Part shown: positions 1 through 64,000 of the stretch, piece after piece
Position numbering within the stretch: the stretch's first letter is position 1
Layout of the letters: each line of letters starts with the position of its first letter
Sequence record: PQ631072.1
Source: Escherichia phage EC.P2
Reading direction: 5' to 3' (one strand)
Length of the DNA: 64,000 nucleotides
The notes under the pieces: model-generated
What the model saw: only the letters and a program-made list of their open reading frames with translations
Told to the model about the DNA's origin: nothing
The model's database searches: none
Program-made: the position numbers and the translations under genes

Positions 1-36
1 GGCTTCAATTTAAATAATAATTTTAGTAAAAATATC

Positions 37-65
37 TTGACATTCACTTAGTTTTTTGTTATAGT
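37..65 (+). promoter_or_regulatory. sigma70-type promoter (TTGACA-17 nt-TATAGT) ahead of tRNA array
   Basis: TTGACA at 37-42, 17-nt spacer, TATAGT at 60-65, AT-rich upstream tract. Confidence 0.6.
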
Positions 66-76
66 TACTGTGAAAA

Positions 77-158
77 CGGGGTGTATCTCACCTGACTTCT
101 AATCAGGCGTTAACCGAGTAATTGGAGTATGCAGGTTCGAATCCTGTCACCCCGACCA
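77..158 (+). tRNA. tRNA-like element (atypical; D-arm not resolvable by hand)
   Basis: 7-bp acceptor stem 77-83/148-154, T-arm with TTCGAAT loop 131-147, A discriminator, encoded CCA 156-158; possible anticodon stem-loop 91-107 (loop CTTCTAA). Confidence 0.4.
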
Positions 159-176
159 AAAAGTTTTAAAAACTAC

Positions 177-206
177 TTGACAAGCAAGATAGTTTTATGT
201 TAGATT
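177..206 (+). promoter_or_regulatory. sigma70-type promoter (TTGACA-18 nt-TAGATT)
   Basis: TTGACA 177-182, TAGATT 201-206, directly upstream of tRNA at 222. Confidence 0.5.
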
Positions 207-221
207 TAAAGTATGATAACG

Positions 222-311
222 GGAAGGTAGGGCGCAGCGGTGCGCAACCAGGTTTGAACCCTGGCCCATTGTAGCGATACGGTGATGGTTCGACTCCATT
301 ATCTTCCTCCA
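222..311 (+). tRNA. tRNA-Ser (anticodon UGA), long variable arm
   Basis: Hand-folded cloverleaf: acceptor 222-228/301-307, anticodon stem 248-252/260-264 with loop TTTGAAC, T-loop TTCGACT, CCA 309-311. Confidence 0.75.
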
Positions 312-329
312 AATTCAACTAGGAGCTTT

Positions 330-482
330 ATGAATTATAAAACTATTGGACAGGTTGTTACCGGAGTTAAGATTGTAGATAATAAAGTTGTTTATGAGTA
401 TTCTAATCTTCAACAATCTGAAGATGGTAAAAATATTCGTATGGTAAAAGCAGAACAAAAAGATTCCGGTTGTTTTGAATAA
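330..482 (+). CDS. hypothetical small protein (50 aa)
   Basis: ATG 330 preceded by AGGAG at 321-325; the longer 282 start in the ORF track overlaps the tRNA and was trimmed. Confidence 0.4.
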   Translation: MNYKTIGQVVTGVKIVDNKVVYEYSNLQQSEDGKNIRMVKAEQKDSGCFE

Positions 483-490
483 TTAAGAAC

Positions 491-576
491 GGTAGATTGG
501 TGAAATGGTAGCCACAACAGTTTGCTAAACTGTCGTCGGAAACGGCGTGTAGGTTCAAGTCCTACATCTACCGCCA
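491..576 (+). tRNA. tRNA-Ser (anticodon GCU), long variable arm
   Basis: Acceptor 491-497/566-572, anticodon stem 517-521/529-533 with loop TTGCTAA, T-loop TTCAAGT, CCA 574-576. Confidence 0.75.
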
Positions 577-710
577 AGTTATCTTTAATGTAGCTTGTAA
601 TCTTACTTTAATAGAGTAAACTTTCGGCAGATGGCCTCCACCATCTTACCGATACCCTGATACTTCATAGTCAAGTGCCGCAAACACTGGCTATTTTAAA
701 GATAATTTAT

Positions 711-786
711 ACATCGTTAGCTTAGTTGGTAGAGCAAGGGGCTTTTAACTCCAAGGTCGAAGGTTCGAATCCTTCACGATGTACCA
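711..786 (+). tRNA. tRNA-Lys (anticodon UUU)
   Basis: Acceptor 711-717/776-782, D-loop AGTTGGTA, anticodon loop CTTTTAA, T-loop TTCGAAT, CCA 784-786. Confidence 0.75.
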
Positions 787-791
787 AACAC

Positions 792-878
792 GTAGGTATC
801 GCATAGCGGCAATTGCTGGAGACTGTAAATCTCCTGCCCTTCGGGGCTTCGTTGGTTCGAGTCCAACTACCTGCACCA
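792..878 (+). tRNA. tRNA-Tyr (anticodon GUA), long variable arm
   Basis: Acceptor 792-798/868-874, anticodon stem 818-822/830-834 with loop CTGTAAA, variable-arm hairpin, T-loop TTCGAGT, CCA 876-878. Confidence 0.75.
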
Positions 879-885
879 AATTAAA

Positions 886-970
886 GATGGATTGGCCTAG
901 TGGTTGGGCGACGGACTGTTAATCCGTGAACGAAAGTTCTAGCAAGGTTCAAATCCTTGATCCATCGCCA
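886..970 (+). tRNA. tRNA with Asn anticodon GUU on a long-variable-arm (class II-like) scaffold
   Basis: Acceptor 886-892/960-966, anticodon stem 911-915/923-927 with loop CTGTTAA, 15-nt variable arm forming GAAC/GTTC hairpin, T-loop TTCAAAT, CCA 968-970. Confidence 0.6.
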
Positions 971-977
971 GAATTAT

Positions 978-1054
978 GGACTTGTAGAGTTAAGGTAAAC
1001 CCTCAGTCGCCAAGAGGCTTCTGGAATTGCAGGTATCGAATCCTGCCGAGTCCA
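978..1054 (+). tRNA. tRNA-like element (atypical; 8-nt T-loop, no canonical anticodon arm found)
   Basis: Acceptor 978-984/1047-1053, T-arm GCAGG-TATCGAAT-CCTGC; anticodon not assignable by hand. Confidence 0.4.
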
Positions 1055-1060
1055 ATTATT

Positions 1061-1135
1061 GCTCCTATCGTATAACGGCTATTACGGTTGCCTTGTAAGC
1101 AACTTATCAGGGTTCGAGTCCTTGTGGGAGCACCA
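1061..1135 (+). tRNA. tRNA-Thr (anticodon UGU)
   Basis: Acceptor 1061-1067/1125-1131, anticodon stem 1087-1091/1099-1103 with loop CTTGTAA, T-loop TTCGAGT, CCA 1133-1135. Confidence 0.75.
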
Positions 1136-1158
1136 ATTTTAACTCTAAAGGAGTGTAT

Positions 1159-1482
1159 GTGACAGAAAAAGAGTTAGAGAAATATTTTAATATCAATGTT
1201 TTCGATGGTTTTGATGATATTGAAGATGTTGAAAGACATTATGAAGTAGAGTTAGATAAGGATAACATTGTAATTCTTTCTGCCACTTATGATTGTGCAT
1301 ATTATGAAGGTGAATCTCACGTTTATTTTTATGATATGAAAACATCTTTGTTTTATGAAGTACACGCATATCATTGTTCTTGTTATGGTTTAGAAGGTCA
1401 GTGGGAACCTGAAGAAATAGGTGATTTGGACTTTACTATTGCATATCTAAACAGACGTGGTGCATCTACTATTTTAAAATAA
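1159..1482 (+). CDS. hypothetical protein (108 aa)
   Basis: ORF in track; GTG 1159 lies 5 nt after AAGGAG at 1148-1153. Confidence 0.5.
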   Translation: MTEKELEKYFNINVFDGFDDIEDVERHYEVELDKDNIVILSATYDCAYYEGESHVYFYDMKTSLFYEVHAYHCSCYGLEGQWEPEEIGDLDFTIAYLNRRGASTILK

Positions 1483-1496
1483 ATATCAAAAGCCTC

Positions 1497-1526
1497 TTGA
1501 CAAAGGGGCTAATAATATGTTAGAGT
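1497..1526 (+). promoter_or_regulatory. sigma70-type promoter (TTGACA-18 nt-TAGAGT)
   Basis: TTGACA 1497-1502, TAGAGT 1521-1526, upstream of tRNA at 1538. Confidence 0.5.
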
Positions 1527-1537
1527 AATATTGTTAA

Positions 1538-1612
1538 GCGGGTATAGTGTTAATGGTAGCATATGAGGTTTCCACCCTCCAGGTGCAGGTTCAAGTCCTG
1601 TTACTCGCTCCA
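1538..1612 (+). tRNA. tRNA-Gly (anticodon UCC)
   Basis: Acceptor 1538-1544/1602-1608, anticodon loop TTTCCAC, T-loop TTCAAGT, CCA 1610-1612. Confidence 0.7.
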
Positions 1613-1712
1613 AGATTATTTAAATGGAATCGCTAGAGAAAATTTCTCTTTTCGCTCATGGTTTTCTCCTTCAAACTCTAGCGGTTCTTTTTAAGTGATT
1701 TTTTAGTTTTAT

Positions 1713-1787
1713 TGGAGATTAGCCTAGTGGGAAGGCAACGGCCTTTGAAGTCGTGATGACTAGGTTCGATTCCTAGATCTCCAGCCA
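1713..1787 (+). tRNA. tRNA-Gln (anticodon UUG)
   Basis: Acceptor 1713-1719/1777-1783, anticodon stem 1738-1742/1750-1754 with loop CTTTGAA, T-loop TTCGATT, CCA 1785-1787. Confidence 0.75.
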
Positions 1788-1794
1788 GTATTTA

Positions 1795-1870
1795 CAGTGC
1801 GTAGCGCAGTTGGTAGCGTGGGAGCTTTGGATGCTTCGGGTCGCAGGTTCGAGTCCTGCCGCACTGACCA
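1795..1870 (+). tRNA. tRNA-Pro (anticodon UGG)
   Basis: Acceptor 1795-1801/1860-1866 fully paired, anticodon stem 1821-1825/1833-1837 with loop TTTGGAT, T-loop TTCGAGT, CCA 1868-1870. Confidence 0.8.
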
Positions 1871-1875
1871 AATTT

Positions 1876-1950
1876 GCAGAGATAGCTGAGACGGATTAGT
1901 GCTACCCTGAAAAGGTAGAAAGGATGGATCGTTACCATCTCTCTGCACCA
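1876..1950 (+). tRNA. tRNA-Phe (anticodon GAA) with non-canonical T-loop
   Basis: Acceptor 1876-1882/1940-1946 perfectly paired, anticodon stem 1902-1906/1914-1918 with loop CTGAAAA, T-loop ATCGTTA instead of TTCRANY, CCA 1948-1950. Confidence 0.7.
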
Positions 1951-2027
1951 AATAACACCATCCAAGGAGTAGACTTGGTTAACTGTCAATAGCACATCGA
2001 GGCTTCTTACAGTGGTGTACTTATTAT

Positions 2028-2112
2028 GGCTAAGTGGTGGAATGGTATACACGATACGCTTAGAACGTATTGCCCCAAGGGATTGTGAGTTCGAGTCTCA
2101 CCTTAGCTACCA
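2028..2112 (+). tRNA. tRNA-Leu (anticodon UAG), long variable arm
   Basis: Acceptor 2028-2034/2102-2108, anticodon stem 2054-2058/2066-2070 with loop CTTAGAA, T-loop TTCGAGT, CCA 2110-2112. Confidence 0.75.
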
Positions 2113-2200
2113 TATCTAAGAGATATCATAGGGTTTGCAACGGATATCTACCGTCCTGTTAAGGATACCACGCCAAGACGGGTTATAAAGGGTTAGCCAT

Positions 2201-2276
2201 TGATAGTGTGAAGCTGGCGTTTCGAGTGCTTTCATAAGGCATTGCGAGAAGAGTTCGATTCTCTTACTATCAACCA
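2201..2276 (+). tRNA. tRNA with anticodon CAU (elongator Met or Ile2)
   Basis: Acceptor 2201-2207/2266-2272, anticodon stem 2226-2230/2238-2242 with loop TTCATAA, T-loop TTCGATT, CCA 2274-2276. Confidence 0.7.
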
Positions 2277-2291
2277 AATTACTACAGATTG

Positions 2292-2370
2292 CGCGGGATA
2301 GAGGAGTCTGGTCGTCCTCGCCAGTTTCATATGCTGGAGATCGTAGGTTCAAATCCTACTCCCGCCTCCA
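2292..2370 (+). tRNA. tRNA with anticodon CAU (Met-type; unpaired 1:72)
   Basis: Acceptor 2292-2298/2360-2366 with C-C mismatch at top, anticodon stem 2321-2325/2333-2337 with loop TTCATAT, T-loop TTCAAAT, CCA 2368-2370. Confidence 0.6.
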
Positions 2371-2428
2371 ATAAATACCTCCCTTCTGGTGTAATGATTA
2401 AATTGCATTGACACTTCAAGGAACTCAT

Positions 2429-2511
2429 AGCCGGGTAGATTTAAAAGAGTATGGTACTCAATATGGCTCCAAACCATAGATCAAGGGGTTCGATTCCTCA
2501 CCTTGCTGCCA
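2429..2511 (+). tRNA. probable tRNA-Trp (anticodon CCA); 5' half irregular
   Basis: Anticodon stem 2462-2466/2474-2478 with loop CTCCAAA, T-loop TTCGATT, acceptor 3' strand 2501-2507 plus CCA 2509-2511; best 5' acceptor partner 2429-2435 has one mismatch and implies an insertion before the D-arm. Confidence 0.45.
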
Positions 2512-2516
2512 ATTAT

Positions 2517-2592
2517 TGTGGTATCGTACAGATGGTTAGTACACTCGACCGATAATCGAGAAACAACGGTTCGACTCCGTTTACCACGACCA
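2517..2592 (+). tRNA. tRNA-Ile (anticodon GAU)
   Basis: Acceptor 2517-2523/2582-2588, D-stem GTAC/GTAC, anticodon stem 2544-2548/2556-2560 with loop CCGATAA, T-loop TTCGACT, CCA 2590-2592. Confidence 0.75.
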
Positions 2593-2703
2593 AACTCCGT
2601 GCCAGCGGTGTCTTCGAAGAACAAGCCTAGTTCCTTCTGAGATGGAGGGGTGCGACTCCTTAACGCACATACCACTACTACTAAATACTTATCAGGAGAT
2701 ATT

Positions 2704-2973
2704 ATGTATACTTTAAAAGTAATTCGCAAGTTTCCTCAAGAAGAGGAAGTAAGAATTTATAACACTGTACCATTCGTAGTAAATGAAGAAGAATTCTTTT
2801 ATTGCTTAGAAGATGAAGTAATTATTCAATATCATTGGGAAGGTTACGACAGACAAGATGGTGTTGTAGCTTCTGTGATTGCTGGTGAAAGAGTGTTATT
2901 CATTCACAAAACTGAATCAGCATATTTAATGAATGATAAAGGACAAACTGTTAAAGTAATTAACAGACCATAA
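2704..2973 (+). CDS. hypothetical protein (89 aa)
   Basis: ATG 2704 with AGGAG at 2694-2698; followed by intrinsic terminator. Confidence 0.55.
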   Translation: MYTLKVIRKFPQEEEVRIYNTVPFVVNEEEFFYCLEDEVIIQYHWEGYDRQDGVVASVIAGERVLFIHKTESAYLMNDKGQTVKVINRP

Positions 2974-2985
2974 AGAATTTTATAA

Positions 2986-3010
2986 AAGCCTCCTTTTTGG
3001 AGGTTTTTTA
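2986..3010 (+). terminator. rho-independent terminator
   Basis: GC-rich hairpin AAGCCTCC/GGAGGTT with T-loop, then U-tract 3004-3009. Confidence 0.7.
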
Positions 3011-3079
3011 TTATCTGTAAAATAAAGATCTTTACAAAACGTATAAAATATGTTATCCTTAAGTAAGGAGGTGCATATT

Positions 3080-3370
3080 ATGCCTAAATTGAAAAGAGGT
3101 CGAGGTAGACCTACAGCCGAAATGCAACAGATCTATGCTATGGATGCTGCACAGGCGCAAGTAAAAGAAATTTTTGCTGGTCGTTATTTAGATGCTATGC
3201 GTTACATTGCAGATCTTGTTGTAGATGAAAAGGCTTCTGCTAATATCAAGTTGACTGCTTCTAAGATCATCAAAGAACAAGTAGAAGAATGGCTGGAAGA
3301 ACATTATGAATCTATGGAAGAAGAAGATATTCTTCCAGAAAATTCTCCCCCTCAAAAAATCGTTATCTAA
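3080..3370 (+). CDS. hypothetical protein with N-terminal KRGRGRP motif (possible DNA-binding)
   Basis: ATG 3080, AAGGAGG at 3065-3071; basic AT-hook-like N-terminus and acidic C-terminus. Confidence 0.5.
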   Translation: MPKLKRGRGRPTAEMQQIYAMDAAQAQVKEIFAGRYLDAMRYIADLVVDEKASANIKLTASKIIKEQVEEWLEEHYESMEEEDILPENSPPQKIVI

Positions 3371-3417
3371 TTCTCCTCTCTTGGGAACTTTGTTCCCCCT
3401 CTCCTTGTTAATTAACA

Positions 3418-3447
3418 CCCCTTTCCGAAAGGTTAGGGGGTTTTTTA
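3418..3447 (+). terminator. rho-independent terminator
   Basis: Hairpin CCCCTTTCC-GAAA-GGTTAGGGG followed by T6 at 3441-3446. Confidence 0.65.
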
Positions 3448-3507
3448 TTTATACCTATTGCTTTTATATATGTTTTTATGATATGATTAATACAGGAGGA
3501 CTATAAA

Positions 3508-3681
3508 ATGAGAAACTATGTAGCTAAACACGATTTCAATAGGGCTTCTTATCACAGAGATAAGAAGAACAGTTATTCGCGTAAATGGGATCTGGAGGAA
3601 GAGTTAGATTATGATTACAGAAGAACAATGGAAGGAGATTTTGGAGAATGCACAACCGATGGTAGTGAAGAAGATAGTTAA
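3508..3681 (+). CDS. hypothetical small acidic protein (57 aa; below ORF-track cutoff)
   Basis: ATG 3508 preceded by AGGAGGA at 3494-3500; open frame to TAA 3679-3681. Confidence 0.45.
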   Translation: MRNYVAKHDFNRASYHRDKKNSYSRKWDLEEELDYDYRRTMEGDFGECTTDGSEEDS

Positions 3682-3716
3682 TAATTCACCAAGTCTCCCT
3701 AAAGTAAAATTTAAAG

Positions 3717-4148
3717 ATGATGATACTGACTATGTTAATAAACCTACTGAAGAATAAATGGGTTAGGTATTTTGTTCTTATTATAGCATTGTTTGGTGGT
3801 TTGTATGTTGGTTTAAACAAATTACACGATGATGTGTATGCACAAGGCTACAACGCAGGTGTTGCTAAACAAGAACAAATATTACAACAAAACCAAATTA
3901 AAGCAAAACAGCAATTCGATATTTTACAAGCAAAAGCAGATTCAGAAAGATCTAAATTGAATGAAAAAATTCATTCATTAACGAAAGAAAAAAATGATCT
4001 TCTTACACAATTGGATAAGAAGAGTAATAACATAACACAAGAGAGAATAGATTATGCGAAAACATCTTCTGGCGCTATGTCTTGTTTTAGCCCTAATGAT
4101 GACGGGTTGCGCATCATCAACAACAGCTTCCCAGCCTCTACTGATTGA
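3717..4148 (+). CDS. i-spanin (Rz-like inner-membrane spanin), putative
   Basis: N-terminal transmembrane helix (WVRYFVLIIALFGGLYVGL), long coiled-coil-like Q/K/E-rich periplasmic region; 3' end overlaps next ORF. Confidence 0.5.
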   Translation: MMILTMLINLLKNKWVRYFVLIIALFGGLYVGLNKLHDDVYAQGYNAGVAKQEQILQQNQIKAKQQFDILQAKADSERSKLNEKIHSLTKEKNDLLTQLDKKSNNITQERIDYAKTSSGAMSCFSPNDDGLRIINNSFPASTD

Positions 4149-4383
4149 GCAGTGTAAAGCTGTAGCAACACAACAAATAAAAGCCCCTGATTCTGTTAGT
4201 ATGGAGAAACCATCTACCCCTGTTTTATATACTCCTAATCAAATAAAGAAAGGAGTTACAAGATCAGAGGTAGTTGATAATCAAACTTTAAACAACGCTT
4301 TGTGGGAAAAAGATAGGATAAAACTTATCAGTTTGCAAAACTATATTAAAACATTACAAAGCGAAGGAATAATTTCTAATTAG
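4054..4383 (+). CDS. o-spanin (Rz1-like outer-membrane lipoprotein), putative
   Basis: Signal peptide plus lipobox (LMMTGC), Pro-rich mature region; start is inside the 3' end of the i-spanin ORF in another frame. Confidence 0.5.
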   Translation: MRKHLLALCLVLALMMTGCASSTTASQPLLIEQCKAVATQQIKAPDSVSMEKPSTPVLYTPNQIKKGVTRSEVVDNQTLNNALWEKDRIKLISLQNYIKTLQSEGIISN

Positions 4384-4391
4384 GAGGAGAT

Positions 4392-6476
4392 GTGGCAAGG
4401 AAACCTGTCAAACAATCTTTTGAAAACGTAGATATTGAAGTTAAAGCCCAACCTGGCAAACAAACACTAGCTATGGATCTTATGCCTGAAGTAATGATTT
4501 ATGGTGGTGCGGCAGGTTGTGTTTCAGCAGAAACAGAATACTTAACAAGAGACGGTTGGAAACAAATAAGTGAATATGATGGTGAGGATATTTACCAATA
4601 CAATCCAAGAAATAAACGTCTTGAATTAGTTACACCATCTTTTGTAGAATATGATGCTAAAGATAATCTGTATTGTATTACAAACGGAGTAGGTGTCTTC
4701 CAAGAATTAAGTATGGAACATCGCTTTGTTTTCTACAAGAAGAAAAAATCCAAAAAACATTTTGAAATTCTTGTTGGGGATCTTATTGCACTACAGCAAG
4801 CAGGACACCCATTACGAGGATATATTGAAAATCCTTTTGGTAAACGTGTTCCGTTTAACATTCAAGGTAAACCTAGCACATATCTAAAAATTCATGAGGT
4901 AATGACAAGTGATGATAAGAAATATTGCTTTGAAACTCCAAGCAGTTATGTCGTGTTTAGACGTGGCGATCACATCTTCGTTACTGGGAATAGCGGCAAA
5001 AGCCGTCTGCTACTTCTAAAGGCACTTAAATACGCATATAAAGATCCACTGTTTGGTGGTATTCTTTTCCGTAAAAATACAACAGCTTTACGTAAATCTG
5101 GTGGTTTGTTTACTGAAGCTAAAAAACTTTATCTACCATTAAAGCCTCACGTAAGAGAACAGGCTATGGAGATGGAGTTCAGAGCCACAAAAGGTGGCAC
5201 ACTTAAATTTGACCATCTTGAAAATGATAACGTAACTGCTGAAACTAACCATCAAGGTACACAGTATTCGATGGTAGGTTTTGACGAACTTACACATTTT
5301 ACACAATATGAAATGCTGTATCTGTTAGGGCGTATGCGTTCTGAATCAGAAACATCTTTTATGCTGTGTACTTGTAACCCTGATGCTGACAGTTGGGTGT
5401 TGAAATGGGTACTTCCTTATTTGGATGAAGCTGGTTATCCACGAGAAGATATGTGTGGCAAACAGCTATACTTTCTTATTGTGCAAGATGAACCAGTATT
5501 TGCTGAAACAGCAGAAGAGTTGAAAGAAAAGTATCCTGAAAACTGTTTTATGCAAAACCCAAACACAGGTGAAACAGTGGTTATTGAACCACAAACATTT
5601 GTGTTCATTGGTGGTACTATCTTCGATAACCCTGAACTAATAAGACTTAACCCTAAATACTTAGCTTCTTTGAAGGCTCAAACCGCCGTTAAGAGAGCAC
5701 AGCTTTTAGATGGTTGTTGGTTTGCTCGTGCACAAGAAGAGAGTTTCTTTAACAGAGAATGGTTACACGTTATCAAGTTTAAAGATTTACCAAACAATCT
5801 TAAATATATGCGAGCGTGGGATAAAGCAGTATCTGTTCCAACAGAATCTTATCGTTATCCTGACTACACAACATCTGTTAAAATGGCTAAAGACTCTGAT
5901 GGAAATTATTACATTTTTGGTGATTATGATTATGATGCTCACGATGAAGGCAGTAAAATTTTTGGTAGATTCAGAAGACTACCAGGTGATCGAGATAATT
6001 TAATTCTAAACCAATGTAAGATTGATGGAGATGAAGTTACAGTTGTATTGCCAAAAGATCCTTCTGGTGCTGGTTTGATTGAATATACAGAATCAGCTAA
6101 AAAACTAATTGCTGAAGGGTTTGTTGTTAAACCAGACGCTATGCCTGGTAACAAGAAAAAGTTACAACGCTTTATGCCATTTAGTAGTGCTTGTCAAAAT
6201 GGTTTTGTTTATATTGTAGAAGAATCTTTCCCTAACAAAGAAACTCTTGATCATTTCTATAAAGAGATGGAGTCGTTTAATGGAGAAAGATCTACGGCAA
6301 CCTTAAAAGATGATATCCCAGATGCTGCTGCATCTTGCTTTAATACTTTGTCAAAAGAACAGATGTTTAAAGCAGTAGCAATACCTTCTGCAACAAATGC
6401 ATTAACAGGGTATGGTAAGATGGGTGGAAGATCAAGAAACTCTTTATCTTCTCCATACAGTATCCGAGGAAGATAA
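4392..6476 (+). CDS. terL: terminase large subunit, interrupted by intein-like insertion
   Basis: GTG start after AGGAGGA; Walker A GAAGSGKS is reconstituted only when residues 43-200 are removed; size and position upstream of portal. Confidence 0.8.
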   Translation: MARKPVKQSFENVDIEVKAQPGKQTLAMDLMPEVMIYGGAAGCVSAETEYLTRDGWKQISEYDGEDIYQYNPRNKRLELVTPSFVEYDAKDNLYCITNGVGVFQELSMEHRFVFYKKKKSKKHFEILVGDLIALQQAGHPLRGYIENPFGKRVPFNIQGKPSTYLKIHEVMTSDDKKYCFETPSSYVVFRRGDHIFVTGNSGKSRLLLLKALKYAYKDPLFGGILFRKNTTALRKSGGLFTEAKKLYLPLKPHVREQAMEMEFRATKGGTLKFDHLENDNVTAETNHQGTQYSMVGFDELTHFTQYEMLYLLGRMRSESETSFMLCTCNPDADSWVLKWVLPYLDEAGYPREDMCGKQLYFLIVQDEPVFAETAEELKEKYPENCFMQNPNTGETVVIEPQTFVFIGGTIFDNPELIRLNPKYLASLKAQTAVKRAQLLDGCWFARAQEESFFNREWLHVIKFKDLPNNLKYMRAWDKAVSVPTESYRYPDYTTSVKMAKDSDGNYYIFGDYDYDAHDEGSKIFGRFRRLPGDRDNLILNQCKIDGDEVTVVLPKDPSGAGLIEYTESAKKLIAEGFVVKPDAMPGNKKKLQRFMPFSSACQNGFVYIVEESFPNKETLDHFYKEMESFNGERSTATLKDDIPDAAASCFNTLSKEQMFKAVAIPSATNALTGYGKMGGRSRNSLSSPYSIRGR
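4518..4991 (+). other. mini-intein-like insertion (158 aa) in TerL P-loop
   Basis: Insertion begins with Cys (codon 4518-4520) and ends with Asn (4989-4991) followed by Ser +1; internal SxxH block; flanks join to GGAAG|SGKS. Confidence 0.6.
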
Positions 6477-6479
6477 ATC

Positions 6480-6509
6480 TTGACAAAACTATTTAAAATA
6501 TGTTAAAGT
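6480..6509 (+). promoter_or_regulatory. sigma70-type promoter (TTGACA-18 nt-TAAAGT)
   Basis: TTGACA 6480-6485 and TAAAGT 6504-6509 in terminase-portal intergenic region. Confidence 0.45.
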
Positions 6510-6573
6510 AGCATTATATGTCTACCCCTTCAATGGGGTAGAGTCATTTGTCCAGCATTAGCGGAGGTTCTGA

Positions 6574-16652: not shown

Positions 16653-18632
16653 TTGTTAGAAATTAACACTTCCAAGATTAAGAATACAGTAACGTTTACT
16701 GTAGATAAAGACAGTTTAAAAAATACTAAAGACGCAATTAAAAACCTTAAAACTTTTACAGAATCTATTGAACCATCTTTAAATATGACTAAAATGCGTC
16801 GTCAGTTTAAAAGTATGGAAGAGTATGCTAAAAGAATAAGGCAGCAAATGTCAGGTCTTGGCGGCGGTAATCCTCCACCAATCCCACCAACCGGAGGTTC
16901 AAGTGGTGGTGGAAAAGGAGGAAGTGGTAGAGGTGGTTCTGGATCTTCTGGAGGACGTAAAACACCAGAAGAAAGAGCCGCAGAAGCCGCCGCTAAACGT
17001 GCAGCACTTGCTAATATGAAGCAAGACGATTTTAGTTTTAAAGCTATGCCTTTTACAAAAGCAGACAGCAGAATTCTAGAAAAATCTAAAAAGATTGTAG
17101 AAGAAACTGTTGAACTTTATCGTAAAGGTGTAATCACTAGCCAACAAATGAATAACACTTTGGCTAGACAGTTAGAAGAACTACGCAGATCTCATAGAGA
17201 GAAGAATGCACAACTTCTTGATGAAGAGAGAGCTAGACGTAGAATTGCCCGTCTGCAAGAAGCAGAAGATAAAAGAAGACAGCGTATCCGAGAAAGAGAA
17301 AGAAAGGATTTCGAACGTCAGCAAAGAAGAGAGAAAGAAGCAAGACAACGAGATAGACAACGTAAACTATCTGGTGTAGGTAATGCTGCTATTGCTCTTA
17401 ACCCTGCTATGTTTGGTGCTGCTCTTTTAGGTGCTGGTTTATATCAAGGTATAAGCAAAATAGCTGAAAATATTACAGCGGCGGCAGAACGTATTAATAT
17501 GGTTAGTAAAGGTGGTCAGAACGTACAGGTAAACCCTAACGCAATTTTAACAATGCGTACTTGGGGTGAAATGAACGGTGTAGACTCTGCCAGCATTATT
17601 AAAGCCATTGACAATATTAAAGACGTTCGTGAACGTTTAGGTAATACTGTACTCCACTCTGAATTTGATGAAAAATCAGGTAAATGGAAAGGTGGAGACA
17701 GTGGTATTAATGAAATCATGAACCAATTTGGTTGGTCGAAAGAAGATGTTGCTAAATTCCAGAACAGACCTCTAGACTTTGTTCAAGCACTTGTTAATGA
17801 AGGTCAAAAAAGAGGAATGAACTCCGCGCAAATTGGTCGTTTGATGGAAAACCTTGGTGATGACTTAATGCACTACCAACGTATGTTTTTGGATAACGGT
17901 AAAGAGTACATGAAAGTCTTGGATATGTTAAAAAATTCAGGAGCAACTCTTAACGATGAAAACATCAAAGCAGCACAAGATTTTGTTAAACTAAGAGCAC
18001 AAATTAGTGCAGCAGGAGAAGGTTTTACCAATAACTTACTTGTAGGGTTTATGGATGGTTTAAAATCTGCACCAGATTTTGCAGAAAATATGAAAACTTT
18101 CCAAGAAGCTGCTCGTGGTCTTGGTGAAATGTCTGGTAGTATTGTAAGTAGCCTTGCAAAAATTGCGAAATATTTCCTTGATTTTTCAAATAAGGTTGGG
18201 CCAAAAAACAATACTAAAGAAGCTGTAAGAGATTATTATAATGGTACGCAGTATGGGTACGATGCACAGGTTGGTGGTAATCCTTGGGCTTATTGGCCTA
18301 TTGGAAGAGATCAATATAAACCTGAAAATCAACCTTTAGGTGACTTTGATAGTAGTTTCTTAACTAGCGCCTTAAATCCAAGTGCTTCTAGTATTGGTTA
18401 CAATAGACCTGATTTAACAGCATCTATGCTAACACCACGCCAAGGTGTTCCAGTACCGTTAAGTCTAGAGAATACGGTTGTTATCCCAGACAACGCATTC
18501 CAGATTAATGTTATTCCAGATGGTTATGGTTTTAGTAATTATCTAGATGCGACAATGAATACCAGTTTTAGTAACTTCTCACAAGGTTTAACTCTTCAGT
18601 TAAGTAGTGGACAATCTTCTACTGGTGGTTAA
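16653..18632 (+). CDS. tape measure protein (putative)
   Basis: 659-aa ORF after chaperone pair; Gly/Ser-rich low-complexity stretch, Arg/Glu-rich coiled-coil segment, hydrophobic segment. Confidence 0.5.
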   Translation: MLEINTSKIKNTVTFTVDKDSLKNTKDAIKNLKTFTESIEPSLNMTKMRRQFKSMEEYAKRIRQQMSGLGGGNPPPIPPTGGSSGGGKGGSGRGGSGSSGGRKTPEERAAEAAAKRAALANMKQDDFSFKAMPFTKADSRILEKSKKIVEETVELYRKGVITSQQMNNTLARQLEELRRSHREKNAQLLDEERARRRIARLQEAEDKRRQRIRERERKDFERQQRREKEARQRDRQRKLSGVGNAAIALNPAMFGAALLGAGLYQGISKIAENITAAAERINMVSKGGQNVQVNPNAILTMRTWGEMNGVDSASIIKAIDNIKDVRERLGNTVLHSEFDEKSGKWKGGDSGINEIMNQFGWSKEDVAKFQNRPLDFVQALVNEGQKRGMNSAQIGRLMENLGDDLMHYQRMFLDNGKEYMKVLDMLKNSGATLNDENIKAAQDFVKLRAQISAAGEGFTNNLLVGFMDGLKSAPDFAENMKTFQEAARGLGEMSGSIVSSLAKIAKYFLDFSNKVGPKNNTKEAVRDYYNGTQYGYDAQVGGNPWAYWPIGRDQYKPENQPLGDFDSSFLTSALNPSASSIGYNRPDLTASMLTPRQGVPVPLSLENTVVIPDNAFQINVIPDGYGFSNYLDATMNTSFSNFSQGLTLQLSSGQSSTGG

Positions 18633-18639
18633 TGCATAA

Positions 18640-18666
18640 AGCCTCGCTTCGGCGGGGCTTTTTATT
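18640..18666 (+). terminator. rho-independent terminator
   Basis: 8-bp hairpin with TTCG loop (AGCCTCGC/GCGGGGCT) followed by T-run. Confidence 0.65.
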
Positions 18667-18670
18667 TGTC

Positions 18671-18700
18671 TTGACAAAGAGTTGTTTTTCGTGATAAAAT
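18671..18700 (+). promoter_or_regulatory. sigma70-type promoter with extended -10 (TTGACA ... TGaTAAAAT)
   Basis: TTGACA 18671-18676; TG 18692-18693 and TAAAAT 18695-18700. Confidence 0.5.
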
Positions 18701-18747
18701 GAGTGATAAGGGAGAATGTTTCTTATCACATTAAGAGGTAAAATTAT

Positions 18748-19458
18748 ATGGCAGCAAACACTCCAGAACAACACGTTCAAGCGGTTTATAAAGCGGAACA
18801 AGATATAAACTCTACAAAAAACACAAATAACTCTGCCTCTACTGTGAAAGGGGAGAATGGTTTTTGTATTTTAGCAAGTGTTTACAATAGTGCAAGTGAT
18901 CAATATATTCAAAACTACCAGGCTATAGTTTTTGATGCTGTTCCAAATATCGGTGTAAAACGTCAAGCAGATGTAACTAGTTATCCTGTAGAAAATGGTG
19001 CTAATGTATCGGATCACGTTCAAGTTAAGAATAATACTTTCTCTTTATCAGGAATGATTACAGAGACACCTGTAAGATTAATGCGAGATATGCTATATAG
19101 TGCTGGTGTTAACGGTACTCGTATCAGTCAAGCAATTACTTACTTAGATAAAATATTTGATGAAAGACAGCCTATCATTTTAATAACAGAACATAAGGTG
19201 TATGAGAATGTTATTTTGAAAGGCATATCATATGAATATCAAACAGAATATGCAATGCAATTTGACTTGGAATTTGAACAAGTAAGATTAGTTTCCTACG
19301 GGGAAACAAATGCTATTGCACTTAAGACAAAACCAAATAAGAATACAGGTGTTAAAAACAAGAAAGGTACTAGTCCAGATGCTGATTTGGATGCAAGAAC
19401 AGGGAAAGCAACTGGTACAGAACATCTTAGTGATCACAGTGCAGATGGTAAAAAATAA
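18748..19458 (+). CDS. tail/baseplate protein (hypothetical)
   Basis: ORF with AGAGG RBS downstream of promoter. Confidence 0.45.
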   Translation: MAANTPEQHVQAVYKAEQDINSTKNTNNSASTVKGENGFCILASVYNSASDQYIQNYQAIVFDAVPNIGVKRQADVTSYPVENGANVSDHVQVKNNTFSLSGMITETPVRLMRDMLYSAGVNGTRISQAITYLDKIFDERQPIILITEHKVYENVILKGISYEYQTEYAMQFDLEFEQVRLVSYGETNAIALKTKPNKNTGVKNKKGTSPDADLDARTGKATGTEHLSDHSADGKK

Positions 19459-19469
19459 GGAGAAAATTT

Positions 19470-19889
19470 TTGGCTATTTCATCTTATTCAAAGATCAGTA
19501 GAAGCACATCTAATAGTGGCTACAATGCAGTATTTATTGATCGAAATTTAGGTTATTATTCTTGGTACTTACCTACAGAACAGTACCCAGACCAAACATA
19601 TACGGTAACTCTCGATGGAGTAGATTATGATATACGTTTGAGATGGAATACAAGAGATCAAGCGTGGCAAATGCAATTAGGATTATCAGGAGACAACCCT
19701 AGTGTAACTTTTAAAGTAACCAATGGTTTAGATCTTCTAGAACCATATAAGTATATAGAATCTGTGCCGGATGGTCAACTCTATTTGGTAGATACTGTTA
19801 AAATAAACGGTAGACCTAATTACTATGACACAGGTGTAGATAAAAGATTTGCTTTGGTTTATATCGACGCTCTTCCATATCAAGCATGA
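19470..19889 (+). CDS. tail/baseplate protein (hypothetical)
   Basis: TTG start 7 nt after AAGGAG. Confidence 0.45.
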   Translation: MAISSYSKISRSTSNSGYNAVFIDRNLGYYSWYLPTEQYPDQTYTVTLDGVDYDIRLRWNTRDQAWQMQLGLSGDNPSVTFKVTNGLDLLEPYKYIESVPDGQLYLVDTVKINGRPNYYDTGVDKRFALVYIDALPYQA

Positions 19890-19905
19890 TAAAAGGAGTT
19901 TTTAA

Positions 19906-20916
19906 ATGGCAGAAGAAAGAAATTATACAAAAGCTCCTGCACCCAATCTAAACAGAGCATACAAACTGTTAATAGGTACAGCTACTAATACTAAAGAAAA
20001 AAGGACAAAAAATTCCTCTTTCAAATCTACAGTAGACTTAGATACTAAACTAGGGGATGCTAAAAAATCAACCCCTAATTTGTATGTTATTACGGAGCAC
20101 CAAATATCTTTCACAATAAGAAAAGATAATAATAAAGATCCTAATCAAGCCGAGATAACTATTTATAACCTAAGTGATGATACTGTTAACTATATTAACA
20201 AGGGTATTCGTAACAACTTGGCTGTTGCTTTAGCGGTAGGTTATGAAGGTCAAGAGTTAATTATGATCTTTAAGGGAACGGTGCAATGGGTGAGTGATAC
20301 CTTTAACAATACAGACAGACGTACAGTGTTACATTGTCTGGATGGTGGTATTAACATCTCCGAAGCAAGGACAAGCAGAAGTTATCCGAAAGGTACAAAA
20401 GTAAGTAAGGTTGTTAAAGATTTAGTTAAAGATTTAGGTACTACAGAAGGTAATATTCACGTAGATACAGAGAAAACTTTATCATCTGCAACAGCTATGT
20501 GTGGGAACACATCACATTACTTAGAAAGTATCTGTAAAGGTATTGATCATAATGTGTCAATACAAGACGGATCTGTTTACGTGACACCAAGATCACAAAT
20601 GTCTAGTGCAAGATGTGCATATATTAGCGCAGAAACAGGTTTAATTGGTAGTCCAGAACCTTTCCACAATGATATTAAACCGACACAAAAAGTAACCAAA
20701 TCTTCTAAGAAAGCTAAAAAGCCTACAGATGGTGTTAAGTTCAGATGTGAAATGAACGGTGCTATCTTACCAGAAAAAACTGTTTGGCTCAAGAGCCATA
20801 ACTACGATGGTGGTTTTAAGGTAGTATCTGTTGTTCATACAGGAGATAGGGAAGGTAAAGACTGGACAACTGAAGTAGAGTCTGTATCTGTATCTGCAAT
20901 TATTAAGAAGGGCTAG
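19906..20916 (+). CDS. baseplate protein (hypothetical)
   Basis: ORF with AAAAGGAG RBS; position in baseplate block. Confidence 0.45.
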   Translation: MAEERNYTKAPAPNLNRAYKLLIGTATNTKEKRTKNSSFKSTVDLDTKLGDAKKSTPNLYVITEHQISFTIRKDNNKDPNQAEITIYNLSDDTVNYINKGIRNNLAVALAVGYEGQELIMIFKGTVQWVSDTFNNTDRRTVLHCLDGGINISEARTSRSYPKGTKVSKVVKDLVKDLGTTEGNIHVDTEKTLSSATAMCGNTSHYLESICKGIDHNVSIQDGSVYVTPRSQMSSARCAYISAETGLIGSPEPFHNDIKPTQKVTKSSKKAKKPTDGVKFRCEMNGAILPEKTVWLKSHNYDGGFKVVSVVHTGDREGKDWTTEVESVSVSAIIKKG

Positions 20917-20918
20917 AA

Positions 20919-21656
20919 ATGGATGCTTTAAATTTTGTAACAGCAATCCGTGGATTAATCAACGAGCAAGTTGCGGAAGTACATACATCTTTACCTGTAA
21001 GGGTAATTGGTGTAGATTATGGATCTAAGACAGTAACTTTAGAATCTATCGTAAAAAATACCAGATCTACTGAAGATGAAATAGATTACCCAACATTCCA
21101 CGATGTTCCTTTTATGGTAAATGGTGGTGGTACAGGTAGAATTTCATTTCCAATCAAAGCAGGAGATATTGGTGTTGTTGTCTTTTCAGAAAGAGATCCG
21201 TCGAATGCCTTCCAGACAGACGGAGATACAGCCAGTAGCGGAACATTAATTCAACCTTGTGGTTTGTATCCAGCCTGTTTTATTCCTAAGATAGCAACAG
21301 CTACAGATTCTTCTGAAGAAGTAGATTCTGAAAAAGTTGTTATCTCAAATAATAAGCAAACTTACGCTTCGTTTGATCCTAACGGTAACATATCTGTGTA
21401 CAACACACAAGGTATGAAAATAGATATGACACCAAACAGTATCGTTCTTACTGATGCAGGAGGAGGAAAACTTACACTGCAAGGTGGGACTATGACATAT
21501 AAAGGTGGTACTGTAAATTTAAACGGTTTAACAATCACACCTGACGGTCGTATGAAAGATAGTGGTGGCATTGGTTTACACACACATACACACCCTGTAC
21601 GCGGTGTTGAAACTGGTGGTAGCACTGTTACTTCCGACAAACCAAATGGAGGTTAA
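20919..21656 (+). CDS. baseplate central spike protein (gpV-like, putative)
   Basis: C-terminal Gly-rich repeats ending in HTHTHP motif, resembling metal-binding spike tips; adjacent to gp25-like gene. Confidence 0.4.
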   Translation: MDALNFVTAIRGLINEQVAEVHTSLPVRVIGVDYGSKTVTLESIVKNTRSTEDEIDYPTFHDVPFMVNGGGTGRISFPIKAGDIGVVVFSERDPSNAFQTDGDTASSGTLIQPCGLYPACFIPKIATATDSSEEVDSEKVVISNNKQTYASFDPNGNISVYNTQGMKIDMTPNSIVLTDAGGGKLTLQGGTMTYKGGTVNLNGLTITPDGRMKDSGGIGLHTHTHPVRGVETGGSTVTSDKPNGG

Positions 21657-21659
21657 CAG

Positions 21660-22295
21660 ATGGGAATACCATTTGATTTAAAACTTGATGGTTCTAACGA
21701 TTTAGTAATGGTGGATGGTGATTTAACACTAACCACAACTAAAAGTGAAATTGCAGCACAGACGCTTGGAATAACACTTAGAACTTTCCGTGGAGAATGG
21801 TTCCTCAATTCTAATTTTGGGGTTCCATATCTGCAAGAGATTATTGGTGTTGCCAAGAAGAAAGAGATTGTTGATCGCATTTTCTTATCAACTATCGCAA
21901 GTAATGTTTATATAGATAATATCAATTCCTATACATCCTCTTATGATAGAGATGATAGGTATTACTCAATGAACGTTACTGTTACAGTTGGTGAACAAGT
22001 TGTTAGTGCACTGTTCAGTACGCAGCCGTCTGAAGAATATATCTATCCAGAAGCTGGTGATGATAATGCAGCAATCACTTGTGAAGCATTTGAAATTGTT
22101 GAATCTGCAAATAGACTCTATCGCTTTATTAACATTGTTGGTCTTCCGAAAGATACTTATTCTACTTGGTGGAATGAGTGGTCTAACGAGGCATTGCTTG
22201 AAAAATACCTTGTTAACGAAGCCAATAAAGGTCTTGCAACCAATTACAACTATGCTATAACAGCAACAATGGGAGCTACAAATAATAATGGCTGA
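21660..22295 (+). CDS. baseplate wedge protein (gp25/GPW-like)
   Basis: N-terminal region with the characteristic ...TLRTFRGEW...FGVPYLQE... pattern of GPW/gp25 family proteins. Confidence 0.6.
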   Translation: MGIPFDLKLDGSNDLVMVDGDLTLTTTKSEIAAQTLGITLRTFRGEWFLNSNFGVPYLQEIIGVAKKKEIVDRIFLSTIASNVYIDNINSYTSSYDRDDRYYSMNVTVTVGEQVVSALFSTQPSEEYIYPEAGDDNAAITCEAFEIVESANRLYRFINIVGLPKDTYSTWWNEWSNEALLEKYLVNEANKGLATNYNYAITATMGATNNNG

Positions 22296-22761
22296 TTTAA
22301 CTACAATCAAGGTGTCTGATCTACCTGTAACAACATCTGTTTCAGACACAGATTATTTTGTAACAGATCAATCAGGCATCACTAAGAAAACATCATTACG
22401 TGTTCTTCTTGCGGGTGCTGGTGTTACACGAAATCGTCTTTCTGCAAGGGGTACTGTCACAAATACCCTAGCTTTAGATATTAGCACGGCAGAGTATTTC
22501 TCTGCCACTTTATCTAGTCCAACTTGCAGTATTTCATTTAGTAATGTTCCAGTTACAACTAACATTGTTCAAAACTTTACCCTATCTCTACGTCAAGGTA
22601 GTGGAGCAAATAAAGTAACGTGGCCTCAATCTGTTAAATGGAGTTTTGGTCGCGCTCCTGTTTTGAGTTATAAACAGGGAGCTACAGATATTTTTGAATT
22701 TGTTAGTTATGATAATGGAGCTACCTGGATAGGTAGTTTAGTGATGGCAGGAGTGATTTAA
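22288..22761 (+). CDS. tail fibre adaptor/anchor protein (putative)
   Basis: N-terminus (..DLPVTTSVSDTDYFVTDQ..KKTSL) resembles N-terminus of the 27814 tailspike ORF. Confidence 0.45.
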   Translation: MADLTTIKVSDLPVTTSVSDTDYFVTDQSGITKKTSLRVLLAGAGVTRNRLSARGTVTNTLALDISTAEYFSATLSSPTCSISFSNVPVTTNIVQNFTLSLRQGSGANKVTWPQSVKWSFGRAPVLSYKQGATDIFEFVSYDNGATWIGSLVMAGVI

Positions 22762-25637
22762 TGTCAAGAATTAAGCACAGAATTGACAATGTTTTCCAAC
22801 TGATCGATGGACATATTCAGTTCTTAGATCGTAATACAGGTTTAACTGTAGATCCTACAGTGCAACACTATGTATTAAACCCACAAAACGTTCTAGCTAA
22901 TAACAGACACTTTATAAACTGGACTGCTCAAGAAGGGCAACCAAACGGGGATGCTACAACAGAAGGTCAATCCGTGCTTATTCTTGGTTGCGCTTATGCA
23001 TACCTGGCTTCCGGCGATACAAAGTATTTAGACTCTGCTAAAAAATATTGGCAAGCCTATATAGATTACTTCTTTGGTGGTCAGCCTATTCCAGACCCGC
23101 CAGCAAAATATCGCCCTAACTGGATTATTAACGGTAAAGAACCACGTCTTGCACACTATCCTCTTACAGATGATGGCTACCCTACACACGGAGGTTTTAA
23201 GGGTAGCTTAATGACGTGGACTAACGGTAGAACAGTTATTCCTCATGGTGCTCCTCATTGGGGAGAATACCTTGACAAAGCATGGTTTGCTTTTAATGGT
23301 AATCTAGGATGGAACTCTGTAAACGCTACAGTATATGCTGTTAATGCAGATGGAACAACAGATTGGTCTAAGAATGGAGATCAATGGGACGTTGATTGGA
23401 TCATTGATCGTCTAGGACGTAAAGTTGATTGGGATGGAAATATCTTAGAAGAAGGTTTTCCAACATCTCAATACGGAACAGTTCAACTAAAAAATACTTC
23501 TGTAAACGGTACATATAAATTTAACTACGCGACTTGTAACCCTGTTGAACACGGTGGTTATTTAATGGAGCGTAACACTATGTGGCATAACAGACCAGTT
23601 AACGTTCCGGTAGAAATGGGCTTTCAGGATAATGCGTCAGATGCTGAAACTTGGTGGTGTGATGCTAATTACCTGATGTACCAAATTACAGGAGAAAGAA
23701 AATATTGGCTATGCTGGCAGTCTTCACTGTTAGTGTGTCAAGATTACTCAAACATTGATATGTTTGATAAATTCTTCCGTAAGTCTACATATGCAACTAT
23801 CCCGTTTACAGATGGCATCTCTTACGATTATTCGTATCCATCTACAGCAATACCTAAATATTCAAGAGATACTTTAGGTTATATTGTTATTAGACAAGAT
23901 GTTGCTGCTCAAACAACATTAGAACAGCAAGCCATTTGGTTTAAAGTTGATCAGAACTCTAAGTTACGAGTTCAGTTTCAAGGTGTAGATGACGCAGGAC
24001 ATGGTATTCTTTTCCGTCCAGAGTTGGAACTAAGTAAGACCAAAGATGAAAATAACACAGTAACTTACCGCTGTGGCTTACCACTAGGTACAGCTAATAT
24101 GACAAGCATGGATATTCCACTATCCAGCTTTATGAGAAGTACCCCTCCAAGTGGTGGAACATATATTATCGCAGATCCGCGAATTATTGTTGACTGGGGT
24201 GGCAATACTGTGGTACAATTTAAGTATGTAACAGGTATTGCTGGAACTAATAATGACCAGATTGTTACTGCATCAATGGATACGGATGGTGGCATTACTG
24301 TTGGTTTTTGGTTAACTCCTACATCAAAAGCTAATGTTAAGTCTATTACATATAGAACATATGAAGATGACTTTAACATGACTATCACGGATGCTCAAGG
24401 TTGGAGATGGTGGGCTATGCTTCCTAAAACGCAAGGGGCATGGAGTACGAAGACTTTATCAGCTTCTGATTTTAAGTTAAGTGCTTACCAGCCTAATCAT
24501 CCAGAAACAGATCCTAAACCTTCAGCAATAAATCTTACTGCGGTAGATCAGGTAAATTTAGTTCTCGATACGGCTCCTGTCAATGGTTTAACAGGAACAA
24601 TAGATTTCTATTGTATTAACGATGTACCTGAAAGATATTCGTCATCTTCTGGTGATGATTATACCATGTACTTCCGTATCACTGTACAGGCTTCAAGTCC
24701 TCATACTGCTAAGTTAGGTGATTGTACTATTATTGACTATAAGTTAAATAGTCTTAATTACACACCAGGAATAATTCCATTCTCTAATATCAGTGACCCA
24801 AACACTGCATTGTATGATGGCTGGCGTGGTATTCCATACCCAGGATACCAATACCCTTCCTTATACTGTTTTGCAGGTAGAGATATTGATTGGACACGTT
24901 TAAACAACAGTATTGATTTCTTGTATGATGCTCAAATGTGGTTTTATAACACGTTTGATCCTGTGATGCCTGGGCCTATGGCACAAGCATATGTGTGGGA
25001 TCGTTGGGATGCAAGAAAATACGGTGAACCTAATACGTTTACAATGAAACACTGGAATGAAAAAGCGTGGGATGGTTATGAAGCTCGTGCATTCTACTGT
25101 GCTTGTCATGCTGTATACGAACTTGTACAAAGAGGAGAAACACCTCCTGAAAAACTAGTAACTGTTTGTAAAAATTGGATCAACTACCTTAAATGGTTCC
25201 AAGACAATAATGATGGAAGAACACCAACTATCTTTAATCCAGATGGTACAGTTCTTGCACCTATAGATGACTTTACTAGTCATATGTCTGCACTGTTTAT
25301 GGCGGGTTGTTCAATCATGGGCTTGGCAGGTTATGATTCACAAATTCCAAACATTGGTATTGTAGCAGACAGATGTTTTGATCTGATTCAGCAAAACTAT
25401 ATTGTGCTTTCCCCTAACCATCCGATGAATGGTTGCTGGAGTGTTGCACCGCGTCCAGATTCAGATAACGGAATGTTCTTTGGTTTCCATGCTGGAGAAC
25501 TATTACGTGGTTTTGGTTTATATGCCTTGTATCGTAAACTAAACCCTCAAAACGCTTTACCAATTTTGGATAACAGTAACATACCAACACTAACTGTTCT
25601 AACTATGAATGATATTAGTGTTGATGTAACCAAATAA
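22761..25637 (+). CDS. large tail fibre/tailspike protein (958 aa)
   Basis: ATG overlapping upstream stop; large Trp/Tyr/Asn-rich protein within receptor-binding block. Confidence 0.45.
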   Translation: MSRIKHRIDNVFQLIDGHIQFLDRNTGLTVDPTVQHYVLNPQNVLANNRHFINWTAQEGQPNGDATTEGQSVLILGCAYAYLASGDTKYLDSAKKYWQAYIDYFFGGQPIPDPPAKYRPNWIINGKEPRLAHYPLTDDGYPTHGGFKGSLMTWTNGRTVIPHGAPHWGEYLDKAWFAFNGNLGWNSVNATVYAVNADGTTDWSKNGDQWDVDWIIDRLGRKVDWDGNILEEGFPTSQYGTVQLKNTSVNGTYKFNYATCNPVEHGGYLMERNTMWHNRPVNVPVEMGFQDNASDAETWWCDANYLMYQITGERKYWLCWQSSLLVCQDYSNIDMFDKFFRKSTYATIPFTDGISYDYSYPSTAIPKYSRDTLGYIVIRQDVAAQTTLEQQAIWFKVDQNSKLRVQFQGVDDAGHGILFRPELELSKTKDENNTVTYRCGLPLGTANMTSMDIPLSSFMRSTPPSGGTYIIADPRIIVDWGGNTVVQFKYVTGIAGTNNDQIVTASMDTDGGITVGFWLTPTSKANVKSITYRTYEDDFNMTITDAQGWRWWAMLPKTQGAWSTKTLSASDFKLSAYQPNHPETDPKPSAINLTAVDQVNLVLDTAPVNGLTGTIDFYCINDVPERYSSSSGDDYTMYFRITVQASSPHTAKLGDCTIIDYKLNSLNYTPGIIPFSNISDPNTALYDGWRGIPYPGYQYPSLYCFAGRDIDWTRLNNSIDFLYDAQMWFYNTFDPVMPGPMAQAYVWDRWDARKYGEPNTFTMKHWNEKAWDGYEARAFYCACHAVYELVQRGETPPEKLVTVCKNWINYLKWFQDNNDGRTPTIFNPDGTVLAPIDDFTSHMSALFMAGCSIMGLAGYDSQIPNIGIVADRCFDLIQQNYIVLSPNHPMNGCWSVAPRPDSDNGMFFGFHAGELLRGFGLYALYRKLNPQNALPILDNSNIPTLTVLTMNDISVDVTK

Positions 25638-25645
25638 GGAAAATA

Positions 25646-27805
25646 ATGAAACAGGCTATTTTTACTGTAACTCGAAATACGAGAGTAAATGCCAGTTCAT
25701 TCAGCTATAAGACCGTCGATGGAACGGCGGTCGCTGGTAGAGATTATGTAGCTAAACAGGGAACAGTAACGTTCCCTTCTGATGCAGATTCTGCTACTGT
25801 AGTGGTTGATGTATATGAACGTCCGGCAAACTCTTTAGATCTTTATTTTACTCTTGAGATTACTAGCATAAGTCAAAATAACATGATGATCAATGAAGAA
25901 ATTCGTTGTGTTATTACGACTGATCAATCGAATACAACCCCGCTAACTTGGCCTGTTGTGAAGTCTAGAATGTTTGATCCTAAGTTTTGGACAATAGATT
26001 CTCAAGCAACAGAAAGTTGTTCTATTATCTCTAATGGTGATTCTTTCACAGCAAGAATGGTTAATAGGACAGTGGCTGGTCTTGCTGGGATTATTTGGTC
26101 AACTTACGATAAATATGATCACAAAGGATTAGGCTACCAAGAACATTCTGACTTAAGTAAAGAGAAACTTTGGTTTAAAATGGAACTTAGTCAAGGTGTT
26201 CCTGGATTAAAAGAAGAAAAATTAATACCATCCTTAACAGTGACACTGAAGGATGAAACAGTTCATTATGTATCTCTAAACTTTTATGCAGAAGAAGTTT
26301 CAGAAGATGGTAAGACAGCAACAATCAAATTAGATTTCTCAAACTTAAAATCGGGGCCAGAAAATGATATTGTTGTTGACACTACACAAATAGATAATAT
26401 GTTCTTCTCCTTGATCTCAACGAGGTATCAAGAAATTGAAGATATTATTCCTGTAGACAATGAGGATCTTTCCTTTAAGTTTACCATACTGGAGCCTGAT
26501 ACTGGTTACAGTATGATGAATATGGGTAATTTAAATGTTCCAGCACACACCATAAGAATGTGTACATCTTATGATGATATGTATAACCTGACCCCAGAGC
26601 GAGTTATTTCTAACACCTACAGATTAGGTTATAGGGATATGATTAACCACTATAATGGTATGTCACACTATTATCAGTTTAGTTGGGATGCTGGTTCTAA
26701 TAAATGGGCTTTGAATAGAACAGAATATTTAAACCCAGCAACAGAAGCATGGTTTGATAATTTCCACGCTAATGCAAAAGCTATGGGCTACACAGTAATG
26801 AATTCCTTAAGTTTTGAACTTATGAGTACAGTGTGTCCTGTAGAATGGGTACAACATGCTTGGAATGATGATCTTGCTGCTACAGGTTATGAGCCACCAA
26901 GTTATGTTTTATCTCCTTCAATTGATGAAGGGATGAATTATTTACAAGGTGTAATAAATAAGATAGCTTCTATATCCGCTGCTAATGATCTTCCAGTTAT
27001 TATTCAGGTTGGTGAACCGTGGTGGTGGTATAACACAGCTACCAATCTACCGTGTATTTATGATTATACAACCAAAGTTGCATTTAATAATGAAACTGGA
27101 TTGTATGCACAAGATGTTGGTACAGTTAAAAATTATAAAACTGGTACACCATATGATGAATATTATGCCTTCCTATCTAAAACATTAGGACTGCGTGTTG
27201 CTAAATTTGCAACAGATACCAGATTAGCATATCCTGGAGCTAAAGTTACATTGTTACCATTTGTGCCATCCATTTTGGGTAATGGTATGATGGAGTTTGT
27301 TAACTTCCCTAAAGATTATTATATCCCAGAAAACTTTGACTTTTATTGTTCAGAATGTTATGATTGGTTGTTGGAAGGTAAGATGGAAAGATCTTTTGAC
27401 GCTATCACAATACCTAATGAGCAACTAGGTTTTAGTTATGATAAGATACATTATCTTGCAGGGTTTGTTCCAGATGCAACTCTAGCACCATTATATGGCT
27501 TTGATCCTGAATCAAACTATAGAACATATTTGTGGAAAATGATTATAGGCAATATTGTATTGAATGACCAGAAGTTTGTTGGTTTATATCAATACATATG
27601 GGCTTACCCGCAAATAATGCATGATTCAATAACTGTTCTTAATTCAAAATCCCAAGTGTTTTATATGGGTAATGTGCCTTTGAATTGCTACTTGCAAGAT
27701 ATCACTCTTAAACAGGTAAATGTTGAGATTGCCACTATAAGTGGAATTACATTAGCCACTAAATCTGGAGAAGATTTAGTAACAACACAAAAATTTTATA
27801 TATAG
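25646..27805 (+). CDS. tail fibre/tailspike protein (719 aa)
   Basis: ORF with AAGGA RBS in receptor-binding block. Confidence 0.45.
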   Translation: MKQAIFTVTRNTRVNASSFSYKTVDGTAVAGRDYVAKQGTVTFPSDADSATVVVDVYERPANSLDLYFTLEITSISQNNMMINEEIRCVITTDQSNTTPLTWPVVKSRMFDPKFWTIDSQATESCSIISNGDSFTARMVNRTVAGLAGIIWSTYDKYDHKGLGYQEHSDLSKEKLWFKMELSQGVPGLKEEKLIPSLTVTLKDETVHYVSLNFYAEEVSEDGKTATIKLDFSNLKSGPENDIVVDTTQIDNMFFSLISTRYQEIEDIIPVDNEDLSFKFTILEPDTGYSMMNMGNLNVPAHTIRMCTSYDDMYNLTPERVISNTYRLGYRDMINHYNGMSHYYQFSWDAGSNKWALNRTEYLNPATEAWFDNFHANAKAMGYTVMNSLSFELMSTVCPVEWVQHAWNDDLAATGYEPPSYVLSPSIDEGMNYLQGVINKIASISAANDLPVIIQVGEPWWWYNTATNLPCIYDYTTKVAFNNETGLYAQDVGTVKNYKTGTPYDEYYAFLSKTLGLRVAKFATDTRLAYPGAKVTLLPFVPSILGNGMMEFVNFPKDYYIPENFDFYCSECYDWLLEGKMERSFDAITIPNEQLGFSYDKIHYLAGFVPDATLAPLYGFDPESNYRTYLWKMIIGNIVLNDQKFVGLYQYIWAYPQIMHDSITVLNSKSQVFYMGNVPLNCYLQDITLKQVNVEIATISGITLATKSGEDLVTTQKFYI

Positions 27806-27813
27806 GAGTAAAA

Positions 27814-29979
27814 ATGTCAACTACAATTACTAATTTACCCGAAACATCAAAAGTTAATGGTTCAGATTACCTGGTTTTAGATCAACCTGATAAAACTGTT
27901 AAAAGCACAGTTTCCAACTTTCTTACTGACACTGGGGTGGTTTTAGCCACCCAGTTGAAAGATACAGATGGAGCAGATTTAATACAATCCTCAAATGGTA
28001 ATACTGTTCAGGAAGAGTTGAATAACAATCTTCTTAATGATCGTGAACAGTGGCGTCGTAGTCTTGCTGAGGCAGGGTTAACCCTTGTCAACGGTAGCTT
28101 TGAAGAAGGGGCTACAGTAAACAATAAGACGGATGCTGTTTGGCATATTGCTGGTGGGCAGTGCTATACGTGGGATGGCGAGTTCCCTAAAACTGTTCCT
28201 GCCGGATCAACCCCAGGAACATCTGGTGGTATTGGTACTGGAGCGTGGTTGAGTGTTGGTGATGCAACATTAAGAACAGAATTGTTATCTGTTAATGGTG
28301 CTGTAATTCAATCTTTTAACAGTGTTTCAGACATGAAATCTTACAATATAACAGCAGGAAGAACATATCATACAAAAGGATATTGGGCAGAAGGTGATGG
28401 TGGTGGTGCTCTATATTATGTCACAACTCCGTCAGGAGACGAACCAAATGGTTATAGCGATCACAAGTCTGAAAATGGTTTATACATTCGTTTGTTGTCA
28501 GAACCTACTGATTTGAATCATGGGGTTAAGATTAGCGATATTTATGACCCTGAAACGGCAAGGTGGAATCGAAACGCGATCCAAACTATGTTGCGTGATA
28601 CCCGCTGGAGCTATACCGAATGTAAAGCACAAGGCGTAATTTATCTTTTGGGTAGTGTAAATGTAGGTAGAGATAATATCACATTCAAAATCAACAAAGG
28701 GTGCTCGCTTAAAGGTAGGTATTCAGATCCTAGTATTTCAACCCCAGATCAAGGTGGACACATGATAGGATTCGCTAAATTTTTCGACCCGGATAATGGT
28801 GATTTTATACCATGGAGAGATGGTGATACACGTATTAACCCTTATATAGAAAATGTACATGTTATTTTAGAAGGTGACGTATCTACTGAATTTAACGACA
28901 GCCATATAAACAAATATAACAATAACTGTATAGGGTTCCTGAAGGCTAAAAATTGCAGTATTCGTGGTACAGGTGGTTCATCATCCAGCGACCATCGAGC
29001 TTTTAACTTTGACGGCATAGACACTAATGCCCCCAATGGCTCTGAAAACAGAGGTGGTAGCATTAATTGTCATATTGATGTTGGTTATTCTTACAATTGT
29101 GTAGACAACCCTTGCATGATTGCTGCTGACCAATTCACCGCAAGTAGTTGCAGCATTAAAATCGGCGATGTGCGTAAAATGGTAGCAGGTGGTTATAACA
29201 GTCCGATTGTTATAAATGTATCCGGCATCTCGCATTTCGATATTAATATAGGTAGATTTTTGGTTGATGGTGGTGTCACACCAGCGTTAGTTGTAGCTCG
29301 TGGCGCTCGTTCAGTTAACGTAACAGGTGGTGTTATACAGGGCTGTACAATGGGTGTGTATTCTGTAGATACCCTGGATATTTCTTTAAACATTAAGGAA
29401 ATGTTTAATGTACCAATAGGTGTTGCTGTTGCAAATAACAGCACTATCGGCCCGAGAAGTATTATTATTCGTGGAATTAACGCAGTTAACTCCAGCTTTT
29501 CCGCTGCTTATGCGCATCAAGCATCTGCATTACCAGCAGCATATGTCGAAATAGCTGATAATAACTTCAGTGCCGCTTCTAGTTCATTTAAGTTTATTGG
29601 TGGTAAAACTTCAGGAAACACTCCTAAAAGACAAAACATTCATGACAATGTTACATCTTCTACGGGAGATGGTGGTCAAGATCTCAACTATTTGCCAGGC
29701 ACTCAGAAAAACATTATAGGAGGTAGTTCAACTACTAGTCTCAGTGTCAACTTTAAAGATGGCAACTGGAATTTCACAAAAGCGACCGTAGTTGCTGGGC
29801 AAGGTGGTGGGCGTGGTATTGCCACCATTGATCTACTTGCTAAAGGCGTTTCCAGCAACAGCATGGTTATAAGGGCTGGTGCTTATGATGTCACTGTAGC
29901 TATGCCTGCCAATGGAAATACGCTGACAGTTAGCGTAGTGTCGCCAAACTTCATTGATTATGTGACGCTTCATAATTAG
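27814..29979 (+). CDS. tailspike protein with conserved N-terminal anchor modules
   Basis: Shares N-terminal motif with 22288 ORF and a Y-x-W-x-G-x-x-P-K-x-VPA-x-STP-x-x-GGI motif with 36790 ORF. Confidence 0.55.
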   Translation: MSTTITNLPETSKVNGSDYLVLDQPDKTVKSTVSNFLTDTGVVLATQLKDTDGADLIQSSNGNTVQEELNNNLLNDREQWRRSLAEAGLTLVNGSFEEGATVNNKTDAVWHIAGGQCYTWDGEFPKTVPAGSTPGTSGGIGTGAWLSVGDATLRTELLSVNGAVIQSFNSVSDMKSYNITAGRTYHTKGYWAEGDGGGALYYVTTPSGDEPNGYSDHKSENGLYIRLLSEPTDLNHGVKISDIYDPETARWNRNAIQTMLRDTRWSYTECKAQGVIYLLGSVNVGRDNITFKINKGCSLKGRYSDPSISTPDQGGHMIGFAKFFDPDNGDFIPWRDGDTRINPYIENVHVILEGDVSTEFNDSHINKYNNNCIGFLKAKNCSIRGTGGSSSSDHRAFNFDGIDTNAPNGSENRGGSINCHIDVGYSYNCVDNPCMIAADQFTASSCSIKIGDVRKMVAGGYNSPIVINVSGISHFDINIGRFLVDGGVTPALVVARGARSVNVTGGVIQGCTMGVYSVDTLDISLNIKEMFNVPIGVAVANNSTIGPRSIIIRGINAVNSSFSAAYAHQASALPAAYVEIADNNFSAASSSFKFIGGKTSGNTPKRQNIHDNVTSSTGDGGQDLNYLPGTQKNIIGGSSTTSLSVNFKDGNWNFTKATVVAGQGGGRGIATIDLLAKGVSSNSMVIRAGAYDVTVAMPANGNTLTVSVVSPNFIDYVTLHN

Positions 29980-29985
29980 TAACAT

Positions 29986-30005
29986 CCCCGCTTTGGCGGG
30001 GTTCT
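29986..30005 (+). terminator. hairpin terminator (weak U-tract)
   Basis: CCCCGC-TTTG-GCGGGG hairpin after tailspike stop. Confidence 0.4.
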
Positions 30006-30061
30006 ATAGACCTCGGAGAATTAGCTGTATATCGTGATTTAAAAAGTAATGAGAACGCACC

Positions 30062-30307
30062 ATGAGAAAATTTTTAATAGGTATGTTTTGTACATATCCT
30101 GATAATAAAGTCAGTTCTACTAAAGTTTGGAATGCTATTGGTATGATTGTTATGTCCAGTATGTTTATTTATTTGGGAATTGATAAAGAAATTCCTGAAT
30201 GGATGGGCTGGGCTTTTGTTTTTATGATCACACCATCCAGACTAATGAAGAATTTAATAGATTTACGTTGGGGCAGATCACCTGCCCCTGATAAGGAGGA
30301 TAACTAA
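30062..30307 (+). CDS. small membrane protein (two predicted TM helices)
   Basis: 81 aa with two hydrophobic segments and charged C-terminus. Confidence 0.4.
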   Translation: MRKFLIGMFCTYPDNKVSSTKVWNAIGMIVMSSMFIYLGIDKEIPEWMGWAFVFMITPSRLMKNLIDLRWGRSPAPDKEDN

Positions 30308-31794
30308 TGGCAGATTATGGTTTAACAGATGCTGGTTTTGTCATTCCAACATTTGATGATATTCTAAATAATTATATGACAGCATTGAAAAACACTTTCG
30401 GTGCAGATACAGCTACATCTGAAGATACTGTCTTTGGTCAACTGTTCCGTATTATTGCATACACAGATTACACCCTTTGGGAAGGTATGCAAGGTGTTTA
30501 CAATACCCAAACCTTAGATGGTGCAGAAGGTATTTACCTTGATGAAATCTTCTCTAAAAGAGGTTTTTATCGTAAAGCTGCTTCTGCTGGTAGTGGTTAT
30601 GCTTATGTTAAATCTAACAATAAGGCAGCTTGGACTTATGAACTAAGCACAGATGTTTATTTTAATGCCGATAACGATTTGACATATTATGTCAGTGCAC
30701 CAACAATGTTGAATGCTAAGATTGGAGCATATACCATTTCTAAAGCAAACGCAACAGCTTCTGGTGAAACTTCTATTACTTTCTACATTCAAAGTGCTAT
30801 TGATGGTGGTCTTAACAGTAAAACACTAAGTCCTAGCAATACAAACTTTATTGTAGATCTCACGAATTTCATTAAAGCTAACGTATCAACAACAGATCGT
30901 GCTTTAGTATGGAATGATGCTAGTAATGTTTACATGGGTTATAATCCAGAAGATAATGTTAACCCAATAGGTCTAGTAACACCAGTGAAATTTTATGCAT
31001 CCATTGCAATTGGTACAAAATGGAGTGAAATTCCAGTTACGTGTTCAGACGTTGGTTATAATCCAGTAGGCACAGAAAGTATTACAGGTATTTCTTCAAC
31101 GTTTACAGGCTTTTTAGATACAGGTAACTTCTATCCGTTCTCTCCAGGTACAGATGTTGAAACAGATGCAGAATTCCGTTCTCGTTTCAATGATAATATG
31201 GATGAAGCTAATGCTGCTACTCGTGCTGCTATTGTTAAAGCTCTATTACTGACAGATGGTGTGACAAAGGTTAAGATTTATGATAACCCTACACTACACG
31301 ATCAGGAACATGCTCCAGCTATGACATTCCAAACTATTGTGTACGGTGGTACAGCAGAAGAAGTTGCACAGGTTATTTATAATACTAAGCCTATTAACAC
31401 ATTAACTTATGGTACGACAGCAATTACTATCGTAACAGAAGATGGTGGTCAAGAAGTAATTCGTTTTTCTCCTGGTGATAATGCGGAATACTCACTTAAA
31501 CTGGTGTATCAAACTGGCAATGGTAGTGTGTTAAGTACAACAGAAAGGGAAAATATTGTTTCTGCTCTTGCAAACTTACAGGCTTATTTTGAATTAGGGT
31601 CAACAGTAACTAACGATCAGATAAAAGGTGTAATTTATTCTGCACTTGCGTTCGGACGCTTGACTTCTCTCCGTGTTTATGTTAAACTTAATACTGAGGA
31701 TGACAGTAAATATAATGAGGGAGATATTACTCCAGCGTACAATGTTGTACCATCCTTTGACCTTGATAATATTTCCTACGAGTACGGAGTCTAA
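30307..31794 (+). CDS. tail fibre/baseplate-associated protein (495 aa)
   Basis: ATG overlapping upstream stop, AAGGAGG RBS. Confidence 0.45.
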   Translation: MADYGLTDAGFVIPTFDDILNNYMTALKNTFGADTATSEDTVFGQLFRIIAYTDYTLWEGMQGVYNTQTLDGAEGIYLDEIFSKRGFYRKAASAGSGYAYVKSNNKAAWTYELSTDVYFNADNDLTYYVSAPTMLNAKIGAYTISKANATASGETSITFYIQSAIDGGLNSKTLSPSNTNFIVDLTNFIKANVSTTDRALVWNDASNVYMGYNPEDNVNPIGLVTPVKFYASIAIGTKWSEIPVTCSDVGYNPVGTESITGISSTFTGFLDTGNFYPFSPGTDVETDAEFRSRFNDNMDEANAATRAAIVKALLLTDGVTKVKIYDNPTLHDQEHAPAMTFQTIVYGGTAEEVAQVIYNTKPINTLTYGTTAITIVTEDGGQEVIRFSPGDNAEYSLKLVYQTGNGSVLSTTERENIVSALANLQAYFELGSTVTNDQIKGVIYSALAFGRLTSLRVYVKLNTEDDSKYNEGDITPAYNVVPSFDLDNISYEYGV

Positions 31795-31796
31795 AA

Positions 31797-32426
31797 ATGG
31801 CAGTGAGTGTTGACCATGTGACAACGTGGGATAGTATCAATGAAGATGTTAAAGACCTACTGATTGAAGATTTTAAATCTTCTCCGAACATTGTCAAACT
31901 ACTCTATATCATTTCTAGCGAAAAACAAAAGATAGATCAGGCAATGATCTATCTTGCCAAACACCGCTTAATCTCTACTGCAACTGGTAAGTATTTAGAT
32001 CTTATTGGTGAAGAAATGGGGATGGAAAGAAATGGTGCTACAGATGAAGAGTATCGTACAATATTAAAAATCAGGGCTTATCGTGTTGCGTCTTCTGGTA
32101 CGCGAGATGATATCATTGATATGTTCGCTCGTTTTACAGGAACAGAAAAAGAAACGATCAATACATACGTTGGATTAAATAAAACATTCGACGTATTCTT
32201 TTATAATTTGTGTCTACAATCCGATCAGGCAGTAGCACAGTTACTTAACGTTTTCCCGATCCTAAGCAGTTATCGCTTAGGTGCGAAAGCGGGTGCAGCC
32301 TTTGGTTTCACTTCCTATTATGCCACAAAGCCACCTCATGGTATAGGTGGTTTAGGTTCTCTTTACACAGAGGCTGAAGGAGATGATACAGGGCGAATGA
32401 CTATGCTGATAGCTCAAATAGAATAA
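31797..32426 (+). CDS. hypothetical tail protein
   Basis: Tightly packed ORF in fibre block. Confidence 0.4.
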   Translation: MAVSVDHVTTWDSINEDVKDLLIEDFKSSPNIVKLLYIISSEKQKIDQAMIYLAKHRLISTATGKYLDLIGEEMGMERNGATDEEYRTILKIRAYRVASSGTRDDIIDMFARFTGTEKETINTYVGLNKTFDVFFYNLCLQSDQAVAQLLNVFPILSSYRLGAKAGAAFGFTSYYATKPPHGIGGLGSLYTEAEGDDTGRMTMLIAQIE

Positions 32427-32439
32427 GGAGTTACCCTTA

Positions 32440-33420
32440 ATGGCAAAGCCACAATACTACCCTGACTGGGCGACACAAACAGTAACCCTCCCAGGAACGG
32501 GAAACACAAACAAGATTAGACCAAAAGAAACTATCCGTAATGTTGGTATGGACTTTGGTCAGATTATGACTTGTGAAGAAATGAACTGGATCTTAAACAA
32601 TATTGGGTCTTGGATTCGTTATATGCAAGATGAATTCTTCCCAACATTGCCTACTACATATCTTCCTATAGTCGGTACTAAAATTACAATGGCAGGTGAT
32701 GCTACAGGTGAAGTTACATGGAACGGTAATGCTGCTGTAACATTGTCTATCCAAGTCGTAGATAACAGTCATAATCACTTATCAGCTAACATTACAGACG
32801 CAACATCAAACCAAGTTGTAGGGAATGTCCTTGTTAAGCGTGATAATGGTGGTGCTATCTATGCAGGTGATATTTACACTTGTGGTACAGGTGCTACAGA
32901 TCCTGCAACATTATTTTTTAGAAACTATAATGGACAAACAGTAGGCAATATGTCTTCTGAACCAGGTGCAGGTGGTCAACTCTATATTTATAGAATAAAT
33001 CCATCTACTGGAGGAACATCTTGTGGAGTCCGTTTGTATGATGCAGGTTATGTTTTAATAGACAATCCTCGTTCTAATTCTGGTCAAGATACTGGCAATG
33101 GTAATGCTCTTGTAAGATTAGATTATCTTAACTCAAGACTAAACTCATTGCAAAGTACACTGCAAAATAATATTAACAACGTTAATAGCAACTTGCAAGG
33201 CCAAATTAATAACATTAACAATAGAGTTTCTTCTGTTGTGTCTTCTATCCGTCTAGGTACACGTATTAAAGCTGGTGTATCTGAATCTCCTTTCTATGCT
33301 GGTCACGTGATCACAGGCTGGGGTTTTGGTGATAAGAAAGAACTTCGTGGTGCTTGGTATTGGTCTGCTCCGCTACAATATTACATTAATGGTAGGTGGA
33401 TAACAGTAACCAACGTTTAG
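32440..33420 (+). CDS. tail fibre protein (putative)
   Basis: Asn/Gln-rich repeat segment (NNINNVNSNLQGQINNINN) typical of fibre shafts. Confidence 0.45.
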   Translation: MAKPQYYPDWATQTVTLPGTGNTNKIRPKETIRNVGMDFGQIMTCEEMNWILNNIGSWIRYMQDEFFPTLPTTYLPIVGTKITMAGDATGEVTWNGNAAVTLSIQVVDNSHNHLSANITDATSNQVVGNVLVKRDNGGAIYAGDIYTCGTGATDPATLFFRNYNGQTVGNMSSEPGAGGQLYIYRINPSTGGTSCGVRLYDAGYVLIDNPRSNSGQDTGNGNALVRLDYLNSRLNSLQSTLQNNINNVNSNLQGQINNINNRVSSVVSSIRLGTRIKAGVSESPFYAGHVITGWGFGDKKELRGAWYWSAPLQYYINGRWITVTNV

Positions 33421-33432
33421 TAAGGAGAACAC

Positions 33433-33984
33433 ATGAAAAAAGATGTTATTTACACTGGCTTTGAACTATATCAACCAGAATTGACAGAAGAAAATGTCAT
33501 CTATCTTTCAATAGGTGCTGGTTTTCTTAAAGATAAAGATGGTAATGATTGGTACGAAATTCAGAAATATTTATCTAAAAATTACCCTGATGCCTATTTC
33601 TTAACTCTAGATCACAACAATGTAGTTGTTGCAGCTACGAAAGATGTTTCTACATATTTTCCCGCTGGTCTTACTGTTCTTGTAACATACAATGTTCCAG
33701 ATAAGATAGAAGAAGAAAGCAATCTAGGATCGTGGAGATATGACAATGGTAAGTTTGTTTCTCATAATGGGTTTGCAATAGAAGATGCCAACCTTAAAAT
33801 GGAAAAAGAATTAACTTGGGCCACAAATCAAATATCTGCAATTCAAGATTTAGAGGAATTACAAGGTTTATCTGAAGAACAAAAAGATTGGTTAGGAAAA
33901 GTTAAACTATATCGTGCAACACTGATTCAAATTAACGTTGAAGATGCACCTAATATAACTTGGCCTACAAGACCTAAGAAATAG
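33433..33984 (+). CDS. tail fibre assembly/chaperone protein (putative)
   Basis: Small ORF directly after fibre gene; positional inference. Confidence 0.35.
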   Translation: MKKDVIYTGFELYQPELTEENVIYLSIGAGFLKDKDGNDWYEIQKYLSKNYPDAYFLTLDHNNVVVAATKDVSTYFPAGLTVLVTYNVPDKIEEESNLGSWRYDNGKFVSHNGFAIEDANLKMEKELTWATNQISAIQDLEELQGLSEEQKDWLGKVKLYRATLIQINVEDAPNITWPTRPKK

Positions 33985-33993
33985 GGGTAATGT

Positions 33994-34335
33994 ATGGAGC
34001 TAACAGAAGTATGGGATATCGCTAAAGAGGCGATTATCCCTCTTATTGGTGTAATCTGGGTGGTCTTCAAACAGAAGATAGATGATATAGCAAGTGATTT
34101 GGATAAAATGGAAGACAAATACCGTGAACTAGAAAAGAAGTTGGTGTTTGTTGAATCCACTTATGCTACCAAAGCAGAACTTGCTCAAATGCTTAACCAG
34201 ATCAACTCTACATTAATGGCAAATAATACTGCCTTAGAACAGAAAATTGAAAAAATAATGGATTTAAAAAATGCTCCTGTTCAATTAATGCTAGAGGAGA
34301 TTACGAAGCGCACACAAAGTAAGGACAAAAATTAA
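33994..34335 (+). CDS. hypothetical coiled-coil protein
   Basis: 113 aa, charged heptad-like sequence. Confidence 0.4.
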   Translation: MELTEVWDIAKEAIIPLIGVIWVVFKQKIDDIASDLDKMEDKYRELEKKLVFVESTYATKAELAQMLNQINSTLMANNTALEQKIEKIMDLKNAPVQLMLEEITKRTQSKDKN

Positions 34336-36749
34336 TGGCGAATTTTCCAACATATCCTGCTACGACACTAGAACAAGGTGTTGATCTGGTTATATTCTCG
34401 TCTAACCAGATGCATGATGTTATTAACGGGGATGCTACAGCAACTGTAGAAACCGAAACAGGTTTAATACCTACACTGCGTAAAGCACTTGTTGATAACT
34501 TCTTCTTTAAGAGTCCTGTTGCTTGGTCAGCAGGATCAACTGAAACTGTATTTAACCAGTTACGTTATTTTGAAAACGGCATCTTGAGTGGGTACTACTA
34601 TGCCCCATCTGCCACTACTGCGAACCCTGTACCTATGCAGGGTACACCTGTAGGAGACAGTAACTGGACTCTGTATGCTCTTAAAACTGAACAGTTAGCT
34701 TCAGATGTGTATCCTTGGTATTTTAAAGGTGCTACAGGGTATGAGACAGAAATCAGTCCTCCTTATATCTTTGATAATGCTATTGTCACCATTAACGGTG
34801 TAATTCAGATTCAGGGTGAAGCATTTACTATCAAAGATAGTAAAATTATTCTGGCAGAACCATTAGGTTTAGATCCGTCTACTGGTCTACCTAACAAATT
34901 GTTTGCTTTTATTGGTAAAACAACAGCCTCTACTTCTTACGTAGAGAAAAACCTTTTGTCATCTACCACTGGTGCAGCAATGGTTGGTCTTCCATCTGGA
35001 GGCAACCTGTTACAAGCTCAATACTTTGTAACGCCTGAGCAGTTTGGTGCAATTGGTGATGGAGTTACCGATGATACTCAAGCAATTCTAAAAACCATTA
35101 CTTTCGCTAACACGAATAACATTCAAGTACGTGCAGATAAGAATTATAGATTCACAAGCTCAATTGCTATGTCTGGTATTCGTTGGTATGGTGGTACATT
35201 CACTGGTAACGGTGGAACAATGATTTCTACTGTGTCCTGTTGGATTGAAAACGTTCGCTTTGAAAAATGTTATGTTAAGATGTTAGGTGGTGATTGCCGA
35301 TTCTATCGTAATATCTTCTCCAACGCAACATCTACAGCAGCATTCTTAATGCAAGCAATGACAAGTGAAGGTACGTTGGACTTCAGTTACAACGAAATGT
35401 ATGGTTGTAAATATGCGATCCTGCAACAAGGTACTGGAGAAGTAATGACCTATGGGCGTTACTCTAACAACTATATTCACGATATTAAAGGTGATGCTAT
35501 TGAACTTAACGTAGTTCAAAGACACTACACTGAAGGTTTGATCATCGAGAATAACCACATTGCTAACGTAGATGCTTCTGGACAAGGTGCAAACTGGGGT
35601 ATTGGTATTGGTGTAGCAGGTAGTGGCCCATATGGTGTTGATGCTCCTGATTCACAATATGTACGTAACTTCAGTATCGTTGGAAATAGAGTTTACAATT
35701 GCCGTCAATGTCTACACGTTGAAATGGGTAAAAACTTCACAATACGTGATAACGAAGTTTATCCTAACACAGCAGTTTCAACAGGTACAGGTTTAACTAC
35801 TTGTGGTGTTGCATTATACGGATGCCAAGACTTTGAAGTTGATGGTTTAACTGGTTATCTGCTTAATGATCCGTCTGTTTCAACACGCATGGTCTTTATT
35901 GACTGGGGTGTTAACGGTGGAAGATATGCGGGGCCACCAATTAACTTTACAATTAAGAATTTGGATATTCCAGAATCTTCGATTGAGATTGCAACGGCTG
36001 GATCAGACGCCTGGGAAAACTCTACAATTGTTAGTAACATCAATTGTAATGATTTTAAATGGCGTGGGCTACCATCTAGCTCTACTTTTAATAATATTCG
36101 TTGCCGTAGTATTGACTTTATTGGTCAACACGGAAGCGGAGAAGGAAGTGGTGGCGGTTTCTATACTCGCAGCCAATTCACTTATATGAAGTGGGTAGGA
36201 TGTACAGCACTTAGCGGAGATGAAACAACAGTTTCTTTTGCTAAAATCTACACGGATCGTTGCGATCAGGTTGGAAATAACTTTGGTGTTCCAACTGCTG
36301 TTGATGGTACAGGTCATCGTGGGCCAGTCTTAACCACTATTTCTGAACAATATTTTACAGATTATGATGAATTCCCAGGTGGGCGTGACTTCCCTACTGG
36401 AACAGTTATTCATTGTGCAAGCGGTAAAAAACACGTTGTTACAGTAGGTGGTGCTTTCTTTAGTAATAATGAGAAAATAAAAGCAACTGTTACAGGTCAA
36501 ACCTATCTACAGTCTAATGCTTTAAACTGGGCTAGTAATGGCTACGCTAAAGCGGCAGGTACTAAGATTGTTATTCCAGGTGCAGGAGCAAATGGTGGCG
36601 ATCTTGTGACAACTATAGCACGTGCTACGTATGTGACAAATAGTTTGTACACAATAGATATTGCAGATCCAATTGTAACACCTACAGCAGAGAATACACA
36701 AATTAAAGCTCTGAACCCTGTTACTTTTGTTACTGTCAATAATGCTTAA
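34335..36749 (+). CDS. tailspike with pectate-lyase-like beta-helix (putative depolymerase)
   Basis: Contains FGAIGDGVTDDTQAI, the hallmark motif of pectate-lyase-3-type beta-helix domains found in phage depolymerases. Confidence 0.6.
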   Translation: MANFPTYPATTLEQGVDLVIFSSNQMHDVINGDATATVETETGLIPTLRKALVDNFFFKSPVAWSAGSTETVFNQLRYFENGILSGYYYAPSATTANPVPMQGTPVGDSNWTLYALKTEQLASDVYPWYFKGATGYETEISPPYIFDNAIVTINGVIQIQGEAFTIKDSKIILAEPLGLDPSTGLPNKLFAFIGKTTASTSYVEKNLLSSTTGAAMVGLPSGGNLLQAQYFVTPEQFGAIGDGVTDDTQAILKTITFANTNNIQVRADKNYRFTSSIAMSGIRWYGGTFTGNGGTMISTVSCWIENVRFEKCYVKMLGGDCRFYRNIFSNATSTAAFLMQAMTSEGTLDFSYNEMYGCKYAILQQGTGEVMTYGRYSNNYIHDIKGDAIELNVVQRHYTEGLIIENNHIANVDASGQGANWGIGIGVAGSGPYGVDAPDSQYVRNFSIVGNRVYNCRQCLHVEMGKNFTIRDNEVYPNTAVSTGTGLTTCGVALYGCQDFEVDGLTGYLLNDPSVSTRMVFIDWGVNGGRYAGPPINFTIKNLDIPESSIEIATAGSDAWENSTIVSNINCNDFKWRGLPSSSTFNNIRCRSIDFIGQHGSGEGSGGGFYTRSQFTYMKWVGCTALSGDETTVSFAKIYTDRCDQVGNNFGVPTAVDGTGHRGPVLTTISEQYFTDYDEFPGGRDFPTGTVIHCASGKKHVVTVGGAFFSNNEKIKATVTGQTYLQSNALNWASNGYAKAAGTKIVIPGAGANGGDLVTTIARATYVTNSLYTIDIADPIVTPTAENTQIKALNPVTFVTVNNA

Positions 36750-36753
36750 TTAA

Positions 36754-36775
36754 AAGGGGCGAAAGCCCCTTTATA
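36754..36775 (+). terminator. hairpin terminator (GAAA loop)
   Basis: AAGGGGC-GAAA-GCCCCTT hairpin; same 18-mer occurs in minus sense at 47620-47637. Confidence 0.5.
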
Positions 36776-36789
36776 AAAGGAGTAGTAAA

Positions 36790-38760
36790 GTGATTTTAAC
36801 ACGTCCAAATAGTGCCATTGCAGACATGGTAGAGTCTCGCTATAGAAAGCGTAGAAGTTTTGCAAGTGGTTTTACCTTAAGAGATGCTCGTGAAGCATTG
36901 CTCTTTGAAGCTGACGGTAACTACTATCAGTGGAAAGGTTCTCTACCTAAAGTTGTACCTGCTAACTCTACTCCTACATCCACTGGAGGGATTTCAGATA
37001 CAGCTTGGAAAAATGTGGGTAATGCAGATGACATTGCTCAAATAGAATCAGAATTAGATGCTATTGAAGCTGAAATTGAAGATCTTAGAGAATCCATCCC
37101 AGAAGCTGGTAAATCAGCTTACCAGATTGCCGTAGACAATGGTTTCCAAGGTACTGAGACACAGTGGTTGGCTTCTTTAAAAGGTGATCCAGGCGCTCCA
37201 TTAAAGCTATTAGGGACACTATCTAATACCAACCAATTACCTACAAGTGGAAACAATGCAGGGGATGCATGGATTGTAGGCGAGAATATGTATGCTTGGG
37301 ATGGTACTGCTTGGAGAAAAGTAAACTCACAGGGGCCAGAAGGTAAGTCTGCTTATGAAGTATGGCTTGCAGCAGGAAACCAAGGTACAGAACTAGACTA
37401 TCTTGCTTCAATTAAAGGTGATAAAGGGGAGCCTGGCCCAGAGGGGCCACAAGGTGTGCCAGGTAACAATGCTAATGGTTTTGATTACCAAGGCGCAGCT
37501 AATTCCGTTTCAGATCTTCCTTCTGCATCTCATGGAAACACATCTCAAGCATGGAGTGTTGGTACATATCTATACGTGTCAAACGGTGTAGAATGGATCA
37601 ATATGGGCGCTATAGTGGGGCCAAAAGGAGATAAAGGCGACAAAGGAGATAAGGGTAACACTGGTGATTCAGCTTATCAAGTCTGGTTAAATGCTGGTAA
37701 CGTTGGTACTATTGACGAATATATTGCCTCTCTGAAAGGAGAAAAAGGTGATAAGGGAGACAAGGGTGATCAAGGTGCACAGGGTATACAAGGCTTGACG
37801 GGGCCAACTGGTGCAGGGTTGACCATTATTGACATTCTGACTAGCACTTCTGAACTGCCACAAACTGGGGAAGATGGTGATGGTTATCTGATCAATAGTG
37901 AACTTTGGGTCTGGTTGCAAGGAGCCACAGAGTGGACAAATGTTGGTCGTTTAGCTGGTACTCCAATCACTGCAAAAGGACACGTTGCGTCTGCAAGTGC
38001 GCTTCCTCCTACAGCCAATTACGGTGATGCTTATCTGACGGAAGATACAGGTCATCTTTACATTTACACCTATAATGAACAAACTCAAACTGCTGAATAT
38101 GTAGATATGGGTAGTTTGAAAGGTGATAAGGGTGAAAAAGGTGAGAAAGGTGACGCTGGTACTAACGGTACAGACGGTGCAACTTGGATTGTTAAAACAA
38201 CAGATCCAATCTCTAGTGATGGTAAACAAGGTGATTATGCCTTTAATATCTCCACTGGCGAGGTGTTCTTAAAAACATCTGCAACTGTCTGGACTTCTCA
38301 AGGTACACTACCTAGTATCACAGATGCACCTAGTGATGGTAAGACTTATGCTCGTAAAGATGGGGCATGGGAAGAACTCACTAATTCTGTAGATGGTCAA
38401 GATATAGTTCCAACAAAAGTAACAACTAATTTTATAGAGGTTACAGCATATACCAACAATTCTGTTACAGGGGACTGGACACCTCCAGGAACACATAACA
38501 TGAATGTGTTGAATCTTACTGGTAACGCTACTATAAAAGCATGGCCTGGTGTCGAAGATAGTACAAAACCTAAACCATTCTCTGCAATAGTTTATCTTAT
38601 CCAAGATGCCACTGGAGGTCGTACTGTTACTTTAGATCCATCTTACAAAGTAATTGGTTCCAGTGATATTAATACAGATCCTAACGGAGTAACAATACTA
38701 CAACTAACATATTGTGGTGTTGGCGATTACGTGGATGCTATTGTTGCTAAACGCACATAA
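36790..38760 (+). CDS. collagen-like repeat tail fibre protein
   Basis: Multiple Gly-X-Y tracts (GDKGEPGPEGPQGVPG, GPKGDKGDKGDKGNTGD and others) and three tandem SAY...GTE...LAS(L/I)KG(D/E) modules. Confidence 0.65.
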   Translation: MILTRPNSAIADMVESRYRKRRSFASGFTLRDAREALLFEADGNYYQWKGSLPKVVPANSTPTSTGGISDTAWKNVGNADDIAQIESELDAIEAEIEDLRESIPEAGKSAYQIAVDNGFQGTETQWLASLKGDPGAPLKLLGTLSNTNQLPTSGNNAGDAWIVGENMYAWDGTAWRKVNSQGPEGKSAYEVWLAAGNQGTELDYLASIKGDKGEPGPEGPQGVPGNNANGFDYQGAANSVSDLPSASHGNTSQAWSVGTYLYVSNGVEWINMGAIVGPKGDKGDKGDKGNTGDSAYQVWLNAGNVGTIDEYIASLKGEKGDKGDKGDQGAQGIQGLTGPTGAGLTIIDILTSTSELPQTGEDGDGYLINSELWVWLQGATEWTNVGRLAGTPITAKGHVASASALPPTANYGDAYLTEDTGHLYIYTYNEQTQTAEYVDMGSLKGDKGEKGEKGDAGTNGTDGATWIVKTTDPISSDGKQGDYAFNISTGEVFLKTSATVWTSQGTLPSITDAPSDGKTYARKDGAWEELTNSVDGQDIVPTKVTTNFIEVTAYTNNSVTGDWTPPGTHNMNVLNLTGNATIKAWPGVEDSTKPKPFSAIVYLIQDATGGRTVTLDPSYKVIGSSDINTDPNGVTILQLTYCGVGDYVDAIVAKRT

Positions 38761-38763
38761 TCA

Positions 38764-38788
38764 AAGCCCCTTCGGGGGCTTATTATTT
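38764..38788 (+). terminator. rho-independent terminator (TTCG loop)
   Basis: AAGCCCC-TTCG-GGGGCTT hairpin followed by T-rich tract; same 18-mer in minus sense at 60865-60882. Confidence 0.6.
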
Positions 38789-38799
38789 AAGGAGATTAA

Positions 38800-41619
38800 A
38801 TGTATCCTATTCCTTTATTTATGTCAACAACATCAGCTTCAGTAGTAACAGCTACATCTATAACCACTTCCTCTATTGGTATTGCAATAGTTGGTAGTAA
38901 AAAGCAACTGACATACACAGTTTCACCGGAAGATGGTGCGTTATTTGATATAGCTTTTTCATCTTCAGATAATACCAAAATGGTTATAGATAATAACGGT
39001 ATGATGGAGTTTGTTGCTGAAGGCGGTTTTGATGCAATAATGACAGCTAAAAATAATTTAGGTGCTGTCTTAACTGATCAATCTGGTGGCTATGCTTCAG
39101 AATTAAGTGTGTACACTGAAAGTCTGTCTGCTATGGATGCAGGAACTACTCAACAATTGGTTGCTACAATCAGTCCAGAAGGTGCTAAAGACCTTCCAGA
39201 CATGGTAATTACGTACACCACAACAGATCCAGAAGTAGCTACTGTAAGCCCTACAGGATTAATAACTGCTCTTAAAGATGGCAGTTGCCGTATAGGTTGT
39301 ACTGCAACTTATCAAGGAACAGTGGTGGCCTCTGATAGTTCTTATTTAGGTGTTAATGCTATTCCTGTTATTTCTAATGTAACAGCCGTGGCAAACAGCT
39401 ATGGAGACATTCGTGTTGCTTGGGATGTAGCTGATCCGCTAGATGGTGATACTTATACTGTAGAAGTATTAGATTTAAGTAATAACAGTGTCCAGTGGAC
39501 TACAACAACCACGAATACTTACGCCTACTTTGATATCTCTGACTCTATTCCTCTTTATGGGTTTGCTCCAACATACCTTAAAATTAGCGTTAAGAGCACC
39601 AAAGCAGCAGCCGTTATCTTTAATAACTCAATAGCTACAGATGATTCATTCATTAAAGAAGTTATTGTCTTTGCTGGACAAGATAACGTAAATGCACACT
39701 TTACAGAACTATCTGGTGCAAATAAAGCAGCAATGAGTAGCACAACAACCCGTAACGCATATGCTACGCAACGTGGTTTAGCAAATGCTGAAGTTCTTCC
39801 GTTAAATACAGCTTCTGGATCATCAGCAGCAGATAAATATGCTGACGATAAAGCTGGAACAGGTACACCAGACAACTACTGGTATGATCTGGATAACACA
39901 GCAGATGGGCCATGCTTAACTAATTTTATCACTAAAGTCACACCTTATGCAAGTAAGGTTAAAGCAATTATTTGGGGACAAGGTGAAAATGATGCTGTAT
40001 CAGCATCTTCAACTGTTGCAGGTAGGTACAGTAACACTACACGTTACCATGATGCTACGATAGCCATCTTTGATAAGATGCGTACAATAGTTCCTGCTTC
40101 TCAAGCAAAAATTGTTTGGCAGATCCTAGGACGTTCTTATCTATATGGTGTAGAAGTTAATGGTGTAGATTGGCAGAAATACAGAAATGTACAAAGAACC
40201 ATCTCTACAGCACGTGACGATGTTATCATTGGTTCTTGGGTAGATGGTGCTGAACGTTACAGTGGCTATGCTTATGAAGAAGGTATTGATGGTCGTATCC
40301 ATTATATTTCTTCTGTATACCAGACAGCAGCTACAAAACTTGCTAAATCAGCAGCAGACGGTACAGACCTAACATCAACGTCACCTGTTTGGGTTGATAT
40401 GGCTGTTCCAACTGGAGCAACAGCTACTTCCCAGTCTAATCAAGATACAATTTTAGCATGGGATGCTCAAGGTTATAGTAAACACTACTTCCGTAATATT
40501 AACGTCTTAACAGCATCTGTATTAACTGAACAAACGCTTAATACGAACAGTTATACGTTTACCTATGCAGATCAAGTAGAACAATATGGTTTTGCAGCAG
40601 GTACTACGATATTTGATGTTGCATATTATGACGAAGCAAATGATGTGTTATCTCCTTTAGTACGTTTTAATGTTAGCGTTACAGCAGGAAAAGTAGAAGA
40701 TAAACCTGTCGTGATGGACTATGATTTGACACAAGAAACTCTTCCATCAGATGTTAAGGTTAATGGTGGGAACTCTTTTGCTCGTGCTTCTGGAGATACA
40801 CTTGTAGCCACTAACACCTTGGTTGCTCCGTTGGAGTATGTTGGCACTACCCCTGTAGGTAGACGTGTAACAGCTAACACAGCTACACAAATTTTTGTCA
40901 ACAACGCCTTAACAAGCGCAAGCCCGTGGGTAAAGACCAACTTAACTGTTGCATCTTCATCTGATAAATCTCCGGCTGGAACTACTGCTAATGTATTCAA
41001 ATTAACTCCGACTACAACTTCTGGTAGTCATATCTTAACTGCAACATATACTAACGCGTACAACATATCTGCCGGACGTAACTGGTCTGCCTCTGTTTTC
41101 TTGAAAGCGAACGGGATTACTAAGGCCAAACTAAGATTAAAAGCAGGGACTGAAGTTAATGAAGGTACTTTTGATTTAGCAGCAGGTACATTCACAGGAA
41201 GTGAAGCTAATATTATATCTATGGGCAACGGTTGGTATCGTGCTATTCTGCATAAAACAGGAATAGCCAAACAGTCCTCCATAAGTTTTGAAATAATTGC
41301 CTTGGATGCAACTGGTGCGGAGATTTTCGCTGGAGATGGTACTAGTAACCTTGCAGTTTGGTTGCCACAGCTTGAAGGTGCTTCTACAGGAGAAACATCA
41401 AAAGCTGGATCGCCTTATGTCTGCACATATCCTGGAAATTTAGGAGGAGTATCCTTCACTATACCAAGGAACGGACATACTGGTGTGGATGTTTACTATT
41501 CCAACGGAGACGTTGTTCGTGACGTATTCTCTGGTACGGCATCTACTTGGACAATAAACTACTCCAGCTTGTACGATTGGGGATCAGTCTTTATTACAGG
41601 TTTGAAATATTACGACTAA
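38800..41619 (+). CDS. tail fibre protein with Ig-like domains and SGNH/sialate-O-acetylesterase-like domain
   Basis: N-terminal Big_2-like repeats; FAGQDNVN and IWGQGENDA motifs about 110 aa apart resemble the GQSN / W-QGE-D esterase signature. Confidence 0.5.
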   Translation: MYPIPLFMSTTSASVVTATSITTSSIGIAIVGSKKQLTYTVSPEDGALFDIAFSSSDNTKMVIDNNGMMEFVAEGGFDAIMTAKNNLGAVLTDQSGGYASELSVYTESLSAMDAGTTQQLVATISPEGAKDLPDMVITYTTTDPEVATVSPTGLITALKDGSCRIGCTATYQGTVVASDSSYLGVNAIPVISNVTAVANSYGDIRVAWDVADPLDGDTYTVEVLDLSNNSVQWTTTTTNTYAYFDISDSIPLYGFAPTYLKISVKSTKAAAVIFNNSIATDDSFIKEVIVFAGQDNVNAHFTELSGANKAAMSSTTTRNAYATQRGLANAEVLPLNTASGSSAADKYADDKAGTGTPDNYWYDLDNTADGPCLTNFITKVTPYASKVKAIIWGQGENDAVSASSTVAGRYSNTTRYHDATIAIFDKMRTIVPASQAKIVWQILGRSYLYGVEVNGVDWQKYRNVQRTISTARDDVIIGSWVDGAERYSGYAYEEGIDGRIHYISSVYQTAATKLAKSAADGTDLTSTSPVWVDMAVPTGATATSQSNQDTILAWDAQGYSKHYFRNINVLTASVLTEQTLNTNSYTFTYADQVEQYGFAAGTTIFDVAYYDEANDVLSPLVRFNVSVTAGKVEDKPVVMDYDLTQETLPSDVKVNGGNSFARASGDTLVATNTLVAPLEYVGTTPVGRRVTANTATQIFVNNALTSASPWVKTNLTVASSSDKSPAGTTANVFKLTPTTTSGSHILTATYTNAYNISAGRNWSASVFLKANGITKAKLRLKAGTEVNEGTFDLAAGTFTGSEANIISMGNGWYRAILHKTGIAKQSSISFEIIALDATGAEIFAGDGTSNLAVWLPQLEGASTGETSKAGSPYVCTYPGNLGGVSFTIPRNGHTGVDVYYSNGDVVRDVFSGTASTWTINYSSLYDWGSVFITGLKYYD

Positions 41620-41623
41620 TAAA

Positions 41624-41652
41624 AAAGGAGCCATTAGGCTCCTTTTCTTTTA
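41624..41652. terminator. bidirectional rho-independent terminator at convergence of plus and minus transcription
   Basis: 9-bp hairpin AAAGGAGCC-ATTA-GGCTCCTTT flanked by A-run upstream and T-run downstream. Confidence 0.7.
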
Positions 41653-41654
41653 TC

Positions 41655-42086
41655 TTAATCAGTGAAAATTACGCTTACATCTTCTTTAGAAAAGAGTTTA
41701 TGATTTTCACCTTTTGTCTCAAGAGTTTCATACAGGTTAAGAAGTTCTGAAACATCTTTCTCTACTAGTTTCTTCAATGTTGCAATTTTCTGTTTGCGAT
41801 TCTTAATACGTTCAGCTACAACCTTACGTTGGTATCCGGCAGTACGATAACCTGAGAAAGTTACACCAGTGAGACTTGCAGTTACAGGATCGTAGTGACG
41901 TTCAATCTGAAATTTATTAAAAGGTACAGCGTCATCACGAATAATCTTACCGCCATTACTTACTTGACGAAGACCAGTAACTTGTTCCAGTCGTGCCATA
42001 GAAATCTTTGGAGACAGACCAGAGTCCAGGTTCATACCGTTGTTAATCAGTGCTTTCAGGGTGATTTTGCTGTTCAGTGTACTCAT
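41655..42086 (-). CDS. hypothetical protein (143 aa)
   Basis: Start at 42086 has GGAGGA RBS; overlaps 3' end of methyltransferase gene by 44 nt. Confidence 0.45.
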   Translation of the reverse strand: MSTLNSKITLKALINNGMNLDSGLSPKISMARLEQVTGLRQVSNGGKIIRDDAVPFNKFQIERHYDPVTASLTGVTFSGYRTAGYQRKVVAERIKNRKQKIATLKKLVEKDVSELLNLYETLETKGENHKLFSKEDVSVIFTD

Positions 42087-42774
42087 TTAGTCGTTCCTCC
42101 GCTTGTTTAAAAATATTTACATCGGCTTCACAGCCTAAGTATTCTCTACCTGTTAAAAGTGCCGCAACTTGTGTTGTTGCACTTCCAGAGAAGAAGTCTA
42201 AGACTACATCTTCTTCGTTGGTATGTATATTAATAAGGTCACAAAACAAAGTCAAGTGTTTTTGTGTTGGATGAAAACGATCTGCTCCTTGATAGATAGG
42301 ATACTCAAACACACCCTTATGATAGGAAGCATTGAAGGTTGGCTTCGAACCTTTAACACAGACAATAGCCATCTCTTTAGCGTTACTAAGGTAGTTAACA
42401 CCACTGTTGATGGGTACAGGGTTTGTTTTAATCCATTCAATAGTACGGAACATACGAAAACCAAGCGGTTCAAGGATTTCACGTAGCTCCTGGATCTTCC
42501 AGATATCATACCAAACTATGCAAGTACCACCTTTTCTAAGCACCCTATAGGCTTCTTTGAATACTTCTTTAAAGTAAGGAATATCTACAACATCCCAGTC
42601 ACCAAAGTTGTAAGATACACGGAATCTATCTGTATCTTTTCCAGTAGGCTCTCCAGATTGAAAATTTGTGTCACGAGAAATAGCATAGGGTGGGTCAGTA
42701 AGAATCAAATCTACACTATTGCTTTCGAGGGTTTGCAGGTAGTTTAATGCGGTGTTGTTTACAAATTCGCTCAT
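42043..42774 (-). CDS. DNA methyltransferase, beta-class (N6-adenine or N4-cytosine)
   Basis: Motif IV DPPY near N-terminus (LILTDPPYA) followed by motif I FFSGSATT near C-terminus; AAGGAG RBS. Confidence 0.85.
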   Translation of the reverse strand: MSEFVNNTALNYLQTLESNSVDLILTDPPYAISRDTNFQSGEPTGKDTDRFRVSYNFGDWDVVDIPYFKEVFKEAYRVLRKGGTCIVWYDIWKIQELREILEPLGFRMFRTIEWIKTNPVPINSGVNYLSNAKEMAIVCVKGSKPTFNASYHKGVFEYPIYQGADRFHPTQKHLTLFCDLINIHTNEEDVVLDFFSGSATTQVAALLTGREYLGCEADVNIFKQAEERLNEYTEQQNHPESTD

Positions 42775-42791
42775 TATATCTCCTTCAAAGA

Positions 42792-42811
42792 AAAGGAGCC
42801 GTTAGGCTCCT
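42792..42811 (-). terminator. hairpin terminator; near-copy of the 41624 hairpin
   Basis: AAGGAGCC-GTTA-GGCTCCTT; in minus sense followed by TTCTTTG. Confidence 0.5.
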
Positions 42812-42834
42812 TATATTCACACAATATTTAATTA

Positions 42835-43782
42835 TTAGAAACAGTGCAGGAAGTTTCGACCATATTGCAAACCAATAGGCGCAAATGGGATATCATCATC
42901 GAAATCTTGAACAACAGGTTCTGGTTCTTTCGGTGCTGGCTCTTTCTTCTCTACTTTTTTAGTTTCTTTCTTAACTTCTTGTACTGGAGTAGACATTCCA
43001 CGGATAGCAGCAGCTACTTTATCAGACAAAGCAAGAACTTCACGAGCAGCTTCAATAATCTCTTCTGCCGTTACAGTTTTACCTGTATGATCACGACAAG
43101 CGTTAAGAATTGCGTGTCCAACTGAAGCACCAAGATCATAATCAGTCACATCAACGCCACGATCTTTAGCAATTTCAGCTTTCAGAGTAACAGTTGCAGA
43201 TTGTACCACACCAGCCAAGTCGAAAGCATCACCTTTCACACCAGCACGTAGAAGCTCCAGAGCGCCGTTTACAGCGTGTCCTGTTTCAATCCCTACGGTA
43301 TCACGTTTTTTGTAGTTAGGCTTGCTACCGTCATTATTAGAGGGCTTATTTCCACCTTTTGAAGAGGATTGTGCTTGCTGAACACCTTCTGTTGAAAGAA
43401 TAGTGATTTTACCTTTAGAGGAGTTGTAGTATGTTTTGCCATTCCATTCAGAAGGTTTAACATCCATAGTTAGTTCTACACCTTTTTCGATAGTAACCCA
43501 CTTATCACCATCTTTAACTTGCAGGTTTTCATGTTCTGGGTGCAGTTTAACTTCACCTAGGCTAACCCAAACACCTTTATCATCAGCACCAGCACCTTTC
43601 TCTTTAATAAGCAGAGATGCTTTGTGAGTTGATTCAATTTTCTTATCTGGCTGACCTGCAACCTTAATATAAGAGACTTTCATTTCATCAAACTTATCTA
43701 GTTTGACATATTCGACAATACCTTCAGCCCAGAATGCTTCTTTTTTAGTACGACGGTCGATTTCAGAATTAATTACTGGCAT
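42835..43782 (-). CDS. DNA-binding protein with SSB-type acidic motif (DFDDDIPF) near C-terminus
   Basis: Motif VQDFDDDIPF matches the canonical SSB tail tip but is followed by 15 more residues; Gly/Asn/Ser-rich linker upstream. Confidence 0.45.
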   Translation of the reverse strand: MPVINSEIDRRTKKEAFWAEGIVEYVKLDKFDEMKVSYIKVAGQPDKKIESTHKASLLIKEKGAGADDKGVWVSLGEVKLHPEHENLQVKDGDKWVTIEKGVELTMDVKPSEWNGKTYYNSSKGKITILSTEGVQQAQSSSKGGNKPSNNDGSKPNYKKRDTVGIETGHAVNGALELLRAGVKGDAFDLAGVVQSATVTLKAEIAKDRGVDVTDYDLGASVGHAILNACRDHTGKTVTAEEIIEAAREVLALSDKVAAAIRGMSTPVQEVKKETKKVEKKEPAPKEPEPVVQDFDDDIPFAPIGLQYGRNFLHCF

Positions 43783-43798
43783 AAATTCTCCTCTATAA

Positions 43799-44197
43799 TT
43801 ACATTACTTTAACACAAAACTCTCGTAAAAGAGTAGCGTCAGTTTCTTCCAACAGGTATTTACCAAGACCAATACCAAATCCTATTTCACCACTTTCAAA
43901 ATGGAGAATTTGTATCTTTTCTCCACCAAGATTAATTACTTTTGCTTTTCCAGGATTATCCAAAACATCTCGTATTGTGTCCTGTAGTAGCATTAGTTCA
44001 CGTTTTGTGATAGTGGTTTCAGATATCTCTTTGTCTTCTACCCGCACTGTTAAACGGTTGTATCCACCAAAGAGACATAGTATTTGAATAAAAAAGGTAT
44101 TATCTTGAGGTTCAACATCTTTTTTAGTTAGTTCAAGACGATTAGTTTCTCTACTATAGAACGTCTCGACTAAGATTTTAGAACGATTGTCTATCAT
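43799..44197 (-). CDS. hypothetical protein (132 aa)
   Basis: ATG with GAGGA RBS. Confidence 0.45.
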   Translation of the reverse strand: MIDNRSKILVETFYSRETNRLELTKKDVEPQDNTFFIQILCLFGGYNRLTVRVEDKEISETTITKRELMLLQDTIRDVLDNPGKAKVINLGGEKIQILHFESGEIGFGIGLGKYLLEETDATLLREFCVKVM

Positions 44198-44240
44198 TCA
44201 AGTCCTCATAATAACACATAATTGTAAGGTTTGTCAACAC

Positions 44241-44834
44241 TTAAATCTTAAATTCTTCGTTGTTAAATGAATCCAGTGTACGTACTTCTGGTTCTTTGGG
44301 AATGAAAACGTCTTTTACAAAGCGGAACATAGGGAAACGTTCTGCCATTTTACGGACGTGTGCTTCTTTACCTGTGTATCGGTGATTAATAGTGCAAATA
44401 TTAGTTTTCAATGCAAATTCAAAATCTGGATGATATACATAATTTTGACCATCCCAGTAACACAGGCAAATAGCTACGTCAAAGTTCCATACGATTTCAC
44501 TGCGTACACCTTCTTCCATGATCATAAAGTTAAACTTAAGGTCTTTATAGTATGCTTCAAATACCCATTTCAAATGTGGTAGTTCGGCATAAGTGTGTTC
44601 TGTTTGCTTAGTAAGTTGTTTAACATTACGTGCACCAACACCCAACATCAAAAACTTCTCTACTAGCACGAGTGTATTGTGGTTAGGCATACGCAAGTAA
44701 ATGTCAATATCTTGTGCAGGTTTCTCTAATCGCCAATCACGTACAGCGCCGCCAGCTACAATTGCAAACGGATCTACCAGTTGGCACATACGTAATACTT
44801 CTAAAGCGCGTACTTTTTGATCTTCAATATTCAT
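44241..44834 (-). CDS. nucleotidyltransferase (Pol-beta superfamily; CCA-adding/poly(A) polymerase head-domain-like)
   Basis: N-terminal motif VAGGAVRD....DIDIYL matches the GGxVRD...DxD signature of tRNA nucleotidyltransferase heads. Confidence 0.5.
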   Translation of the reverse strand: MNIEDQKVRALEVLRMCQLVDPFAIVAGGAVRDWRLEKPAQDIDIYLRMPNHNTLVLVEKFLMLGVGARNVKQLTKQTEHTYAELPHLKWVFEAYYKDLKFNFMIMEEGVRSEIVWNFDVAICLCYWDGQNYVYHPDFEFALKTNICTINHRYTGKEAHVRKMAERFPMFRFVKDVFIPKEPEVRTLDSFNNEEFKI

Positions 44835-44971
44835 ATTTTCTCCTATCTCTTATGGTCTTTGCGTTATTCTAGATGTTCAAACATCTAATTATGAAATGGT
44901 TTAAAAGTGTGGAACAACCTTGGCAATAATAGATTGTCCCACATAAAAACTCCTTTAAAATCAAAGGGATG

Positions 44972-47551
44972 TCAGTGACAAGACGCCCATGAGTTACCAA
45001 CATCGTAACCAGCAGTGAGAGGTACATTAAGATTGTAATACTCACCAGCTTTATTAACAGCGATAGATGCTAATTCTCCAGCACGACTGTAGGCTGTAAA
45101 CCAACCACCTTTCGGAGATTCATGTACGTTAGCCCAAATCTTGCCAGTACGTTTCTCTTCCTCTTCTTTCCAGGCGTTAACTTTATCCAAACATTCTTTA
45201 TCAATTTTCTTTTGTTCTTCTGGATCATCAACTTGAGTCCAACCTAAAGATTCTTTAGAGAACCATTTAAAATGCACGAGATCACGAGTTACTTCAAGCT
45301 GTGCTTCATCGTGATATGCAATCATTTGTTGAACGAATGACTTATTTTTCCAGTCATCAACAAAAAAGTCAACAGCTAATCCTTCTTCTTCGATAAGATC
45401 ATCGTAGATAACCATTGCTCTTTTTGCACAAATAACACCACCACTCTGGAACAGAGAGTTAAGTATTGCGTGTGCAGATCGTGTAGGTACTTTCCTTCCA
45501 TCAATACCAAGAATGTATTTCTTACCTGTTTTAACCCAAAAGTCATGCAGACGTTCTTTAAGAAGCGCAAGAGGTTTTGCAGCTTCCCAGAAAGCATCGT
45601 ATACAAGCTGTCCTGTATACATATCACTACCAATAGTTTTTGCTACTTTTGCAGCTTGAGCACCATAAGTAATACCATACTTAACAGATTTAGCAGGGCT
45701 TCGTTCAAACTTACGACCAATAGTGTCAGAAATACGTCGAGCCATCATTGTATGAACATCATTAGGTTTTTCCAACAATAGAGCATTACAATATTCGTGT
45801 GGTTCCTGCTCGTACCGCCAACAGTAGTGTGATTCTATTTTTGCCTCAAGAGAATCAAAGTCATAACCAATTTGGAAGTATTTTGGAACTTCTACACCAA
45901 ATAAGTTACGCATTTCATATCCGTACAGAGATGTTACACGTGGGATATTTGCTACTAACCTATGTTTCATACGAGACGTAGCTGCATCACACGTTGCAGC
46001 AGGAGTTGGTATACGACCATCAGCCCTTACTGCCGCCAGATAACCTTTATCGTAATCCTCTTCATCTTCTTCCCAATCAGCGCCACCCCCTAGAATAGAG
46101 TTTCTACGATGTTTATACGTAAGATACTGCACAATCTGCGTAGCATAAGGAAACTTTTCACCTAGTGCTTCCAAGTTAGGACAAATATCCTTCTCTTGCC
46201 CTTTTGTAAAGGAAGGGTTAGTAAGCACTTTAACACCACGACCTTTAGCTTTAGCAATACGATCTCTTAGTTTCCATTCCAAAGTTTCTGGTGTGCACTC
46301 CAGATGATCACATCTGTCCTGGCAGAAGTTAGATGCTAATGTTTGATCAACATAGTCACGAATAGCTTTCTCCATTTGTGCTTCATCTTTCTTAATCTTA
46401 GTGCCAGATTTAAGAGTGATATCTTTATCTTTATATTCAGATGGACTCCAACCTAAACCAACTAACCAATTTTTAATATGTGTAGTGTCGTCTAAAGTAG
46501 CAGGTACTGTAGGATCACAAATAGGTTCTTCTGCTGGAATAGGTAGTTTAAACTCTTTACCTAATGCAAATAACCACCAACCATCTTCTTTTTGTACAAG
46601 TTCACCAGAATGTTTCTCTGCAAACTTTATCATGTTACTTGAAGGTTCACCATTCTTTTTAAACTGTAGTTTAGGTGGAATGAATGATTTCAAATAACCT
46701 TTAGTAGCAGGTTTAGGAGGTAGTACAGGTTCTGCCTCTAAACGACATGCTTCCATTCGAGCATCCAGATCACGAATATTATCTTCTGCTTGTTTCATAT
46801 TGAAAGCAAAGCCACGGTGCTCTTGACGTGTAATAATATCAGCTACACGTTGTTCTAAGTTAAATGGTTCAGACCACTTATTATAATCACCCCACTCTTC
46901 CATCAAATAACGGAACACTGCGGTGTTAGCTTTGTTATCGTAAATACAGTAATACAGCATATCTGCTGCAAATGTTCTAAATCTTTCAGTTTCAGGAATG
47001 TTTTTTCTAAAATCAATTTTAACATCCCCTCCAGCTTTCTTAGATAACTCTGCCAGACTATGACCACCGAAGCGATCAGGGTTTAGTGTCTTACTTAAGA
47101 TCATAGTATCACAAATTTCAATGTTACTATTACCCCAAGTATTGTACTTAATACTGTAGTTGAGTTTAAAAAATAATTTAATTGCCAGTAAGTCGAAGTT
47201 AATGATGTTGTGTCCAACTACTTTGGTAATTTTATAGTTTGAATTACCTTTAAATTTACCTGTTCCATTTACAAAATCAGGAAAATCTTTAAGAGGGAAA
47301 TGGGTATATTCTAAATGCTCATATTCCTCCAGTCGGTATTCATACTTTCCGTCAGTCTCAATATACGGACGACCATCGAAAAGATATTTATCACCATCAT
47401 GGAAAGCAATAATCTCTCCAGTATCATGACTTTCACACACAATACAGTGCATTGCAAAACTATCTTTTAAACGATATGGACTTGCCAAGTAATCTACACT
47501 TTCGTCATTAAGCAAGTTGTTACTTTCAATGTCGAAAGTAAAAGCTCCCAT
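44972..47551 (-). CDS. DNA polymerase, family A, with 3'-5' exonuclease domain
   Basis: Exo I motif FDIESNNL at N-terminus; motif B-like K..YGITYG; motif C-like YHDEAQ; AGGAGG RBS. Confidence 0.85.
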   Translation of the reverse strand: MGAFTFDIESNNLLNDESVDYLASPYRLKDSFAMHCIVCESHDTGEIIAFHDGDKYLFDGRPYIETDGKYEYRLEEYEHLEYTHFPLKDFPDFVNGTGKFKGNSNYKITKVVGHNIINFDLLAIKLFFKLNYSIKYNTWGNSNIEICDTMILSKTLNPDRFGGHSLAELSKKAGGDVKIDFRKNIPETERFRTFAADMLYYCIYDNKANTAVFRYLMEEWGDYNKWSEPFNLEQRVADIITRQEHRGFAFNMKQAEDNIRDLDARMEACRLEAEPVLPPKPATKGYLKSFIPPKLQFKKNGEPSSNMIKFAEKHSGELVQKEDGWWLFALGKEFKLPIPAEEPICDPTVPATLDDTTHIKNWLVGLGWSPSEYKDKDITLKSGTKIKKDEAQMEKAIRDYVDQTLASNFCQDRCDHLECTPETLEWKLRDRIAKAKGRGVKVLTNPSFTKGQEKDICPNLEALGEKFPYATQIVQYLTYKHRRNSILGGGADWEEDEEDYDKGYLAAVRADGRIPTPAATCDAATSRMKHRLVANIPRVTSLYGYEMRNLFGVEVPKYFQIGYDFDSLEAKIESHYCWRYEQEPHEYCNALLLEKPNDVHTMMARRISDTIGRKFERSPAKSVKYGITYGAQAAKVAKTIGSDMYTGQLVYDAFWEAAKPLALLKERLHDFWVKTGKKYILGIDGRKVPTRSAHAILNSLFQSGGVICAKRAMVIYDDLIEEEGLAVDFFVDDWKNKSFVQQMIAYHDEAQLEVTRDLVHFKWFSKESLGWTQVDDPEEQKKIDKECLDKVNAWKEEEEKRTGKIWANVHESPKGGWFTAYSRAGELASIAVNKAGEYYNLNVPLTAGYDVGNSWASCH

Positions 47552-47619
47552 TCTCCCTCCTTAAAATATTTCTAAAGTCTTAATTTGTTAATACTGTACC
47601 ATAAATTAATTGTTTTGTA

Positions 47620-47637
47620 AAGGGGCTTTCGCCCCTT
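47620..47637 (-). terminator. hairpin terminator downstream of minus-strand gene
   Basis: Minus-sense AAGGGGC-GAAA-GCCCCTT, identical to plus hairpin at 36754. Confidence 0.45.
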
Positions 47638-47641
47638 CTTG

Positions 47642-48037
47642 TTATTTATTGTCAGCACTTAATTGTACTTTAATAAGGCAATTAGGGACACCATTGGTAT
47701 TTCTCAAGCCTACACGGTCAATTTTAACTGTTCCTGTTAAGCCACTAAAAGTGGAAACAATGTTATTAATGTTTTCATCCTTACTAGCGATATCAAGAAC
47801 AACTTTATCACTAACATTTTTCAACATACGATCTACAAGCTCTCCCACAAAACCACTGGTAGTTTGAATGAGAAGGTATAGGCAACCATCCTCAAACCAC
47901 AAATGTTCGCCATAAGCATAACCGTATGGTTCTAACTCCGATCCATCTTGAAATTTAAACTTGGCAACAGTTTTCGTATAATCATACCCTAACGCAGAAG
48001 GGGATACCCCATAGAGGATATTTTCGTTGTCTTTCAT
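47642..48037 (-). CDS. hypothetical protein (131 aa)
   Basis: Internal ATG at 48037 with AAGGAGAG RBS chosen over the track start, which overlaps the primase gene. Confidence 0.45.
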   Translation of the reverse strand: MKDNENILYGVSPSALGYDYTKTVAKFKFQDGSELEPYGYAYGEHLWFEDGCLYLLIQTTSGFVGELVDRMLKNVSDKVVLDIASKDENINNIVSTFSGLTGTVKIDRVGLRNTNGVPNCLIKVQLSADNK

Positions 48038-48047
48038 ATTTCTCTCC

Positions 48048-49820
48048 TTAATAAGAACCATCAGGAATATTCTCTGGGTTACTTGTGTATTGATCGTAAT
48101 CGTGAAGTGTCGCTGTTTTAATCTCATAGAAGAAACTACCTGCTGCACCAGTCTCTGAGAACTCACGGTTCTTTAGAATGTAGCAATATGTGCGGTTACG
48201 TTCCATAGGATCTTCAGCTTGTTTATCACGCTCCAGCGCAATTGTGATACCAGCACCTTTAGCAAGGAAGCTACTACCCATTGCATCATCTTCTACAATA
48301 TGTTCATTACTATTGTTAGAAGACTTTTTAACGTGTGAAATTACAACAATGGTAATTGCGTACTCTTTCATAATGCGTTTGAGCCACGTCGCAAGTTCCT
48401 CTTGTTGTGACACGTCCATACCAGAAAGCAAGTCAGAATAAGGGTCGATAACAAGAATGGTTACTCCGAAATAAATAATCATTTCCAGAACCTTCTCTTT
48501 AATCACATCTACGTTAGCTCCACGATCATCACAAACATAGAAACGTGGTGTTCCATCTTCTCGTTCGTAAAAATCACGAATCTTTTCTTCATTATCTTTT
48601 AAAATCTTTTCCTTCTCTTCTTTTGTTTTACGGTGAAGAGGGATGTGCAAGAATGAAGACAGTAAGTTACGAGAATACTTCTTATACGTTGCCTCCAAAG
48701 ATAAAATACCAAGAGTATGTTCTGGGTGTGCAAGAATAATGTGCTTTGTAATCTCGTTAACCAACAGTGTTTTACCGATACTTGTTTTTGCAAGTATAAC
48801 AGTAATTTCTTCTTCTACCAAGCCTCCACCTAACATATTAGAAGCAACACGCATGAATGGAGGAAGGGTAATCATTTTAGCTTCCAGGCATTCCAAGGCT
48901 GCTTCATACAGTACGTTAGAAGCATAAACACCAGCAGGTGTGTACAGTTTAGCTTTGAAAAAGCGATCAAGAAAGTGATCAATTTTTCCTTCTACTAGTG
49001 CCTGGTTAGGATCTTTAACATCCGTTAGTTCCATCACGTAAACTTTATTACGTGGTAAGATTTTAACACATTTCTCAACTGCTGCACGTCCAGCTTCATC
49101 ATTATCCATACACAGAACAATCTTTTTAAATTGATCTAAGAATTTATAACGATGTTGAAGCTGCTTATGCAGAGATGTTTCGCCACAAGTACCAGATACT
49201 ACAGCAGGAACAGGATATTTACCGCCCTTGTTATAATCTTTTAGCATCTGTGTTGCAGCCAGCATATCGTGTTCACCACCAACGATTAGAATAGTACCGC
49301 TGTGGTTACGATATTTAAACTCCCCAAAAAGATCACAATCCTTCCCTGTTTCACCAATAGGATGCGAAAAATCTTTTGGATCGATACGTTGTTTATACCC
49401 AGCAATATTGTAATCTTTAGTTGTAGGGTATAGTGTTGAAATTACTTCGCCAGTAGCTTCATCGTACATATAGCGTACACCGAAAGGTTTAGAGATATCT
49501 TCACGAATACCGCGATAACCTTTTGGATTAGTTCCAGTGCTGGCTTTTAGTTTATCATGTACTTCTGGATTAAACTCACTACCCAAGATATCCTCCTCTT
49601 CAATTTCTTCGCCGTGTGCATTTAACCATTTTTGATCAGGGATAGTAAAGCCACAAGAAAAACAATGTGCGCCTCGATGGTCTTCATCGGCATCTAAGCC
49701 ATATACCATCAAATTGTTTTGTGATCGATCACGCCCTCCTTTCATACAACGAGGACACCCAGTATGTCCTTCTTGACTTAGATCAATGTTATACCCATAT
49801 TTATTTACAACATAAGACAC
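48048..49820 (-). CDS. DNA primase-helicase (zinc-finger/TOPRIM primase fused to DnaB-like helicase)
   Basis: N-terminal CPRC...CFSCG zinc ribbon, TOPRIM-like acidic motifs, C-terminal Walker A (KTSIGKT) and Walker B (ILVIDPYSD); GTG start with AGGAG RBS. Confidence 0.8.
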   Translation of the reverse strand: MSYVVNKYGYNIDLSQEGHTGCPRCMKGGRDRSQNNLMVYGLDADEDHRGAHCFSCGFTIPDQKWLNAHGEEIEEEDILGSEFNPEVHDKLKASTGTNPKGYRGIREDISKPFGVRYMYDEATGEVISTLYPTTKDYNIAGYKQRIDPKDFSHPIGETGKDCDLFGEFKYRNHSGTILIVGGEHDMLAATQMLKDYNKGGKYPVPAVVSGTCGETSLHKQLQHRYKFLDQFKKIVLCMDNDEAGRAAVEKCVKILPRNKVYVMELTDVKDPNQALVEGKIDHFLDRFFKAKLYTPAGVYASNVLYEAALECLEAKMITLPPFMRVASNMLGGGLVEEEITVILAKTSIGKTLLVNEITKHIILAHPEHTLGILSLEATYKKYSRNLLSSFLHIPLHRKTKEEKEKILKDNEEKIRDFYEREDGTPRFYVCDDRGANVDVIKEKVLEMIIYFGVTILVIDPYSDLLSGMDVSQQEELATWLKRIMKEYAITIVVISHVKKSSNNSNEHIVEDDAMGSSFLAKGAGITIALERDKQAEDPMERNRTYCYILKNREFSETGAAGSFFYEIKTATLHDYDQYTSNPENIPDGSY

Positions 49821-49832
49821 ATGATTCTCCTA

Positions 49833-50102
49833 CTAAAATGATTCGTTTGTCTCCATAATATATTGCATTTCCAAATCTTCCATATGTTTCTTAAATTGGT
49901 AAACAATTTCCGATGGGGAAATATCTATATCAAAAAGTTCTTTTGTACCAGAATAGAACCTAATACCATCAACAATAAGGCCACCATAATAATCCCAATC
50001 ACTTTCTCGTGAGAAAGGATTAGGTTCTTCATAATAGTAATCTACTTCAACAATAATAGGTTCTTTATTATCTTGTTTATACTCAAAATCAAAAGTGTTC
50101 AT
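49833..50102 (-). CDS. hypothetical protein (89 aa)
   Basis: ORF whose stop overlaps the upstream gene's start codon. Confidence 0.4.
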   Translation of the reverse strand: MNTFDFEYKQDNKEPIIVEVDYYYEEPNPFSRESDWDYYGGLIVDGIRFYSGTKELFDIDISPSEIVYQFKKHMEDLEMQYIMETNESF

Positions 50103-51046
50103 TATAAATCCTCGATAAGCAGTCTGCGGGTTTCATTTAAATCATCAATATTGTAGTTATCTCTTACATACTTAGCAAGAGCTAATCCTTTCTCAATACA
50201 AACATCAGGAGATTCGATTAAGTATTCTACAACATCTTTCCACTCTTTAACTGAATCAGCAAAGAAGATTAGATCTTTAAATTCTTCAGTATAGTAGTTC
50301 TCTCGTGGAGAACAAACGAGTGGCAAACCTTTAGCACCAGCCTCAAGAATTTTTAAATTACTTTTGGCATTATTAAAATGATTATTTACTAATGGAGCTA
50401 TGGAGATTTGATGACCATCGTATGCCTCCATATAACACTCATAAGGACGAATACCTTCATAAACACAATCTGGTTGAATCTCTTCTTTAATTTGCAACCA
50501 TTGAGCACTACTTAACTCTTCGTGATCTCTACGAAATCCACATAACGTTAAATCTTTACCAAAAGTAGGAAGAATTGCTAAATCATGTTTATGTGTTTCA
50601 CTTCCCGCCCAAACCAGTGGGCTTTTAGAATAACGATCTTTAGTAAGAACAAACTGCCCTTCATCAAAAGGTAGTCCGTTAGGCACAATATGTACATTAT
50701 CATTGTATTGGCTTAATTCAACCTTTAATGCTGGAGTTGTTGTAGTTACAAGATCGCTTCTTTCAAGGAACCATTTTAGGTCATCTCGGATTTGATTTTC
50801 AAATAATCCTTCCAACATATGCCCTTCAGGAATAATTAAAGAATCATCCAGATCCATTACCAATTTAAACCCAAGTTGTTTAAGAGCCAGGAAACCTGGC
50901 TTTCCACGAGTTGGTACTCCATTGAACACAAAAATATTATGCTTAGGATTAATGGTCAGTTTGCGTTTATATGGCAAAATGATTCTATGAAAATCACATA
51001 CACTATACCTTTCATGTCCACGTGTGTCAAGAATAATATTAGGCAT
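50102..51046 (-). CDS. glycosyltransferase, GT-B fold (GT4-like), paralog 1
   Basis: Motifs ...VHIVPNGLPFDEGQF... and ...KILEAGAKGLPLVCSP... match the GT4 NGVD and E-x7-E/PVIA signatures; paralogous to 51058 ORF. Confidence 0.55.
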   Translation of the reverse strand: MPNIILDTRGHERYSVCDFHRIILPYKRKLTINPKHNIFVFNGVPTRGKPGFLALKQLGFKLVMDLDDSLIIPEGHMLEGLFENQIRDDLKWFLERSDLVTTTTPALKVELSQYNDNVHIVPNGLPFDEGQFVLTKDRYSKSPLVWAGSETHKHDLAILPTFGKDLTLCGFRRDHEELSSAQWLQIKEEIQPDCVYEGIRPYECYMEAYDGHQISIAPLVNNHFNNAKSNLKILEAGAKGLPLVCSPRENYYTEEFKDLIFFADSVKEWKDVVEYLIESPDVCIEKGLALAKYVRDNYNIDDLNETRRLLIEDL

Positions 51047-51057
51047 ATGGCTCCTTG

Positions 51058-52032
51058 TTAAAGACTTTCAATAACTTGACGACGCAGTTCATTGGCATCT
51101 GCAAGATTATAATTAAGACGAACGTGTTCTGCAAGCATCATACCACGATCTTCTGTGTATCTAGGGTTCCTCATTAGCTTGACAACTTCATAATGCCAAG
51201 ATGCTTTAGAATCTGCATAGATAACAGCCTTTGCATCTACCGGATTGAAGTACGGCAGCACAGGAGAACAGATAATAGGAAGACCCTTTGCACCTGCTTC
51301 CAAAATCTTCAAATTGCTTTTACAGTTGTTGAAGTCATTATCTACCAGAGGAGCAATTGCAATACTGTGACCGTCATACACAGACATATACTCACCTAAA
51401 TTTTTAATAGCTGGTTTATACTGTGCATTTGGAATTTTACGTTTTACTTTAACCCACTCCGCAGTAGTTAGATACTGACTATTATTTCCAACAGGTGCAG
51501 AAGGATACACTTCATACCCTGCAATTGTCAATAGTGTATCATCAAATGTATTAGCTACAAGAGATAAATCAGGTTCATGGCTTGCTCCTCCAGCCCAAAT
51601 AATAGGCGTGTCAGAATAACGGTCTTTTGTCAAAGTAAATTGACCTTCATCGTAAGGTAGTGCGTTTCTAATAACGACAACATTACGATTTAAATGACGA
51701 ATTTTGTAAGCCAGGTATTCTGTTGTTACAGTAACAACATCTGCTAACTTAATCATCTCTACAATAGTCTTTGAGTGATTAGTAAATACGCCAGCCATAT
51801 AATGTTCAGGATTAAGCGAATAAAAGTCATCTAAATCAACAATAATCTTAACACCTTGTGCCTTCAGGCGTTTAACTTCGTCTGATCCACGAGAATACAC
51901 TCTATTAAAAACTAAAACGTCTTTCTTAGGCTTAAACGTATTTCCCGCAAATGGCATTACAATACGATGGTAATCACAACCACTGCCTAACTTATTATCA
52001 CACTTAAGTACAGGGGTATTAGGATTTACCAT
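51058..52032 (-). CDS. glycosyltransferase, GT-B fold (GT4-like), paralog 2
   Basis: ADVVTVTTEYL...VVVIRNALPYDEGQF...KILEAGAKGLPIICSP; start moved to the Met that aligns with the paralog's N-terminus. Confidence 0.55.
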   Translation of the reverse strand: MVNPNTPVLKCDNKLGSGCDYHRIVMPFAGNTFKPKKDVLVFNRVYSRGSDEVKRLKAQGVKIIVDLDDFYSLNPEHYMAGVFTNHSKTIVEMIKLADVVTVTTEYLAYKIRHLNRNVVVIRNALPYDEGQFTLTKDRYSDTPIIWAGGASHEPDLSLVANTFDDTLLTIAGYEVYPSAPVGNNSQYLTTAEWVKVKRKIPNAQYKPAIKNLGEYMSVYDGHSIAIAPLVDNDFNNCKSNLKILEAGAKGLPIICSPVLPYFNPVDAKAVIYADSKASWHYEVVKLMRNPRYTEDRGMMLAEHVRLNYNLADANELRRQVIESL

Positions 52033-52705
52033 ATTTTTGAGCCTCCTCATAAGAGATAAAAGTTTTACCATTGCGAAGATCCTCCAGTGATTGTTTATAT
52101 TGTTCCCAGTTTACACCAATCCCCTGTTCTTTCTCTTCTTTTGACAGATTTGCAAAAGGTAAAGGATTATCTCCAAACACATCGTCAGGATGGATAAACG
52201 CCATAATTCGAATAGGGCATGGTACGCCGTGAATACCTCGGTTCAAACCTGCTAGTGGAACACGCTGAATCCACTCTGCATCTTCATATCCATAACCGTG
52301 GGTGTATGAGCGGAAATAGCCAGCTTTCTCAATAACTGCACGGGAATACATACCAAACTGGCACATACCTAGTTCCCAAATAACCACTTCACCTTCAATA
52401 CCTTTTACTTTATCTTTAAAATATTCAGGCATACCAAAGAAATCCCAGCCATTTTCCTTAGCCTGTTTTACAAAATATGTTTCCCAACCTGGCACAACCG
52501 GATAGCAATCATCATCAAAAATAAACCAGTAATCATACCCTTCATCATAAAACTTTTTCATCAGTTCATTACGGGCATATGCAACACCTTTTCGTTCCCG
52601 ATCATACTGTACAACAAAAGTAGCATTAGGATCAGTCACAAGATAATCTTTAAGAGGACGCTTACCTACAGTAATAACACCAACACCAATTTTTGTATTT
52701 TCCAA
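52019..52705 (-). CDS. glycosyltransferase, GT-A fold (GT2-like)
   Basis: TTG start; DxD-type motif FDDDCY and YGYEDAEW motif. Confidence 0.5.
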   Translation of the reverse strand: MENTKIGVGVITVGKRPLKDYLVTDPNATFVVQYDRERKGVAYARNELMKKFYDEGYDYWFIFDDDCYPVVPGWETYFVKQAKENGWDFFGMPEYFKDKVKGIEGEVVIWELGMCQFGMYSRAVIEKAGYFRSYTHGYGYEDAEWIQRVPLAGLNRGIHGVPCPIRIMAFIHPDDVFGDNPLPFANLSKEEKEQGIGVNWEQYKQSLEDLRNGKTFISYEEAQKYGKS

Positions 52706-52714
52706 AATAACTCC

Positions 52715-53278
52715 TTAAATAATTTTATTCATGTCTTGACAATGTAAAAGGTGTGAAACAGCTTTTCTAGGATCATCACTACCTAAACGGTATGTGTGAA
52801 ATAAATATAGCCCACGTAATAAACCTAGCCTTTTATTGTTAGCGTGTAATGCTTTAGAGAAAATTATATCAAACTGTATTGATCTTTCCTCAAAAGGGAT
52901 TTCATTCCACAGACTCTTACGAAAGAGAAGAAAGAATCCTGCTAAGATAGCATCTGTAGGTACTTCCTCTATTGAGTTTCCCCATTCTAGATGTGCTCTT
53001 TTTGCAATCTCAATGTGGTGTAATATATTTGGATCTTCACTTCTTTCATTATTAAATAATTGATATGTTGATCCCAATCTATTACAAGATGCACCAAGAA
53101 CATCAAAATCAGGATTTGAACGGACTATTGATTCCAACCAAGCAGGTTGTTCTGGAAGAAGAAACATTGTATCAATGTCTCTTAGGCAAATCCAACTATC
53201 TTCTGGTAAGACACTTATTGTGTCATTGATACCTTTTCCAATATCTCCAGAAAGATAGGGAGTTATGTGAAATATCAT
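52715..53278 (-). CDS. glycosyltransferase-like protein (putative)
   Basis: Weak GT-A-like features (DID acidic motif); adjacent to three glycosyltransferases. Confidence 0.3.
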   Translation of the reverse strand: MIFHITPYLSGDIGKGINDTISVLPEDSWICLRDIDTMFLLPEQPAWLESIVRSNPDFDVLGASCNRLGSTYQLFNNERSEDPNILHHIEIAKRAHLEWGNSIEEVPTDAILAGFFLLFRKSLWNEIPFEERSIQFDIIFSKALHANNKRLGLLRGLYLFHTYRLGSDDPRKAVSHLLHCQDMNKII

Positions 53279-53335
53279 ACTCCCTCCGTATTATTACTTT
53301 AGCATTTTTAGACTAAAAAGTCCAAATGGTTTTAC

Positions 53336-53530
53336 CTATTGATTACGTTTTGCGAGTTCCATCTGGATAGCTAAACTGTGATCTCGTGCTTCCATATACT
53401 CTTTATATGTTTCATTAAGATGATCACGACAAACATCACGCAGTTTAATCAGTTTATCTGTAGGGATACCACTAAGATCATCCCAAGATTTTACAACTTC
53501 ACCAGTATCATTGATCCCAATGGTTTTCAT
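53336..53530 (-). CDS. hypothetical small protein
   Basis: 64-aa ORF. Confidence 0.35.
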   Translation of the reverse strand: MKTIGINDTGEVVKSWDDLSGIPTDKLIKLRDVCRDHLNETYKEYMEARDHSLAIQMELAKRNQ

Positions 53531-53738
53531 CTACAACCTCCTTAATTGCTACAGCACAGTTTTTGCAGATACACTGCCCTTTACCTTTAGAAATCTGGAT
53601 GTAAGGTTCATTTTCATTTTCGCCCTTACGTGAGTCATATATTACAGAATTGAAGCACACAACGCAAATATTTTTTAAGATTGTATACTTATCAACTTTC
53701 TTTTTTGTTTTAAAGTTAACTTCAATAACATCAGCCAT
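53508..53738 (-). CDS. small zinc-ribbon protein
   Basis: CVVC...CICKNC four-Cys arrangement; start set at Met overlapping upstream stop (ATGA). Confidence 0.4.
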   Translation of the reverse strand: MADVIEVNFKTKKKVDKYTILKNICVVCFNSVIYDSRKGENENEPYIQISKGKGQCICKNCAVAIKEVVDENHWDQ

Positions 53739-54016
53739 CAGTGTAACACTCCCAGTATGTTGTTTTGTGACATAACCATAGAACATTCAACATTATCGTG
53801 ACTACGTGAAAAACGTTCCCAAACATCTTCATCGACTCGTAAAGCTATACAAGGATAGACGTTATCATTGATCATTTCAATTGAATAAACATCCACATTG
53901 TCTTCGTCTTCGATGAACATCATTGCAAACTGTTCTAAATGTTTCCTAATGTAATGTACATCCTCTTCTGTAAGACCAATAACAAGATAACTTGCAACGA
54001 TAACGCCATCTTTCAT
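53738..54016 (-). CDS. hypothetical protein (92 aa)
   Basis: ORF in track. Confidence 0.4.
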   Translation of the reverse strand: MKDGVIVASYLVIGLTEEDVHYIRKHLEQFAMMFIEDEDNVDVYSIEMINDNVYPCIALRVDEDVWERFSRSHDNVECSMVMSQNNILGVLH

Positions 54017-54026
54017 CTATATCTCC

Positions 54027-54536
54027 TTAGCGATAGAATTGATGTTCTTTGTAGCGGTACACTAGAACCATATCTTTTTCCCAGTGTGCTCTTATTGTAG
54101 ATTTTTTAAAGTATAATGCTCCTTTTGTAATATCTAATGCAATTCGTAATTCTGGAAAATGGTTATCGAGATAAAGTAGACGTTCTGCTATAGCTTTAGC
54201 GTCTTTCCACTTATCGTGTTCCATAACGTTGAATGTCTTCGTGTAAGAGAATTGTCCTTTTTGAAACAAAACTTCTTTTATAGTATCAGGGAAATATGAA
54301 TCTCTCGCCCTATTCAATACTACATTACCAACAGCAGACATACCGCGCTTTCCTTGATTACGACTTTCTGCATAGATTGCACAAGCTAATAGATTTTCTT
54401 TACTATCACGCTTTGTACACTTGTGAACTACTTTAGCAGTTTTTACGTTTGCAGCTTCGGCTTGCGCCACAACAGGTGTAAATGTAAAAGCAGTTAAGGA
54501 TAGTAACGCAATTGCGACAAAGGTTTTTATTGACAA
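54027..54536 (-). CDS. secreted cell-wall hydrolase, SleB/CwlJ (Hydrolase_2) family
   Basis: N-terminal signal peptide (cleavage near AQA/EA); LLACAIYAESRNQ...GNVVLNRA...QFSY matches Hydrolase_2 signature; TTG start with AGGAGG RBS. Confidence 0.7.
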   Translation of the reverse strand: MSIKTFVAIALLSLTAFTFTPVVAQAEAANVKTAKVVHKCTKRDSKENLLACAIYAESRNQGKRGMSAVGNVVLNRARDSYFPDTIKEVLFQKGQFSYTKTFNVMEHDKWKDAKAIAERLLYLDNHFPELRIALDITKGALYFKKSTIRAHWEKDMVLVYRYKEHQFYR

Positions 54537-54598
54537 ACTTGCCTCCTATTTTGTTAAACGAACTTTTATTGTAACACAGAAGAGGCTATTTTGCAAGT

Positions 54599-54620
54599 GG
54601 AGGGGGATAATCCCCCTCTT
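54599..54620 (-). terminator. hairpin terminator
   Basis: GGAGGGGGA-TAA-TCCCCCTC hairpin just downstream of the 54629 ORF stop. Confidence 0.45.
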
Positions 54621-54628
54621 ACACTCTG

Positions 54629-55231
54629 TTAGATATTGTAAACCTTTGTATGAGTTACTACACCATCTTCTACAAAATCAATACGTTCTTGATCCGTAAC
54701 TAGTGCAGACAACACTTTAAATTTAATTTTTACACGTTCAAAAGCTGGTTGACCATCTTTAAGATAATTATGTTCAGTTGTCACTGTCTTGTTTACAAAA
54801 TCAACTTTTGCTTTACCGTTCTCGCGTAAGTGGAATGTTTTTCCTGCTTTATACACAATTTCAACATTACCTTCGAGAGTAATTCCTTCAAAAAGTTCAC
54901 CCTCTTCTTCATTTTCTTCACTTTTGAACAGACGACGAAACTCTTCCATATCAAGATAAACAACATCTTCAGAATAACTATCAGTAAGATATGTCTTACC
55001 CTCCATTAACCCGAAATATTGCCAGATTGCCGAATAAACATCACTAGATGATCCAAGGGTTTCTCTGAGTTTAGTTCCACGGATTACTTCATAAACTTCA
55101 AAATTGAAACCAGACTGCAAAGCATCAAACAGCACATCACTAACTTCTAAAGCATAATCTTCATTGTTGTCAATATCTACAAGAAAATTACCGCTACGAA
55201 TAAGTTTTTGACCTTCTAAAGTAATACTCAT
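54629..55231 (-). CDS. hypothetical acidic protein (200 aa)
   Basis: ORF with AGGAG RBS downstream of TerD terminator. Confidence 0.45.
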   Translation of the reverse strand: MSITLEGQKLIRSGNFLVDIDNNEDYALEVSDVLFDALQSGFNFEVYEVIRGTKLRETLGSSSDVYSAIWQYFGLMEGKTYLTDSYSEDVVYLDMEEFRRLFKSEENEEEGELFEGITLEGNVEIVYKAGKTFHLRENGKAKVDFVNKTVTTEHNYLKDGQPAFERVKIKFKVLSALVTDQERIDFVEDGVVTHTKVYNI

Positions 55232-55257
55232 TGTTTTCTCCTCTTTTATTTCAAATA

Positions 55258-55273
55258 TGCGCCCCGAAGGGCG
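55258..55273 (-). terminator. hairpin terminator after terD-like gene
   Basis: GCGCC-CCGAAG-GGCGC hairpin. Confidence 0.45.
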
Positions 55274-55295
55274 CTATGATTTATTACTTGATGTA

Positions 55296-55892
55296 TTACT
55301 CGAACCAATCGTCGCCAGCGCCAAACGCTTTAACTACATCGTAAATGTCAAGCCCAGCTTTACCTACACCATATGCTTTCAGTTTCCATTCGCTATCTTC
55401 TCGCACCAGGGAGGCAACGTGGCAAATGGTGTTACCTGCAAGTTCTGGAGCCAAGAAGTCAAAGTCCAGCAGTTCAACATTACGTTCATCATCGAAGATT
55501 TTAAGGAAACCTTCGGTAGCGTGACCAAGGCGTTTCTTACCCGTTTCGTCATCAATAGTAATTACGAATGCAATTTCCTGTGCTTCAGCAGAGATATTAT
55601 CCAGTGTAACATCAATCTGCTCCATCTGTCCTACACCATCACGAACATCTTCACCTGCAAAAGTAGAACGTTCAGGATCAAATTTCTGTGCGTAGCACAC
55701 CAGGTGACGAGGAGACAACAGTTCCGGCAGACCAGATGCATTGTGTCGGCAAATCAGAGCACTAACATCCAGATCCAGTTTTTCGTTAGATTTCCAAGAG
55801 AATTCCAGACGAATGCGTTTCAGTGCTGGTGCGATCTTTTTCAGAGAAACTTTTTCGCTAGAACCTTTTTTCAGGGAAATTTTCTGAGTCAT
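55296..55892 (-). CDS. terD: TerD-family protein (tellurite-resistance/stress-response TerD domain)
   Basis: ISLKKG...VSLKK, LDLDVSAL, AFVITIDDE, and C-terminal SEWKLKAYGVGKAGL segments follow the conserved TerD domain blocks. Confidence 0.65.
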   Translation of the reverse strand: MTQKISLKKGSSEKVSLKKIAPALKRIRLEFSWKSNEKLDLDVSALICRHNASGLPELLSPRHLVCYAQKFDPERSTFAGEDVRDGVGQMEQIDVTLDNISAEAQEIAFVITIDDETGKKRLGHATEGFLKIFDDERNVELLDFDFLAPELAGNTICHVASLVREDSEWKLKAYGVGKAGLDIYDVVKAFGAGDDWFE

Positions 55893-55965
55893 AATTTATT
55901 ATCTCCTTTGTTGTTAATTTACGTTGTCTATTTTACTAATCTTTTCTACAAAGTCAAGCGTTTTT

Positions 55966-56760
55966 TTACGCTTTTGCTCCGAATTTTTTAACCCACTCAC
56001 CAAACTCTTCAGATAACAATTTATCGTAAAGTTCTTCATCAGACAAGGACAAATCTGCAATACCGATAAAATCAACATTATCGTACTCTTTTGCCAAGTC
56101 TTTCAGGAATTTAAAGTTTGCATTACCTACACCAACCATAAACCAGTAAACAGGCGTATTGCGGTGTTTGTTCAGTAAGCTACGTACTGCTGAAGTATCC
56201 ATGTTTTCCCCGTCAGTTTGGAAGAAAATCATTGCAGGAGTACGATCAACTTGTGCATCAGTGTCTACAACCTGTTCTACAACAGTACGTGTTACTTCTA
56301 CAAGTTCTTTTTTACCAGTTAGTTTAGCAAGGAAACCCTTAGCTGGGACTTCTTCATACTCAACGACTTCGCGTGTAATATTTTTCATAGGTACACTACC
56401 GAAGTATGTATCATAGATCTCCTGCATTACTGGAGCATAAGCAGTACCACCATTGATGCAAACATTAGACATGCAAGAGCCGACATAATCATCATACACA
56501 TCAGCCGTTGCAGGAGGCAGTTCAAAAGAAGAACTATTGAAAGCCCACATGTCAATCTGTGCATTGTCATCAAACTTCATACCAAACGGCAGCAGTTTAC
56601 CTACAAAATCACTAACAGTGCCATCACGATACAGCTCACACATACTACCCGAAATATCTAAGGCGCTACCGACACGAAGAACAACATCGTTAATCTTTTT
56701 CTTACGCAGAGATACAGTAAGAGTTTCTTGACGTTTTTTAAGACTGATTTTATTGGACAT
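55966..56760 (-). CDS. vWA-domain protein (TerF/TerY-like)
   Basis: MIDAS-type motif LDISGSM in first 40 residues; adjacent to terD-like gene. Confidence 0.55.
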   Translation of the reverse strand: MSNKISLKKRQETLTVSLRKKKINDVVLRVGSALDISGSMCELYRDGTVSDFVGKLLPFGMKFDDNAQIDMWAFNSSSFELPPATADVYDDYVGSCMSNVCINGGTAYAPVMQEIYDTYFGSVPMKNITREVVEYEEVPAKGFLAKLTGKKELVEVTRTVVEQVVDTDAQVDRTPAMIFFQTDGENMDTSAVRSLLNKHRNTPVYWFMVGVGNANFKFLKDLAKEYDNVDFIGIADLSLSDEELYDKLLSEEFGEWVKKFGAKA

Positions 56761-56761
56761 A

Positions 56762-57031
56762 TTATTTCTCCTTTCTGAGTGTAATGTTAGTAACTTCTAA
56801 ATCCACTTCTACCATTTCTGTATCATATGAAATACAGCTAAGTTGACCTCTTTGTGAACCGTTCAGACACATTGCTTGGTTTGTATTAACTTTAATAAAC
56901 ACTAAGTTTCTGAACGTATCTAAACCAGAATCTTGATACGCAACATAATATACGAATGTATCACCTGCGTCAAGTTCTCCAAAACATTTAGGTTCATCTG
57001 ATTTATCGTCTTTGATATTAAATTTAAGCAC
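56762..57031 (-). CDS. hypothetical protein (89 aa)
   Basis: ORF in track, tightly coupled to neighbours. Confidence 0.4.
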   Translation of the reverse strand: MLKFNIKDDKSDEPKCFGELDAGDTFVYYVAYQDSGLDTFRNLVFIKVNTNQAMCLNGSQRGQLSCISYDTEMVEVDLEVTNITLRKEK

Positions 57032-57587
57032 TGTCTTCTCCTTTACCTGCCCTCCAGCCTAAATAGAAAGCCTCTCTGGTGATCTTTTGCAACTCGTTTA
57101 AAGAGATAGTTACAACTAAATTATCTTCAATTTCTAGCTTTGAGTCTTCTTCTGTCTCAATGCAAGTATTATGCACTTTGTGGTAAGGATTGTCAACACG
57201 TTTAAATTTATTATTTTCAGTGCTGAAGAAGCAATCTGGATCTTCTTCTCCATCACCCCAACCCTGGTTAGGGTCTTCTTCAGATCTTTCTGTTGGGATC
57301 TCACCTGTAAAGTGCTCTTCTAATACCATAGCGATACCATCTCCAAGATCGGAAGAGAACATCAAATTACAAACTTCTTCCCAAGGCATAGACCACTTAA
57401 ATCTTTTACGATTACCATGTTTATCTTCTTCGTTAGAGAAAACACTACCATAGCTATCATAATTGCCATACATCTCTTCAACAACTTTACCACCTTTCAA
57501 AAGAAATAGGTAGCAAGGAGAACCATCGAAAGAGGTAGAAAGAGCAGCATTGCCAGACTCTTTGCACAAGAAACTAAAACACCCCAT
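57024..57587 (-). CDS. hypothetical acidic protein (187 aa)
   Basis: ORF in track. Confidence 0.4.
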   Translation of the reverse strand: MGCFSFLCKESGNAALSTSFDGSPCYLFLLKGGKVVEEMYGNYDSYGSVFSNEEDKHGNRKRFKWSMPWEEVCNLMFSSDLGDGIAMVLEEHFTGEIPTERSEEDPNQGWGDGEEDPDCFFSTENNKFKRVDNPYHKVHNTCIETEEDSKLEIEDNLVVTISLNELQKITREAFYLGWRAGKGEDSA

Positions 57588-57787
57588 TATACACCAGCCT
57601 TAAGATCAATTAAAGCCAAAGTTGTTTCAGAATGTGTTTGCTCGTCTACAGGTGCAGTCATATGATAATACAAAAAGTCTTCGGCATCATACCAATCTGA
57701 TTCTTGACCTTGTTTCCAACCATCAATGAAAGCATCCTCCATAATGGTTTGTAATTCTTCACGAGTTAAGTGAATATCTTTATTCAT
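57587..57787 (-). CDS. hypothetical small protein
   Basis: ORF in track, start/stop overlaps with neighbours. Confidence 0.35.
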   Translation of the reverse strand: MNKDIHLTREELQTIMEDAFIDGWKQGQESDWYDAEDFLYYHMTAPVDEQTHSETTLALIDLKAGV

Positions 57788-58020
57788 TACACATTCTCCT
57801 CTTTTACCAATTCCATCGTTGAACTATCAAAACCATCTTTAGAAGAATAGGTATAGACAGAACGTAGTTCTCGCAGGACAGTAAATACATTAGGATCATC
57901 TAACCAAGCATCCTGGAGGAGAACATAACGATCTTCATTGTCATACTGGACAGCAATCATAGAACCAGACAGTTTGTAAATTTTAATATTCATAATATAT
58001 TTCTCCTTAAAGTAGACCAC
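57787..58020 (-). CDS. hypothetical small protein
   Basis: ORF in track. Confidence 0.35.
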   Translation of the reverse strand: MVYFKEKYIMNIKIYKLSGSMIAVQYDNEDRYVLLQDAWLDDPNVFTVLRELRSVYTYSSKDGFDSSTMELVKEENV

Positions 58021-59110
58021 GTTTAACAGTTTGAATCATACCATCTTCAAGAGATTGCACTTCTTGAATGTAATCAATACGAGCAGCACGGGCTTCAGTG
58101 TTGATTCGGTTAGTTTCTTCCAACATTTTAACTAAGTTTTCTTGATCGCGACGTAATGTTTCAATATCCAATACTTGACGATTAGCAAGTTGCGTAGCTT
58201 CAATTTGGTTTTGTGCAGCCAGATCACTACCCATTGCAATAGCAGCATTAAATTCATTCAGTACATTGTTCTGTGTATCGGCTGCTTTCTTCTGGCGTAG
58301 ACTTTCAATATACATAGAAAAGTTTGCAGAGTAAGCAGGAATAACATTATTCACAATATTACGGGCTGATCGCATCAAACTTGCAGATACTTTCTGCATA
58401 CTTTGTACACGTGGCCCCATCTGAACACACAGTAAACGCAAGGCTTTCAGGTCTGCAATACGAATTTCAAGCAGATCCATAGTATCACGAGTACGTTGAC
58501 GCTCTTCTACTTCATTTTCAGGTAGTGTATTAAGGCGAACTTCTTCTTTTTCATAAGTAGCTGTTAGAAGCTCTATATCCCTGTTTAAGCTAAGAGCATA
58601 TTTTGCAATAGCCTCTTCTAAACGTTGCAGATATCGTAAAGAATCTTCTTCTTTTTTCAAGTCTGTTTGGAGTGTCTTTACCAAACCTTCAATACGATTA
58701 TTGATGGTGTCAAATTCACCAAACAAATCTTCTTTCATACCTAATACTTTCTTAACTAGTTTACCTAAGCCTTTAGATTGTTTAATAGAATTAGGATCAA
58801 GTTGCTTTGCTTGCTTAATAAGTGCAGTTAAACGCTCACTCATTTCATCTCCCTGAGATGAACGCTGGTGTTTAAGCACTTCCGCATTAAGGTTACGAAG
58901 AGTAAGTCCTGCATCAGCACCAACCTGTTCAATCTCTTCACGAGACATTGGAGGCAGCATTTGTACAGGTCGTGCAACAGCAGGGGCATATACAGGGCTT
59001 GCATCCATAGCAGTTGGAGCAAACAAAGACTTACTTTTTTCTGTTGTTGCCGTGAATACACTCATTTCAGACGGTTTGCTTTTTACGGCACTGATAAAAG
59101 GACTGGACAT
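58007..59110 (-). CDS. TelA-like (toxic anion resistance family) protein, tentative
   Basis: 367-aa mostly helical, charged protein between the vWA/TerD and TerC genes; family assigned from context and size, not from a verified motif. Confidence 0.35.
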   Translation of the reverse strand: MSSPFISAVKSKPSEMSVFTATTEKSKSLFAPTAMDASPVYAPAVARPVQMLPPMSREEIEQVGADAGLTLRNLNAEVLKHQRSSQGDEMSERLTALIKQAKQLDPNSIKQSKGLGKLVKKVLGMKEDLFGEFDTINNRIEGLVKTLQTDLKKEEDSLRYLQRLEEAIAKYALSLNRDIELLTATYEKEEVRLNTLPENEVEERQRTRDTMDLLEIRIADLKALRLLCVQMGPRVQSMQKVSASLMRSARNIVNNVIPAYSANFSMYIESLRQKKAADTQNNVLNEFNAAIAMGSDLAAQNQIEATQLANRQVLDIETLRRDQENLVKMLEETNRINTEARAARIDYIQEVQSLEDGMIQTVKRGLL

Positions 59111-59178
59111 TCAATTTCCTCCATATTCTTTAGTAGATGGTGATACCTCTGTACCACCATCATAACACAAATTAAGTA

Positions 59179-60030
59179 TTAAACAAACATATCTAAATAA
59201 TTTGTAGTAATAAATGCTCCATCTGCTTCCAGATTAACATAACCAGTAGCATTAGTGGTTAAGAAATCCAGATCGAAGGACTCTTTAACACCCCGTACCT
59301 CAACACGAGAGATATCGAATACAGGTAGTGTAACAGCCTCTTCGTGCAATACCGTACCTTTGTAGGTTGCCTTAATGATAAACTTGATATTACCCGTTCC
59401 CGCATCATACAAAACACTTTCAAAGCCTTTGAGAGTATACTTATCACCAGAGGTGAAGTGCAAAGTTGCTTTGTTTACAGTACGTTTTTTACGAGGAGTT
59501 CCTTTCACACGTTTATGATCACTACGTTTTTTGTATTTAGGAATGAATACAAACGATACACTCTCAAGAAAAGTATCAACATCAAGGATTTTAATATCCT
59601 CTGTTGCAGCAAATTTTGAAGTCGTTGCATCAAAATGCTTTGCTCTGCGATCATACATAAAGATATCAAACCGATCTTCTAAATCAAACAAATTGTGTAT
59701 CTTAATTTCAGAATGCTTGCACATTGCAGCAACCTTAAACTCTTCAAAACGTGGGTGTTCTACAAGCTCTTCAAGTTTTACACCAAAGACAGTATATTGT
59801 TTCGAAGTTTTTTCTGGCGTTGGCATTACAGAAGCATAATCACCGATTGCGCTTTTAAAGCAAAATTGTTCTTGACCTGTATTTTTACCAACGAATTTAC
59901 AGTATTCGTCATCGTGCATACTTTCTTTGGTAGTACCAACAAACTCAAAACCATCTTTATTCTTCTCAAGAATTTCTTGATTAAAGATCCAACCTTCCAG
60001 GCGATACACTTTACCAACTTCTAGTTTCAT
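59179..60030 (-). CDS. hypothetical protein (283 aa)
   Basis: ORF in track. Confidence 0.45.
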   Translation of the reverse strand: MKLEVGKVYRLEGWIFNQEILEKNKDGFEFVGTTKESMHDDEYCKFVGKNTGQEQFCFKSAIGDYASVMPTPEKTSKQYTVFGVKLEELVEHPRFEEFKVAAMCKHSEIKIHNLFDLEDRFDIFMYDRRAKHFDATTSKFAATEDIKILDVDTFLESVSFVFIPKYKKRSDHKRVKGTPRKKRTVNKATLHFTSGDKYTLKGFESVLYDAGTGNIKFIIKATYKGTVLHEEAVTLPVFDISRVEVRGVKESFDLDFLTTNATGYVNLEADGAFITTNYLDMFV

Positions 60031-60065
60031 CTGTTTCTCCTTCTTATTTAATCTGTATTAAATTA

Positions 60066-60656
60066 TTAACGACGACGTGAGCTACTAAAACTACGTTTCG
60101 ACGAAGAATAACTTTTCGAAGACTTACTATAAGAGCTAATAGGGCTTGAGTAAGACTTACGAGCAGAGTAATTACTATTCACTTTTGTTGTTGATGGGCG
60201 TGAATACGTTTGTACACTTTGCTGCTTAATTGTGTTTTGTTTAGTGGTTGTATATGTATTCCCTTGTTTATCATAAAAACTATGCTTTTGTGTTGTATAT
60301 GCTTTACTATTAGTTGTAGGAGCAGCGTTGTTATTGATAATTGTTGTATTGCTACCGCCATCTCTATAACCACCACCGCCACTATTACCACTCAACATAT
60401 GACCAAGAAGCATACCTGTAGCAAATTCACCTACACCAGAAGAACCACTGCCGCCTCCTTGCACAACAACTGTTGAAGGTTGTGCAGGTGCTGCTTGAAC
60501 AACTTGAGGTGCAGGTTGATTTACATATTGTTCATCTACCATCTGATTTGGTGTTTGTTGGTAACGTTGGTTTTGTACATTTTCAGAATCATCACAACCT
60601 ACCAGCAATGCACTACCTAATACAACTGCAACAATAAAAGATTTAATGTTTTTCAT
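60066..60656 (-). CDS. lipoprotein, Gly-rich with Ser/Tyr/Lys-rich C-terminus
   Basis: Start set at Met with GAGAGGG RBS; signal peptide with lipobox LVGC. Confidence 0.5.
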   Translation of the reverse strand: MKNIKSFIVAVVLGSALLVGCDDSENVQNQRYQQTPNQMVDEQYVNQPAPQVVQAAPAQPSTVVVQGGGSGSSGVGEFATGMLLGHMLSGNSGGGGYRDGGSNTTIINNNAAPTTNSKAYTTQKHSFYDKQGNTYTTTKQNTIKQQSVQTYSRPSTTKVNSNYSARKSYSSPISSYSKSSKSYSSSKRSFSSSRRR

Positions 60657-60849
60657 TTGTAACCCTCTCATTTAAAGTCTCAACACAATTTTTAAAATCT
60701 CTAGAGAAACAATACATCTGTTCTCCGTTCCTGTTGATAGTAATTGTATGGTTATCAACATATGTTGTCAAGATAAAAATCAAACAAAATAACCCTAAAG
60801 CAAAACAAATATTTTCAAACAGAATCCAAAGAACACGTAAAACCACCAT
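60643..60849 (-). CDS. small membrane protein (tentative)
   Basis: 68-aa ORF with one hydrophobic helix. Confidence 0.3.
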   Translation of the reverse strand: MVVLRVLWILFENICFALGLFCLIFILTTYVDNHTITINRNGEQMYCFSRDFKNCVETLNERVTNEKH

Positions 60850-60864
60850 CAGATCACCTCAACA

Positions 60865-60882
60865 AAGCCCCCGAAGGGGCTT
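60865..60882 (-). terminator. hairpin terminator after terC-like gene
   Basis: Minus-sense AAGCCCC-TTCG-GGGGCTT, identical to plus hairpin at 38764. Confidence 0.5.
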
Positions 60883-60888
60883 AATGAA

Positions 60889-61866
60889 TTAAGCAACAGT
60901 CTGGTCTTCTTTTTCAGGGAAGATTAAACTTGCAATAACACCCAGCCCCAGAGTACCTAACACAATATACATACTGATCGTCGGATCAATGTGTGCTGGC
61001 AGGAAACTCACTTTTGCGTGCAGAGTTTCTGCAAACGGGTGATACATCAGTTTTACACCCACAAATACCAGGACTACGATAACTGCTTTCTCCAGATGAA
61101 CCAAATATTTCAGTGCAACACTAAGGACAAAGAACAGAGCACGTAGACCTAAAATTGCACACAGCATTGAAGAAAATACAAGCAGAGGTTCTTGTGTCAC
61201 TGCAATTACTGCTGGAACAGAGTCTACTGCAAAGATTACGTCAACCATTTCCATTACAAACACACAAACCAATGCAGGAGTTGCTACACGAACACCATTT
61301 TTGATTGTGAAGAACTTCTCACCATCCATCTGATCAGATACAGGGAACAGCTTACGAACAATGCGAGTAGCCCAGTGTTTAGAGTAATCAACTTCTGCGT
61401 CATTATCTCCAGCGAATACCATTTTAGCTGCGCAGAAAAGGATGACCGCACCGAAGAAGATATTAACATACCAGCCCAAACTCAACAAGTAAGTACCTAC
61501 TGCTACAAACACACCTCGGAAGACAATCGCACCTGCAATACCCCAAAGTAGAATCTTGTGCTGCAAGTGTGTGCTTTTAATACCAAAACTTGCGAATACT
61601 GCCACAAATACTACTAAGTTATCTACAGAAAGAGATTTCTCCAACACATACCCACTCAAGAACAAGCTCGCAAAATCAGCACCGTGTTGGAAGTATACAA
61701 AACCATAGTAGGCTAATGATACCCCAATCCAGAAAATTGACCAGCCAATTGCAGATTTAAATGAAATTTCTTTGTTTTCTCTGTGTCCAAAGAAATCAAT
61801 ACAAATCGACAAGACTAAAATACCCACTAAAACAACCACATCAATAATTGGGAAACCCAGTTGCAT
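60889..61866 (-). CDS. terC: TerC-family integral membrane protein
   Basis: Multiple TM helices; LEKSLSVDNLVVFVAVF matches the TerC signature, with a second DSVPAV repeat. Confidence 0.65.
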   Translation of the reverse strand: MQLGFPIIDVVVLVGILVLSICIDFFGHRENKEISFKSAIGWSIFWIGVSLAYYGFVYFQHGADFASLFLSGYVLEKSLSVDNLVVFVAVFASFGIKSTHLQHKILLWGIAGAIVFRGVFVAVGTYLLSLGWYVNIFFGAVILFCAAKMVFAGDNDAEVDYSKHWATRIVRKLFPVSDQMDGEKFFTIKNGVRVATPALVCVFVMEMVDVIFAVDSVPAVIAVTQEPLLVFSSMLCAILGLRALFFVLSVALKYLVHLEKAVIVVLVFVGVKLMYHPFAETLHAKVSFLPAHIDPTISMYIVLGTLGLGVIASLIFPEKEDQTVA

Positions 61867-61943
61867 TCTTTTCTCCTCTTTAATGCGGAGGACAATCCTC
61901 CGCTCTATGTCGTATACTATAAACTGTTTTTAAAGAAAGTCAA

Positions 61944-62192
61944 CTAGTTCAGTTCTGTAATTTTAAGTTTATCTTCTTTGTTAATGATAGGGAAAGCTAC
62001 AGCATCACCTACATCATCAATAAAGCAAACAGCAAGACCACCTTCCACTTTGCTAACCTGACCATTAAAGGCGTGATACGGGGCAGGAACAATATCTCCA
62101 TCTTCAAGGAGAATAGCCTCATAAACCTTACCAACAGTACAATCACGAGTGTTTATAAATTTTTCAAGCACTTCAACATTTACTTTACGCAT
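61944..62192 (-). CDS. hypothetical protein (82 aa)
   Basis: ORF in track. Confidence 0.4.
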   Translation of the reverse strand: MRKVNVEVLEKFINTRDCTVGKVYEAILLEDGDIVPAPYHAFNGQVSKVEGGLAVCFIDDVGDAVAFPIINKEDKLKITELN

Positions 62193-62206
62193 ATAAAGAT
62201 CCTCTC

Positions 62207-62413
62207 TTATTTGTTAGATTGAAAGATACCACGAAGTACCGCAAGAATGAACGTCACACAGACTACACTCCAAAACGTTACAGGAACATGATGCCAGTCT
62301 AAGCCGATAATGTCAATCATATAGTTGTATGCTAAAAGCAGTAGCCAACTAGGGATTAACACAATCAAGAACACAACAATAAAACAACCTAATACTGCTA
62401 AAACACCTGCCAT
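62207..62413 (-). CDS. small membrane protein
   Basis: 68 aa, two hydrophobic segments. Confidence 0.4.
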   Translation of the reverse strand: MAGVLAVLGCFIVVFLIVLIPSWLLLLAYNYMIDIIGLDWHHVPVTFWSVVCVTFILAVLRGIFQSNK

Positions 62414-62422
62414 ACTTTCTCC

Positions 62423-63139
62423 TTATTTCAGTTTGTAAACAATTACATTTAAACCTTTGTTCACTAGAGTTTCTTCGATCATAAGTTTTACAATATTCCA
62501 AGAACCTCCAGCCAAACCACAACCAAGCATTGGTAAACCTACAATTTTACCGCCTGAAGATACAACATCGTCTCCCATACTATCTAACGCATTGTAGATA
62601 GCTTCATAATTCAGGTCACGCTTACCTTCCTCACGACGACTATAACCATATTGTCCATATAAATTATAAATTGTCAAATTGTTTTCTGTATACTTAGTAA
62701 ACGTACCTAATTTTTTATAATCACCACGTTTAGTGGCACAATCTGCTTTAAACGCACCAGGCCACTTGCTTTTAATTTTTGGTGCAATACCACTACCCAT
62801 AGTGCAAAAACAGTTACAGCAGTGTGCTATAGCGTCTATATCGCCTCTCTCTGCTGCTGCTAAAAGATCACCGTATACCTCAATGATACCTGGTGGATAA
62901 CTTGTTACAATCTCATCTTCCCAGTACATTTGCTCTACACCACCGATCAGTGCAAAGTTTTGTGTGATGCGATCATCAATATAATTAAGACCTGAAACAT
63001 ACACAGCATATTCATCCTGTGCTGTAATGCCTTGTACACGAATTCTTAAGACACCATCTTTATCTGTTGCTACACGCCCAAAATCTTTTTCTGTAATATT
63101 GGTGATAGGATCTCCGAAAGTCGTCACTTTATTAGACAT
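62423..63139 (-). CDS. macro-domain protein (ADP-ribose binding/processing family)
   Basis: DAIAHCCNCFCTMGSGIA and GLPMLGCGLAGGSW resemble the two conserved macro-domain blocks; start set at internal Met with GGGG RBS. Confidence 0.5.
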   Translation of the reverse strand: MSNKVTTFGDPITNITEKDFGRVATDKDGVLRIRVQGITAQDEYAVYVSGLNYIDDRITQNFALIGGVEQMYWEDEIVTSYPPGIIEVYGDLLAAAERGDIDAIAHCCNCFCTMGSGIAPKIKSKWPGAFKADCATKRGDYKKLGTFTKYTENNLTIYNLYGQYGYSRREEGKRDLNYEAIYNALDSMGDDVVSSGGKIVGLPMLGCGLAGGSWNIVKLMIEETLVNKGLNVIVYKLK

Positions 63140-63989
63140 AATAATCCCCTTTAACATTAGATTTGTTGATAATGTTGCTTTCAAAAAATTGACGCAGGAA
63201 ATCAAAGTTCTCTTTGTATTTTTCAATATTATTGTAACCTTCTGCAAGGCAACCAAAGAACAGTTGTTCTACATAATACAAAGGAAGTTGTGAAAGTGCA
63301 ATTTTAAAATCAACTTCGCTTTGACTCATTAGATACTTAATAGGACGAACCAAACATTTAGCATCAGTTTCTTGCTTAATCATTTTAATAAAAGCTGCCA
63401 GGTTATTGATATAGTTGAAGTTAAGTGCAGCTTCGGTGTTGGCTTCTGTACCTTCATACTTTGCAAAGTACAGGAAAAACGTATCGTTTTCAACACCTTC
63501 TTTGTCTAAAATTTCAATAAGTTTTTCTTCGTGTGTTCCTGTAATATTAACATCATCAATGAAAATCAGAGTTTTATTACCCCAGAAATCACGATTGATA
63601 GAGAAAGTGTCACCATCGATCAAAGCCTTACGATCTTCTTTGCTAAGAAATCCATAATCATTGATATAACTCACTTTACGATGAACGATATCCCACTCTA
63701 CTGCTTTACCTCCTTTGATAGAGATTAGGTAGTTGAGGTGATCTACAAAATGTTCAGATAACACTGTAGCTGCATTTTTCACATAGTTATATGGAGATGG
63801 AATAACAACAAAACTTTCATTTACTAGTCGTTCTTCATATTTAGAAAAGAAACTTTCAGCTAGAATGCGTCCCATTCTTTTTGCTGCCTGGTTACTACCA
63901 AACTTTAGTTTGGAATAATCTGCAATGTTAAATTTTGCTTCCTTCAGGTTAGTAAAAGTATTAGCAAAATGTTGAATTTGATTACGCAT
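63132..63989 (-). CDS. phosphoribosyltransferase-fold protein (type I PRTase/PRPP-binding motif); 5' end may lie beyond window
   Basis: PRPP-binding loop KTLIFIDDVNITGTHE; frame remains open to window edge upstream of the first Met. Confidence 0.5.
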   Translation of the reverse strand: MRNQIQHFANTFTNLKEAKFNIADYSKLKFGSNQAAKRMGRILAESFFSKYEERLVNESFVVIPSPYNYVKNAATVLSEHFVDHLNYLISIKGGKAVEWDIVHRKVSYINDYGFLSKEDRKALIDGDTFSINRDFWGNKTLIFIDDVNITGTHEEKLIEILDKEGVENDTFFLYFAKYEGTEANTEAALNFNYINNLAAFIKMIKQETDAKCLVRPIKYLMSQSEVDFKIALSQLPLYYVEQLFFGCLAEGYNNIEKYKENFDFLRQFFESNIINKSNVKGDYYV

Positions 63990-64000
63990 TAATAAGTTCC

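Follow-up and report, generated by a model that had tools for sequence, protein, structure and literature searches.

To our knowledge, textbooks and current reviews restrict the class II tRNAs of bacteria to those for leucine, serine, tyrosine and selenocysteine. Among the described tRNAs, those closest in design to the one reported here are the nev-tRNAs of nematodes (PMC3333845), the allo-tRNAs of bacteria (PMC5389517) and anticodon-shifted tRNA-Ser, which likewise combine a long variable arm with an anticodon other than that of Leu, Ser or Tyr. However, these tRNAs keep a Leu or Ser (or Ala) identity, with insertion of the 'wrong' amino acid or suppression as the outcome. In E. coli the identity set for Asn consists of G34, U35, U36 and G73, Tyr identity is given by A73 and U35 and Leu identity by A73, while Ser identity is given by the long arm, aided by G73 and by the acceptor stem, in which G1-C72 and G2-C71 are absolutely conserved in this organism; G73 is an anti-determinant for both TyrRS and LeuRS (PMC9976931).

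Phage tRNAs that counteract host defence form the other group of relatives. The cut that AriB of the PARIS system makes in E. coli tRNAs lies between positions 40 and 41; its targets are Lys(UUU) and Thr(UGU) and, with lower efficiency, Asn(GUU). The enzyme depends on a UAAU motif and also contacts the D loop, and PARIS is neutralised by the tRNAs for Lys, Thr and Asn of phage T5 together (PMC12409363, PMC11464382). The T5 tRNA-Asn is a class I tRNA of 78 nt, which owes its escape to an anticodon stem with substitutions; it reads UAAGUU and contains a U30-U40 mismatch.

Here we compare with these systems a tRNA gene of Escherichia phage EC.P2 (PQ631072.1), a phi92-like E. coli myovirus (Justusliebigvirus, Stephanstirmvirinae). 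The window, i.e., the whole stretch of DNA that was analysed, has a length of 64,000 nucleotides, and all features described below lie on its plus strand. Over its first 3 kb the window shows 99.1% identity to Escherichia phage W22 and 96-99% to phi92 and numerous relatives.

A long-armed tRNA-Asn in a phi92-type tRNA cluster

The sequence-only reading had described a tRNA with the Asn anticodon GUU, clean acceptor, anticodon and T arms and a 15-nt variable hairpin, and ARAGORN, Rfam and the MFE fold bear this out in every detail. ARAGORN, the check proposed there, calls tRNA-Asn (gtt) with a length of 85 nt at 886-970. A covariance model would have refuted the description by placing the anticodon arm elsewhere or by giving a variable loop of standard short length, and it did neither: RF00005 agrees with ARAGORN on the anticodon arm, has a 12-nt insertion in the variable region and scores 56.5 bits at 886-967, where the gathering score is 29. 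The unconstrained MFE fold (-29.5 kcal/mol, z -2.57) is a cloverleaf with a fourth hairpin, GAAC/GUUC, closed by a GAAA loop.

The acceptor stem is formed by seven Watson-Crick pairs (GAUGGAU at 886-892 with AUCCAUC at 960-966) and is followed by the discriminator G73 (967) and an encoded CCA (968-970). The D arm reads GCC-UAGUGGUUG-GGC (895-909). The five pairs of the anticodon stem, ACGGA/UCCGU (911-915 and 923-927), enclose the 7-nt loop CUGUUAA (916-922) with U33 and the anticodon GUU (918-920), on which sequence, ARAGORN and Rfam agree. According to the MFE fold and the family alignment, the 15-nt variable region GAAC-GAAA-GUUC-UAG (928-942) consists of the stem GAAC/GUUC (928-931 and 936-939), the GNRA loop GAAA (932-935) and three unpaired nucleotides, UAG, 3' of the stem (940-942). 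The T arm CAAGG-UUCAAAU-CCUUG (943-959) contains the motif GGUUCRAAUCC. This is a genuine tRNA gene, beyond chance, because it is 100% identical where the surrounding 3 kb are only 95-99% identical, and because compensatory changes are found in every helix of 20 homologues.

E. coli tRNA-Asn(GUU), encoded by asnT/U/V/W, has the same anticodon, the same loop CUGUUAA and the same G73, and the stretch CGGACUGUUAAUCCGU (912-927) makes the anticodon arm identical to that of asnT over 16 nt. Both tRNAs presumably share AsnRS and the Q34 and t6A37 modifications. The host tRNA, however, is a class I tRNA of 76 nt with a 5-nt variable loop (AUGUC), U1-A72 and a 4-bp D stem, whereas the phage tRNA has the hairpin arm, G1-C72, and another D arm and T stem. 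Thus the class I body of bacterial tRNA-Asn, with its variable loop of 4-5 nt, is not found here.

The gene is part of a tRNA cluster that spans 77-2592 (ARAGORN, Rfam). Side by side lie tRNA-Lys(UUU) (711-786; ARAGORN, Rfam), which reads UAACUC at positions 36-41 where E. coli has UAAUCA; tRNA-Tyr(GUA) (792-878; ARAGORN), with A73 and the variable arm U + GCCC-UUCG-GGGC + UUC; the tRNA-Asn gene; a tRNA-like RNA without anticodon (977-1055; fold z -3.1) directly downstream of it; and tRNA-Thr(UGU) (1061-1135; ARAGORN, Rfam) with UAAGCA at positions 36-41. By T5 annotation and sequence comparison, the tRNA-like RNA resembles the T5 element 'rna3', which comes after the T5 tRNA-Asn. A promoter-like site at 177-206 (TTGACA-18-TAGATT, with TG; a consensus match) lies upstream of the tRNA run 222-1135, and the Asn gene could be transcribed from it.

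Of the codons in the long open reading frames of the window, 5.9% are for Asn (AAU 3.4%, AAC 2.5%), at a GC content of 38%; in E. coli their share is near 4%. By ARAGORN the gene at 886-970 is the only tRNA-Asn of the cluster. Because of this codon share and its being the sole tRNA-Asn of the cluster, the supply of Asn decoding is a sufficient reason for the existence of the gene, but leaves the arm unexplained.

Geometry, spread and selection of the variable arm

In long-armed tRNA-Asn of the family the variable stem has 3-4 bp, with 0-1 unpaired nucleotides on the 5' side and 3-4 on the 3' side. The most common arrangement in phage tRNA-Tyr is 3 bp with 0-1 and 3 unpaired nucleotides, and E. 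coli tyrT (C-GUC-AUC-GAC-UUC) has 3 bp with 1 and 3. Ser arms of the family have 4-7 bp, mostly 1 nucleotide at the 5' side and 0-2 at the 3' side, and Leu arms about 4 bp, mostly 0 at the 5' side and about 1 at the 3' side. The Asn tRNA of the window, with 4 bp, 0 unpaired nucleotides 5' and 3 unpaired nucleotides 3', has the short stem and the about three 3' nucleotides of a Tyr arm and, with these three, falls outside the Ser range; the tRNA-Ser(GCU) of the window (5 bp + 1) and E. coli serU (6 bp + 1) lie within it.

Of the Tyr-type tRNA proposed in the sequence-only reading, the scaffold therefore stands as far as the geometry of the arm is concerned (3-4 bp, 0-1 nt 5', 3 nt 3', as in bacterial tRNA-Tyr), but the Tyr identity is not supported. 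With tRNA-Tyr(GUA), i.e., tyrT and the gene at 792-878, the phage tRNA shares the class II body, a variable stem of 3-4 bp followed by three unpaired nucleotides, an anticodon of the queuosine family (GUN) and G1-C72; tRNA-Tyr differs in A73, A36, variable loops of the type UUCG or AUC instead of GNRA and low sequence similarity. Judged by such comparisons, the scaffold looks like Tyr in shape, with predicted identity elements for Asn. Bacterial and phage tRNA-Ser(GCU) have in common with it the long arm, G73, C11-G24 and an anticodon that differs by one base, as well as the GAAA loop in the case of the Ser(GCU) gene of the window, and differ in the combination G1-C72/G2-C71/A3-U70 and in a variable stem that is longer and is followed by 0-2 unpaired nucleotides on its 3' side. 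The long arm, G73, G1-C72 and C11-G24 of the window tRNA overlap part of the Ser identity set.

More than 50 phi92-like phages carry the 85-nt gene without a single difference. In total 154 phage records match it, 52 of them with at least 99% identity, and the sequence diverges stepwise to 92-93% in Klebsiella Stephanstirmvirinae, about 85% in Seunavirus/PVP-SE1 and about 75% in phAPEC8-like phages. Outside these groups, the tRNA-Asn(GUU) gene has a long form, 82-87 nt in length, in T5-like Demerecviridae (Lindwurm, Stubb, PSTCR5, SB9 and BASEL phages), T4-like Straboviridae (CC31, CHI14), Marfavirus F48 and Pseudomonas jumbo phages, one of them phiKZ-like; one T5-like version matches 695 phage records by itself. 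Long-armed versions were also found in rV5-like phages (Vequintavirinae). IMG/VR was searched with a pattern of a fixed anticodon arm and a long gap before the T arm, which gave at least 120 matches; the matches listed and the GenBank loci together provide 111 distinct long-armed tRNA-Asn sequences, among which the conservation of the anticodon arm in metagenomic members is by construction. When any gap was allowed, 105 of the 120 matches listed (in database order) had a short loop and 15 a long arm, the latter being loci already found; among the matches listed, viral tRNA-Asn genes that contain this anticodon arm thus have the long arm in about one case out of eight.

In cells, the long-gap pattern was found in only 33 stretches among 185,579 bacterial and archaeal species (one genome per species), and 17 of these are intact long-armed tRNA-Asn genes by ARAGORN. 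Of these 17, eleven belong to dense arrays of tRNA genes with 7-36 tRNAs per 8 kb, e.g., in Micromonospora. A native class II tRNA-Asn in Saprospiraceae was considered and rejected, as the matches are tRNA-Asn fragments or 3' halves with an inserted 16-nt palindrome and include no intact genes. Long-armed tRNA-Asn is therefore a large family of phages and mobile elements that hardly ever occurs in bacteria. Similar short GNRA hairpins are present in phage tRNAs for Thr(UGU), Cys, Trp, Lys, Ile, Glu and Gly, and the long-armed Thr(UGU) version is found in about 100 T5-like phages.

Selection on the arm was analysed in two ways. The first was an alignment of 20 diverse members in the register of the window gene, the rows of which had been pre-selected for pairing of the variable stem. 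In this alignment 99.4% of the cells are paired and all five helices contain compensatory changes, with two-sided changes in 7/7 acceptor pairs, 4/4 variable-stem pairs, 3/5 T-stem pairs and 2/3 D-stem pairs, and slid and shuffled controls gave far lower values. Covariants of the variable stem among the homologues include GAGA/UCUC, GAGU/ACUC, GUUC/GAAC and AUCC/GGAU. The second was a comparison of all 111 variable regions, taken without pre-selection for pairing, with shuffled versions. Here the mean stem length is 3.50 bp compared to 2.72 +/- 0.07 in the shuffles, stems of at least 4 bp occur in 48% versus 16%, and GNRA tetraloops in 59% versus 1%; the loop is GAAA in 47 of the 111 members. 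The variable arm is no accident and is kept by selection.

With regard to the origin of the gene, capture from the host was rejected, since a blastn search with the tRNA gave no match in any complete E. coli genome. A recent origin from another gene of the phage itself, for Ser, Tyr or Leu, through a change of its anticodon was rejected as well; the nearest core isotypes are scattered over the loci (Gln 10, Met 9, Tyr 8, Ile 8, Trp 8, Ser 5, and others), and in the window locus the nearest core, Ser(GCU) at 62%, is a weak signal. The family may have arisen by the insertion of a hairpin into a tRNA-Asn or by the remodelling of a class II tRNA; an Asn ancestor is favoured by the pairs U1-A72 and C2-G71, which prevail among the metagenomic members.

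Amino-acid identity and alternative readings

The full E. coli Asn set is present in the phage tRNA, with G34-U35-U36 at 918-920 and G73 at 967, and G73 is found in 102 of the 111 members of the family. A comparison with the identity elements of the host, proposed together with the initial description, thus came out in favour of Asn and against Tyr, as G73 stands in place of A73 and U36 in place of A36, and U35 alone agrees with the Tyr set. Leu identity lacks its crucial A73 as well. A73 is nearly invariant in the phage tRNAs concerned (60/61 tRNA-Tyr, 78/78 tRNA-Leu) and is also present in E. coli tyrT. Bacterial tRNA-Asn typically begins with the pair U1-A72, which also serves as a determinant in the amidotransferase route; 69 of the 111 family members have this pair, and the window gene has G1-C72 instead. 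No requirement of E. coli AsnRS for U1-A72 is reported (PMC9976931). The next acceptor pairs of the window gene are A2-U71 and U3-A70, so that from the Ser set G73 and G1-C72 are present, but neither G2-C71 nor A3-U70. The complete Ser signature G1-C72, G2-C71 and A3-U70 occurs in only 3 of the 111 family members, whereas tRNA-Ser genes from the same phage loci have these pairs in 88/95, 91/95 and 86/95 cases, respectively.

Read by rules established on class I tRNA-Asn, the window tRNA is most likely charged by AsnRS. In difference to recoding class II tRNAs, which combine the body set for Leu, Ser or Ala with another anticodon, its elements are those for Asn, and since they agree with the anticodon no recoding is predicted. 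Class II synthetases come at the tRNA from the variable-loop side, and therefore the extra arm could hinder AsnRS.

Taken together, we consider it probable that the gene encodes a working phage tRNA-Asn, charged by the host AsnRS, in a phi92-type tRNA cluster, the arm of which has been selected in the phage family. The tRNA would be transcribed within the cluster with its own CCA encoded, host AsnRS would charge it with asparagine, as the E. coli enzyme reads only G34-U35-U36 and G73, and it would decode AAC and AAU, which are over-represented in the AT-rich phage. The 15-nt arm would be a short GNRA-capped hairpin, mounted as in tRNA-Tyr. The charging by AsnRS and the role of the arm are what we infer in this proposal.

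A dual or Ser identity would mean that SerRS charges the tRNA via the long arm and G73, that AAY codons are partly read as Ser, and that the gene could derive from tRNA-Ser(GCU). For SerRS the anticodon indeed plays no part, and recognition depends on the long arm, with a contribution of G73 (PMC9976931, PMC7609411). The window tRNA has G73, G1-C72 and C11-G24, its nearest relative in the cluster is tRNA-Ser(GCU) with 62% core identity and an arm that is also capped by GAAA, and GCU is one mutation away from GUU. However, A2-U71 and U3-A70 replace the G2-C71 and A3-U70 of 86-91 of the 95 phage tRNA-Ser genes, and the arm with 4 bp and three 3' nucleotides has the Tyr-like geometry and not that of Ser (4-7 bp with 0-2), which makes a Ser identity unlikely. 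In the family the Ser acceptor signature is as rare as stated above and U1-A72 predominates, and across the loci there is no consistent paralogy to Ser. E. coli SerRS is reported to depend on the length and the orientation of the arm and not to accept the native Tyr-type arm (Himeno 1990; Asahara 1994), which lowers the Ser reading further, but does not eliminate it. A derivative of tRNA-Tyr in which GUA changed to GUU, and which is still charged with Tyr and misreads Asn codons, was the recoding scenario of the sequence-only reading. The geometry of the arm, which is that of phage and E. coli tRNA-Tyr, the common G34 and U35 and the adjacent tRNA-Tyr gene speak for it, but G73, an anti-determinant for TyrRS (PMC9976931), occupies the place of the key determinant A73 that all but one of the 61 phage tRNA-Tyr genes carry. 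The core shares only 40% identity with that of the adjacent Tyr gene, and the anticodon stem is that of asnT, not of tyrT. This scenario is thus hardly credible, and the other explanation offered there, an unusual Asn tRNA, is supported by G34, U35, U36, G73 and the 16-nt match to the asnT anticodon arm.

Two further explanations do without a decoding function or without a function of the arm. As a non-decoding decoy or sponge, the tRNA would bind or titrate out a tRNase or toxin of the host with its host-identical anticodon arm. This arm is the host target, including the AriB site U36-A-A-U-C|C41; the authors of the PARIS study raised overexpressed viral tRNAs as competitive inhibitors as a possibility (PMC12409363), and a tRNA-like RNA without anticodon lies directly downstream. 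But G73, the encoded CCA, the 7-bp acceptor stem and the canonical T loop are conserved in the family and needless for a decoy of an anticodon-arm nuclease, and the gene is the sole tRNA-Asn of its cluster in a phage with 5.9% Asn codons, so that we regard a decoy as improbable. The gene could also be a pseudogene, or the arm a neutral insertion in a tRNA-Asn, a small hairpin of no consequence. Broken versions do exist, i.e., in Bas34, where the 3' strand of the acceptor stem is replaced, and in Azoarcus, with a tandem duplication in the loop, next to the tRNA-Asn fragments of Saprospiraceae with their inserted palindrome. Nevertheless, the window gene is invariant across many phages, and in phage families with hardly any acceptor-stem sequence in common the arm persists, its stem with compensatory changes and its loop as a GNRA cap; this covariation largely refutes the explanation, to which we give very little weight.

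The variable arm and host tRNA-cutting nucleases

The working phage tRNA-Asn favoured here has the features of a counter-defence tRNA only in part. Like the T5 tRNAs it is a phage copy of a tRNA that is cut by a nuclease, being an isoacceptor of a PARIS-cut tRNA, and Lys(UUU), Asn(GUU) and Thr(UGU) are clustered in the window. However, the change of the cleavage site that T5 tRNA-Asn carries (UAAGUU) is not present in the window gene, which reads UAAUCC as in the host. The Lys and Thr genes of the window differ from E. coli at position 39 (UAACUC and UAAGCA), whereas the Asn gene retains the host UAAUC|C. Given the class I tRNA-Asn of T5 with its mismatched stem and the window gene with its host stem and arm, phage tRNA-Asn therefore comes in two designs, one with a short loop and an altered stem and one with a host-like stem and an extra arm.

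As a leading guess, tentative as it is, the arm may serve to evade host nucleases that cut tRNA. It would alter the shape of the tRNA body in such a way that tRNA-directed nucleases or toxins of the host, e.g., PARIS AriB, no longer fit, while the host-identical anticodon arm would still serve AsnRS, Tgt (Q34) and the t6A37 enzymes. Alternatively, the arm may stabilise an under-modified phage tRNA, provide a handle for a phage factor or act as an anti-determinant against another host enzyme.

Results published for BASEL phages bear indirectly on this guess. Bas33 (= HildyBeyeler) encodes an intact 86-nt long-armed tRNA-Asn and an 87-nt long-armed tRNA-Thr(UGU) with the host-like UAAUCA. This phage escapes PARIS once T5 tRNA-Lys alone is supplied (PMC12409363), and therefore its own Asn and Thr genes would suffice. 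Against the OLD tRNase the Thr(UGU) of Bas33 gives strong counter-defence, compared to only partial rescue by the short Thr(UGU) of T5; however, the short Thr(UGU) of T4 also protects well, which counts against a role of the arm (preprint 10.64898/2026.07.10.737580). The arm is mentioned neither in the PARIS study (PMC12409363) nor in the OLD preprint (10.64898/2026.07.10.737580).

The tRNA-Asn of Bas34 (= SelmaRatti) 'did not suffice' against PARIS (PMC12409363). In this long-armed gene the 3' acceptor strand is replaced, the acceptor stem is disrupted and ARAGORN makes no call. Because of the replaced strand the negative result is silent on intact genes, and it was dropped as evidence against a function of the arm in evasion. 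A statistical rule by which the arm takes the place of anticodon-stem mutations found no support, since among phage tRNA-Thr(UGU) genes (metagenomic, of unassigned host) UAAU is kept equally often with long arms (4/8) and short arms (20/42).

More broadly, the GNRA-capped variable hairpin might be a general design of viral tRNAs, commonest in tRNA-Asn, that works as a shield or handle against PARIS AriB, OLD and colicin-like enzymes in tRNAs with host-identical anticodon arms, the charging, modification and decoding of which would thus stay normal, a generalisation that we regard as doubtful at present. If true, phage tRNAs would have a second means of escape, distinct from the known mutations of the anticodon loop and the anticodon stem.

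The gene itself is not new, as hundreds of GenBank records list it as a tRNA-Asn. A description of a long-armed phage tRNA-Asn was not found in a full-text literature search of reviews on non-canonical tRNAs and tRNA identity and of papers on phage-tRNA counter-defence, a search that lay outside the older subscription literature on T5 and T4. That phage tRNA-Asn is very often class II-like thus appears to be undescribed.

With a large class II-like tRNA-Asn family that is under selection and found almost only in phages and tRNA arrays, the rule of Leu, Ser, Tyr and Sec is broken without a sign of recoding. In the PARIS study, the 'did not suffice' of Bas34 is explained by a broken copy of the tRNA-Asn gene. 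The family provides a natural test of whether an extra arm is tolerated by AsnRS, which is a class IIb synthetase, and a ready-made, orthogonal-looking tRNA scaffold for engineering. For the phages, the long-arm design is a candidate for a new way in which their tRNAs may escape from tRNA-targeting immune systems.

tRNA-like RNAs in the EC.P2 window and its relatives

Immediately 3' of the long-arm tRNA-Asn gene of EC.P2, on the plus strand, lies a tRNA-like RNA (window 977-1055) whose predicted fold has a z score of -3.1. In this fold an acceptor-like stem of 8 bp is combined with a T-arm-like hairpin carrying an 8-nt loop, UAUCGAAU, and the anticodon arm is replaced by an irregular central hairpin. 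Neither ARAGORN nor Rfam gave a call for this region. The RNA resembles T5 'rna3, putative tRNA-like RNA' (L008 8878-8950, minus strand), which follows the tRNA-Asn of T5 just as the RNA at 977-1055 follows that of the window. Similar elements are found 3' of the long-arm Asn genes of phages Lindwurm (L004 about 1578-1650) and phAPEC8 (L003 about 1600).

Other tRNA or tRNA-like sequences are located on the plus strand of the window. The one at 77-155 scores 40 bits with the Rfam tRNA model, despite which ARAGORN made no call. Its fold includes an acceptor stem and lacks the D arm; the anticodon-type loop is CUUCUAA (UCU, Arg), and the T arm is preceded by a long additional hairpin. In the second tRNA-Met(CAT), at 2292-2370, the D loop is enlarged; the phAPEC8 homologue of this gene bears the annotation 'tRNA-Pseudo-CAT'. 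The tRNA-like match at 2448-2508 is weak (22.9 bits, below threshold). For an 86-nt tRNA of Salmonella phage PVP-SE1 that is annotated as Lys (L002 1348-1433), ARAGORN predicts an anticodon of four bases (ggca) together with a long variable region. The T5 record also annotates a 'tRNA amidotransferase', T5.081 (L008 16618-17052), close to the tRNA region.

Variable-region hairpins in phage and bacterial tRNAs

Among the IMG/VR loci, variable-region hairpins of 3-4 bp, mostly capped by GAAA, are present in phage tRNAs of several isotypes that are normally class I. Such a short hairpin was found, among the matches listed, in 8 of 43 Cys, 5 of 49 Trp and 8 of 50 Thr-UGU tRNAs. Examples are Cys (L089, L090, L091 and L110), Trp (L061 and L094), Lys (L017 and L027), Ile (L091 and L130) and Gly (L099). 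As a separate observation, tRNA-Ile(UAU)-like genes of IMG/VR loci L027, L062, L065, L066, L069, L082, L093, L115 and L154 have variable regions of 21-26 nt with a recurring AGAUAA/AGAUU motif inside.

Saprospiraceae and Bacteroidota contain tRNA-Asn fragments, tandem or isolated, whose variable loop is interrupted by a 16-nt palindrome, CCCGATAGCTATCGGG, and which adjoin intact class I tRNA-Asn (L026 5498-5800; also L016, L021, L025, L029, L035 and L041). The chromosomes of Verrucosispora and Micromonospora (L018, L019, L023 and L044) harbor dense arrays of 23-36 tRNAs in 8 kb, which include a tRNA-Asn of 89-90 nt whose variable stem reaches at most 6 bp (4 bp in L044).

Long-arm tRNAs of Bas33 and Bas34

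Escherichia phage HildyBeyeler (Bas33) encodes an 87-nt tRNA-Thr(UGU) (L275 10775-10861) whose variable region forms a short hairpin with a GNRA cap, A-GGA-GUAA-UCC-CGUU, and which keeps the host-like UAAUCA. This tRNA is also found at L131 and L059 and in about 100 T5-like phages. The Bas33 tRNA strongly counters the OLD tRNase according to a 2026 preprint, in which its arm is not mentioned (10.64898/2026.07.10.737580).

In Escherichia phage SelmaRatti (Bas34) the long-arm tRNA-Asn gene is disrupted (L274 9001-9083): its 3' acceptor strand has been replaced, which leaves the stem with three mismatches. ARAGORN no longer recognizes the gene as a tRNA. The PARIS study found the phage's own tRNA-Asn to be insufficient (PMC12409363), and the replaced acceptor strand is probably the reason for this insufficiency against PARIS.

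Follow-up and report, generated by a model that had tools for sequence, protein, structure and literature searches.

The tail-fibre and tailspike cluster of a phi92-like coliphage, with a swapped tip on one tailspike

The cluster and its genes

The window is the whole 64,000-nucleotide stretch of Escherichia phage EC.P2 that was analysed (PQ631072.1). Judged by its sequence, it derives from a Justusliebigvirus, i.e., a phi92-like Escherichia coli myophage. Over about 90% of its length, the region from 22288 to 41619 is 96–99% identical at the nucleotide level to PHB05, PaulScherrer and other phages, and its orthologues pair gene for gene with phi92 gp140–gp153. The gene order, running from the hub, spike and sheath initiator genes into gp140–gp153, agrees by coordinates with phi92, PHB05 and PaulScherrer. 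The locus is the known "Swiss army knife" cluster of fibre and tailspike genes; what is new is confined to the swapped tip of one tailspike, and everything else in the finding repeats published knowledge of the genus. Homologies, module boundaries, synteny and the crossover position are observations of the present analysis.

The ORFs and coordinates given by a preliminary description of this DNA are correct. Its count of at least eight large fibre or spike proteins in about 19 kb was overstated, as the region holds 13 ORFs and only six exceed 650 aa. Three of these six are fibres or spikes, namely a 721-aa beta-helix spike, an 804-aa colanidase spike and a 656-aa collagen-like fibre. The remaining three resemble enzymes: a 958-aa protein with an (alpha/alpha)6 glycosidase fold, a 719-aa protein of the N4-sheath type with a TIM barrel, and a 939-aa protein with Ig-like and esterase-like domains. 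Two small fibre proteins (157 and 326 aa), two baseplate wedge subunits, one fibre chaperone and two small ORFs make up the rest. Coordinates are collected in Table 1. A promoter scan of the locus gave counts not above those of shuffled sequence, and an Rfam scan returned tRNAs only.

Table 1. Genes and modules of the cluster, in window coordinates.
Feature	Position	Strand	Basis or remark
gp140 homologue, mini-fibre, 157 aa	22288..22761	+	phrog_9017 tail fibre
gp140 anchor module A	aa 1-47, 22288-22428	+	common to the 721-aa protein
gp140 C-terminal tip domain, widespread	aa 55-157, 22450-22758	+	5968 representative clusters at E<=1e-3
gp141 homologue, conserved tail-associated, 958 aa	22761..25637	+	(alpha/alpha)6 glycosidase-like barrel, beta-sandwich inserts; no fibre
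gp142 homologue, 719 aa	25646..27805	+	Calx-beta; N-terminal domain and TIM barrel of phage N4 non-contractile sheath type
gp143-position tailspike, 721 aa	27814..29979	+	anchor A, PF18668, beta-helix receptor-binding part
gp143 anchor A	aa 1-54, 27814-27975	+	
gp143 PF18668	aa 92-150, 28087-28263	+	
gp143 exchangeable beta-helix receptor-binding part	aa ~145/170-721, to 29976	+	
gp144 homologue, 81 aa, membrane protein by relatives' annotation	30062..30307	+	synteny with phi92, PHB05
gp145 homologue, baseplate wedge subunit, 495 aa	30307..31794	+	Pfam Baseplate_J, phrog_6
gp146 homologue, second baseplate wedge subunit, 209 aa	31797..32426	+	synteny; PMC13450770
gp147 homologue, short tail fibre (phi92 fibre III), 326 aa	32440..33420	+	phrog_4465; PMC13450770
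gp148 homologue, tail fibre assembly chaperone, 183 aa	33433..33984	+	Pfam Caudo_TAP, phrog_136
gp149 homologue, 113 aa	33994..34335	+	synteny only
gp150 homologue, colanic-acid-degrading tailspike, 804 aa	34335..36749	+	PDB 6e0v, phrog_6117
gp151 homologue, collagen-like fibre, 656 aa	36790..38760	+	Pfam PF18668, Collagen
gp151 PF18668 at extreme N-terminus, then repeat/collagen shaft	aa 11-77, 36820-37020	+	
gp151 probable tip domain	aa ~554-654, 38449-38751	+	
gp152/gp153 homologue, intact, 939 aa	38800..41619	+	Ig-like Big_2 (Pfam), weak SASA-type carbohydrate esterase region, unknown C-terminal domain

Several assignments draw on solved structures. Residues 180–804 of gp150 match PDB 6e0v, the solved structure of phi92 gp150, with 1417 bits. 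Its N-terminus (aa 12–126) matches PDB 9cuy_g, which is the phiTE fibre (PMC11972413); by this match, the N-terminal attachment domain of gp150 is of the phiTE long-fibre type. The gp142 homologue contains PF03160, PF23844 and PF23845 and matches N4 gp64 (E 4e-27) and gp65 in PDB 9lc0; the role of this N4 pair is described in PMC13434306. The SASA match of gp152 (E 0.008) is below the cut-off. The gp147 short fibre is homologous to Mu GpS (PMC8594841).

Two shared N-terminal modules

The 157-aa and 721-aa ORFs, i.e., gp140 and gp143, had been described as sharing an N-terminal motif, and pairwise alignment and HMM searches bear this out. BLASTP aligns gp140 residues 9–46 with gp143 residues 5–42 (37% identity over 38 aa, E 7.4e-4). 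An HMM of the gp140-family N-terminus, run against 363 six-frame segments of the window, matched only the 721-aa ORF (E 5.6e-4; next best 3.8), and a combined-family HMM found no third carrier in the window. The module spans about 45–50 residues at the extreme N-terminus of both proteins. Both N-termini match phrog_7760 and phrog_23437 in the same register, and both match three fibre proteins encoded together in Proteus phage Mydo, again at the N-terminus.

A second motif, said to be common to gp143 and gp151, is likewise real (BLASTP E 7.8e-10). Both proteins contain PF18668 (Tail_spike_N, the TSP1/Gp66 N-terminal domain), with 74.0 bits in gp143 and 75.2 bits in gp151 (E ~1e-20 each), against a curated gathering threshold of 25 bits. 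Only the spelling of the motif was at fault, being one x short: Y.W.G..PK.VPA.STP...GGI matches both ORFs exactly, and the version with two x's matches neither. The PDB relatives of PF18668 are CBA120 TSP1, TSP3 and TSP4 and G7C gp63.1.

Could these similarities be accidents of chance or composition, without common ancestry? The first motif is short, its identity is modest, and its pairwise E value of only 7e-4 comes from a small search space. Against this stand the unique HMM match, the extreme N-terminal position in both proteins, the shared PHROG register and the same three Mydo partners for both anchors. In addition, P0020, a 222-aa relative of gp140, unites anchor, PF18668 and gp140-type tip in one protein, and the second motif scores three-fold above the Pfam threshold in both carriers. 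Chance similarity is thus rejected, the HMM, PHROG, Mydo, P0020 and Pfam tests leaving it a negligible probability.

Common ancestry does not give the two modules the same role. Residues 1–54 of gp143 are 94–100% identical across the genus, while the distal parts are unrelated. No other part is shared by every gp143 allele, the phi92 endosialidase included, so this segment must carry the virion attachment. We propose that the ~50-residue module of gp140 and gp143 is the virion-docking anchor; the 222-aa rV5 gp43, a counterpart of gp140, has been detected in virions (PMC3606486). PF18668, on the other hand, fits poorly as a virion adaptor. It is absent from phi92 gp143, lies downstream of the anchor in the 721-aa protein, travels with the tailspike cassettes of unrelated podophages and prophages, and is the crossover point in cassette exchange. 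In gp143 and gp151 it is more likely a common tailspike neck. To summarize, the preliminary description is partly confirmed as observation, the two motifs holding and the count of eight failing, and partly supported as interpretation, since "shared adaptor" suits the first motif and not the second.

A third module probably links gp140 to gp151. The gp151 C-terminus matches gp140-type tip domains (P0197, E 1.5e-7), and hhalign of the gp140 and gp151 tips gives E 0.002. Compared directly, the two C-termini show no BLASTP match and no PHROG family in common, and the gp140-family HMM scores E 2.6. As the support consists of transitive matches and hhalign, we regard the two tips as probably, and distantly, related. 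The module make-up is then anchor and tip in gp140; anchor, neck and enzyme in gp143; neck, shaft and tip in gp151; and anchor, neck and tip in the rV5-type gp43 and P0020. These combinations might represent a fixed docking code, with gp140 and gp143 docked at paralogous sites on the pair of gp145 molecules in each wedge and gp151 next to them. We hold such a code to be unlikely; if true, it would identify the unassigned fibre II of phi92 and provide a rule for engineering extra spikes.

The gp143 tailspike and its exchanged tip

Compared with its relatives, the region varies in a single stretch, from window 28264/28303 to 29999/30032, which is distal gp143. Breakpoints between gp143 alleles fall at aa 42–62 or at about 150–163. 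Against P0021, an E. coli prophage tailspike from the strain of GCA_051340565.1, identity jumps from ~45% to ~94% at aa 145, and distal gp143 is 94% identical to that protein. Among 50,697 phage records none matches the corresponding DNA, and the exact 721-aa protein has no record.

The AF2 model of gp143 (pLDDT 84) places a right-handed beta-helix body between the neck domain and a C-terminal beta-sandwich. The top Foldseek matches are CBA120 TSP4/3/2, HK620 and Sf6, and these, like K2-2 TSP, are matched with probability 1.0. As modelled, gp143 is a parallel beta-helix tailspike. In other phages, its distal domain follows N-terminal domains of at least five different kinds. We suggest that the conserved C-terminal end of PF18668 (GAWLSVGDATLR) acts as a recombination joint, where distal receptor-binding cassettes would be swapped with other phages and prophages, and that the present cassette came from the tailspike lineage of a temperate E. 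coli podophage. Its predicted target is most likely O-antigen, a prediction drawn solely from the prophage context.

One new natural cassette exchange is thereby added, its likely donor lineage being that of a prophage tailspike. For host-range engineering, it is useful to know where an exchangeable cassette can start: after the anchor, which ends near residue 54, or at the second joint, where PF18668 ends (near residue 145). Among well-studied coliphages, the host range of phi92-like phages is the broadest, and these phages are therapy candidates.

Proposed composition and arrangement of the adsorption apparatus

Multivalent adsorption and a broad host range are the published description of the phi92 group (Schwarzer 2012, as relayed in PMC8594841, PMC11984140, PMC11990801 and PMC13450770). 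In the BASEL collection, the broadest lysis host range belongs to this genus (PMC8594841, PMC11990801). Several fibre types together on the virion, and a broad host range, are reported from cryo-EM and plating for phi92 and Bas60–62 (PMC13450770, PMC8594841, PMC11990801). In phi92, cryo-EM shows three co-expressed fibre sets, with gp145 as the docking platform of fibres I and III; the proteins assigned to fibres I and III are gp143, on gp145, and gp147, respectively (PMC13450770). The present locus, a cluster of tail-fibre and baseplate-periphery genes, very probably encodes this same apparatus. Virion location, co-expression, substrates and host range are inferred from phi92 and its relatives.

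Each virion would display, across its six baseplate wedges, several co-expressed proteins that interact with receptors. The gp147 short fibre would serve irreversible binding, and the gp150 colanidase spike, the gp151 collagen-like fibre and the gp140 mini-fibre are expected beside it. The conserved enzyme-like gp141, gp142 and gp152 and one exchangeable gp143 beta-helix tailspike would complete the set. The gp152 component would be dispensable, because gp152 is disrupted in phi92.

Several of the eight candidates might lie outside the adsorption apparatus, as enzymes that are soluble or dispensable or as structural proteins of the baseplate, which would leave a much smaller arsenal. The fold of gp141 is globular, a glycosidase rather than a fibre, and the protein is ~45% identical across very different hosts, which speaks against host-specific recognition. 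The gp142 homologue resembles a sheath subunit, gp152 is broken in phi92, and none of the three is among the fibre-like proteins in the AF3 screen of phi92 (PMC13450770). However, fusions of gp141 with gp142 or with a baseplate wedge domain (Tail_P2_I) are found in other phages and indicate that it is tail-attached. In N4, the receptor-binding protein is gp65, to which gp142 is related (PMC13434306), rV5 homologues have been found in virions (PMC3606486), and the genes are part of the late tail operon, in which stop codons overlap the next start or lie close to it. We retain all three proteins in the proposed apparatus and consider the reduced arsenal improbable.

The preliminary description also proposed that the apparatus is branched. 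In low-resolution cryo-EM of phi92, the base of fibre I is joined by fibre II (PMC13450770), which lends the proposal weak support; searches for the docking domain itself gave nothing. That is, no T4 gp10-like (XD) domain was found in the large proteins of the locus by Pfam, PHROG and PDB sequence searches, a sequence-level test that could have missed a relative at the level of fold.

In a truly branched complex of the Ackermannviridae/G7C type, one anchored protein would bear docking domains, and others, notably gp151 through PF18668, would hang from it. PF18668 is indeed the tandem-domain (TD) module of CBA120 TSP1–4 and G7C gp63.1, and the N-terminal tandem domains of CBA120 TSP1 and TSP3 bind the XD3 domains of TSP4 and TSP2 (PMC11414711). 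In gp151 it starts at residue 11, only 10 residues from the N-terminus, and in the 721-aa protein it follows the anchor. Yet phi92 gp143 lacks PF18668 wholly, and gp150, gp147 and gp140/gp143 have their own, differing N-terminal attachment domains. Moreover, PMC11414711 sets the Ackermannviridae complex against phi92, whose fibres are all said to protrude from the baseplate, and the AF3 model of phi92 gp151 misfits the fibre II density (PMC13450770). A branched architecture is thus weakly supported. XD/TD branching is not adopted as the main architecture and is kept as a minority reading of distinctly low probability. The at least four different N-terminal attachment types among the fibres suggest that the fibres dock mostly at separate sites.

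Among known systems, phi92 itself (Justusliebigvirus, Stephanstirmvirinae) shares the gene order, the orthologues and ~98% nucleotide identity outside gp143. It also has the colanidase gp150, the short fibre and its chaperone, the wedge proteins and the conserved 54-residue gp143 anchor. It differs in distal gp143, an endosialidase with a C-terminal chaperone, where the present phage has a beta-helix tailspike preceded by PF18668. In addition, its last gene is split into gp152 and gp153, whereas the gene is intact here (939 aa). PHB05 (vB_EcoM_PHB05) and PaulScherrer (Bas60) show 97–99% nucleotide identity across the whole locus; in both, gp143 contains PF18668 and the last gene is intact (939 aa). 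Their distal gp143 cassettes are unlike the present one, the protein being 857 aa in PHB05 and 624 aa in PaulScherrer. In PHB05 there are also extra small ORFs and a duplicated gp144 segment.

Further afield, the anchor module also heads several co-encoded fibre proteins in the Vequintavirinae (rV5, Mydo), where the gp150-type N-terminus and gp151-type tip domains are combined in new ways, and where rV5 gp43 is a longer form of gp140. The numbers and sizes of their fibre genes differ, and the anchor is only ~35–45% identical. CBA120 TSP1–4 and G7C gp63.1/gp66 share several co-expressed tailspikes, exchangeable distal enzymes and the PF18668 module. They differ in having XD docking domains, which were not detected here, and unrelated anchors, whereas fibres of the phi92 type are described as joined mainly to the baseplate wedge.

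A phi92-like tail-fibre locus

A nucleotide search matched 22288-41619 to 134 phage records, in 49 of which a single match spans at least 80% of the query. The best of the matches listed are 96–99% identical to it; PHB05, PaulScherrer (Bas60), KKE7M and alia are examples, and every one is a phi92-like coliphage from the genus Justusliebigvirus or Phapecoctavirus. The ORF order is, gene for gene, that of phi92 gp140 to gp153, whose gene numbers are used here, and likewise that of the annotated PHB05 and PaulScherrer loci. The rest of the window agrees: the tRNA array, head genes, sheath, tube, tape measure, hub, spike and sheath initiator come in that order, and the coding strand changes after 41619.

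The preliminary description put the large fibre or spike proteins at eight or more. This is too high, as the 13 ORFs of the region include three large fibres or spikes and two small fibres (table). One late operon is proposed to encode all the proteins, most of which would be mounted on the six baseplate wedges. G+C-rich hairpins occupy three short intergenic gaps, the last of them between the converging plus-strand and minus-strand genes; possible roles are those of terminators or attenuators inside the operon.

Features of the window and classes of the encoded proteins
Feature	Coordinates	Remark
tRNA array	77-2592	14-15 genes
tRNA	77-155	called by Rfam only
tRNA-Met	2201-2276	called by ARAGORN only
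gp140, 157 aa	from 22288	small fibre
gp140 C-terminal (tip) domain	22450-22758	
gp141, 958 aa		large enzyme-like protein
gp142, 719 aa		large enzyme-like protein
gp143 position, 721 aa	from 27814	large beta-helix spike
Sole divergent stretch, against phi92	27965 to 30067	
Sole divergent stretch, against PaulScherrer and PHB05	28264/28303 to 29999/30032	
Distal gp143 DNA	28246-29979	
gp144-region segment	30032-30253	two copies in PHB05
gp147, 326 aa		small fibre
gp150, 804 aa		large colanidase spike
Hairpin	36752-36774	after gp150
gp151, 656 aa	from 36790	large collagen-like fibre
gp151 C-terminus	38449-38751	
Hairpin	38764-38781	after gp151
gp152, 939 aa	38800-41619	large enzyme-like protein
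Gaps in phi92	39389-39608 and 40683-41622	
Hairpin	41623-41646	after gp152
Other ORFs		two wedge subunits, one chaperone, two small ORFs

gp150 corresponds to the phi92 colanidase, whose structure is solved (6e0v). At the N-terminus, residues 12–126 of gp150 match the phiTE long tail fibre, which has been modelled on the baseplate of that phage (PMC11972413). gp147 is a short fibre, and gp148 is its chaperone. gp142 shares its TIM barrel and N-terminal domain with gp64 and gp65, the non-contractile sheath subunits of phage N4. gp65 is the receptor-binding protein of N4 (PMC13434306), and the NGR glycan is reported to be used by both N4 and Justusliebigvirus phages (PMC11990801), which the likeness of gp142 to gp65 fits. 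In gp152, an Ig-like domain is accompanied by a weak match to SASA esterases. The gp152 ORF is intact here and in PHB05 and PaulScherrer; in phi92 the same gene is broken by gaps into gp152 and gp153.

In other phages, a gp141-like sequence is fused to a gp142-like one in P0320 (1557 aa) or, in P0303 and P0317 (1097 aa), to a P2 gpI-type baseplate wedge domain; all three proteins are relatives of window 22761-27805. These fusions point to a joint function of gp141 and gp142 and to a position of both directly on the wedge.

The anchor of gp140 and gp143

An N-terminal motif had been noted in gp140 and the 721-aa protein, and it is borne out. By BLASTP, the extreme N-termini align with 37% identity over 38 residues (E 7.4e-4). 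An HMM of gp140-family N-termini has the 721-aa ORF as its sole match among 363 six-frame window segments (E 5.6e-4; runner-up 3.8). Both N-termini match phrog_7760 and phrog_23437 in register, and both anchors match the N-termini of the same three co-encoded fibre proteins of Proteus phage Mydo (Vequintavirinae). The aligned family follows the pattern I-x-φ-x-[DEN]-L ... D-φ-φ-V-x-[DE]-Q ... T-K-K. The family HMM found no third carrier among the window ORFs. In the Mydo locus (9699-16883 and 21755-23515, Mydo_259 included), Mydo_247, Mydo_249 and Mydo_251 all have the anchor module at the N-terminus.

Across all gp143 alleles of the group, the phi92 endosialidase included, the anchor (residues 1–54) is 94–100% identical, and outside it phi92 gp143 has no similarity to the 721-aa protein. 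No other part is common to all the alleles, from which we infer that the anchor must carry docking. The gp140 anchor is paralogous, so gp140 probably docks at an equivalent site.

Beyond its anchor, gp140 consists of a C-terminal domain of ~100 residues, of a type found at the ends of a great many phage fibre proteins. The family comprises 5968 representative clusters at E ≤ 1e-3, some with tandem copies, and the gp151 C-terminus seems to be distantly related to it. A metagenomic relative of 222 aa, P0020, carries the anchor, the Pfam domain PF18668 and the gp140 tip on a single chain; rV5 gp43, found in rV5 virions, is reported to have the same size and tailspike-like N-terminus (PMC3606486). 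Mydo_259 joins a gp150-type N-terminus to two tip domains of gp151 type; the same modules thus recur in other combinations across the subfamily. It is possible, though we think it improbable, that the three-module pattern of gp140, gp143 and gp151 is a docking code; if true, it would identify phi92 fibre II.

The PF18668 neck and the exchangeable spike

The second motif noted earlier, in the 721-aa and 656-aa proteins, is indeed present and corresponds to PF18668 (Tail_spike_N). The printed pattern was one x short; with three x before GGI it retrieves exactly these two ORFs. Both score at three times the curated Pfam threshold, and they match each other by BLASTP (E 7.8e-10). In the 721-aa protein, a linker and PF18668 make up the neck, residues 75–165. 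PF18668 also occurs in tailspikes of Kayfunavirus, Przondovirus, Ackermannviridae, G7C and many prophages.

The distal body, residues 170–721, is modelled as a parallel beta-helix tailspike (pLDDT 84), with CBA120 TSP4, TSP3 and TSP2, K2-2 TSP, HK620 and Sf6 as nearest folds (Foldseek). Variation is limited to distal gp143, as the divergent stretches against PaulScherrer, PHB05 and phi92 fall only there. A megablast search of 50,697 phage records gave no match to the distal DNA, and the exact 721-aa protein is not on record. The closest relative of the distal part, 94% identical, is P0021, an 848-aa E. coli prophage tailspike (prophage locus 8001-10547). Its prophage is podovirus-like and adjoins ppx/ppk, and the tailspike gene is directly upstream of lysis genes. 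Identity to P0021 rises from ~45% to ~94% at GAWLSVGDATLR (aa 145), the conserved end of PF18668. At least five types of N-terminal partner precede the distal domain in its homologues: PF18668, PF09008, PF18454, PF12571 and PF26208.

Breaks in gp143 similarity thus fall preferentially at two joints, past the anchor and where PF18668 ends. Together with the limits of variation, the identity jump and the varied partners, these joints fit PF18668 being a neck module and recombination handle, not the adaptor by which gp143 is attached to the virion. The earlier idea of shared adaptors fits the anchor, common to all alleles, and is a poor fit for PF18668, which lies at the cassette joint. Because the donor lineage is a prophage tailspike, the glycan target of the spike here is probably O-antigen. 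In PHB05, the duplicated segment (11258-11479 and 11848-12069 of its locus) lies downstream of the gp143 allele and is probably a scar of cassette exchange.

Attachment sites and known systems

On the C-terminal domain of phi92 gp145, cryo-EM places fibre I (assigned gp143) at the upper end and fibre III (gp147) at the lower, with fibre II joining the base of fibre I (PMC13450770). gp150, gp147 and gp151 have three N-terminal types, all other than the gp140/gp143 anchor, which argues for several separate attachment sites and against a single branched stalk. The role proposed for the conserved enzymes is to act on common glycans, e.g., colanic acid and NGR, and that of the exchangeable gp143 spike is to extend the range by a strain-specific one. 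The broad or polyvalent host range also proposed is on record for the genus (PMC8594841, PMC11990801, PMC11984140) and may extend to EC.P2.

The branched complexes of Ackermannviridae and G7C have PF18668 in common with the locus, but a sequence search of the locus proteins detected no gp10-like docking domain, and the locus is therefore not placed in that class. On every testable feature it is a member of the phi92-type apparatus. In essence, the idea of a multi-spike arsenal is the "Swiss army knife" model already in the literature. The features noted are genuine, their number was partly overstated, and an explanation already existed. Our additions are small, namely a map of the three modules in gp140, gp143 and gp151, the precise positions of the crossovers, a new allele of distal gp143, and the enzyme-type fold of gp141 with its fusions.

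Follow-up and report, generated by a model that had tools for sequence, protein, structure and literature searches.

The gene at positions 38800 to 41619 (plus strand) of the window, the 64,000-nucleotide stretch of Escherichia phage EC.P2 (record PQ631072.1) analyzed here, encodes a 939-residue modular protein of the tail-fibre cluster, whose central domain has the SGNH esterase fold with an aspartate at the position of the catalytic serine. SGNH domains are already known from phage receptor-binding proteins; the present one is a nucleophile-less variant. We think it probable that the product is a modular fibre protein in which the serine-less SGNH domain is a non-catalytic module and a C-terminal lectin is the main specificity determinant.

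Genomic context and annotation

EC.P2 belongs to the Justusliebigvirus (phi92-like) E. coli myophages, and the window is 97-99% identical to W22, BME3, PHB05, alia and PaulScherrer. The gene closes the baseplate/tail-fibre module, right behind a colanidase tailspike gene and a collagen-like fibre gene (36790-38760), and is followed by a convergent gene on the minus strand (41655-42086). The ATG is preceded, at a distance of 5 nt, by the ribosome-binding site AAGGAG (38789-38794). The gene lies between two terminator-like hairpins on the plus strand. The upstream one (38764-38781) separates it from the collagen-like fibre gene and has a 7-bp stem with 5 GC pairs and a T-rich tail; the downstream one (41623-41646), with a 10-bp stem, separates it from the convergent gene, at a place where the Paula and PATM records annotate a terminator. 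A promoter scan gave sites that were no commoner than in shuffled sequence.

The reading frame is shared with orthologues annotated as "BIG2 domain-containing protein" in alia and "lateral tail fiber protein" in PaulScherrer; phi92 gp153 is a 295-residue fragment of the orthologue. The best PHROG families, 32204 and 11922, are both described as "tail protein", and residues 10-199 also match PHROG 215, "structural protein with Ig domain", of the head and packaging category. In some GenBank records the protein is labelled "tail carbohydrate esterase", presumably by automatic fold-based annotation. Literature searches on phi92 gp152, on "tail carbohydrate esterase" and on "non-contractile tail sheath" with SGNH found nothing. 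Synteny and annotation suggest that the protein is carried by the tail and not by another part of the virion, in agreement with the initial annotation, which had described a tail-fibre gene.

Domain organization

The N-terminal segment and two Big_2 Ig-like domains occupy residues 1-189 (38800-39366). Pfam Big_2 (PF02368) matched in two stretches with 51.9 bits (E 7e-14, gathering threshold 22.8), the best being residues 113-170, and in the alignment to P0119 the whole region is 58% identical to the short homologues of Phapecoctavirus type. Residues 190-280 (39367-39639) are assigned, by inferred fold class, to a first FN3/Ig-like beta-sandwich; they align to residues 619-700 of N4 gp65 and were modelled as seven beta-strands with a pLDDT of about 80. 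The SGNH/SASA-type domain follows at residues 283-525 (39646-40374), and a second, putative FN3-like domain at residues 530-630 (40387-40689), which aligns to N4 gp65 residues 985-1059. This second domain was poorly modelled. The modelling results for both FN3-like domains come from a first AF2 model that was built from 6 close homologues (word-indexed search, residues 190-640) and had an overall pLDDT of 54; it was replaced by a model based on an exhaustive profile search and a 34-sequence alignment. The remainder is a C-terminal variable module, residues 640-939 (40717-41616), with a GTA head-spike-fibre, ConA-like lectin core at residues 694-863 (40879-41388). All these features are on the plus strand. 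Thus, the Ig-like repeats and the beta-rich C-terminal region that had been proposed at the two ends of the protein were both recovered.

The central domain is a serine-less SGNH homologue

The AF2 model of the central domain displays a three-layer alpha/beta/alpha, flavodoxin-like SGNH fold with a pLDDT of 94.7 (34-sequence alignment), and a BFVD model made independently for the orthologue in alia (A0A6B9X4H6) superposes on it with a TM-score of 0.96. The esterase fold that the initial annotation had expected from structure prediction was thus found. A profile of the domain family collected 113 relatives with the consensus FAGQSNAxGHF ... W(A/S)QGExDA. The HMM check with Pfam SASA (PF03629), which had been proposed for the domain, gave a divided answer: the EC.P2 sequence itself remained below the threshold of 24.8 bits (14.2 bits over the complete protein and 16.9 bits when the domain was scored by itself), whereas 23 of the 34 aligned relatives matched (E up to 0.01; best 2.4e-14). 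Because of these matches and of the GQSN consensus of the 113 relatives, the likeness to O-acetylesterases is attributed to homology and not to chance. From sequence and model, we judge the domain to be truly homologous both to carbohydrate O-acetylesterases of the SASA type and to the SGNH-like domains in N4 gp65.

The two motifs highlighted in the initial annotation are SGNH blocks I and III, and they start 100 residues apart, not about 110 as had been given. Block I, FAGQDNVN (residues 291-298; 39670-39693), was placed with the family profile, its GqsN being aligned to GQSNMAG of 1zmb and 2apj. Block III, IWGQGENDA (residues 391-399; 39970-39996), aligns to ILWHQGESD of 1zmb and LWYQGESD of 2apj. 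Block V corresponds by alignment to DGRIH, from Asp497 to His501 (40288-40302), and His501 (in DGRIHY) aligns with the histidine of DGVHF in the peptidoglycan O-acetylesterase Ape1 (4k3u). The glycine of block II (G340) and the oxyanion-hole residues of block III (Q394-G395-E396-N397-D398) are also present by alignment. Therefore, apart from block I, the aligned signature residues of the EC.P2 copy are intact (G340, Q394, N397, D398, D497 and H501). In block I, however, the nucleophilic serine of GQSN or GDS is missing and its position is taken by Asp295 (39682-39684), whose codon, GAT, is at least two nucleotide changes away from any serine codon. The proposed resemblance to the catalytic signature of O-acetylesterases thus holds as homology, but the signature is not intact, and the candidate serine suggested within GQDN does not exist.

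Serine loss and selection across the family

The state of the block I position was taken from representatives at 50% identity and five phage records. In the wider family, 60 of 81 domain copies have serine and 8 have aspartate. Aspartate occurs without exception in the Justusliebigvirus copies examined, and the rV5-like orthologue has it too. The rV5-like copies TH18 and P0001-5 have diverged further: block I reads GGDN, G340 is replaced by I or A, Q394 by L and N397 by Q, and in some copies His501 by Q. Serine and histidine co-occur (both present in 18, serine without histidine in 0, histidine without serine in 6, neither in 9; Fisher p about 1e-4). Moreover, many family members contain tandem copies of the domain, GxSN being kept in only one of them. 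The phi92-like and rV5-like versions form one monophyletic Asp clade in a neighbor-joining tree (no bootstrap). On this tree the change from serine to aspartate appears to have occurred once, in their common ancestor, and independent origins in the two groups were rejected.

Among four Justusliebigvirus pairs, the SGNH domain has a dN/dS of about 0.05-0.07, calculated from few substitutions (3-4 non-synonymous vs 12-19 synonymous), which is the lowest value of all domains of the protein. The domain thus appears to be under strong purifying selection, and the reading of a decaying relic was ruled out by these ratios. The pocket motifs NYWYD, W-QGE-D and Asp295-Asn296 are invariant between the two clades at 47-52% identity. 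That Asp295 persists across about 52% sequence divergence suggests a role for the aspartate itself.

Modularity and the C-terminal lectin module

The FN3-SGNH-FN3 cassette is optional. It is absent from homologues of Phapecoctavirus type, such as the P0119-type form, in which Big_2 domains and a C-terminal module make up a protein of 436-496 residues, with clean junctions near residues 188 and 632. Conversely, short natural alleles of 628-647 residues end right behind the cassette, the 628-residue form being found in PD06.

Residues 694-863 score 69.5 bits with NF048003 (GTA_spike_fiber; E 5e-19), for which the cut-off is 36 bits. A profile of homologues of the C-terminal module matches the RcGTA head spike fibre 6tb9 (E 8e-76), and such homologues also carry PF13385. 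The tail fibre 9occ gp17 and the baseplate wedge proteins 8env and 9b45 contain the same type of domain. About 75 residues (865-939) lie C-terminal to the NF048003 match. When EC.P2 is compared with EmilieFrey and 92CQ, dN reaches 0.28-0.30 in the C-terminal module, with upstream domains that are nearly identical. From these alignments, it is the C-terminal domain that differs between phages which are otherwise almost identical. This exchangeable lectin domain is probably the main determinant of host-glycan specificity.

Comparison with known systems

A close and well-described relative is N4 gp65 (PDB 9lc0, 9yf4 and 9yf5), a 1382-residue receptor-binding protein of 10 domains that binds NfrA and, with gp64, forms a non-contractile, hexameric sheath around the podovirus tail (PMC13434306). 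Both are modular virion proteins of E. coli phages, with homology over FN3, SGNH and FN3 (BLASTP E 4e-14, 22% identity over residues 192-610, with a further match at E 5e-13); identity reaches 30% in gp65 residues 428-603. The SGNH domain finds gp65 with a profile E-value of 1e-73 and, by Foldseek, with E 2e-13 and a TM-score of 0.78. Unlike gp65, the EC.P2 protein has Big_2 domains and a lectin tip, belongs to a contractile-tailed phage, and lacks NCTSP_N (PF23844) and the NCTSP TIM-barrel (PF23845), two domains which are found in another gene of the window (25646-27805). Of the two SGNH copies in gp65, the first retains serine (FAGESQ) and the second is without block I, whereas the EC.P2 domain has aspartate; the second gp65 copy is a precedent for a degenerate SGNH copy within a solved virion. 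Judged by analogy, the string of Big_2, FN3, SGNH, FN3 and lectin domains looks like that of a monomeric modular protein of the gp65 kind.

The SASA family (1zmb, 2apj, NanS 3pt5, mammalian SIAE 8f9p/8f9r) has the same motif layout, GQxN ... WxQGExD ... His. In contrast to its members, the EC.P2 domain has aspartate for the serine of GQSN, scores below threshold and sits between FN3-like domains of a virion fibre protein. SGNH esterase tailspikes and fibres of G7C (gp63.1, 4qnl), of Pectobacterium phage Possum, and of Moo19 and B2 reportedly have a catalytic serine and demonstrated deacetylase activity; the EC.P2 domain is without this serine. These esterases belong to other SGNH subfamilies and form trimeric tailspikes. 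The BASEL papers reportedly describe a "glycan deacetylase" fibre linked to N4 Gp64 and to the NGR glycan. The 939-residue protein was ruled out as this fibre, its BLASTP match to gp64 being limited to E 0.025 over 60 residues; the gp64 TIM-barrel homologue of the window is the product of 25646-27805. Finally, in RcGTA Rcc01080 (6tb9), too, a ConA-like module sits distally on an appendage of the virion, but the carrier protein and its attachment differ.

Function of the SGNH-like domain

In the explanation that we favor, the gene product would serve its phi92-like myophage as a receptor-binding or fibre protein of the beads-on-a-string type, composed of an N-terminal anchor, two Big_2 Ig domains, the FN3-SGNH-FN3 cassette and a ConA-like "head-spike-fibre" lectin tip. 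The SGNH-like domain would no longer be a working Ser-His acetylesterase. Since the pocket has kept most of its motifs (NYWYD, W-QGE-D, the Q of IVWQ, and GR), the domain probably binds glycans without catalysis, as a lectin does, or serves as a rigid spacer; with the catalytic serine replaced by aspartate, a sugar-binding or scaffold module would be likelier than a working deacetylase. The initial annotation had proposed that the fibre deacetylates a surface polysaccharide receptor. This is doubtful, since the nucleophile is missing and the rV5-like sister copies have lost further catalytic residues. Deacetylation does not appear to be the most likely function, because aspartate has replaced serine and is fixed in both clades, and because serine and histidine are lost together.

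Intact signature residues and strong constraint would also be expected if the enzyme were still active by an altered mechanism, and a nucleophilic aspartate is known in some alpha/beta-hydrolase-fold enzymes. Asp295 or another residue might thus replace serine, either by activating water together with histidine or as the nucleophile itself, in an active carbohydrate O-acetylesterase acting on the receptor polysaccharide. The closeness of the fold to SASA-type esterases, the intact blocks II, III and V in Justusliebigvirus, the purifying selection, the invariance of Asp295 and Asn296 in both clades and the public "esterase" label would all fit. We nevertheless consider this unlikely: the nucleophile position has no serine, the EC.P2 protein is below the SASA threshold, serine loss accompanies histidine loss family-wide, and we know of no SGNH hydrolase with an aspartate nucleophile described so far. 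Moreover, rV5-like orthologues share the aspartate but have lost Gly, Gln and Asn, and some of them His; whatever function the clade has conserved can therefore not rely on Ser and His as catalytic residues. A more speculative proposal, to which we give a low probability, makes Asp295 the center of a new use of the pocket, common to all the broad-host-range coliphages of the rV5-like and phi92-like groups. The aspartate, with His501, would act as nucleophile or general base, or the esterase would have turned into a lectin whose carboxylate recognizes a conserved glycan of enterobacteria through a group that is cationic or de-acetylated. If true, the catalytic form would be the first Asp-type SGNH hydrolase.

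The domain could also be nothing but a rigid spacer from an N4-sheath-like ancestor, with no ligand of its own, receptor contact being made by the C-terminal lectin in long alleles and by other fibres in short ones. Indeed, N4 gp65 builds a sheath with two such domains, one of them fully degenerate (PMC13434306), tandem copies with a single GxSN are frequent in the family, and the cassette can be absent. However, the short alleles have the cassette at their distal end, which would be odd for a mere spacer, and both the pocket motifs shared by the two clades and the lowest dN/dS of the protein argue against this reading, which we rate as rather improbable. Very unlikely, finally, is a place on the head or neck, where the protein would be a decoration fibre instead of a tail fibre; its Ig domains and "head spike fibre" tip would then be comparable to Hoc-type proteins or the head spikes of RcGTA. 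The name of the C-terminal family and the match to PHROG 215 point that way, and the literature search turned up no data on virion location. Against it stand the place of the gene behind the colanidase tailspike and collagen-like fibre genes, the "tail protein" PHROG families, the occurrence of the same C-terminal domain in tail fibre and baseplate wedge proteins, and the homology of the central cassette to a tail protein, N4 gp65.

Significance

Phages of the phi92-like and rV5-like groups are candidates for phage therapy owing to their very broad host range, and the roles of their individual fibre genes are still not sorted out (PMC8594841). Since the nucleophile is missing, the label "tail carbohydrate esterase" should not be taken as enzymatic activity. 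A sensible target for host-range engineering would be the exchangeable C-terminal lectin module, not the esterase-like domain. The comparison also connects the podovirus sheath of N4 with fibre proteins of myoviruses, as combinations drawn from a common, reshuffled stock of domains, and the central domain would provide a natural case of an esterase fold held under selection after loss of its catalytic serine.

Genomic context and domain organization

Nucleotides 38800-41619 (+) form a single ORF of 939 aa, with a ribosome-binding site (AAGGAG) 5 nt upstream and terminator-like hairpins directly before (38764-38781) and directly after it (41623-41646). This is the final plus-strand gene ahead of a switch in strand and GC skew near 42 kb. 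The skew changes sign at a convergent minus-strand pair (41655-42774), composed of a 143-aa ORF similar to phi92 gp154 and a 243-aa DNA methyltransferase-like ORF overlapping by 44 nt; hairpin 41623-41646 is common to this pair and the fibre gene.

Upstream, a colanidase-like tailspike (34335-36749, +, 804 aa), the orthologue of the phi92 gp150 colanidase, matches PHROG 6117 'colanic acid degradation' (E 4e-270) and ends in a TSP_Ig-like domain. The next gene (36790-38760, +, 656 aa, GTG start) immediately precedes ORF 38800-41619 and encodes a fibre with an N-terminal Tail_spike_N domain of TSP1/gp66 type. This fibre also contains collagen-like repeats (GDKGxK) and a recurring 'AYQVWL..G..G' module, and it matches Fibritin_C weakly. 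Tail_spike_N is also found in ORF 27814-29979, a hint that attachment may be branched, as in the Ackermannviridae. The 939-aa protein itself is presumably located on the tail.

The N-terminal Ig-like repeats described in the initial annotation were recovered as two Big_2 domains, which together with an N-terminal segment occupy aa 1-189 (Pfam, 51.9 bits vs a cut-off of 22.8). They are followed by a seven-stranded beta-sandwich (aa 190-280, pLDDT about 80 in an AlphaFold2 model distinct from that of aa 275-540 below), an esterase-like domain (aa 283-525), a second FN3-like domain (aa 530-630) homologous to the one after the SGNH-like domain in phage N4 gp65, and a C-terminal module (aa 640-939). 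The core of this module (aa 694-863) corresponds to NCBIfam NF048003 'phage head spike fiber domain' (69.5 bits vs 36). A profile built from its homologues matched 6tb9, the head spike fibre of RcGTA (E 8e-76), and also 9occ (gp17, a tail fibre) and the baseplate wedge proteins 8env and 9b45; several of the homologues contain the ConA-like Laminin_G_3 family PF13385.

Fold of the middle domain

The middle domain has an SGNH/SASA fold. Against Pfam SASA (PF03629), the profile proposed in the initial annotation, the query itself scored below threshold (14.2 and 16.9 bits vs 24.8), but 23/34 aligned family members matched (best E 2.4e-14). An exhaustive profile search gave 113 relatives, with the consensus FAGQSNAxGHF ... 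NYWWD ... W(A/S)QGExDA ... IQxxGR ... IHYxxxxYH; at NCBI, one of the family is listed as 'sialate O-acetylesterase' and one as 'non-contractile tail sheath protein'. An AlphaFold2 model of aa 275-540 based on the family alignment (pLDDT 94.7, pTM 0.92) had the SGNH fold and superposed with TM 0.96 on the independent BFVD model of the orthologue from phage alia. Foldseek ranked N4 gp65 first (E 2e-13, TM 0.78) and SASA-type esterases next. The two motifs noted initially are present, FAGQDNVN at aa 291-298 and IWGQGENDA at aa 391-399, but 100 rather than about 110 residues apart.

In many large relatives (1000-2270 aa; P0008, P0012, P0013, P0022, P0029, P0030, P0035, P0043 and P0045) the domain occurs two or three times in tandem; as a rule GxSN is kept in one copy and the others are degenerate. 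Among these proteins is one from a Xanthobacter prophage, named 'non-contractile tail sheath protein'.

Replacement of the catalytic serine

The catalytic signature that the two motifs were initially said to resemble is not intact. The family-profile GqsN aligned to GQSNMAG of 1zmb and 2apj, and the serine position is occupied by Asp295, whose GAT codon is at least two changes away from any Ser codon. Across 81 family domain copies this position is Ser in 60 and Asp in 8; among the latter are the clade of the query and the first copy in P0012 (FCGDDQ). PD06, ALITA, EmilieFrey and 92CQ share GQDN with the query; the motif reads GGDN in rV5-like phage TH18 and in P0001-5, which are metagenomic relatives. 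In an NJ tree both Asp groups fell together, with P0009 (GQSN), P0010 (GQAN) and P0011 (GQSN) as sister, and because of this joining the tree indicates that Ser was probably replaced by Asp in a single event.

The other signature residues are kept in the query phage (G340, Q394, N397, D398, D497, H501), His501 aligning to the His of DGVHF in O-acetylesterase 4k3u. Because all other catalytic residues are intact, the initial proposal of an active deacetylase retains some weight; with the nucleophile replaced, we consider it unlikely, and the domain would lack esterase activity. In the rV5-like sister clade G340 is changed to I/A, with Q394L, N397Q and D497N, and H501Q in TH18, P0001 and P0004. 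Family-wide, His is present in 18/18 Ser copies and lost in 9/15 Ser-less copies (Fisher p about 1e-4; 8e-5 with near-identical sequences collapsed). Most simply, the canonical members would be Ser-His enzymes, and Ser-less copies would have been freed from enzymatic constraint. Copy 2 of N4 gp65 would be such a case: it lacks block I (the nucleophile motif) entirely, yet is a structural part of a solved virion.

Among the Justusliebigvirus isolates compared, no other part of the protein has a dN/dS as low as that of the SGNH-like domain (0.05-0.07), from small counts (3-4 non-synonymous vs 12-19 synonymous differences). Both Asp clades, at 47-52% identity, retain NYWYD, W392, G395-E396, D398, the Q of IVWQ and G-R without change. 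The domain thus retains a function, and a conserved pocket lacking the nucleophile is compatible with a role in binding as well as with altered chemistry.

Relationship to the N4 sheath proteins

The family profile matched the solved N4 tail sheath gp65 (N4 15044-19192) with E 1e-73, in tandem copies at aa 439-602 and 757-984. By BLASTP, query aa 192-610 correspond to gp65 aa 619-1059 (E 4e-14) and aa 277-451 to gp65 aa 428-603 (30% identity). PMC13434306 describes gp65 as a 10-domain receptor-binding sheath subunit with gp64 as partner. Taken whole, ORF 38800-41619 is no orthologue of gp65: NCTSP_N (PF23844) and the TIM barrel (PF23845), domains specific to the sheath, are found, with Calx-beta, in ORF 25646-27805 (+, 719 aa), which is homologous to the gp65 N-terminus and to gp64 aa 107-367 (30% identity, E 6e-31). 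In this myophage the sheath domains of podovirus N4 are divided between two distinct fibre genes.

The BASEL papers describe an N4 Gp64 homologue as a 'glycan deacetylase' fibre tied to the NGR glycan. We rejected ORF 38800-41619 as this fibre, the Gp64 homologue being ORF 25646-27805, which is probably the NGR-linked one.

The first SGNH-like copy of gp65 (aa 439-602; FAGESQ, Ser kept) covers only profile positions 14-173, without the His block. Residues 17-77 of gp64 (N4 13758-15011) match positions 185-246, precisely the stretch absent from that copy, with IHF among them (E 5e-4), and for this reason the gp64-gp65 heterodimer may assemble a single SGNH domain out of both chains, possibly with an intact Ser-His site.

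Modular alleles

Comparison of the window's gene with phage loci L002, L003, L005 and L006 and homologue P0119 placed allele breakpoints near aa 188 and aa 630-640. Three natural architectures occur: Big_2-FN3-SGNH-FN3 (628-647 aa; PD06, TH18), the same with a lectin tip (933-942 aa; window, EmilieFrey, 92CQ), and Big_2 fused straight to the tip (436-496 aa; P0119-P0121 and Phapecoctavirus-type hits). Over aa 1-191 P0119 shares 58% identity with the query, and over aa 632-939 it shares 81%. Between phages with near-identical upstream domains, the C-terminal module reaches dN 0.28-0.30, a divergence that would be the signature of an exchangeable specificity module. The second FN3 domain is strongly divergent in PD06 (dN 0.17). 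The ALITA gene is annotated as two CDS (2160 and 519 nt) at 97.6% identity, which suggests a frameshift or sequencing error.

Public records and proposed role

The gene is 97-99% identical in DNA to those of Escherichia phages W22, BME3, SD2, PHB05, Paula, alia, inny and PaulScherrer, all phi92-like Justusliebigvirus myophages. Two records call the product 'tail carbohydrate esterase'; names used elsewhere are 'tail protein', 'putative tail component protein', 'lateral tail fiber protein' and 'non-contractile tail sheath'. The EmilieFrey copy is annotated with 'intimin and glycosidase domains', the alia orthologue is a 'BIG2 domain-containing protein' in UniProt, and phi92 gp153 is a 295-aa fragment of that protein. 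Public records already hint at the esterase fold. SGNH domains are well known in phage receptor-binding proteins (G7C gp63.1, Possum, Klebsiella and Acinetobacter phages). Our literature search found no paper analysing this protein; the BME3 paper mentions only a 939-aa 'tail fiber' differing from phi92. The modest novelty lies in the missing serine, the domain family common to N4 gp65 and the optional cassette.

We favour, with reasonable confidence, a modular fibre. The Ig domains would provide reach, and the exchangeable C-terminal ConA-like domain would recognize a variable surface glycan. The conserved, nucleophile-less SGNH-like domain, sharing its ancestry with the N4 sheath domains, would serve as a non-catalytic glycan-binding or scaffold unit.

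Follow-up and report, generated by a model that had tools for sequence, protein, structure and literature searches.

Organization of the locus

The 64,000-nt stretch of Escherichia phage EC.P2 analyzed here (the window; accession number PQ631072.1) is that of a Justusliebigvirus, a phi92-like E. coli myophage; it shares 99.1% identity with Escherichia phage SD2 and about 98% with PaulScherrer, Paula, and others, in which the same genes are annotated. An earlier note, made from the sequence alone, had pointed to a DNA methyltransferase gene and an overlapping ORF lying between two near-identical hairpins (H1 and H2), and the features of this region are as follows.

38800 to 41619, plus strand: lateral tail-fibre/tail protein gene (939 aa) with a Big_2 domain and PHROG tail-protein matches, convergent on the two-gene module
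41623 to 41646, both strands: H1, a putative bidirectional intrinsic terminator, AAAAGGAGCC-ATTA-GGCTCCTTTT, annotated on both strands in phage Paula
41655 to 42086, minus strand: phi92 gp154-like ORF (143 aa), conserved partner of the methyltransferase, with a winged-helix-like domain and a 43-residue helix predicted
42043 to 42774, minus strand: phi92 gp155-like orphan beta-class DNA methyltransferase gene (243 aa), with DPPY at residues 27 to 30 and matches to PF01555 and PHROG 67
42780 to 42785, minus strand: methyltransferase Shine-Dalgarno sequence (AAGGAG), read from the sequence, with a ribosome-binding site (RBS) annotated at the equivalent phi92 position
42787 to 42812, minus strand: H2, a putative one-way intrinsic terminator or attenuator, AAGGAGCC-TAAC-GGCTCCTT followed by TTCTTT, annotated as a terminator in Paula
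42835 to 43782, minus strand: phi92 gp156-like gene (315 aa), annotated as a single-stranded DNA-binding protein (SSB) gene in several records
42835 to 42863, minus strand: remaining 5' portion of an HNH homing-endonuclease gene, ATGGTCGAAACTTCCTGCA..., matching the start of an intact 165-aa HNH ORF in phage nieznany

In phi92 (Justusliebigvirus, Stephanstirmvirinae) the genes, their order, the overlap, and the flanking hairpins are all as in the window, with identical H1 and H2 sequences, and nothing material sets the two phages apart; they differ in the tail-fibre gene that abuts H1. The phi92 counterparts are gp155, a putative site-specific DNA methyltransferase, and gp154, a hypothetical protein. 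The region would form the 3' end of a leftward DNA-replication operon, in the order DNA polymerase, gp158, gp157, gp156, H2, methyltransferase gp155, gp154, and H1, with the tail-fibre operon meeting H1 from the opposite side. Deposited genomes of the genus already carry annotations for the genes and for both terminators, and the finding is an ordinary and largely known one.

The methyltransferase and its overlapping partner

The description of the first gene as a beta-class DPPY methyltransferase overlapping a 143-aa ORF holds in every particular. It has a full-length match to PF01555 (N6_N4_Mtase; profile positions 1 to 221 of 221) at 105.1 bits against a cut-off of 26.7 bits (E value, 6.7e-30), motif IV (DPPY, residues 27 to 30) precedes motif I (the FxGxG-type DFFSGSA near residue 195), which is the beta-class permutation, and the two genes overlap by 44 nt. 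Fifty-four phage records contain the protein at 99% identity or more. The nearest solved structure is 5hek/5hfj ("adenine specific DNA methyltransferase (DpnA)"; E value, 1e-28 over residues 19 to 238), which we take to be M1.HpyAVI of Helicobacter; the two enzymes are alike in their small size (∼240 aa), in the placing of DPPY before motif I, and in matching over their full length, but the similarity is only moderate, so that the specificity of the Helicobacter enzyme is not transferable to gp155. The presence of DPPY rather than SPPY points to N6-adenine, which gp155 is predicted probably to modify. The consistent coupling of the gp155 gene to an overlapping gp154-family ORF sets it apart from the characterized beta-class enzymes, for which we know of no description of such a partner.

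The gp154 ORF product is 98.6% identical to the phi92 copy, and its structure model (pLDDT 95) is a small alpha/beta winged-helix-like domain followed by a long helix. The best structural matches of the model are to winged-helix and coiled-coil proteins, all of them weak, and the protein is likely to bind DNA. The methyltransferase gene and an overlapping gp154 homologue are found together in the relatives L007, L008, L009/L010/L011, and L047, and the same pair is present in other genomic neighbourhoods in L045, L046, L048, and L049, whereas Pseudoalteromonas phage J2-1 has a gp154 homologue without a methyltransferase. The overlapping pair recurs in unrelated phages where no hairpins flank it. 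It is therefore likely that gp154 is a functional partner of the enzyme, and the cargo between the hairpins would be a two-gene module of an orphan beta-class enzyme translationally coupled to a conserved small protein. A more specific proposal, which we offer tentatively and regard as possible rather than probable, is that the gp154 family is an obligate DNA-targeting or regulatory subunit of widespread small phage beta-class methyltransferases and, secondarily, that the module was lost from Phapecoctavirus by a hairpin-to-hairpin deletion.

The order of a methyltransferase gene followed by a small overlapping ORF is also the layout of many type II systems, and the module could be read as a true restriction-modification system with either gp154 or an ancestrally adjacent HNH protein as the endonuclease. 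HNH genes do lie directly upstream of the methyltransferase gene in L008 and L011, and small HNH restriction enzymes exist. However, gp154 is the only ORF adjacent to the methyltransferase gene, where a type II system would have its cognate endonuclease; a nuclease-like structural match was sought with the gp154 model and none was found, the weak winged-helix and coiled-coil matches being the best; and the invariant residues (G23, S25, R50, D52, F77, and G79) form no PD-(D/E)XK, HNH, or GIY-YIG motif. The occurrence of the gp154 homologue alone in J2-1 also argues against this reading, as does the distribution of the HNH gene, which is present without a methyltransferase in nieznany, absent from L007, L009, and L047, and decayed in all Justusliebigvirus genomes, as a homing endonuclease would be. 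We therefore regard a restriction-modification system as very improbable and agree with the earlier note that the methyltransferase has no visible endonuclease partner, although gp154 could conceivably be an endonuclease of a novel nuclease fold.

The same note had suggested that the orphan enzyme protects phage DNA from host restriction, and we treat this anti-restriction role as a guess. Literature searches for methylome or restriction data on this phi92-like methyltransferase found none. In the BASEL study (PMC8594841), phi92-like phages were "exceptionally susceptible" to restriction-modification systems, so any protection by gp155 against the enzymes of that study would have to be narrow or nonexistent.

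Sequence and setting of the hairpins

The stem AAGGAGCC-N4-GGCTCCTT occurs exactly twice in the window, at 41625 to 41644 (loop ATTA) and 42793 to 42812 (loop GTTA), bracketing the two genes as the earlier note had described. The copies form a 22-nt direct repeat with 21 of 22 positions identical and the single mismatch in the loop, and the H1 stem extends to 10 bp (AAAAGGAGCC/GGCTCCTTTT, 41623 to 41646). Dinucleotide shuffles give an expected count of 0.01, a null that exaggerates the significance of the shared stem because terminators are a constrained sequence class. H1 and H2 are the top two hits of a terminator scan and fold stably; an Rfam search at the hairpins gave no family at threshold and only sub-threshold matches to small RNA terminators. 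Other hairpins of the window also share stems: the one at 38764 is the exact reverse complement of the one at 60865, and the stem AAGGGGC/GCCCCTT is common to those at 36753 and 47620. The form AAGGAGCC-N4-GGCTCCTTTTCTTT is present in 30 IMG/VR stretches, most of them on unrelated contigs. Since the stem recurs in about 30 contigs and other terminators of the window share stems, stem identity is not a feature of the cassette; AAGGAGCC-loop-GGCTCC-TTTTCTTT appears to be a common terminator design in enterobacterial phages, which would explain why the two hairpins look alike.

H1 starts 3 nt past the tail-fibre stop codon and ends 8 nt short of the gp154 stop codon, and it has a T-tract on both strands (TTTTCTTTT on the plus strand and TTTTTTATT on the minus strand). 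The symmetry of its upstream A-tract and downstream T-tract is that of bidirectional terminators between convergent operons, and H1 is predicted to be a rho-independent terminator ending both operons. Orthologous hairpins with other stems and the same flanks (TAATAAAAAAGG and CCTTTTCTTTTAT) lie at this site in Schickermooser, nieznany, L007, L008, L009, and L047; the stems include GGAGCC in the window, GGGAACC in Schickermooser and nieznany, GGGAGCC in L009, and GGGAGCCTC/GAGGTTCCC in L007. The H1 loop is polymorphic and includes an inverted form (ATTA and TAAT). The adjacent gene is annotated as a tail fibre in PaulScherrer and Paula and its 3' part is variable among genus members, with homology to other members restarting at window position 41575, 41606, or 41622, so placed that H1 would be the first conserved sequence beyond an exchangeable tail-fibre 3' end.

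A similar hairpin occurs in Tlsvirus (Drexlerviridae), for example in Citrobacter phage CF1, where TAATAAAAAAGGAGCC-loop-GGCTCCTTTTCTTTTATC agrees with H1 in 36 of 38 nt and has a convergent tail-fibre gene on one side and, on the other, an SSB gene whose product ends in DFDDDIPF. Tlsvirus belongs to an unrelated family, neither the fibre nor the body of the SSB is similar to that of the window, and there is no methyltransferase module; transfer from Tlsvirus was considered and set aside, as the hairpin and the DFDDDIPF tip match while the proteins otherwise do not, though the two junctions could still share an ancestor.

H2 lies 22 nt past the gp156 stop codon. Its U-run, UUUUCUUU with the last stem bases counted, is interrupted, and the plus strand lacks a T-tract. 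It is followed closely by the methyltransferase RBS, the AAGGAG being 7 nt past the H2 stem and 5 nt upstream of the ATG. Both hairpins share with intrinsic terminators a GC-rich stem, a tetraloop, a U-run, and a location after a stop codon, and H2 differs from typical examples in its interrupted U-run and its unusual nearness to the RBS of the next gene. The hairpins at the H2 site are AAGGGGC-TTCG in L007, GGGGCTGCTTGTAGCCCC in L009 and L011, and GGGGC-TGAAA-GCCCC in L047, followed in each by a T-run and then an RBS. At both sites, then, the structure is kept and the stem sequence changed (Schickermooser, nieznany, L007, L008, L009, and L047), as is expected of terminators. H2 is predicted to be a rho-independent terminator on the minus strand only, directly behind the abundantly needed gp156, and its position between gp156 and the methyltransferase RBS suggests that only read-through transcripts reach gp155 and gp154; as an attenuator it would hold both at a low level. 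With its 8-bp stem and interrupted U-run, H2 could also be a weak terminator or simply an mRNA-stabilizing hairpin.

The closeness of H2 to the RBS raises the alternative that it acts mainly in the 5' leader of the methyltransferase mRNA, as a stabilizer or in translational control, with a promoter inside the HNH remnant. H2 is invariant in the eight genus-member sequences read, and the 34-nt stretch of H2, T-tract, and RBS is identical at all 34 positions between the window and L008, where the cassette overall is 66% identical; the L008 T-run is able to pair with the RBS, whereas no such fold is predicted for the window. A sigma-70-like match is present on the minus strand at 42859 to 42831 (TCGAAA-17-AATAAT, 9 of 12 positions), but it is weak, promoter-like matches in the region are no commoner than in shuffles (44 versus 40.7), and a promoter between gp156 and the methyltransferase gene was rejected as a candidate. 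A hairpin and U-run directly after a promoter would also abort its own transcript, and the hairpins of the relatives differ yet invariably combine a T-run with a location past a stop codon, the mark of a terminator. A leader role is accordingly improbable, and termination at both sites, with attenuation at H2, is the reading that we infer.

A decayed HNH gene beside H2

The gp156 protein has no Pfam or PDB sequence match and carries an SSB-type tip, DFDDDIPF, at residues 293 to 300, followed by a 15-aa extension created by insertion of an HNH gene. The window retains 29 nt of the start of the nieznany HNH gene together with an identical 15-aa extension, and the spacer at 42813 to 42834 may hold a 3' remnant, as about 14 of 21 nt resemble the end of the L008 HNH gene, a weak likeness judged by eye. 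The HNH gene is present in one member and absent from the other of three near-identical pairs (nieznany/Schickermooser, L011/L009, and L008/L047, the former of each having it). Free-standing HNH homing endonucleases are found in large lytic phages, as in T4-type intronless homing, and the genes here resemble them in their presence or absence at the precise 3' end of gp156; unlike intact homing genes, that of the window is decayed to 29 nt of its start, with perhaps another 20 nt or so from its 3' end.

H2 adjoins the HNH remnant and probably came as the terminator of the HNH gene. L008, with the HNH gene, has an AAGGAGCC-TAAC hairpin, and L047, 97.7% identical and without it, has a different hairpin there; this origin of H2 thus draws on one genome pair and short remnants. 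The HNH gene of L011 uses a different hairpin, already resident there, and strong selection on a regulatory element could instead account for the 34 identical nt that the window and L008 share in the H2 region. By way of the HNH insertion, H1 and H2 may also be paralogous. An H2'-like sequence within the N-terminal coding region of the HNH gene (GGGGTTGAAAA(A/G)CC) is probably a coincidence of the codons for a CxxCGxxKP zinc finger and was not used.

Presence and absence of the module

The earlier note had raised two explanations for the bracketing, reuse of a terminator and a mobile or recombination-prone cassette. The hairpins might in the latter case be recombination sites at which the segment is gained or lost by recombination, replication slippage, or a hairpin-specific enzyme. 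The segment proves to be variably present among relatives: the sister genus Phapecoctavirus lacks all of it and has the tail-fibre gene, exactly one hairpin with H1-type flanks, and then directly gp156, so that the boundaries of the indel coincide with the hairpins, which may therefore have had a part in the deletion or insertion itself. Of five roughly equidistant lineages, four have the cassette, so that Phapecoctavirus could plausibly have lost it through a deletion from hairpin to hairpin; the fact that tail-fibre exchange has its breakpoint at H1 and the inverted form of the H1 loop could be counted on the same side.

Within Justusliebigvirus, however, no such variation is seen, and all 55 records keep the two-gene segment despite the 21/22-nt direct repeat. 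The gene order is the same in the diverged relatives L007, L008, L009, and L047, yet in each the two flanking hairpins are unlike each other, and module copies elsewhere (L045, L046, and L049) have no GC hairpin on at least one side, which removes near-identical hairpins as a property of the cassette. The neighbouring ORFs include no recombinase or transposase, and the flanks have no target-site duplication beyond the hairpins themselves. The GC content of the cassette is the same as that of its flanks, and a foreign composition was set aside. Ordinary illegitimate recombination joining gene boundaries would be expected to leave just one past indel at intergenic terminators. The cassette is thus unlikely to be mobile or unstable; as judged from these comparisons, the hairpins are not mobilizing sites and do not move the genes. 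Terminator reuse is favoured by the annotation in Paula, the differing stems in relatives, and the reuse of stems within the window and in IMG/VR, and we consider it probable that the locus as a whole is a known phi92-type two-gene module between ordinary terminators. A literature search on terminators as module boundaries returned nothing relevant.

Implications

The bracketing of the genes by like hairpins matters little as first stated, since the likeness has an ordinary explanation, but three by-products may be of use in phage biology. Tail-fibre alleles are swapped at a boundary marked by H1, a point that bears on engineering the host range of these broad-host-range phages. A homing HNH gene has a hotspot at the 3' end of gp156, and its insertion has left all Justusliebigvirus members with the DFDDDIPF tip buried under a 15-residue extension. 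If the gp154 family does act as an obligate subunit, the "orphan" methyltransferase would consist of two components, with a winged-helix/coiled-coil protein setting its specificity or timing. The near-constant pairing of the methyltransferase with the gp154 family across unrelated phages is a concrete lead on the function of an uncharacterized family.

Organization of the methyltransferase region

In EC.P2, the sequence of 41300-43200 and the ORF list show three minus-strand genes, which correspond to phi92 gp156, gp155 and gp154; of these, gp155 is a putative site-specific DNA methyltransferase and gp154 is hypothetical. A tail-fibre gene converges on them, and hairpins H1 and H2 bracket the methyltransferase and gp154:

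38800-41619, plus strand, tail-fibre ORF, 939 aa, convergent on the three minus-strand genes
41623-41646, hairpin H1
41655-42086, minus strand, gp154-like ORF, 143 aa, 44-nt overlap with the 243-aa ORF
42043-42774, minus strand, methyltransferase ORF, 243 aa
42787-42812, hairpin H2 including its T-tract
42835-43782, minus strand, gp156-like ORF, 315 aa

The closest genome to the region is Escherichia phage SD2 (99.1% identity), and PaulScherrer (BASEL Bas60), Paula, PHB05, alia and others are ~98% identical to it; the phages named are Justusliebigvirus, phi92-like myophages of the Stephanstirmvirinae. Terminators at the H1 and H2 positions are already in the Paula GenBank record, with that at H1 on both strands, and the feature is ordinary and largely annotated already: an orphan methyltransferase with a partner gene, flanked by a predicted bidirectional terminator on one side and a predicted terminator inside the operon on the other.

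The DNA polymerase of the window (44972-47551, minus strand, 859 aa) is uninterrupted; PaulScherrer (98.8% identical) has one that is annotated to contain an intein, and a further ORF lies between it and the gp158 homologue (L002 7461-8901). The gp158-like protein (44241-44834, minus strand) has weak matches to the PF01743 poly(A) polymerase/nucleotidyltransferase head domain and to PHROG nucleotidyltransferase families, and a weak Gad2 (PF26128) signal is seen in the homologues of its relatives.

H1 and H2 as predicted terminators

The pattern AAGGAGCC-N4-GGCTCCTT occurs at exactly two sites in the window, 41625-41644 (loop ATTA) and 42793-42812 (loop GTTA), with 0.01 expected by shuffles, and the 243-aa protein has a full-length PF01555 DNA methylase match (E 6.7e-30) and has DPPY (residues 27-30) before its SAM motif, the order of the beta class; together these confirm the earlier note's observation of a hairpin pair around a beta-class DPPY methyltransferase. 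In a scan of 14 kb, H1 and H2 outscored every other terminator-like site. The 10-bp stem of H1 has an A-tract 5' and a T-tract 3' so that either strand has the features of a terminator; its fold (plus strand, -15.7 kcal/mol; minus strand, -19.6 kcal/mol) is matched by no shuffle, and it runs from 3 nt past the tail-fibre stop to 8 nt short of the gp154 stop. H2 has an 8-bp stem with a U-run on the minus strand only (UUUUCUUU), and lies 22 nt past the gp156 stop and 7 nt ahead of the methyltransferase Shine-Dalgarno. No Rfam family matches the hairpins at threshold, and the sub-threshold matches are terminator portions of sRNAs. On sequence criteria, H1 and H2 are predicted terminators.

Terminators of this genome share one template and their stems recur: hairpins 38764-38781 and 60865-60882 are exact reverse complements (AAGCCCCTTCGGGGGCTT), and 36753-36772 and 47620-47637 have a common stem, AAGGGGC/GCCCCTT. 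The exact 22 specified bases of AAGGAGCC-N4-GGCTCCTTTTCTTT are present in 30 IMG/VR stretches, with a variety of loops and, for the most part, unrelated flanks. Such reuse means that the shuffle expectation overstates the surprise of the pair, and it supports terminator reuse, which had been offered as one explanation of the bracketing.

Four diverged metagenomic relatives (loci L007, L009/L010/L011, L047 and L008) keep the gene order DNA polymerase, gp158, gp157, gp156, methyltransferase, gp154 and convergent fibre, with gp156 proteins 57-77% identical to that of the window, about as distant as the sister genus Phapecoctavirus. All four have a hairpin and T-run at both positions, with differing stems, and this conservation of structure with changing stem sequence is behavior typical of terminators. 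Compared with these relatives, likeness between the two flanking hairpins is confined to the phi92 clade.

Hairpins in the diverged relatives (locus; upstream of methyltransferase; downstream of gp154)
L007; AAGGGGC-TTCG-GCCCCTT; GGGAGCCTC-TTGC-GAGGTTCCC
L009, L011; GGGGCTGCTTGTAGCCCC; GGGAGCC-AAT-GGCTCCC
L047; GGGGC-TGAAA-GCCCC; GGGAACCTC-GAAA-GAGGCTCCC
L008; AAGGAGCC-TAAC-GGCTCCTT; GGGAACCTC-GAAA-GAGGCTCCC

Retention of the cassette

Phapecoctavirus genomes (UP17, ESCO13, Schickermooser, phAPEC8_ev052 and others) pass from the tail-fibre end to gp156 within about 870 bp, and in the one of these read, Schickermooser, a single hairpin lies between fibre and gp156, with the methyltransferase and gp154 absent. 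By tblastn, only 55 records, every one from the phi92 group, have the two genes at 95% identity or above, and the next best phage matches are no more than 35% identical to the methyltransferase and 31% to gp154. Of five roughly equidistant lineages, four have the cassette; loss in Phapecoctavirus is thus no less likely than gain, and deletion from one terminator hairpin to the other would be a reasonable mechanism for it. Its retention in 55/55 Justusliebigvirus records, in spite of a 21/22-nt direct repeat, argues for selection to keep it and against ongoing mobility; its GC content does not differ from that of the flanks. The hairpin-bounded segment is thus variable in part: it is absent from Phapecoctavirus, as read in Schickermooser, and kept within Justusliebigvirus. 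A mobile cassette is unsupported beyond one ancient indel with edges at terminators, and this retention and the unlike flanking hairpins of the relatives speak against it.

An HNH remnant and a plausible origin of H2

The gp156 protein, annotated as SSB in several records, ends in the window with DFDDDIPF-APIGLQYGRNFLHCF, in which an SSB-type tip (residues 293-300) is followed by 15 further residues (42835-42882, minus strand). The gp156 proteins of Schickermooser, L007, L009 and L047, relatives that lack an HNH insertion, stop at the (D/E)DIPF tip, and the identical extension is present in Phapecoctavirus nieznany, where the first codons of an intact HNH endonuclease gene (165 aa), inserted between gp156 and H1, overlap it. 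The window keeps 29 nt of a nieznany-type HNH start (ATGGTCGAAACTTCCTGCA..., 42863-42835, minus strand), then a short spacer and H2. HNH genes, intact or decaying, are at the same site in L004 (3080-3574), L011 (418-846) and L008 (about 270-712), and the gene is present or absent at exactly the gp156 3' site in three near-identical genome pairs: nieznany (present) and Schickermooser (absent), with flanks 99% and 97% identical; L011 (present) and L009 (absent), 99.9% and 94%; and L008 (present) and L047 (absent), 97.7% and 90%. Presence or absence at one exact site is homing-endonuclease behavior.

L008, with the HNH gene, has the AAGGAGCC-TAAC hairpin and L047, without it, has another; the 34 nt of H2, T-run and RBS are identical in the window and L008, whose cassettes are 66% identical overall. 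It is plausible, though on short remnants and one genome pair, that H2 arrived with an HNH gene for which it served as terminator and which would have decayed afterwards in the Justusliebigvirus ancestor; the L011 HNH gene, by contrast, is served by the resident hairpin. A by-product worth noting is this HNH homing hotspot, whose traces are a scar and a gp156 extended at its C terminus, in which the buried DFDDDIPF tip might change partner binding.

H1 at the boundary of the tail-fibre module

Justusliebigvirus members fall into classes in which homology to the window starts at 41575, 41606 or 41622, and H1 is directly preceded by one of three tail-fibre 3' ends, which makes it the first conserved sequence past the exchangeable fibre module. 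The H1 stem is invariant in the genus and the loop (41633-41636) is variable; across comparison loci that include L024, L025 and L042-L044, it is ATTA in six (window, Paula, PaulScherrer, EC_OE_11, PD114 and phi92), TATT in one genome, PD06, and TAAT in one IMG/VR contig. H2 is invariant in 8/8 sequences read. TAAT is an inversion of the loop, the expected product of template switching within a palindrome.

In Tlsvirus phages such as Citrobacter phage CF1 (L005 3001-3038), 38 nt match H1 plus flanks at 94.7% identity and lie at a tail-fibre/SSB junction, where a convergent tail fibre is followed by an SSB ending in DFDDDIPF, like the gp156 tip, although the proteins are otherwise unrelated; the junction is thus built alike in a phage family unrelated to that of the window. 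The 38-nt sequence also occurs in some 55 further records, from siphophages of roughly 50 kb, and jumbo phage EJP2 has a 35-nt match.

The methyltransferase-gp154 pair

Among solved structures, PDB 5hek/5hfj is closest to the methyltransferase (E 1e-28); its deposited name is 'adenine specific DNA methyltransferase (DpnA)', and its specificity is not transferable. The methyltransferase has more than 4000 metagenomic homologues at E below 1e-20. The gp154 family is small, PHROG 20244 (28 representative clusters), with invariant residues G23, S25, R50, D52, F77 and G79. Seven separate stretches of the 1452-aa protein P0019 match gp154 residues 38-104, which suggests that tandem copies of the conserved core can make up a repeat domain.

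In all syntenic relatives, a gp154 homologue lies directly downstream of a PF01555 methyltransferase and overlaps it, and the overlapping pair is also present in four unrelated contexts in large phages beside nucleotide-metabolism genes: L045 5001-6111 (PhoH, RNR), L046 5001-6105 (ThyA, DHFR, RNR), L048 2304-3414 (NT5C, Thy1) and L049 2316-3423 (ThyA, DHFR). Flanking GC hairpins are missing on at least one side in L045, L046 and L049, and the L048 pair is flanked by unrelated hairpins without T-runs; Pseudoalteromonas phage J2-1 has a gp154 homologue without an adjacent methyltransferase. Pairing in both syntenic and unrelated contexts, itself a by-product worth noting, therefore marks the two genes as a conserved unit and the hairpins as local punctuation.

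The default reading of an orphan phage methyltransferase is self-methylation against restriction. No methylome or genetic data on this gene were found in the literature, and the description of phage BME3 goes no further than a list of four putative methyltransferases (PMC12210895). Phi92-like phages are 'exceptionally susceptible' to restriction-modification in the BASEL study (PMC8594841); any anti-restriction protection by the putative methyltransferase may be narrow, and the enzyme may have other roles.

Follow-up and report, generated by a model that had tools for sequence, protein, structure and literature searches.

A conserved peptide module behind the SSB-type acidic tip of an SSB-like protein from a phi92-like myovirus

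Known SSB tails and the SSB-like protein of the window

The SSB tip is regarded as acting through its free C-terminal Phe, a universal handle that recruits replication, repair and recombination enzymes to ssDNA. E. coli SSB carries its tip (DFDDDIPF) beyond an OB-fold domain and a long disordered linker; in RecO an arginine anchors the carboxyl end of the tip, and binding is dominated by the tip's Pro and Phe (PMC3152348). There is precedent for the final residues of an SSB tail, of phage or host, determining the choice of recombination protein: the NDYPPF tail of HK620 SSB couples with Sak4 (PMC5928155), and Red-beta couples with the SSB tip (PMC6393309). Among rV5-type phages, the SSB-like Bas52_0087 of phage RudolfGeigy has been described as a trigger of DRT10/UG17 defence, its oligomerisation being only proposed (bioRxiv 10.64898/2026.04.29.721553).

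The DNA analysed here, a stretch of 64,000 nucleotides from Escherichia phage EC.P2 (PQ631072.1; hereafter the window), is that of a phi92-like myovirus and carries a minus-strand ORF (43782..42835) of 315 aa with an ATG start and the C-terminal sequence ...EPVVQDFDDDIPFAPIGLQYGRNFLHCF before its stop. The terminus reads DFDDDIPF(300)-APIGLQYGRNFLHCF(315), with D293-F300 encoded by 42906..42883 and A301-F315 by 42882..42838, and tip and extension together form DFDDDIPFAPIGLQYGRNFLHCF-COOH. The TTT of Phe300 passes directly into GCG (Ala) with no in-frame stop nearby, while the gene's own stop (42837..42835) is followed at once by a second in-frame TAA. An earlier note on this DNA, made from the sequence, had remarked that DFDDDIPF is not C-terminal but precedes 15 more residues, and both the ORF and the sequence confirm this. 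Its further proposal of a wrong stop, a frameshift or a sequencing error has to be given up: the same 315-aa product is encoded in 55 deposited phage genomes (95-100% identity across residues 1-315), and in gp156 of phi92, the type phage, whose sequence was determined independently, the extension has 2 synonymous base differences and no indel, so the stop codon is real.

Several lines of evidence identify the protein as SSB-like, with a predicted ssDNA-binding type of OB fold, followed by a helical domain and a predicted disordered acidic tail (Table 1). It is similar over its full length, helical-domain motifs included, to the phi92/rV5/phAPEC8 SSB-like family (PHROG 4477), which comprises 100 homologues, some of them annotated as SSB in their records. 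According to the alignments, the helical domain is the best-conserved part of this family (GxETGHAxNGA, DYDLGASVGHAxLNAC), with G168, G218 and G222 invariant; the linker, by contrast, varies in sequence and length among homologues. Behind this linker comes the Asp-rich stretch ending in Ile-Pro-Phe, which agrees with the E. coli SSB tip in all 8 residues, a match far beyond chance in 64 kb, and six-frame translation of the window revealed no second D[DE][ILV]PF or G[LI][QMP]Y site of such kind. Profile comparison aligns the tail with the C-terminal end of E. coli SSB in PDB 1eqq and 7f2n, and no other part matches in a PDB sequence search. Canonical SSB models (PF00436/TIGR00621) were not recovered for the window protein by Pfam (E up to 1) or NCBIfam (0.01). 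Docking of the tail onto its own protein was considered and rejected, AF2 leaving the whole tail plus extension disordered (pLDDT about 52).

Table 1. Features of the SSB-like gene and of the DNA behind it (window coordinates)
Feature	Position	Strand	Remarks
SSB-like gene, Phi92_gp156 homologue	42835..43782	-	315 aa + stop; PHROG 4477, E 2.6e-101
N-terminal beta-rich domain, residues 1-130, predicted OB fold	43393..43782	-	
Four-helix domain, residues 163-260	43003..43296	-	AF2 helices 163-179, 186-208, 215-230, 239-260, pLDDT >90
Disordered Lys/Glu/Pro-rich linker, residues 261-292	42907..43002	-	AF2 pLDDT 52-61, no secondary structure
SSB-type acidic tip DFDDDIPF, residues 293-300	42883..42906	-	sequence; P299 and F300 invariant in family
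Post-tip extension APIGLQYGRNFLHCF, residues 301-315, 15-mer class	42838..42882	-	sequence, family consensus
11-codon +1-frame ORF MVETSCTVSNN, then stop	42828..42863	-	ATG inside caaTATGGt (Q-Y-G); no endonuclease body follows
Intrinsic-terminator-like hairpin T1, AAGGAGCC-TAAC-GGCTCCTT + T run	42793..42812	-	22 nt past stop
N6/N4 DNA methyltransferase, 243 aa	42043..42774	-	PF01555, E 6.7e-30
143-aa ORF, Phi92_gp154, second gene of inserted module	41655..42086	-	no Pfam/NCBIfam match
T2, second copy of T1 hairpin	41623..41646		convergent junction with tail-fibre-like gene 38800-41619

Compared with the described systems, the window protein places DFDDDIPF as E. coli SSB does, yet its Phe is residue 300 of 315 and lacks a free alpha-carboxylate as encoded, 15 codons preceding the stop, and its body is not PF00436 and has an extra helical domain. 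The HK620 and Red-beta-coupled tails likewise end at an aromatic residue, unlike the window protein, beside whose gene no annealing protein was identified. With Bas52_0087 it is homologous in two segments (BLASTP E 2e-15 and 3e-14) and shares the family, the position downstream of DNA polymerase and the FDDDIPF tail; Bas52_0087 (408 aa), however, ends at the tip without an extension and has an extra inserted domain. Its relative rV5 gp209 does have the extension, together with an endonuclease gene.

A peptide family directly behind the tip

Judged from its sequences, the extension is a conserved short linear motif that is not specific to the window gene. More than 70 distinct peptides, always directly behind the tip Pro-Phe, follow the consensus A-P-[IV]-G-L-[QP]-[YF]-x(3-5)-[IL]-[HYN]-[ACV]-[ILMV]-COOH. 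In the window protein, APIGLQY (301-307) fits the start of the 15-mer class, Ala-Pro-[IV]-Gly-Leu-[QP]-[YF] (33 distinct 15-mers), and its L-H-C-F end agrees in length and pattern with [IL]-[HY]-[ACV]-[ILV]-COOH, albeit with minority states: a terminal Phe is found in 1/33 and Leu at position 12 in 3/33 of these 15-mers. When P-F-A-P-x-G-L-Q-Y was searched in viral contigs, all 53 of 53 matches lay behind an acidic tip and 14-17 residues from the stop. Carriers are many unrelated replication or recombination proteins of phages and prophages, among them canonical PF00436 SSBs, several unrelated small proteins without Pfam assignment and a DnaB_C primase-helicase, and the acidic tip is still conserved in extended proteins. 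An unbiased sample has 18/19 extensions beginning with Ala and 16 with Pro next; all sequence classes keep the Phe-Ala-Pro junction unchanged, and low-GC contigs have other classes than high-GC ones. Prophage ssb alleles belonging to lambdoid/P22-like recombination modules (e.g. WP_032266179.1, E. coli SBF22) end in DFDDDIPF-APVTLPFPRHAIHAI, i.e. tip plus a 15-mer of the same motif family. Unlike the window protein, WP_032266179.1 has a canonical PF00436/PRK09010 body, and its gene lies between those for a Rad52-like annealing protein and an anti-RecBCD function with no endonuclease gene.

Most of the 100 homologues of the window protein stop at DDDIPF, among them the closest non-phi92 relatives (74-80% identity), and about 20 are extended. 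A comparison of homologues that the earlier note had suggested, asking whether the motif belongs to a longer conserved domain, thus has a divided outcome: most close homologues end at DDDIPF and do not bear this out, while the extended ones do share a tip-plus-extension module.

In phages at large, viral contigs have an extension at about 20% of their DFDDDIPF-coding sites. Among the matches listed in an unbiased scan the extended ones are 19/80, and in the same sample after de-duplication 16/74 unique tails and 12/68 clusters. One extended allele, annotated ssb, occurs in 280/5426 complete E. coli genomes, and the NCBIfam SSB model stops at the tip. Scanning 185,579 species genomes gave 58 matches, which is near chance expectation; only about 10 are genuine, all from Gammaproteobacteria except one Parasphingorhabdus MAG, and the roughly 50 chance-level ones are without the acidic-tip and near-stop context of the viral matches. 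The post-tip peptide is apparently undescribed: literature searches with the motif strings found no paper, nor anything on SSB tip extensions, in a search that covered subscription journals poorly.

The peptide, rather than its coding DNA, appears to be what selection retains. As the search pattern sets extension codons 1-7 in most of the sampled sequences, only codons 8-end give an unbiased selection signal, and these codons show a pN/pS of 0.48-0.57 in the SSB frame, compared with about 1 in that of the endonuclease and 1.4-1.8 in the third. Synonymous sites in the extension are saturated (pS about 0.8) while the peptide is retained, hence selection acts on the peptide; constraint at the DNA or RNA level (a ribosome-binding site, an endonuclease target or a junction linker) was rejected on this saturation and because only the SSB frame is constrained. 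For the family we find purifying selection at the peptide level, with pN/pS 0.57 in frame vs 0.97 and 1.38 in the shifted frames at a pS of 0.78, and phi92-like phages have synonymous changes only, in small numbers. Being under such selection, the extra peptide is a real feature. The masked or regulated tip that had been put forward for this gene is upheld to the extent that the tip is internal as encoded and that purifying selection acts on the residues behind it.

Homing endonuclease genes and the DNA downstream

In related myoviruses the extension and an HNH homing endonuclease gene form one insertion, with the endonuclease start codon inside the extension. rV5 and Bas52 are 96% identical up to the Phe codon, where a 654-nt insertion follows that consists of extension plus endonuclease gene; phAPEC8_ev052 and Mt1B1_P17 are 98.3% identical up to the same codon before extension and endonuclease gene set in. 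These are near-isogenic pairs with and without the module (rV5 vs Bas52; Mt1B1_P17 vs phAPEC8_ev052). On the left the insertion joins exactly at the last Phe codon; it is the tip-coding stretch that otherwise divergent genes have in common. Phage free-standing HNH homing endonuclease genes, relatives of which include I-KsaII of Staphylococcus phage K, are among the closest known systems; in relatives of the window the extension is co-inserted with such a gene, and precise boundaries plus patchy presence among near-identical genomes look, at the sequence level, as expected for homing with co-conversion. An endonuclease ORF (HNH or rV5 gp208-type) starting inside the extension is present in the loci L002, L003, L017/18, L022, L024 and L026, and an endonuclease gene just downstream accompanies 12/107 extended alleles vs 2/206 free-tip ones (Fisher p 8e-5). 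Unlike such systems, the window has no endonuclease gene, and elsewhere too it is missing from most extended SSB genes; about 89% of the non-redundant alleles with an extension lack one nearby.

At the window locus tblastn gave no match to either endonuclease type, and no endonuclease homology was found beyond the SSB-like stop, so a simple remnant of a deleted endonuclease gene was rejected. The ATG which in Mt1B1_P17 opens a 164-aa HNH ORF (MVETSCIASKVCFKCG...) has its equivalent in the 11-codon ORF of Table 1; this ORF, however, is forced by the conserved peptide and thus no independent evidence of a remnant. Tip, extension and stop of the window are identical to the Mt1B1_P17 cassette at 65/72 nt (90%) vs 68% for the gene body (binomial p 7e-6), which suggests that the window module was laterally acquired. 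In the rV5, phAPEC8 and phi92 myovirus group most alleles have a free tip. We envisage the module as laterally acquired 3'-end DNA in this group; the window carries it without the endonuclease gene, in whose stead a terminator and a methyltransferase module follow.

Hairpins homologous to T1 follow the SSB-like or the endonuclease gene in relatives, and SalP219-like phages (L030) have just the extension ORF and then a terminator. The site of the methyltransferase gene is occupied in relatives by an endonuclease gene or by nothing, and the gene is absent from L139 and L140, the closest free-tip relatives. Past T2, the sequence matches that past the single terminator of phAPEC8_ev052.

A partner encoded in the neighbourhood is not indicated, since clustering of the ORFs around 323 loci, to a distance of about 4 kb, gave none that co-occurs with the module across lineages; enriched neighbours (Abc2-like anti-RecBCD, DnaQ-like exonuclease, ead/Ea22-like, RdgC-like, methylases) follow single lineages.

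How the extended tail may be read

To our minds, and with slightly more confidence than doubt, this is a genuine SSB-like gene with a mobile, peptide-selected module behind its tip, by which the tail's partner is re-specified rather than the tail inactivated. With the tip Phe no longer C-terminal, its alpha-carboxylate would be out of reach for the pockets of SSB-interacting host proteins, and from the internal tip we infer altered partner binding. The module would also add a second unit, Leu-Gln-Tyr or Leu-Pro-Phe, that resembles Ile-Pro-Phe, plus a new hydrophobic C-terminus; the lost carboxylate, the second unit and the hydrophobic end together make it seem likelier that the extension re-specifies the binding partner than that it simply inactivates the tail.

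The module might instead be a functionless passenger, left behind by an endonuclease cassette in converting the gene's 3' end, for which the tip-coding DNA served as homology arm, and hard to lose thereafter. Insertion of extension and endonuclease gene as one indel, in both near-isogenic pairs, and the higher identity of the tip-extension block than of the body would fit this, and because both forms exist near-isogenically and are viable, the module is dispensable in these myoviruses and could be merely tolerated. Moreover, the endonuclease start inside the extension means that the cassette needs that reading frame for its own expression, and loss is not easy since going from Ala GCN to a stop needs more than one step and a partial truncation leaves an odd tail. 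What speaks against a passenger is that in the large majority of extended alleles, those without an endonuclease gene, the peptide is conserved with synonymous sites saturated, that the endonuclease frame is under no constraint, that SalP219-like phages retain exactly the extension ORF and terminator, and that between window and phi92 there are 0 amino-acid changes in the extension and 10 elsewhere in the protein, though these numbers are small. We regard the passenger as improbable, if with an appreciable chance.

A more specific and decidedly speculative version of a functional module sees the tail as a bipartite ligand (Ile-Pro-Phe ... Leu-Gln-Tyr or Leu-Pro-Phe plus hydrophobic C-terminus), which may capture or inhibit one particular SSB-interacting enzyme of the host, exonuclease I for instance, or conceal the tip from defences such as DRT10. 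Homing endonucleases would then spread useful cargo, in versions suited to host clades: enteric and vibrio phages would have 14-15-mers, high-GC hosts 9-mers like APLHHLAGA. Conservation of the acidic tip in extended proteins fits such a bipartite motif and a tip exposed by cleavage equally well.

Cleavage is the essence of the next alternative, a removable cap (pro-tip) that a host or phage protease cuts at Phe300/Ala301, possibly in a timed manner, to expose DDDIPF-COOH. The invariant Phe-Ala-Pro junction, the conserved acidic tip and a module movable between unrelated carriers all agree with it, as does the split into low-GC and high-GC classes, which is expected for recognition by a host factor. 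It nevertheless requires an extra assumption, we know of no protease with Phe-Ala-Pro junction specificity, and it is not obvious what benefit mere removal would bring to account for long-term maintenance; so we think it unlikely, a shade more so than the bipartite ligand.

Far less probable is a C-terminal degradation or remodelling tag, e.g. for ClpX, that limits protein level or lifetime. Extensions end in hydrophobic residues, position -2 being small ([HY]-A-[ILV], N-C-M), and loosely resemble the C-termini of the ssrA tag (YALAA) and MuA (KKAI), yet a tag leaves the conserved APIGLQY half and the strict post-tip position unexplained, and the LHCF end of the window is atypical. Clamp-binding motifs often lie near a C-terminus, and Gln followed by hydrophobics near the end (LQYPALL, LQYGRNFL) recalls the sliding-clamp (beta) types QL[SD]LF and QLxLxL. 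The family does not keep the motif's Gln followed by Leu-x-Leu-x-Leu/Phe spacing, however: Gln gives way to Pro or Met in 16/33 distinct 15-mers (Q17, P12, M4) and the distance to the hydrophobics differs between classes when compared by eye with the published consensus, which makes beta binding scarcely credible. Finally, a true end at DDDIPF, hidden by a sequencing error or frameshift, might be read from the closest homologues that end there but is as good as dismissed by the independent deposits, the indel-free phi92 gene, the peptide family and the GCG that follows TTT.

If the tail's partner is indeed re-specified, phage SSBs of a large class may follow another interaction logic, given how common capped tails are (about 1/5 of phage DFDDDIPF tails, and one allele in 5% of complete E. 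coli genomes). As near-isogenic pairs with and without the module exist, the question is directly testable. It bears on recombineering, where portability is limited by SSB-tail compatibility, on homing endonucleases that remodel the ends of essential genes, and on phage takeover of host ssDNA metabolism together with the defences that phage SSB-like proteins trigger.

The internal tip and its gene

The earlier note saw an SSB-type acidic tip, DFDDDIPF, lying 15 residues short of the C-terminus of the encoded protein, and both its coordinates and its description proved exact: the minus-strand ORF 43782..42835 encodes a 315-aa product ending in ...VVQDFDDDIPFAPIGLQYGRNFLHCF*, and six-frame translation finds this tip-plus-extension site only once in the window. 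The alternative it raised, a wrong stop due to frameshift or sequencing error, is excluded because the complete product recurs in 55 records (tblastn: 54 at 95-100% identity, one at 90-95%) and because the extension of phi92 gp156 carries two synonymous base changes (GCG/GCT, CAA/CAG) and no amino-acid change, against 10 amino-acid differences in the rest of the protein. Over the surrounding 1.2 kb, nucleotide identity to 55 phage genomes, phi92-like myoviruses of the genus Justusliebigvirus (~146-150 kb), is 95-99.4%. As encoded, the tip is internal.

The protein has no match in Pfam or NCBIfam and belongs with PHROG 4477 (function unknown; E 2.6e-101); several records annotate its homologue as SSB. 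An AlphaFold2 model (80-sequence alignment, mean pLDDT 84.5) places the extension in a disordered tail. Upstream lie a family-A DNA polymerase (44972-47551), a nucleotidyltransferase-like gene and a conserved 132-aa ORF, an order that relatives share through to the SSB-like gene. The 132-aa ORF (Phi92_gp157; 43799-44197) always precedes the SSB-like gene, and relatives of the 197-aa nucleotidyltransferase-like ORF (gp158; 44241-44834) match PF26128 (Gad2), mostly weakly or faintly.

Features of the SSB-like protein and of the DNA downstream of its gene
Feature	Residues	Nucleotides	Strand	Basis or remark
Beta-rich domain	1-130			AlphaFold2 model
Disordered linker between beta-rich and four-helix domains				AlphaFold2 model
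Four-helix domain	163-260			AlphaFold2 model
Disordered tail including extension	261-315			AlphaFold2, pLDDT about 52-61
Tip DFDDDIPF	293-300	42906..42883	-	window sequence
Extension	301-315	42882..42838	-	window sequence
Stop codon of SSB-like gene		42837..42835	-	window sequence
Terminator hairpin, first copy		42812-42793		AAGGAGCC-N4-GGCTCCTTTT
DNA methyltransferase		42774-42043		PF01555
143-aa ORF		42086-41655
Terminator hairpin, second copy		41646-41623		convergent junction with tail-fibre-like gene

A conserved peptide behind the tip

Most of 100 homologues end exactly in D-[DE]-[IV]-P-F, and about 20 run on for 14-17 residues in a recognisably conserved peptide (for example APIGLQYGRNFLHCF, APIGLQYGMNLLHAMP, APVGLQYARHAISALYA, SPLGLQYPNHSMYALYA and APVGLQYGKSRIHAL). 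Its distribution is patchy with respect to overall identity: relatives 74-80% identical mostly lack it, and the homologue of the phAPEC8-like phage Mt1B1_P17 (P0032), 63% identical overall, has exactly the window's extension peptide. Scanning IMG/VR viral contigs with a degenerate DNA pattern for P-F-A-P-x-G-L-Q-Y gave 53 stretches where about 10 are expected by chance (our own estimate from pattern degeneracy), and all 53 lie directly 3' of an acidic tip, 14-17 codons from a stop. Run over bacterial genomes (596 Gb), this pattern matched 58 times, roughly as often as chance predicts; just ~10 of these matches were genuine, all from Gammaproteobacteria except one Parasphingorhabdus MAG. Recurrent matches in Acidobacteria (L089, L098, L118, L120, L123), in ~290-310-aa proteins ending ...GLPDLR-PFAP[LQR]GLQYSIC[IV]EGIFPS..., appear unrelated to SSB tails. 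A DDDIPF-A-P pattern gave at least 120 matches, with further variants including APVTLPFPRHAIHAI and APIGLPFPSHSIYAL.

Carriers comprise canonical PF00436 SSBs, at least four small proteins without Pfam match and a 691-aa DnaB_C primase-helicase, a replication protein other than an SSB that ends in this module too. Far from being peculiar to the window gene, the extension is a module of wide occurrence, movable between unrelated carrier proteins. In the GAP31-like contigs L033, L054 and L077 (~146 kb) the primase-helicase ends ...LGPDDDTPFAPIGLQYAKHAIYVI; the helicase/primase gene of Cronobacter phage GAP31 has an endonuclease homologue beside it. An ssb allele ending DFDDDIPFAPVTLPFPRHAIHAI, plainly annotated as ssb, has a full-length match in 280 of 5426 complete E. 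coli genomes. On the chromosome of E. coli SBF22 (L457) it sits in a prophage recombination module, flanked by a Rad52/Rad22-family annealing protein and a phage anti-RecBCD gene, and NCBIfam SSB model PRK09010 aligns only as far as the tip, with the 15 residues outside.

The 71 distinct peptides fall into two main classes, 14-mers (A-P-I-G-L-Q-Y-[PR]-x-[LI]-L-[NL]-[CA]-[MI]) and 15-mers (A-P-[IV]-G-L-[QP]-[YF]-[PGA]-[RK]-x-x-I-[HY]-[AVC]-[IL]), and the window peptide belongs to the latter, though its ending is a minority one. Among viral contigs L141-L257, a distinct 9-mer class (APLHHLAGA and variants) follows DDDIPF at 37 non-redundant loci, on contigs of median GC 60% whose closest isolates are phages of Pseudomonas and Ralstonia, beside the short forms APEWR(G), APAWLI and APCM. 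The classes split by contig GC (low-GC median 46% versus high-GC median 60%). Versions of the extension seem to vary with this GC content, which serves as a stand-in for host clade. In an unbiased sample, which used DFDDDIPF only and covers 80 contigs among the matches listed, a stop follows the tip at 61 sites and an extension at 19 (after de-duplication, 16 of 74 unique tails or 12 of 68 clusters are extended).

Selection was assessed on 47 unique extension DNAs from codon 8 to the end, the part free of search-pattern constraint. Synonymous sites are saturated (pS about 0.8), and pN/pS is 0.48-0.57 in the SSB frame, about 0.97 in the +1 (endonuclease) frame and 1.4-1.8 in the +2 frame; for codons 1-7 the ratio is 0.04-0.09, but the search pattern itself had selected most of these sequences. 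Window and Mt1B1_P17 extensions differ at 5 of 48 nt, all synonymous in the SSB frame and 3 of 5 non-synonymous in the +1 frame. Selection targets the peptide, and we are very nearly certain that the module is real, conserved and laterally mobile.

Homing endonuclease genes and the downstream DNA

Up to the last Phe codon the free-tip phAPEC8_ev052 and the extended Mt1B1_P17 are 98.3% identical; beyond it they are unrelated, because Mt1B1_P17 has the extension plus an HNH homing endonuclease gene. The true start of this ORF is the ATG in caaTATGGt, i.e. within Q-Y-G of the extension, and its product (MVETSCIASKVCFKCG...) resembles rV5 gp208 (MAKVESTHCKRCIKCG...), which likewise overlaps the 3' end of the rV5 SSB-like gene. 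The annotated start of Mt1B1_P17 gp117 leaves it 29 codons too short. Similarly, rV5 and Bas52 (phage RudolfGeigy) are 96% identical as far as the Phe codon, after which rV5 has an insertion of 654 nt, extension plus endonuclease gene, with homology restarting 14 nt beyond the Bas52 stop. The module is dispensable in such near-isogenic myoviruses. Endonuclease genes overlap the last extension codons in further relatives (L017/18, L022, L024, L026), and in one rV5-like contig (L019) a variant lies downstream of a free tip.

Over all non-redundant loci, an endonuclease gene directly follows 12 of 107 14-17-mer alleles, 2 of 206 free-tip and 0 of 37 9-mer alleles (Fisher p 8e-5); it is thus enriched behind the module, with most extended genes lacking it. 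The module is the older, independent entity. The endonuclease family, whose relatives occur in 566 phage records and include I-KsaII, colonised the site behind it and appears to bring the module into otherwise free-tip genes. HNH-type and gp208-type (endonuclease VII-like by annotation) bodies have in common a 44-aa Cys-rich N-terminal module, CxxCGxxKxLxEFYKHxxMxDGHxNKCKxC (L003 3405-3899; L002 3600-4223; L022, L024, L026), which may be their DNA-targeting part.

Past the SSB-like stop of the window we found no endonuclease sequence; 22 nt separate the stop from a terminator hairpin, and SalP219-like phages (L030) show the same arrangement of extension, then terminator. The methyltransferase and the 143-aa ORF sit between both hairpin copies (41623-42812). 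Since relatives have one hairpin only, directly after the SSB-like or the endonuclease gene, the pair looks like a separate insertion into the same hot spot at the SSB/tail-fibre junction. In relatives this junction is either empty or occupied by an endonuclease gene or, in L140, by an HNH gene on the opposite strand. Tip, extension and stop are identical to Mt1B1_P17 at 65 of 72 nt (90%) versus 68% for the remaining gene (binomial p 7e-6), which points to a recent shared origin of both 3' ends. The phi92 lineage may have acquired the block with an endonuclease gene and then lost that gene, or the block may represent the empty extended allele.

What the module may mean for the tip

In binding the tip, SSB partners contact its hydrophobic Pro-Phe end and hold its carboxyl end with an arginine (PMC3152348), and phage annealing proteins rely on the final residues of the cognate SSB tail (PMC5928155). 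The module would deprive the tip Phe of its free carboxylate, supply a second Ile-Pro-Phe-like unit (Leu-Gln-Tyr or Leu-Pro-Phe) four residues on and provide a new hydrophobic C-terminus. That it re-specifies partner choice by these three changes is a tentative proposal, to which we give rather less than even chances. Such a partner is more likely a host than a phage protein, as no phage gene co-occurring with the module was found in the gene neighbourhoods of the loci and the classes track contig GC. Under rival readings, the extension is a passenger that has no function in this phage, or it serves as a removable cap, a tag for degradation or a clamp-binding motif.

Bas52_0087 of the rV5-like RudolfGeigy (L138 5982-7208), a homologue of the window protein (E 2e-15 and 3e-14), is the published trigger of DRT10, which is reported to protect against Stephanstirmvirinae, the subfamily including phi92-like phages; the preprint on this trigger predicts that its architecture is SSB-like, with an FDDDIPF "C-tip", and links the protein to host exonuclease I (bioRxiv 10.64898/2026.04.29.721553). 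Its tip is free, whereas that of the window protein is extended. rV5 and EmilHeitz (Bas50) have the endonuclease gene, rV5 additionally the extension, so that, given the free tip of Bas52, natural pairs differing in the module are available among the BASEL phages. In RudolfGeigy the DNA polymerase gene (L138 1-2803) is annotated as two joined pieces, suggesting that an element intervenes in this gene in rV5-like phages.

The motif strings are absent from the literature searched, which mostly left out subscription journals, so an earlier description is possible; nothing on residues past the tip appears in the papers found on SSB tips, on phage SSBs or on tail-guided recombineering, and the DRT10 preprint regards the motif of this family as a C-terminal tip (bioRxiv 10.64898/2026.04.29.721553). 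The SSB acidic tip is already known; what appears new is a conserved, mobile peptide behind it.
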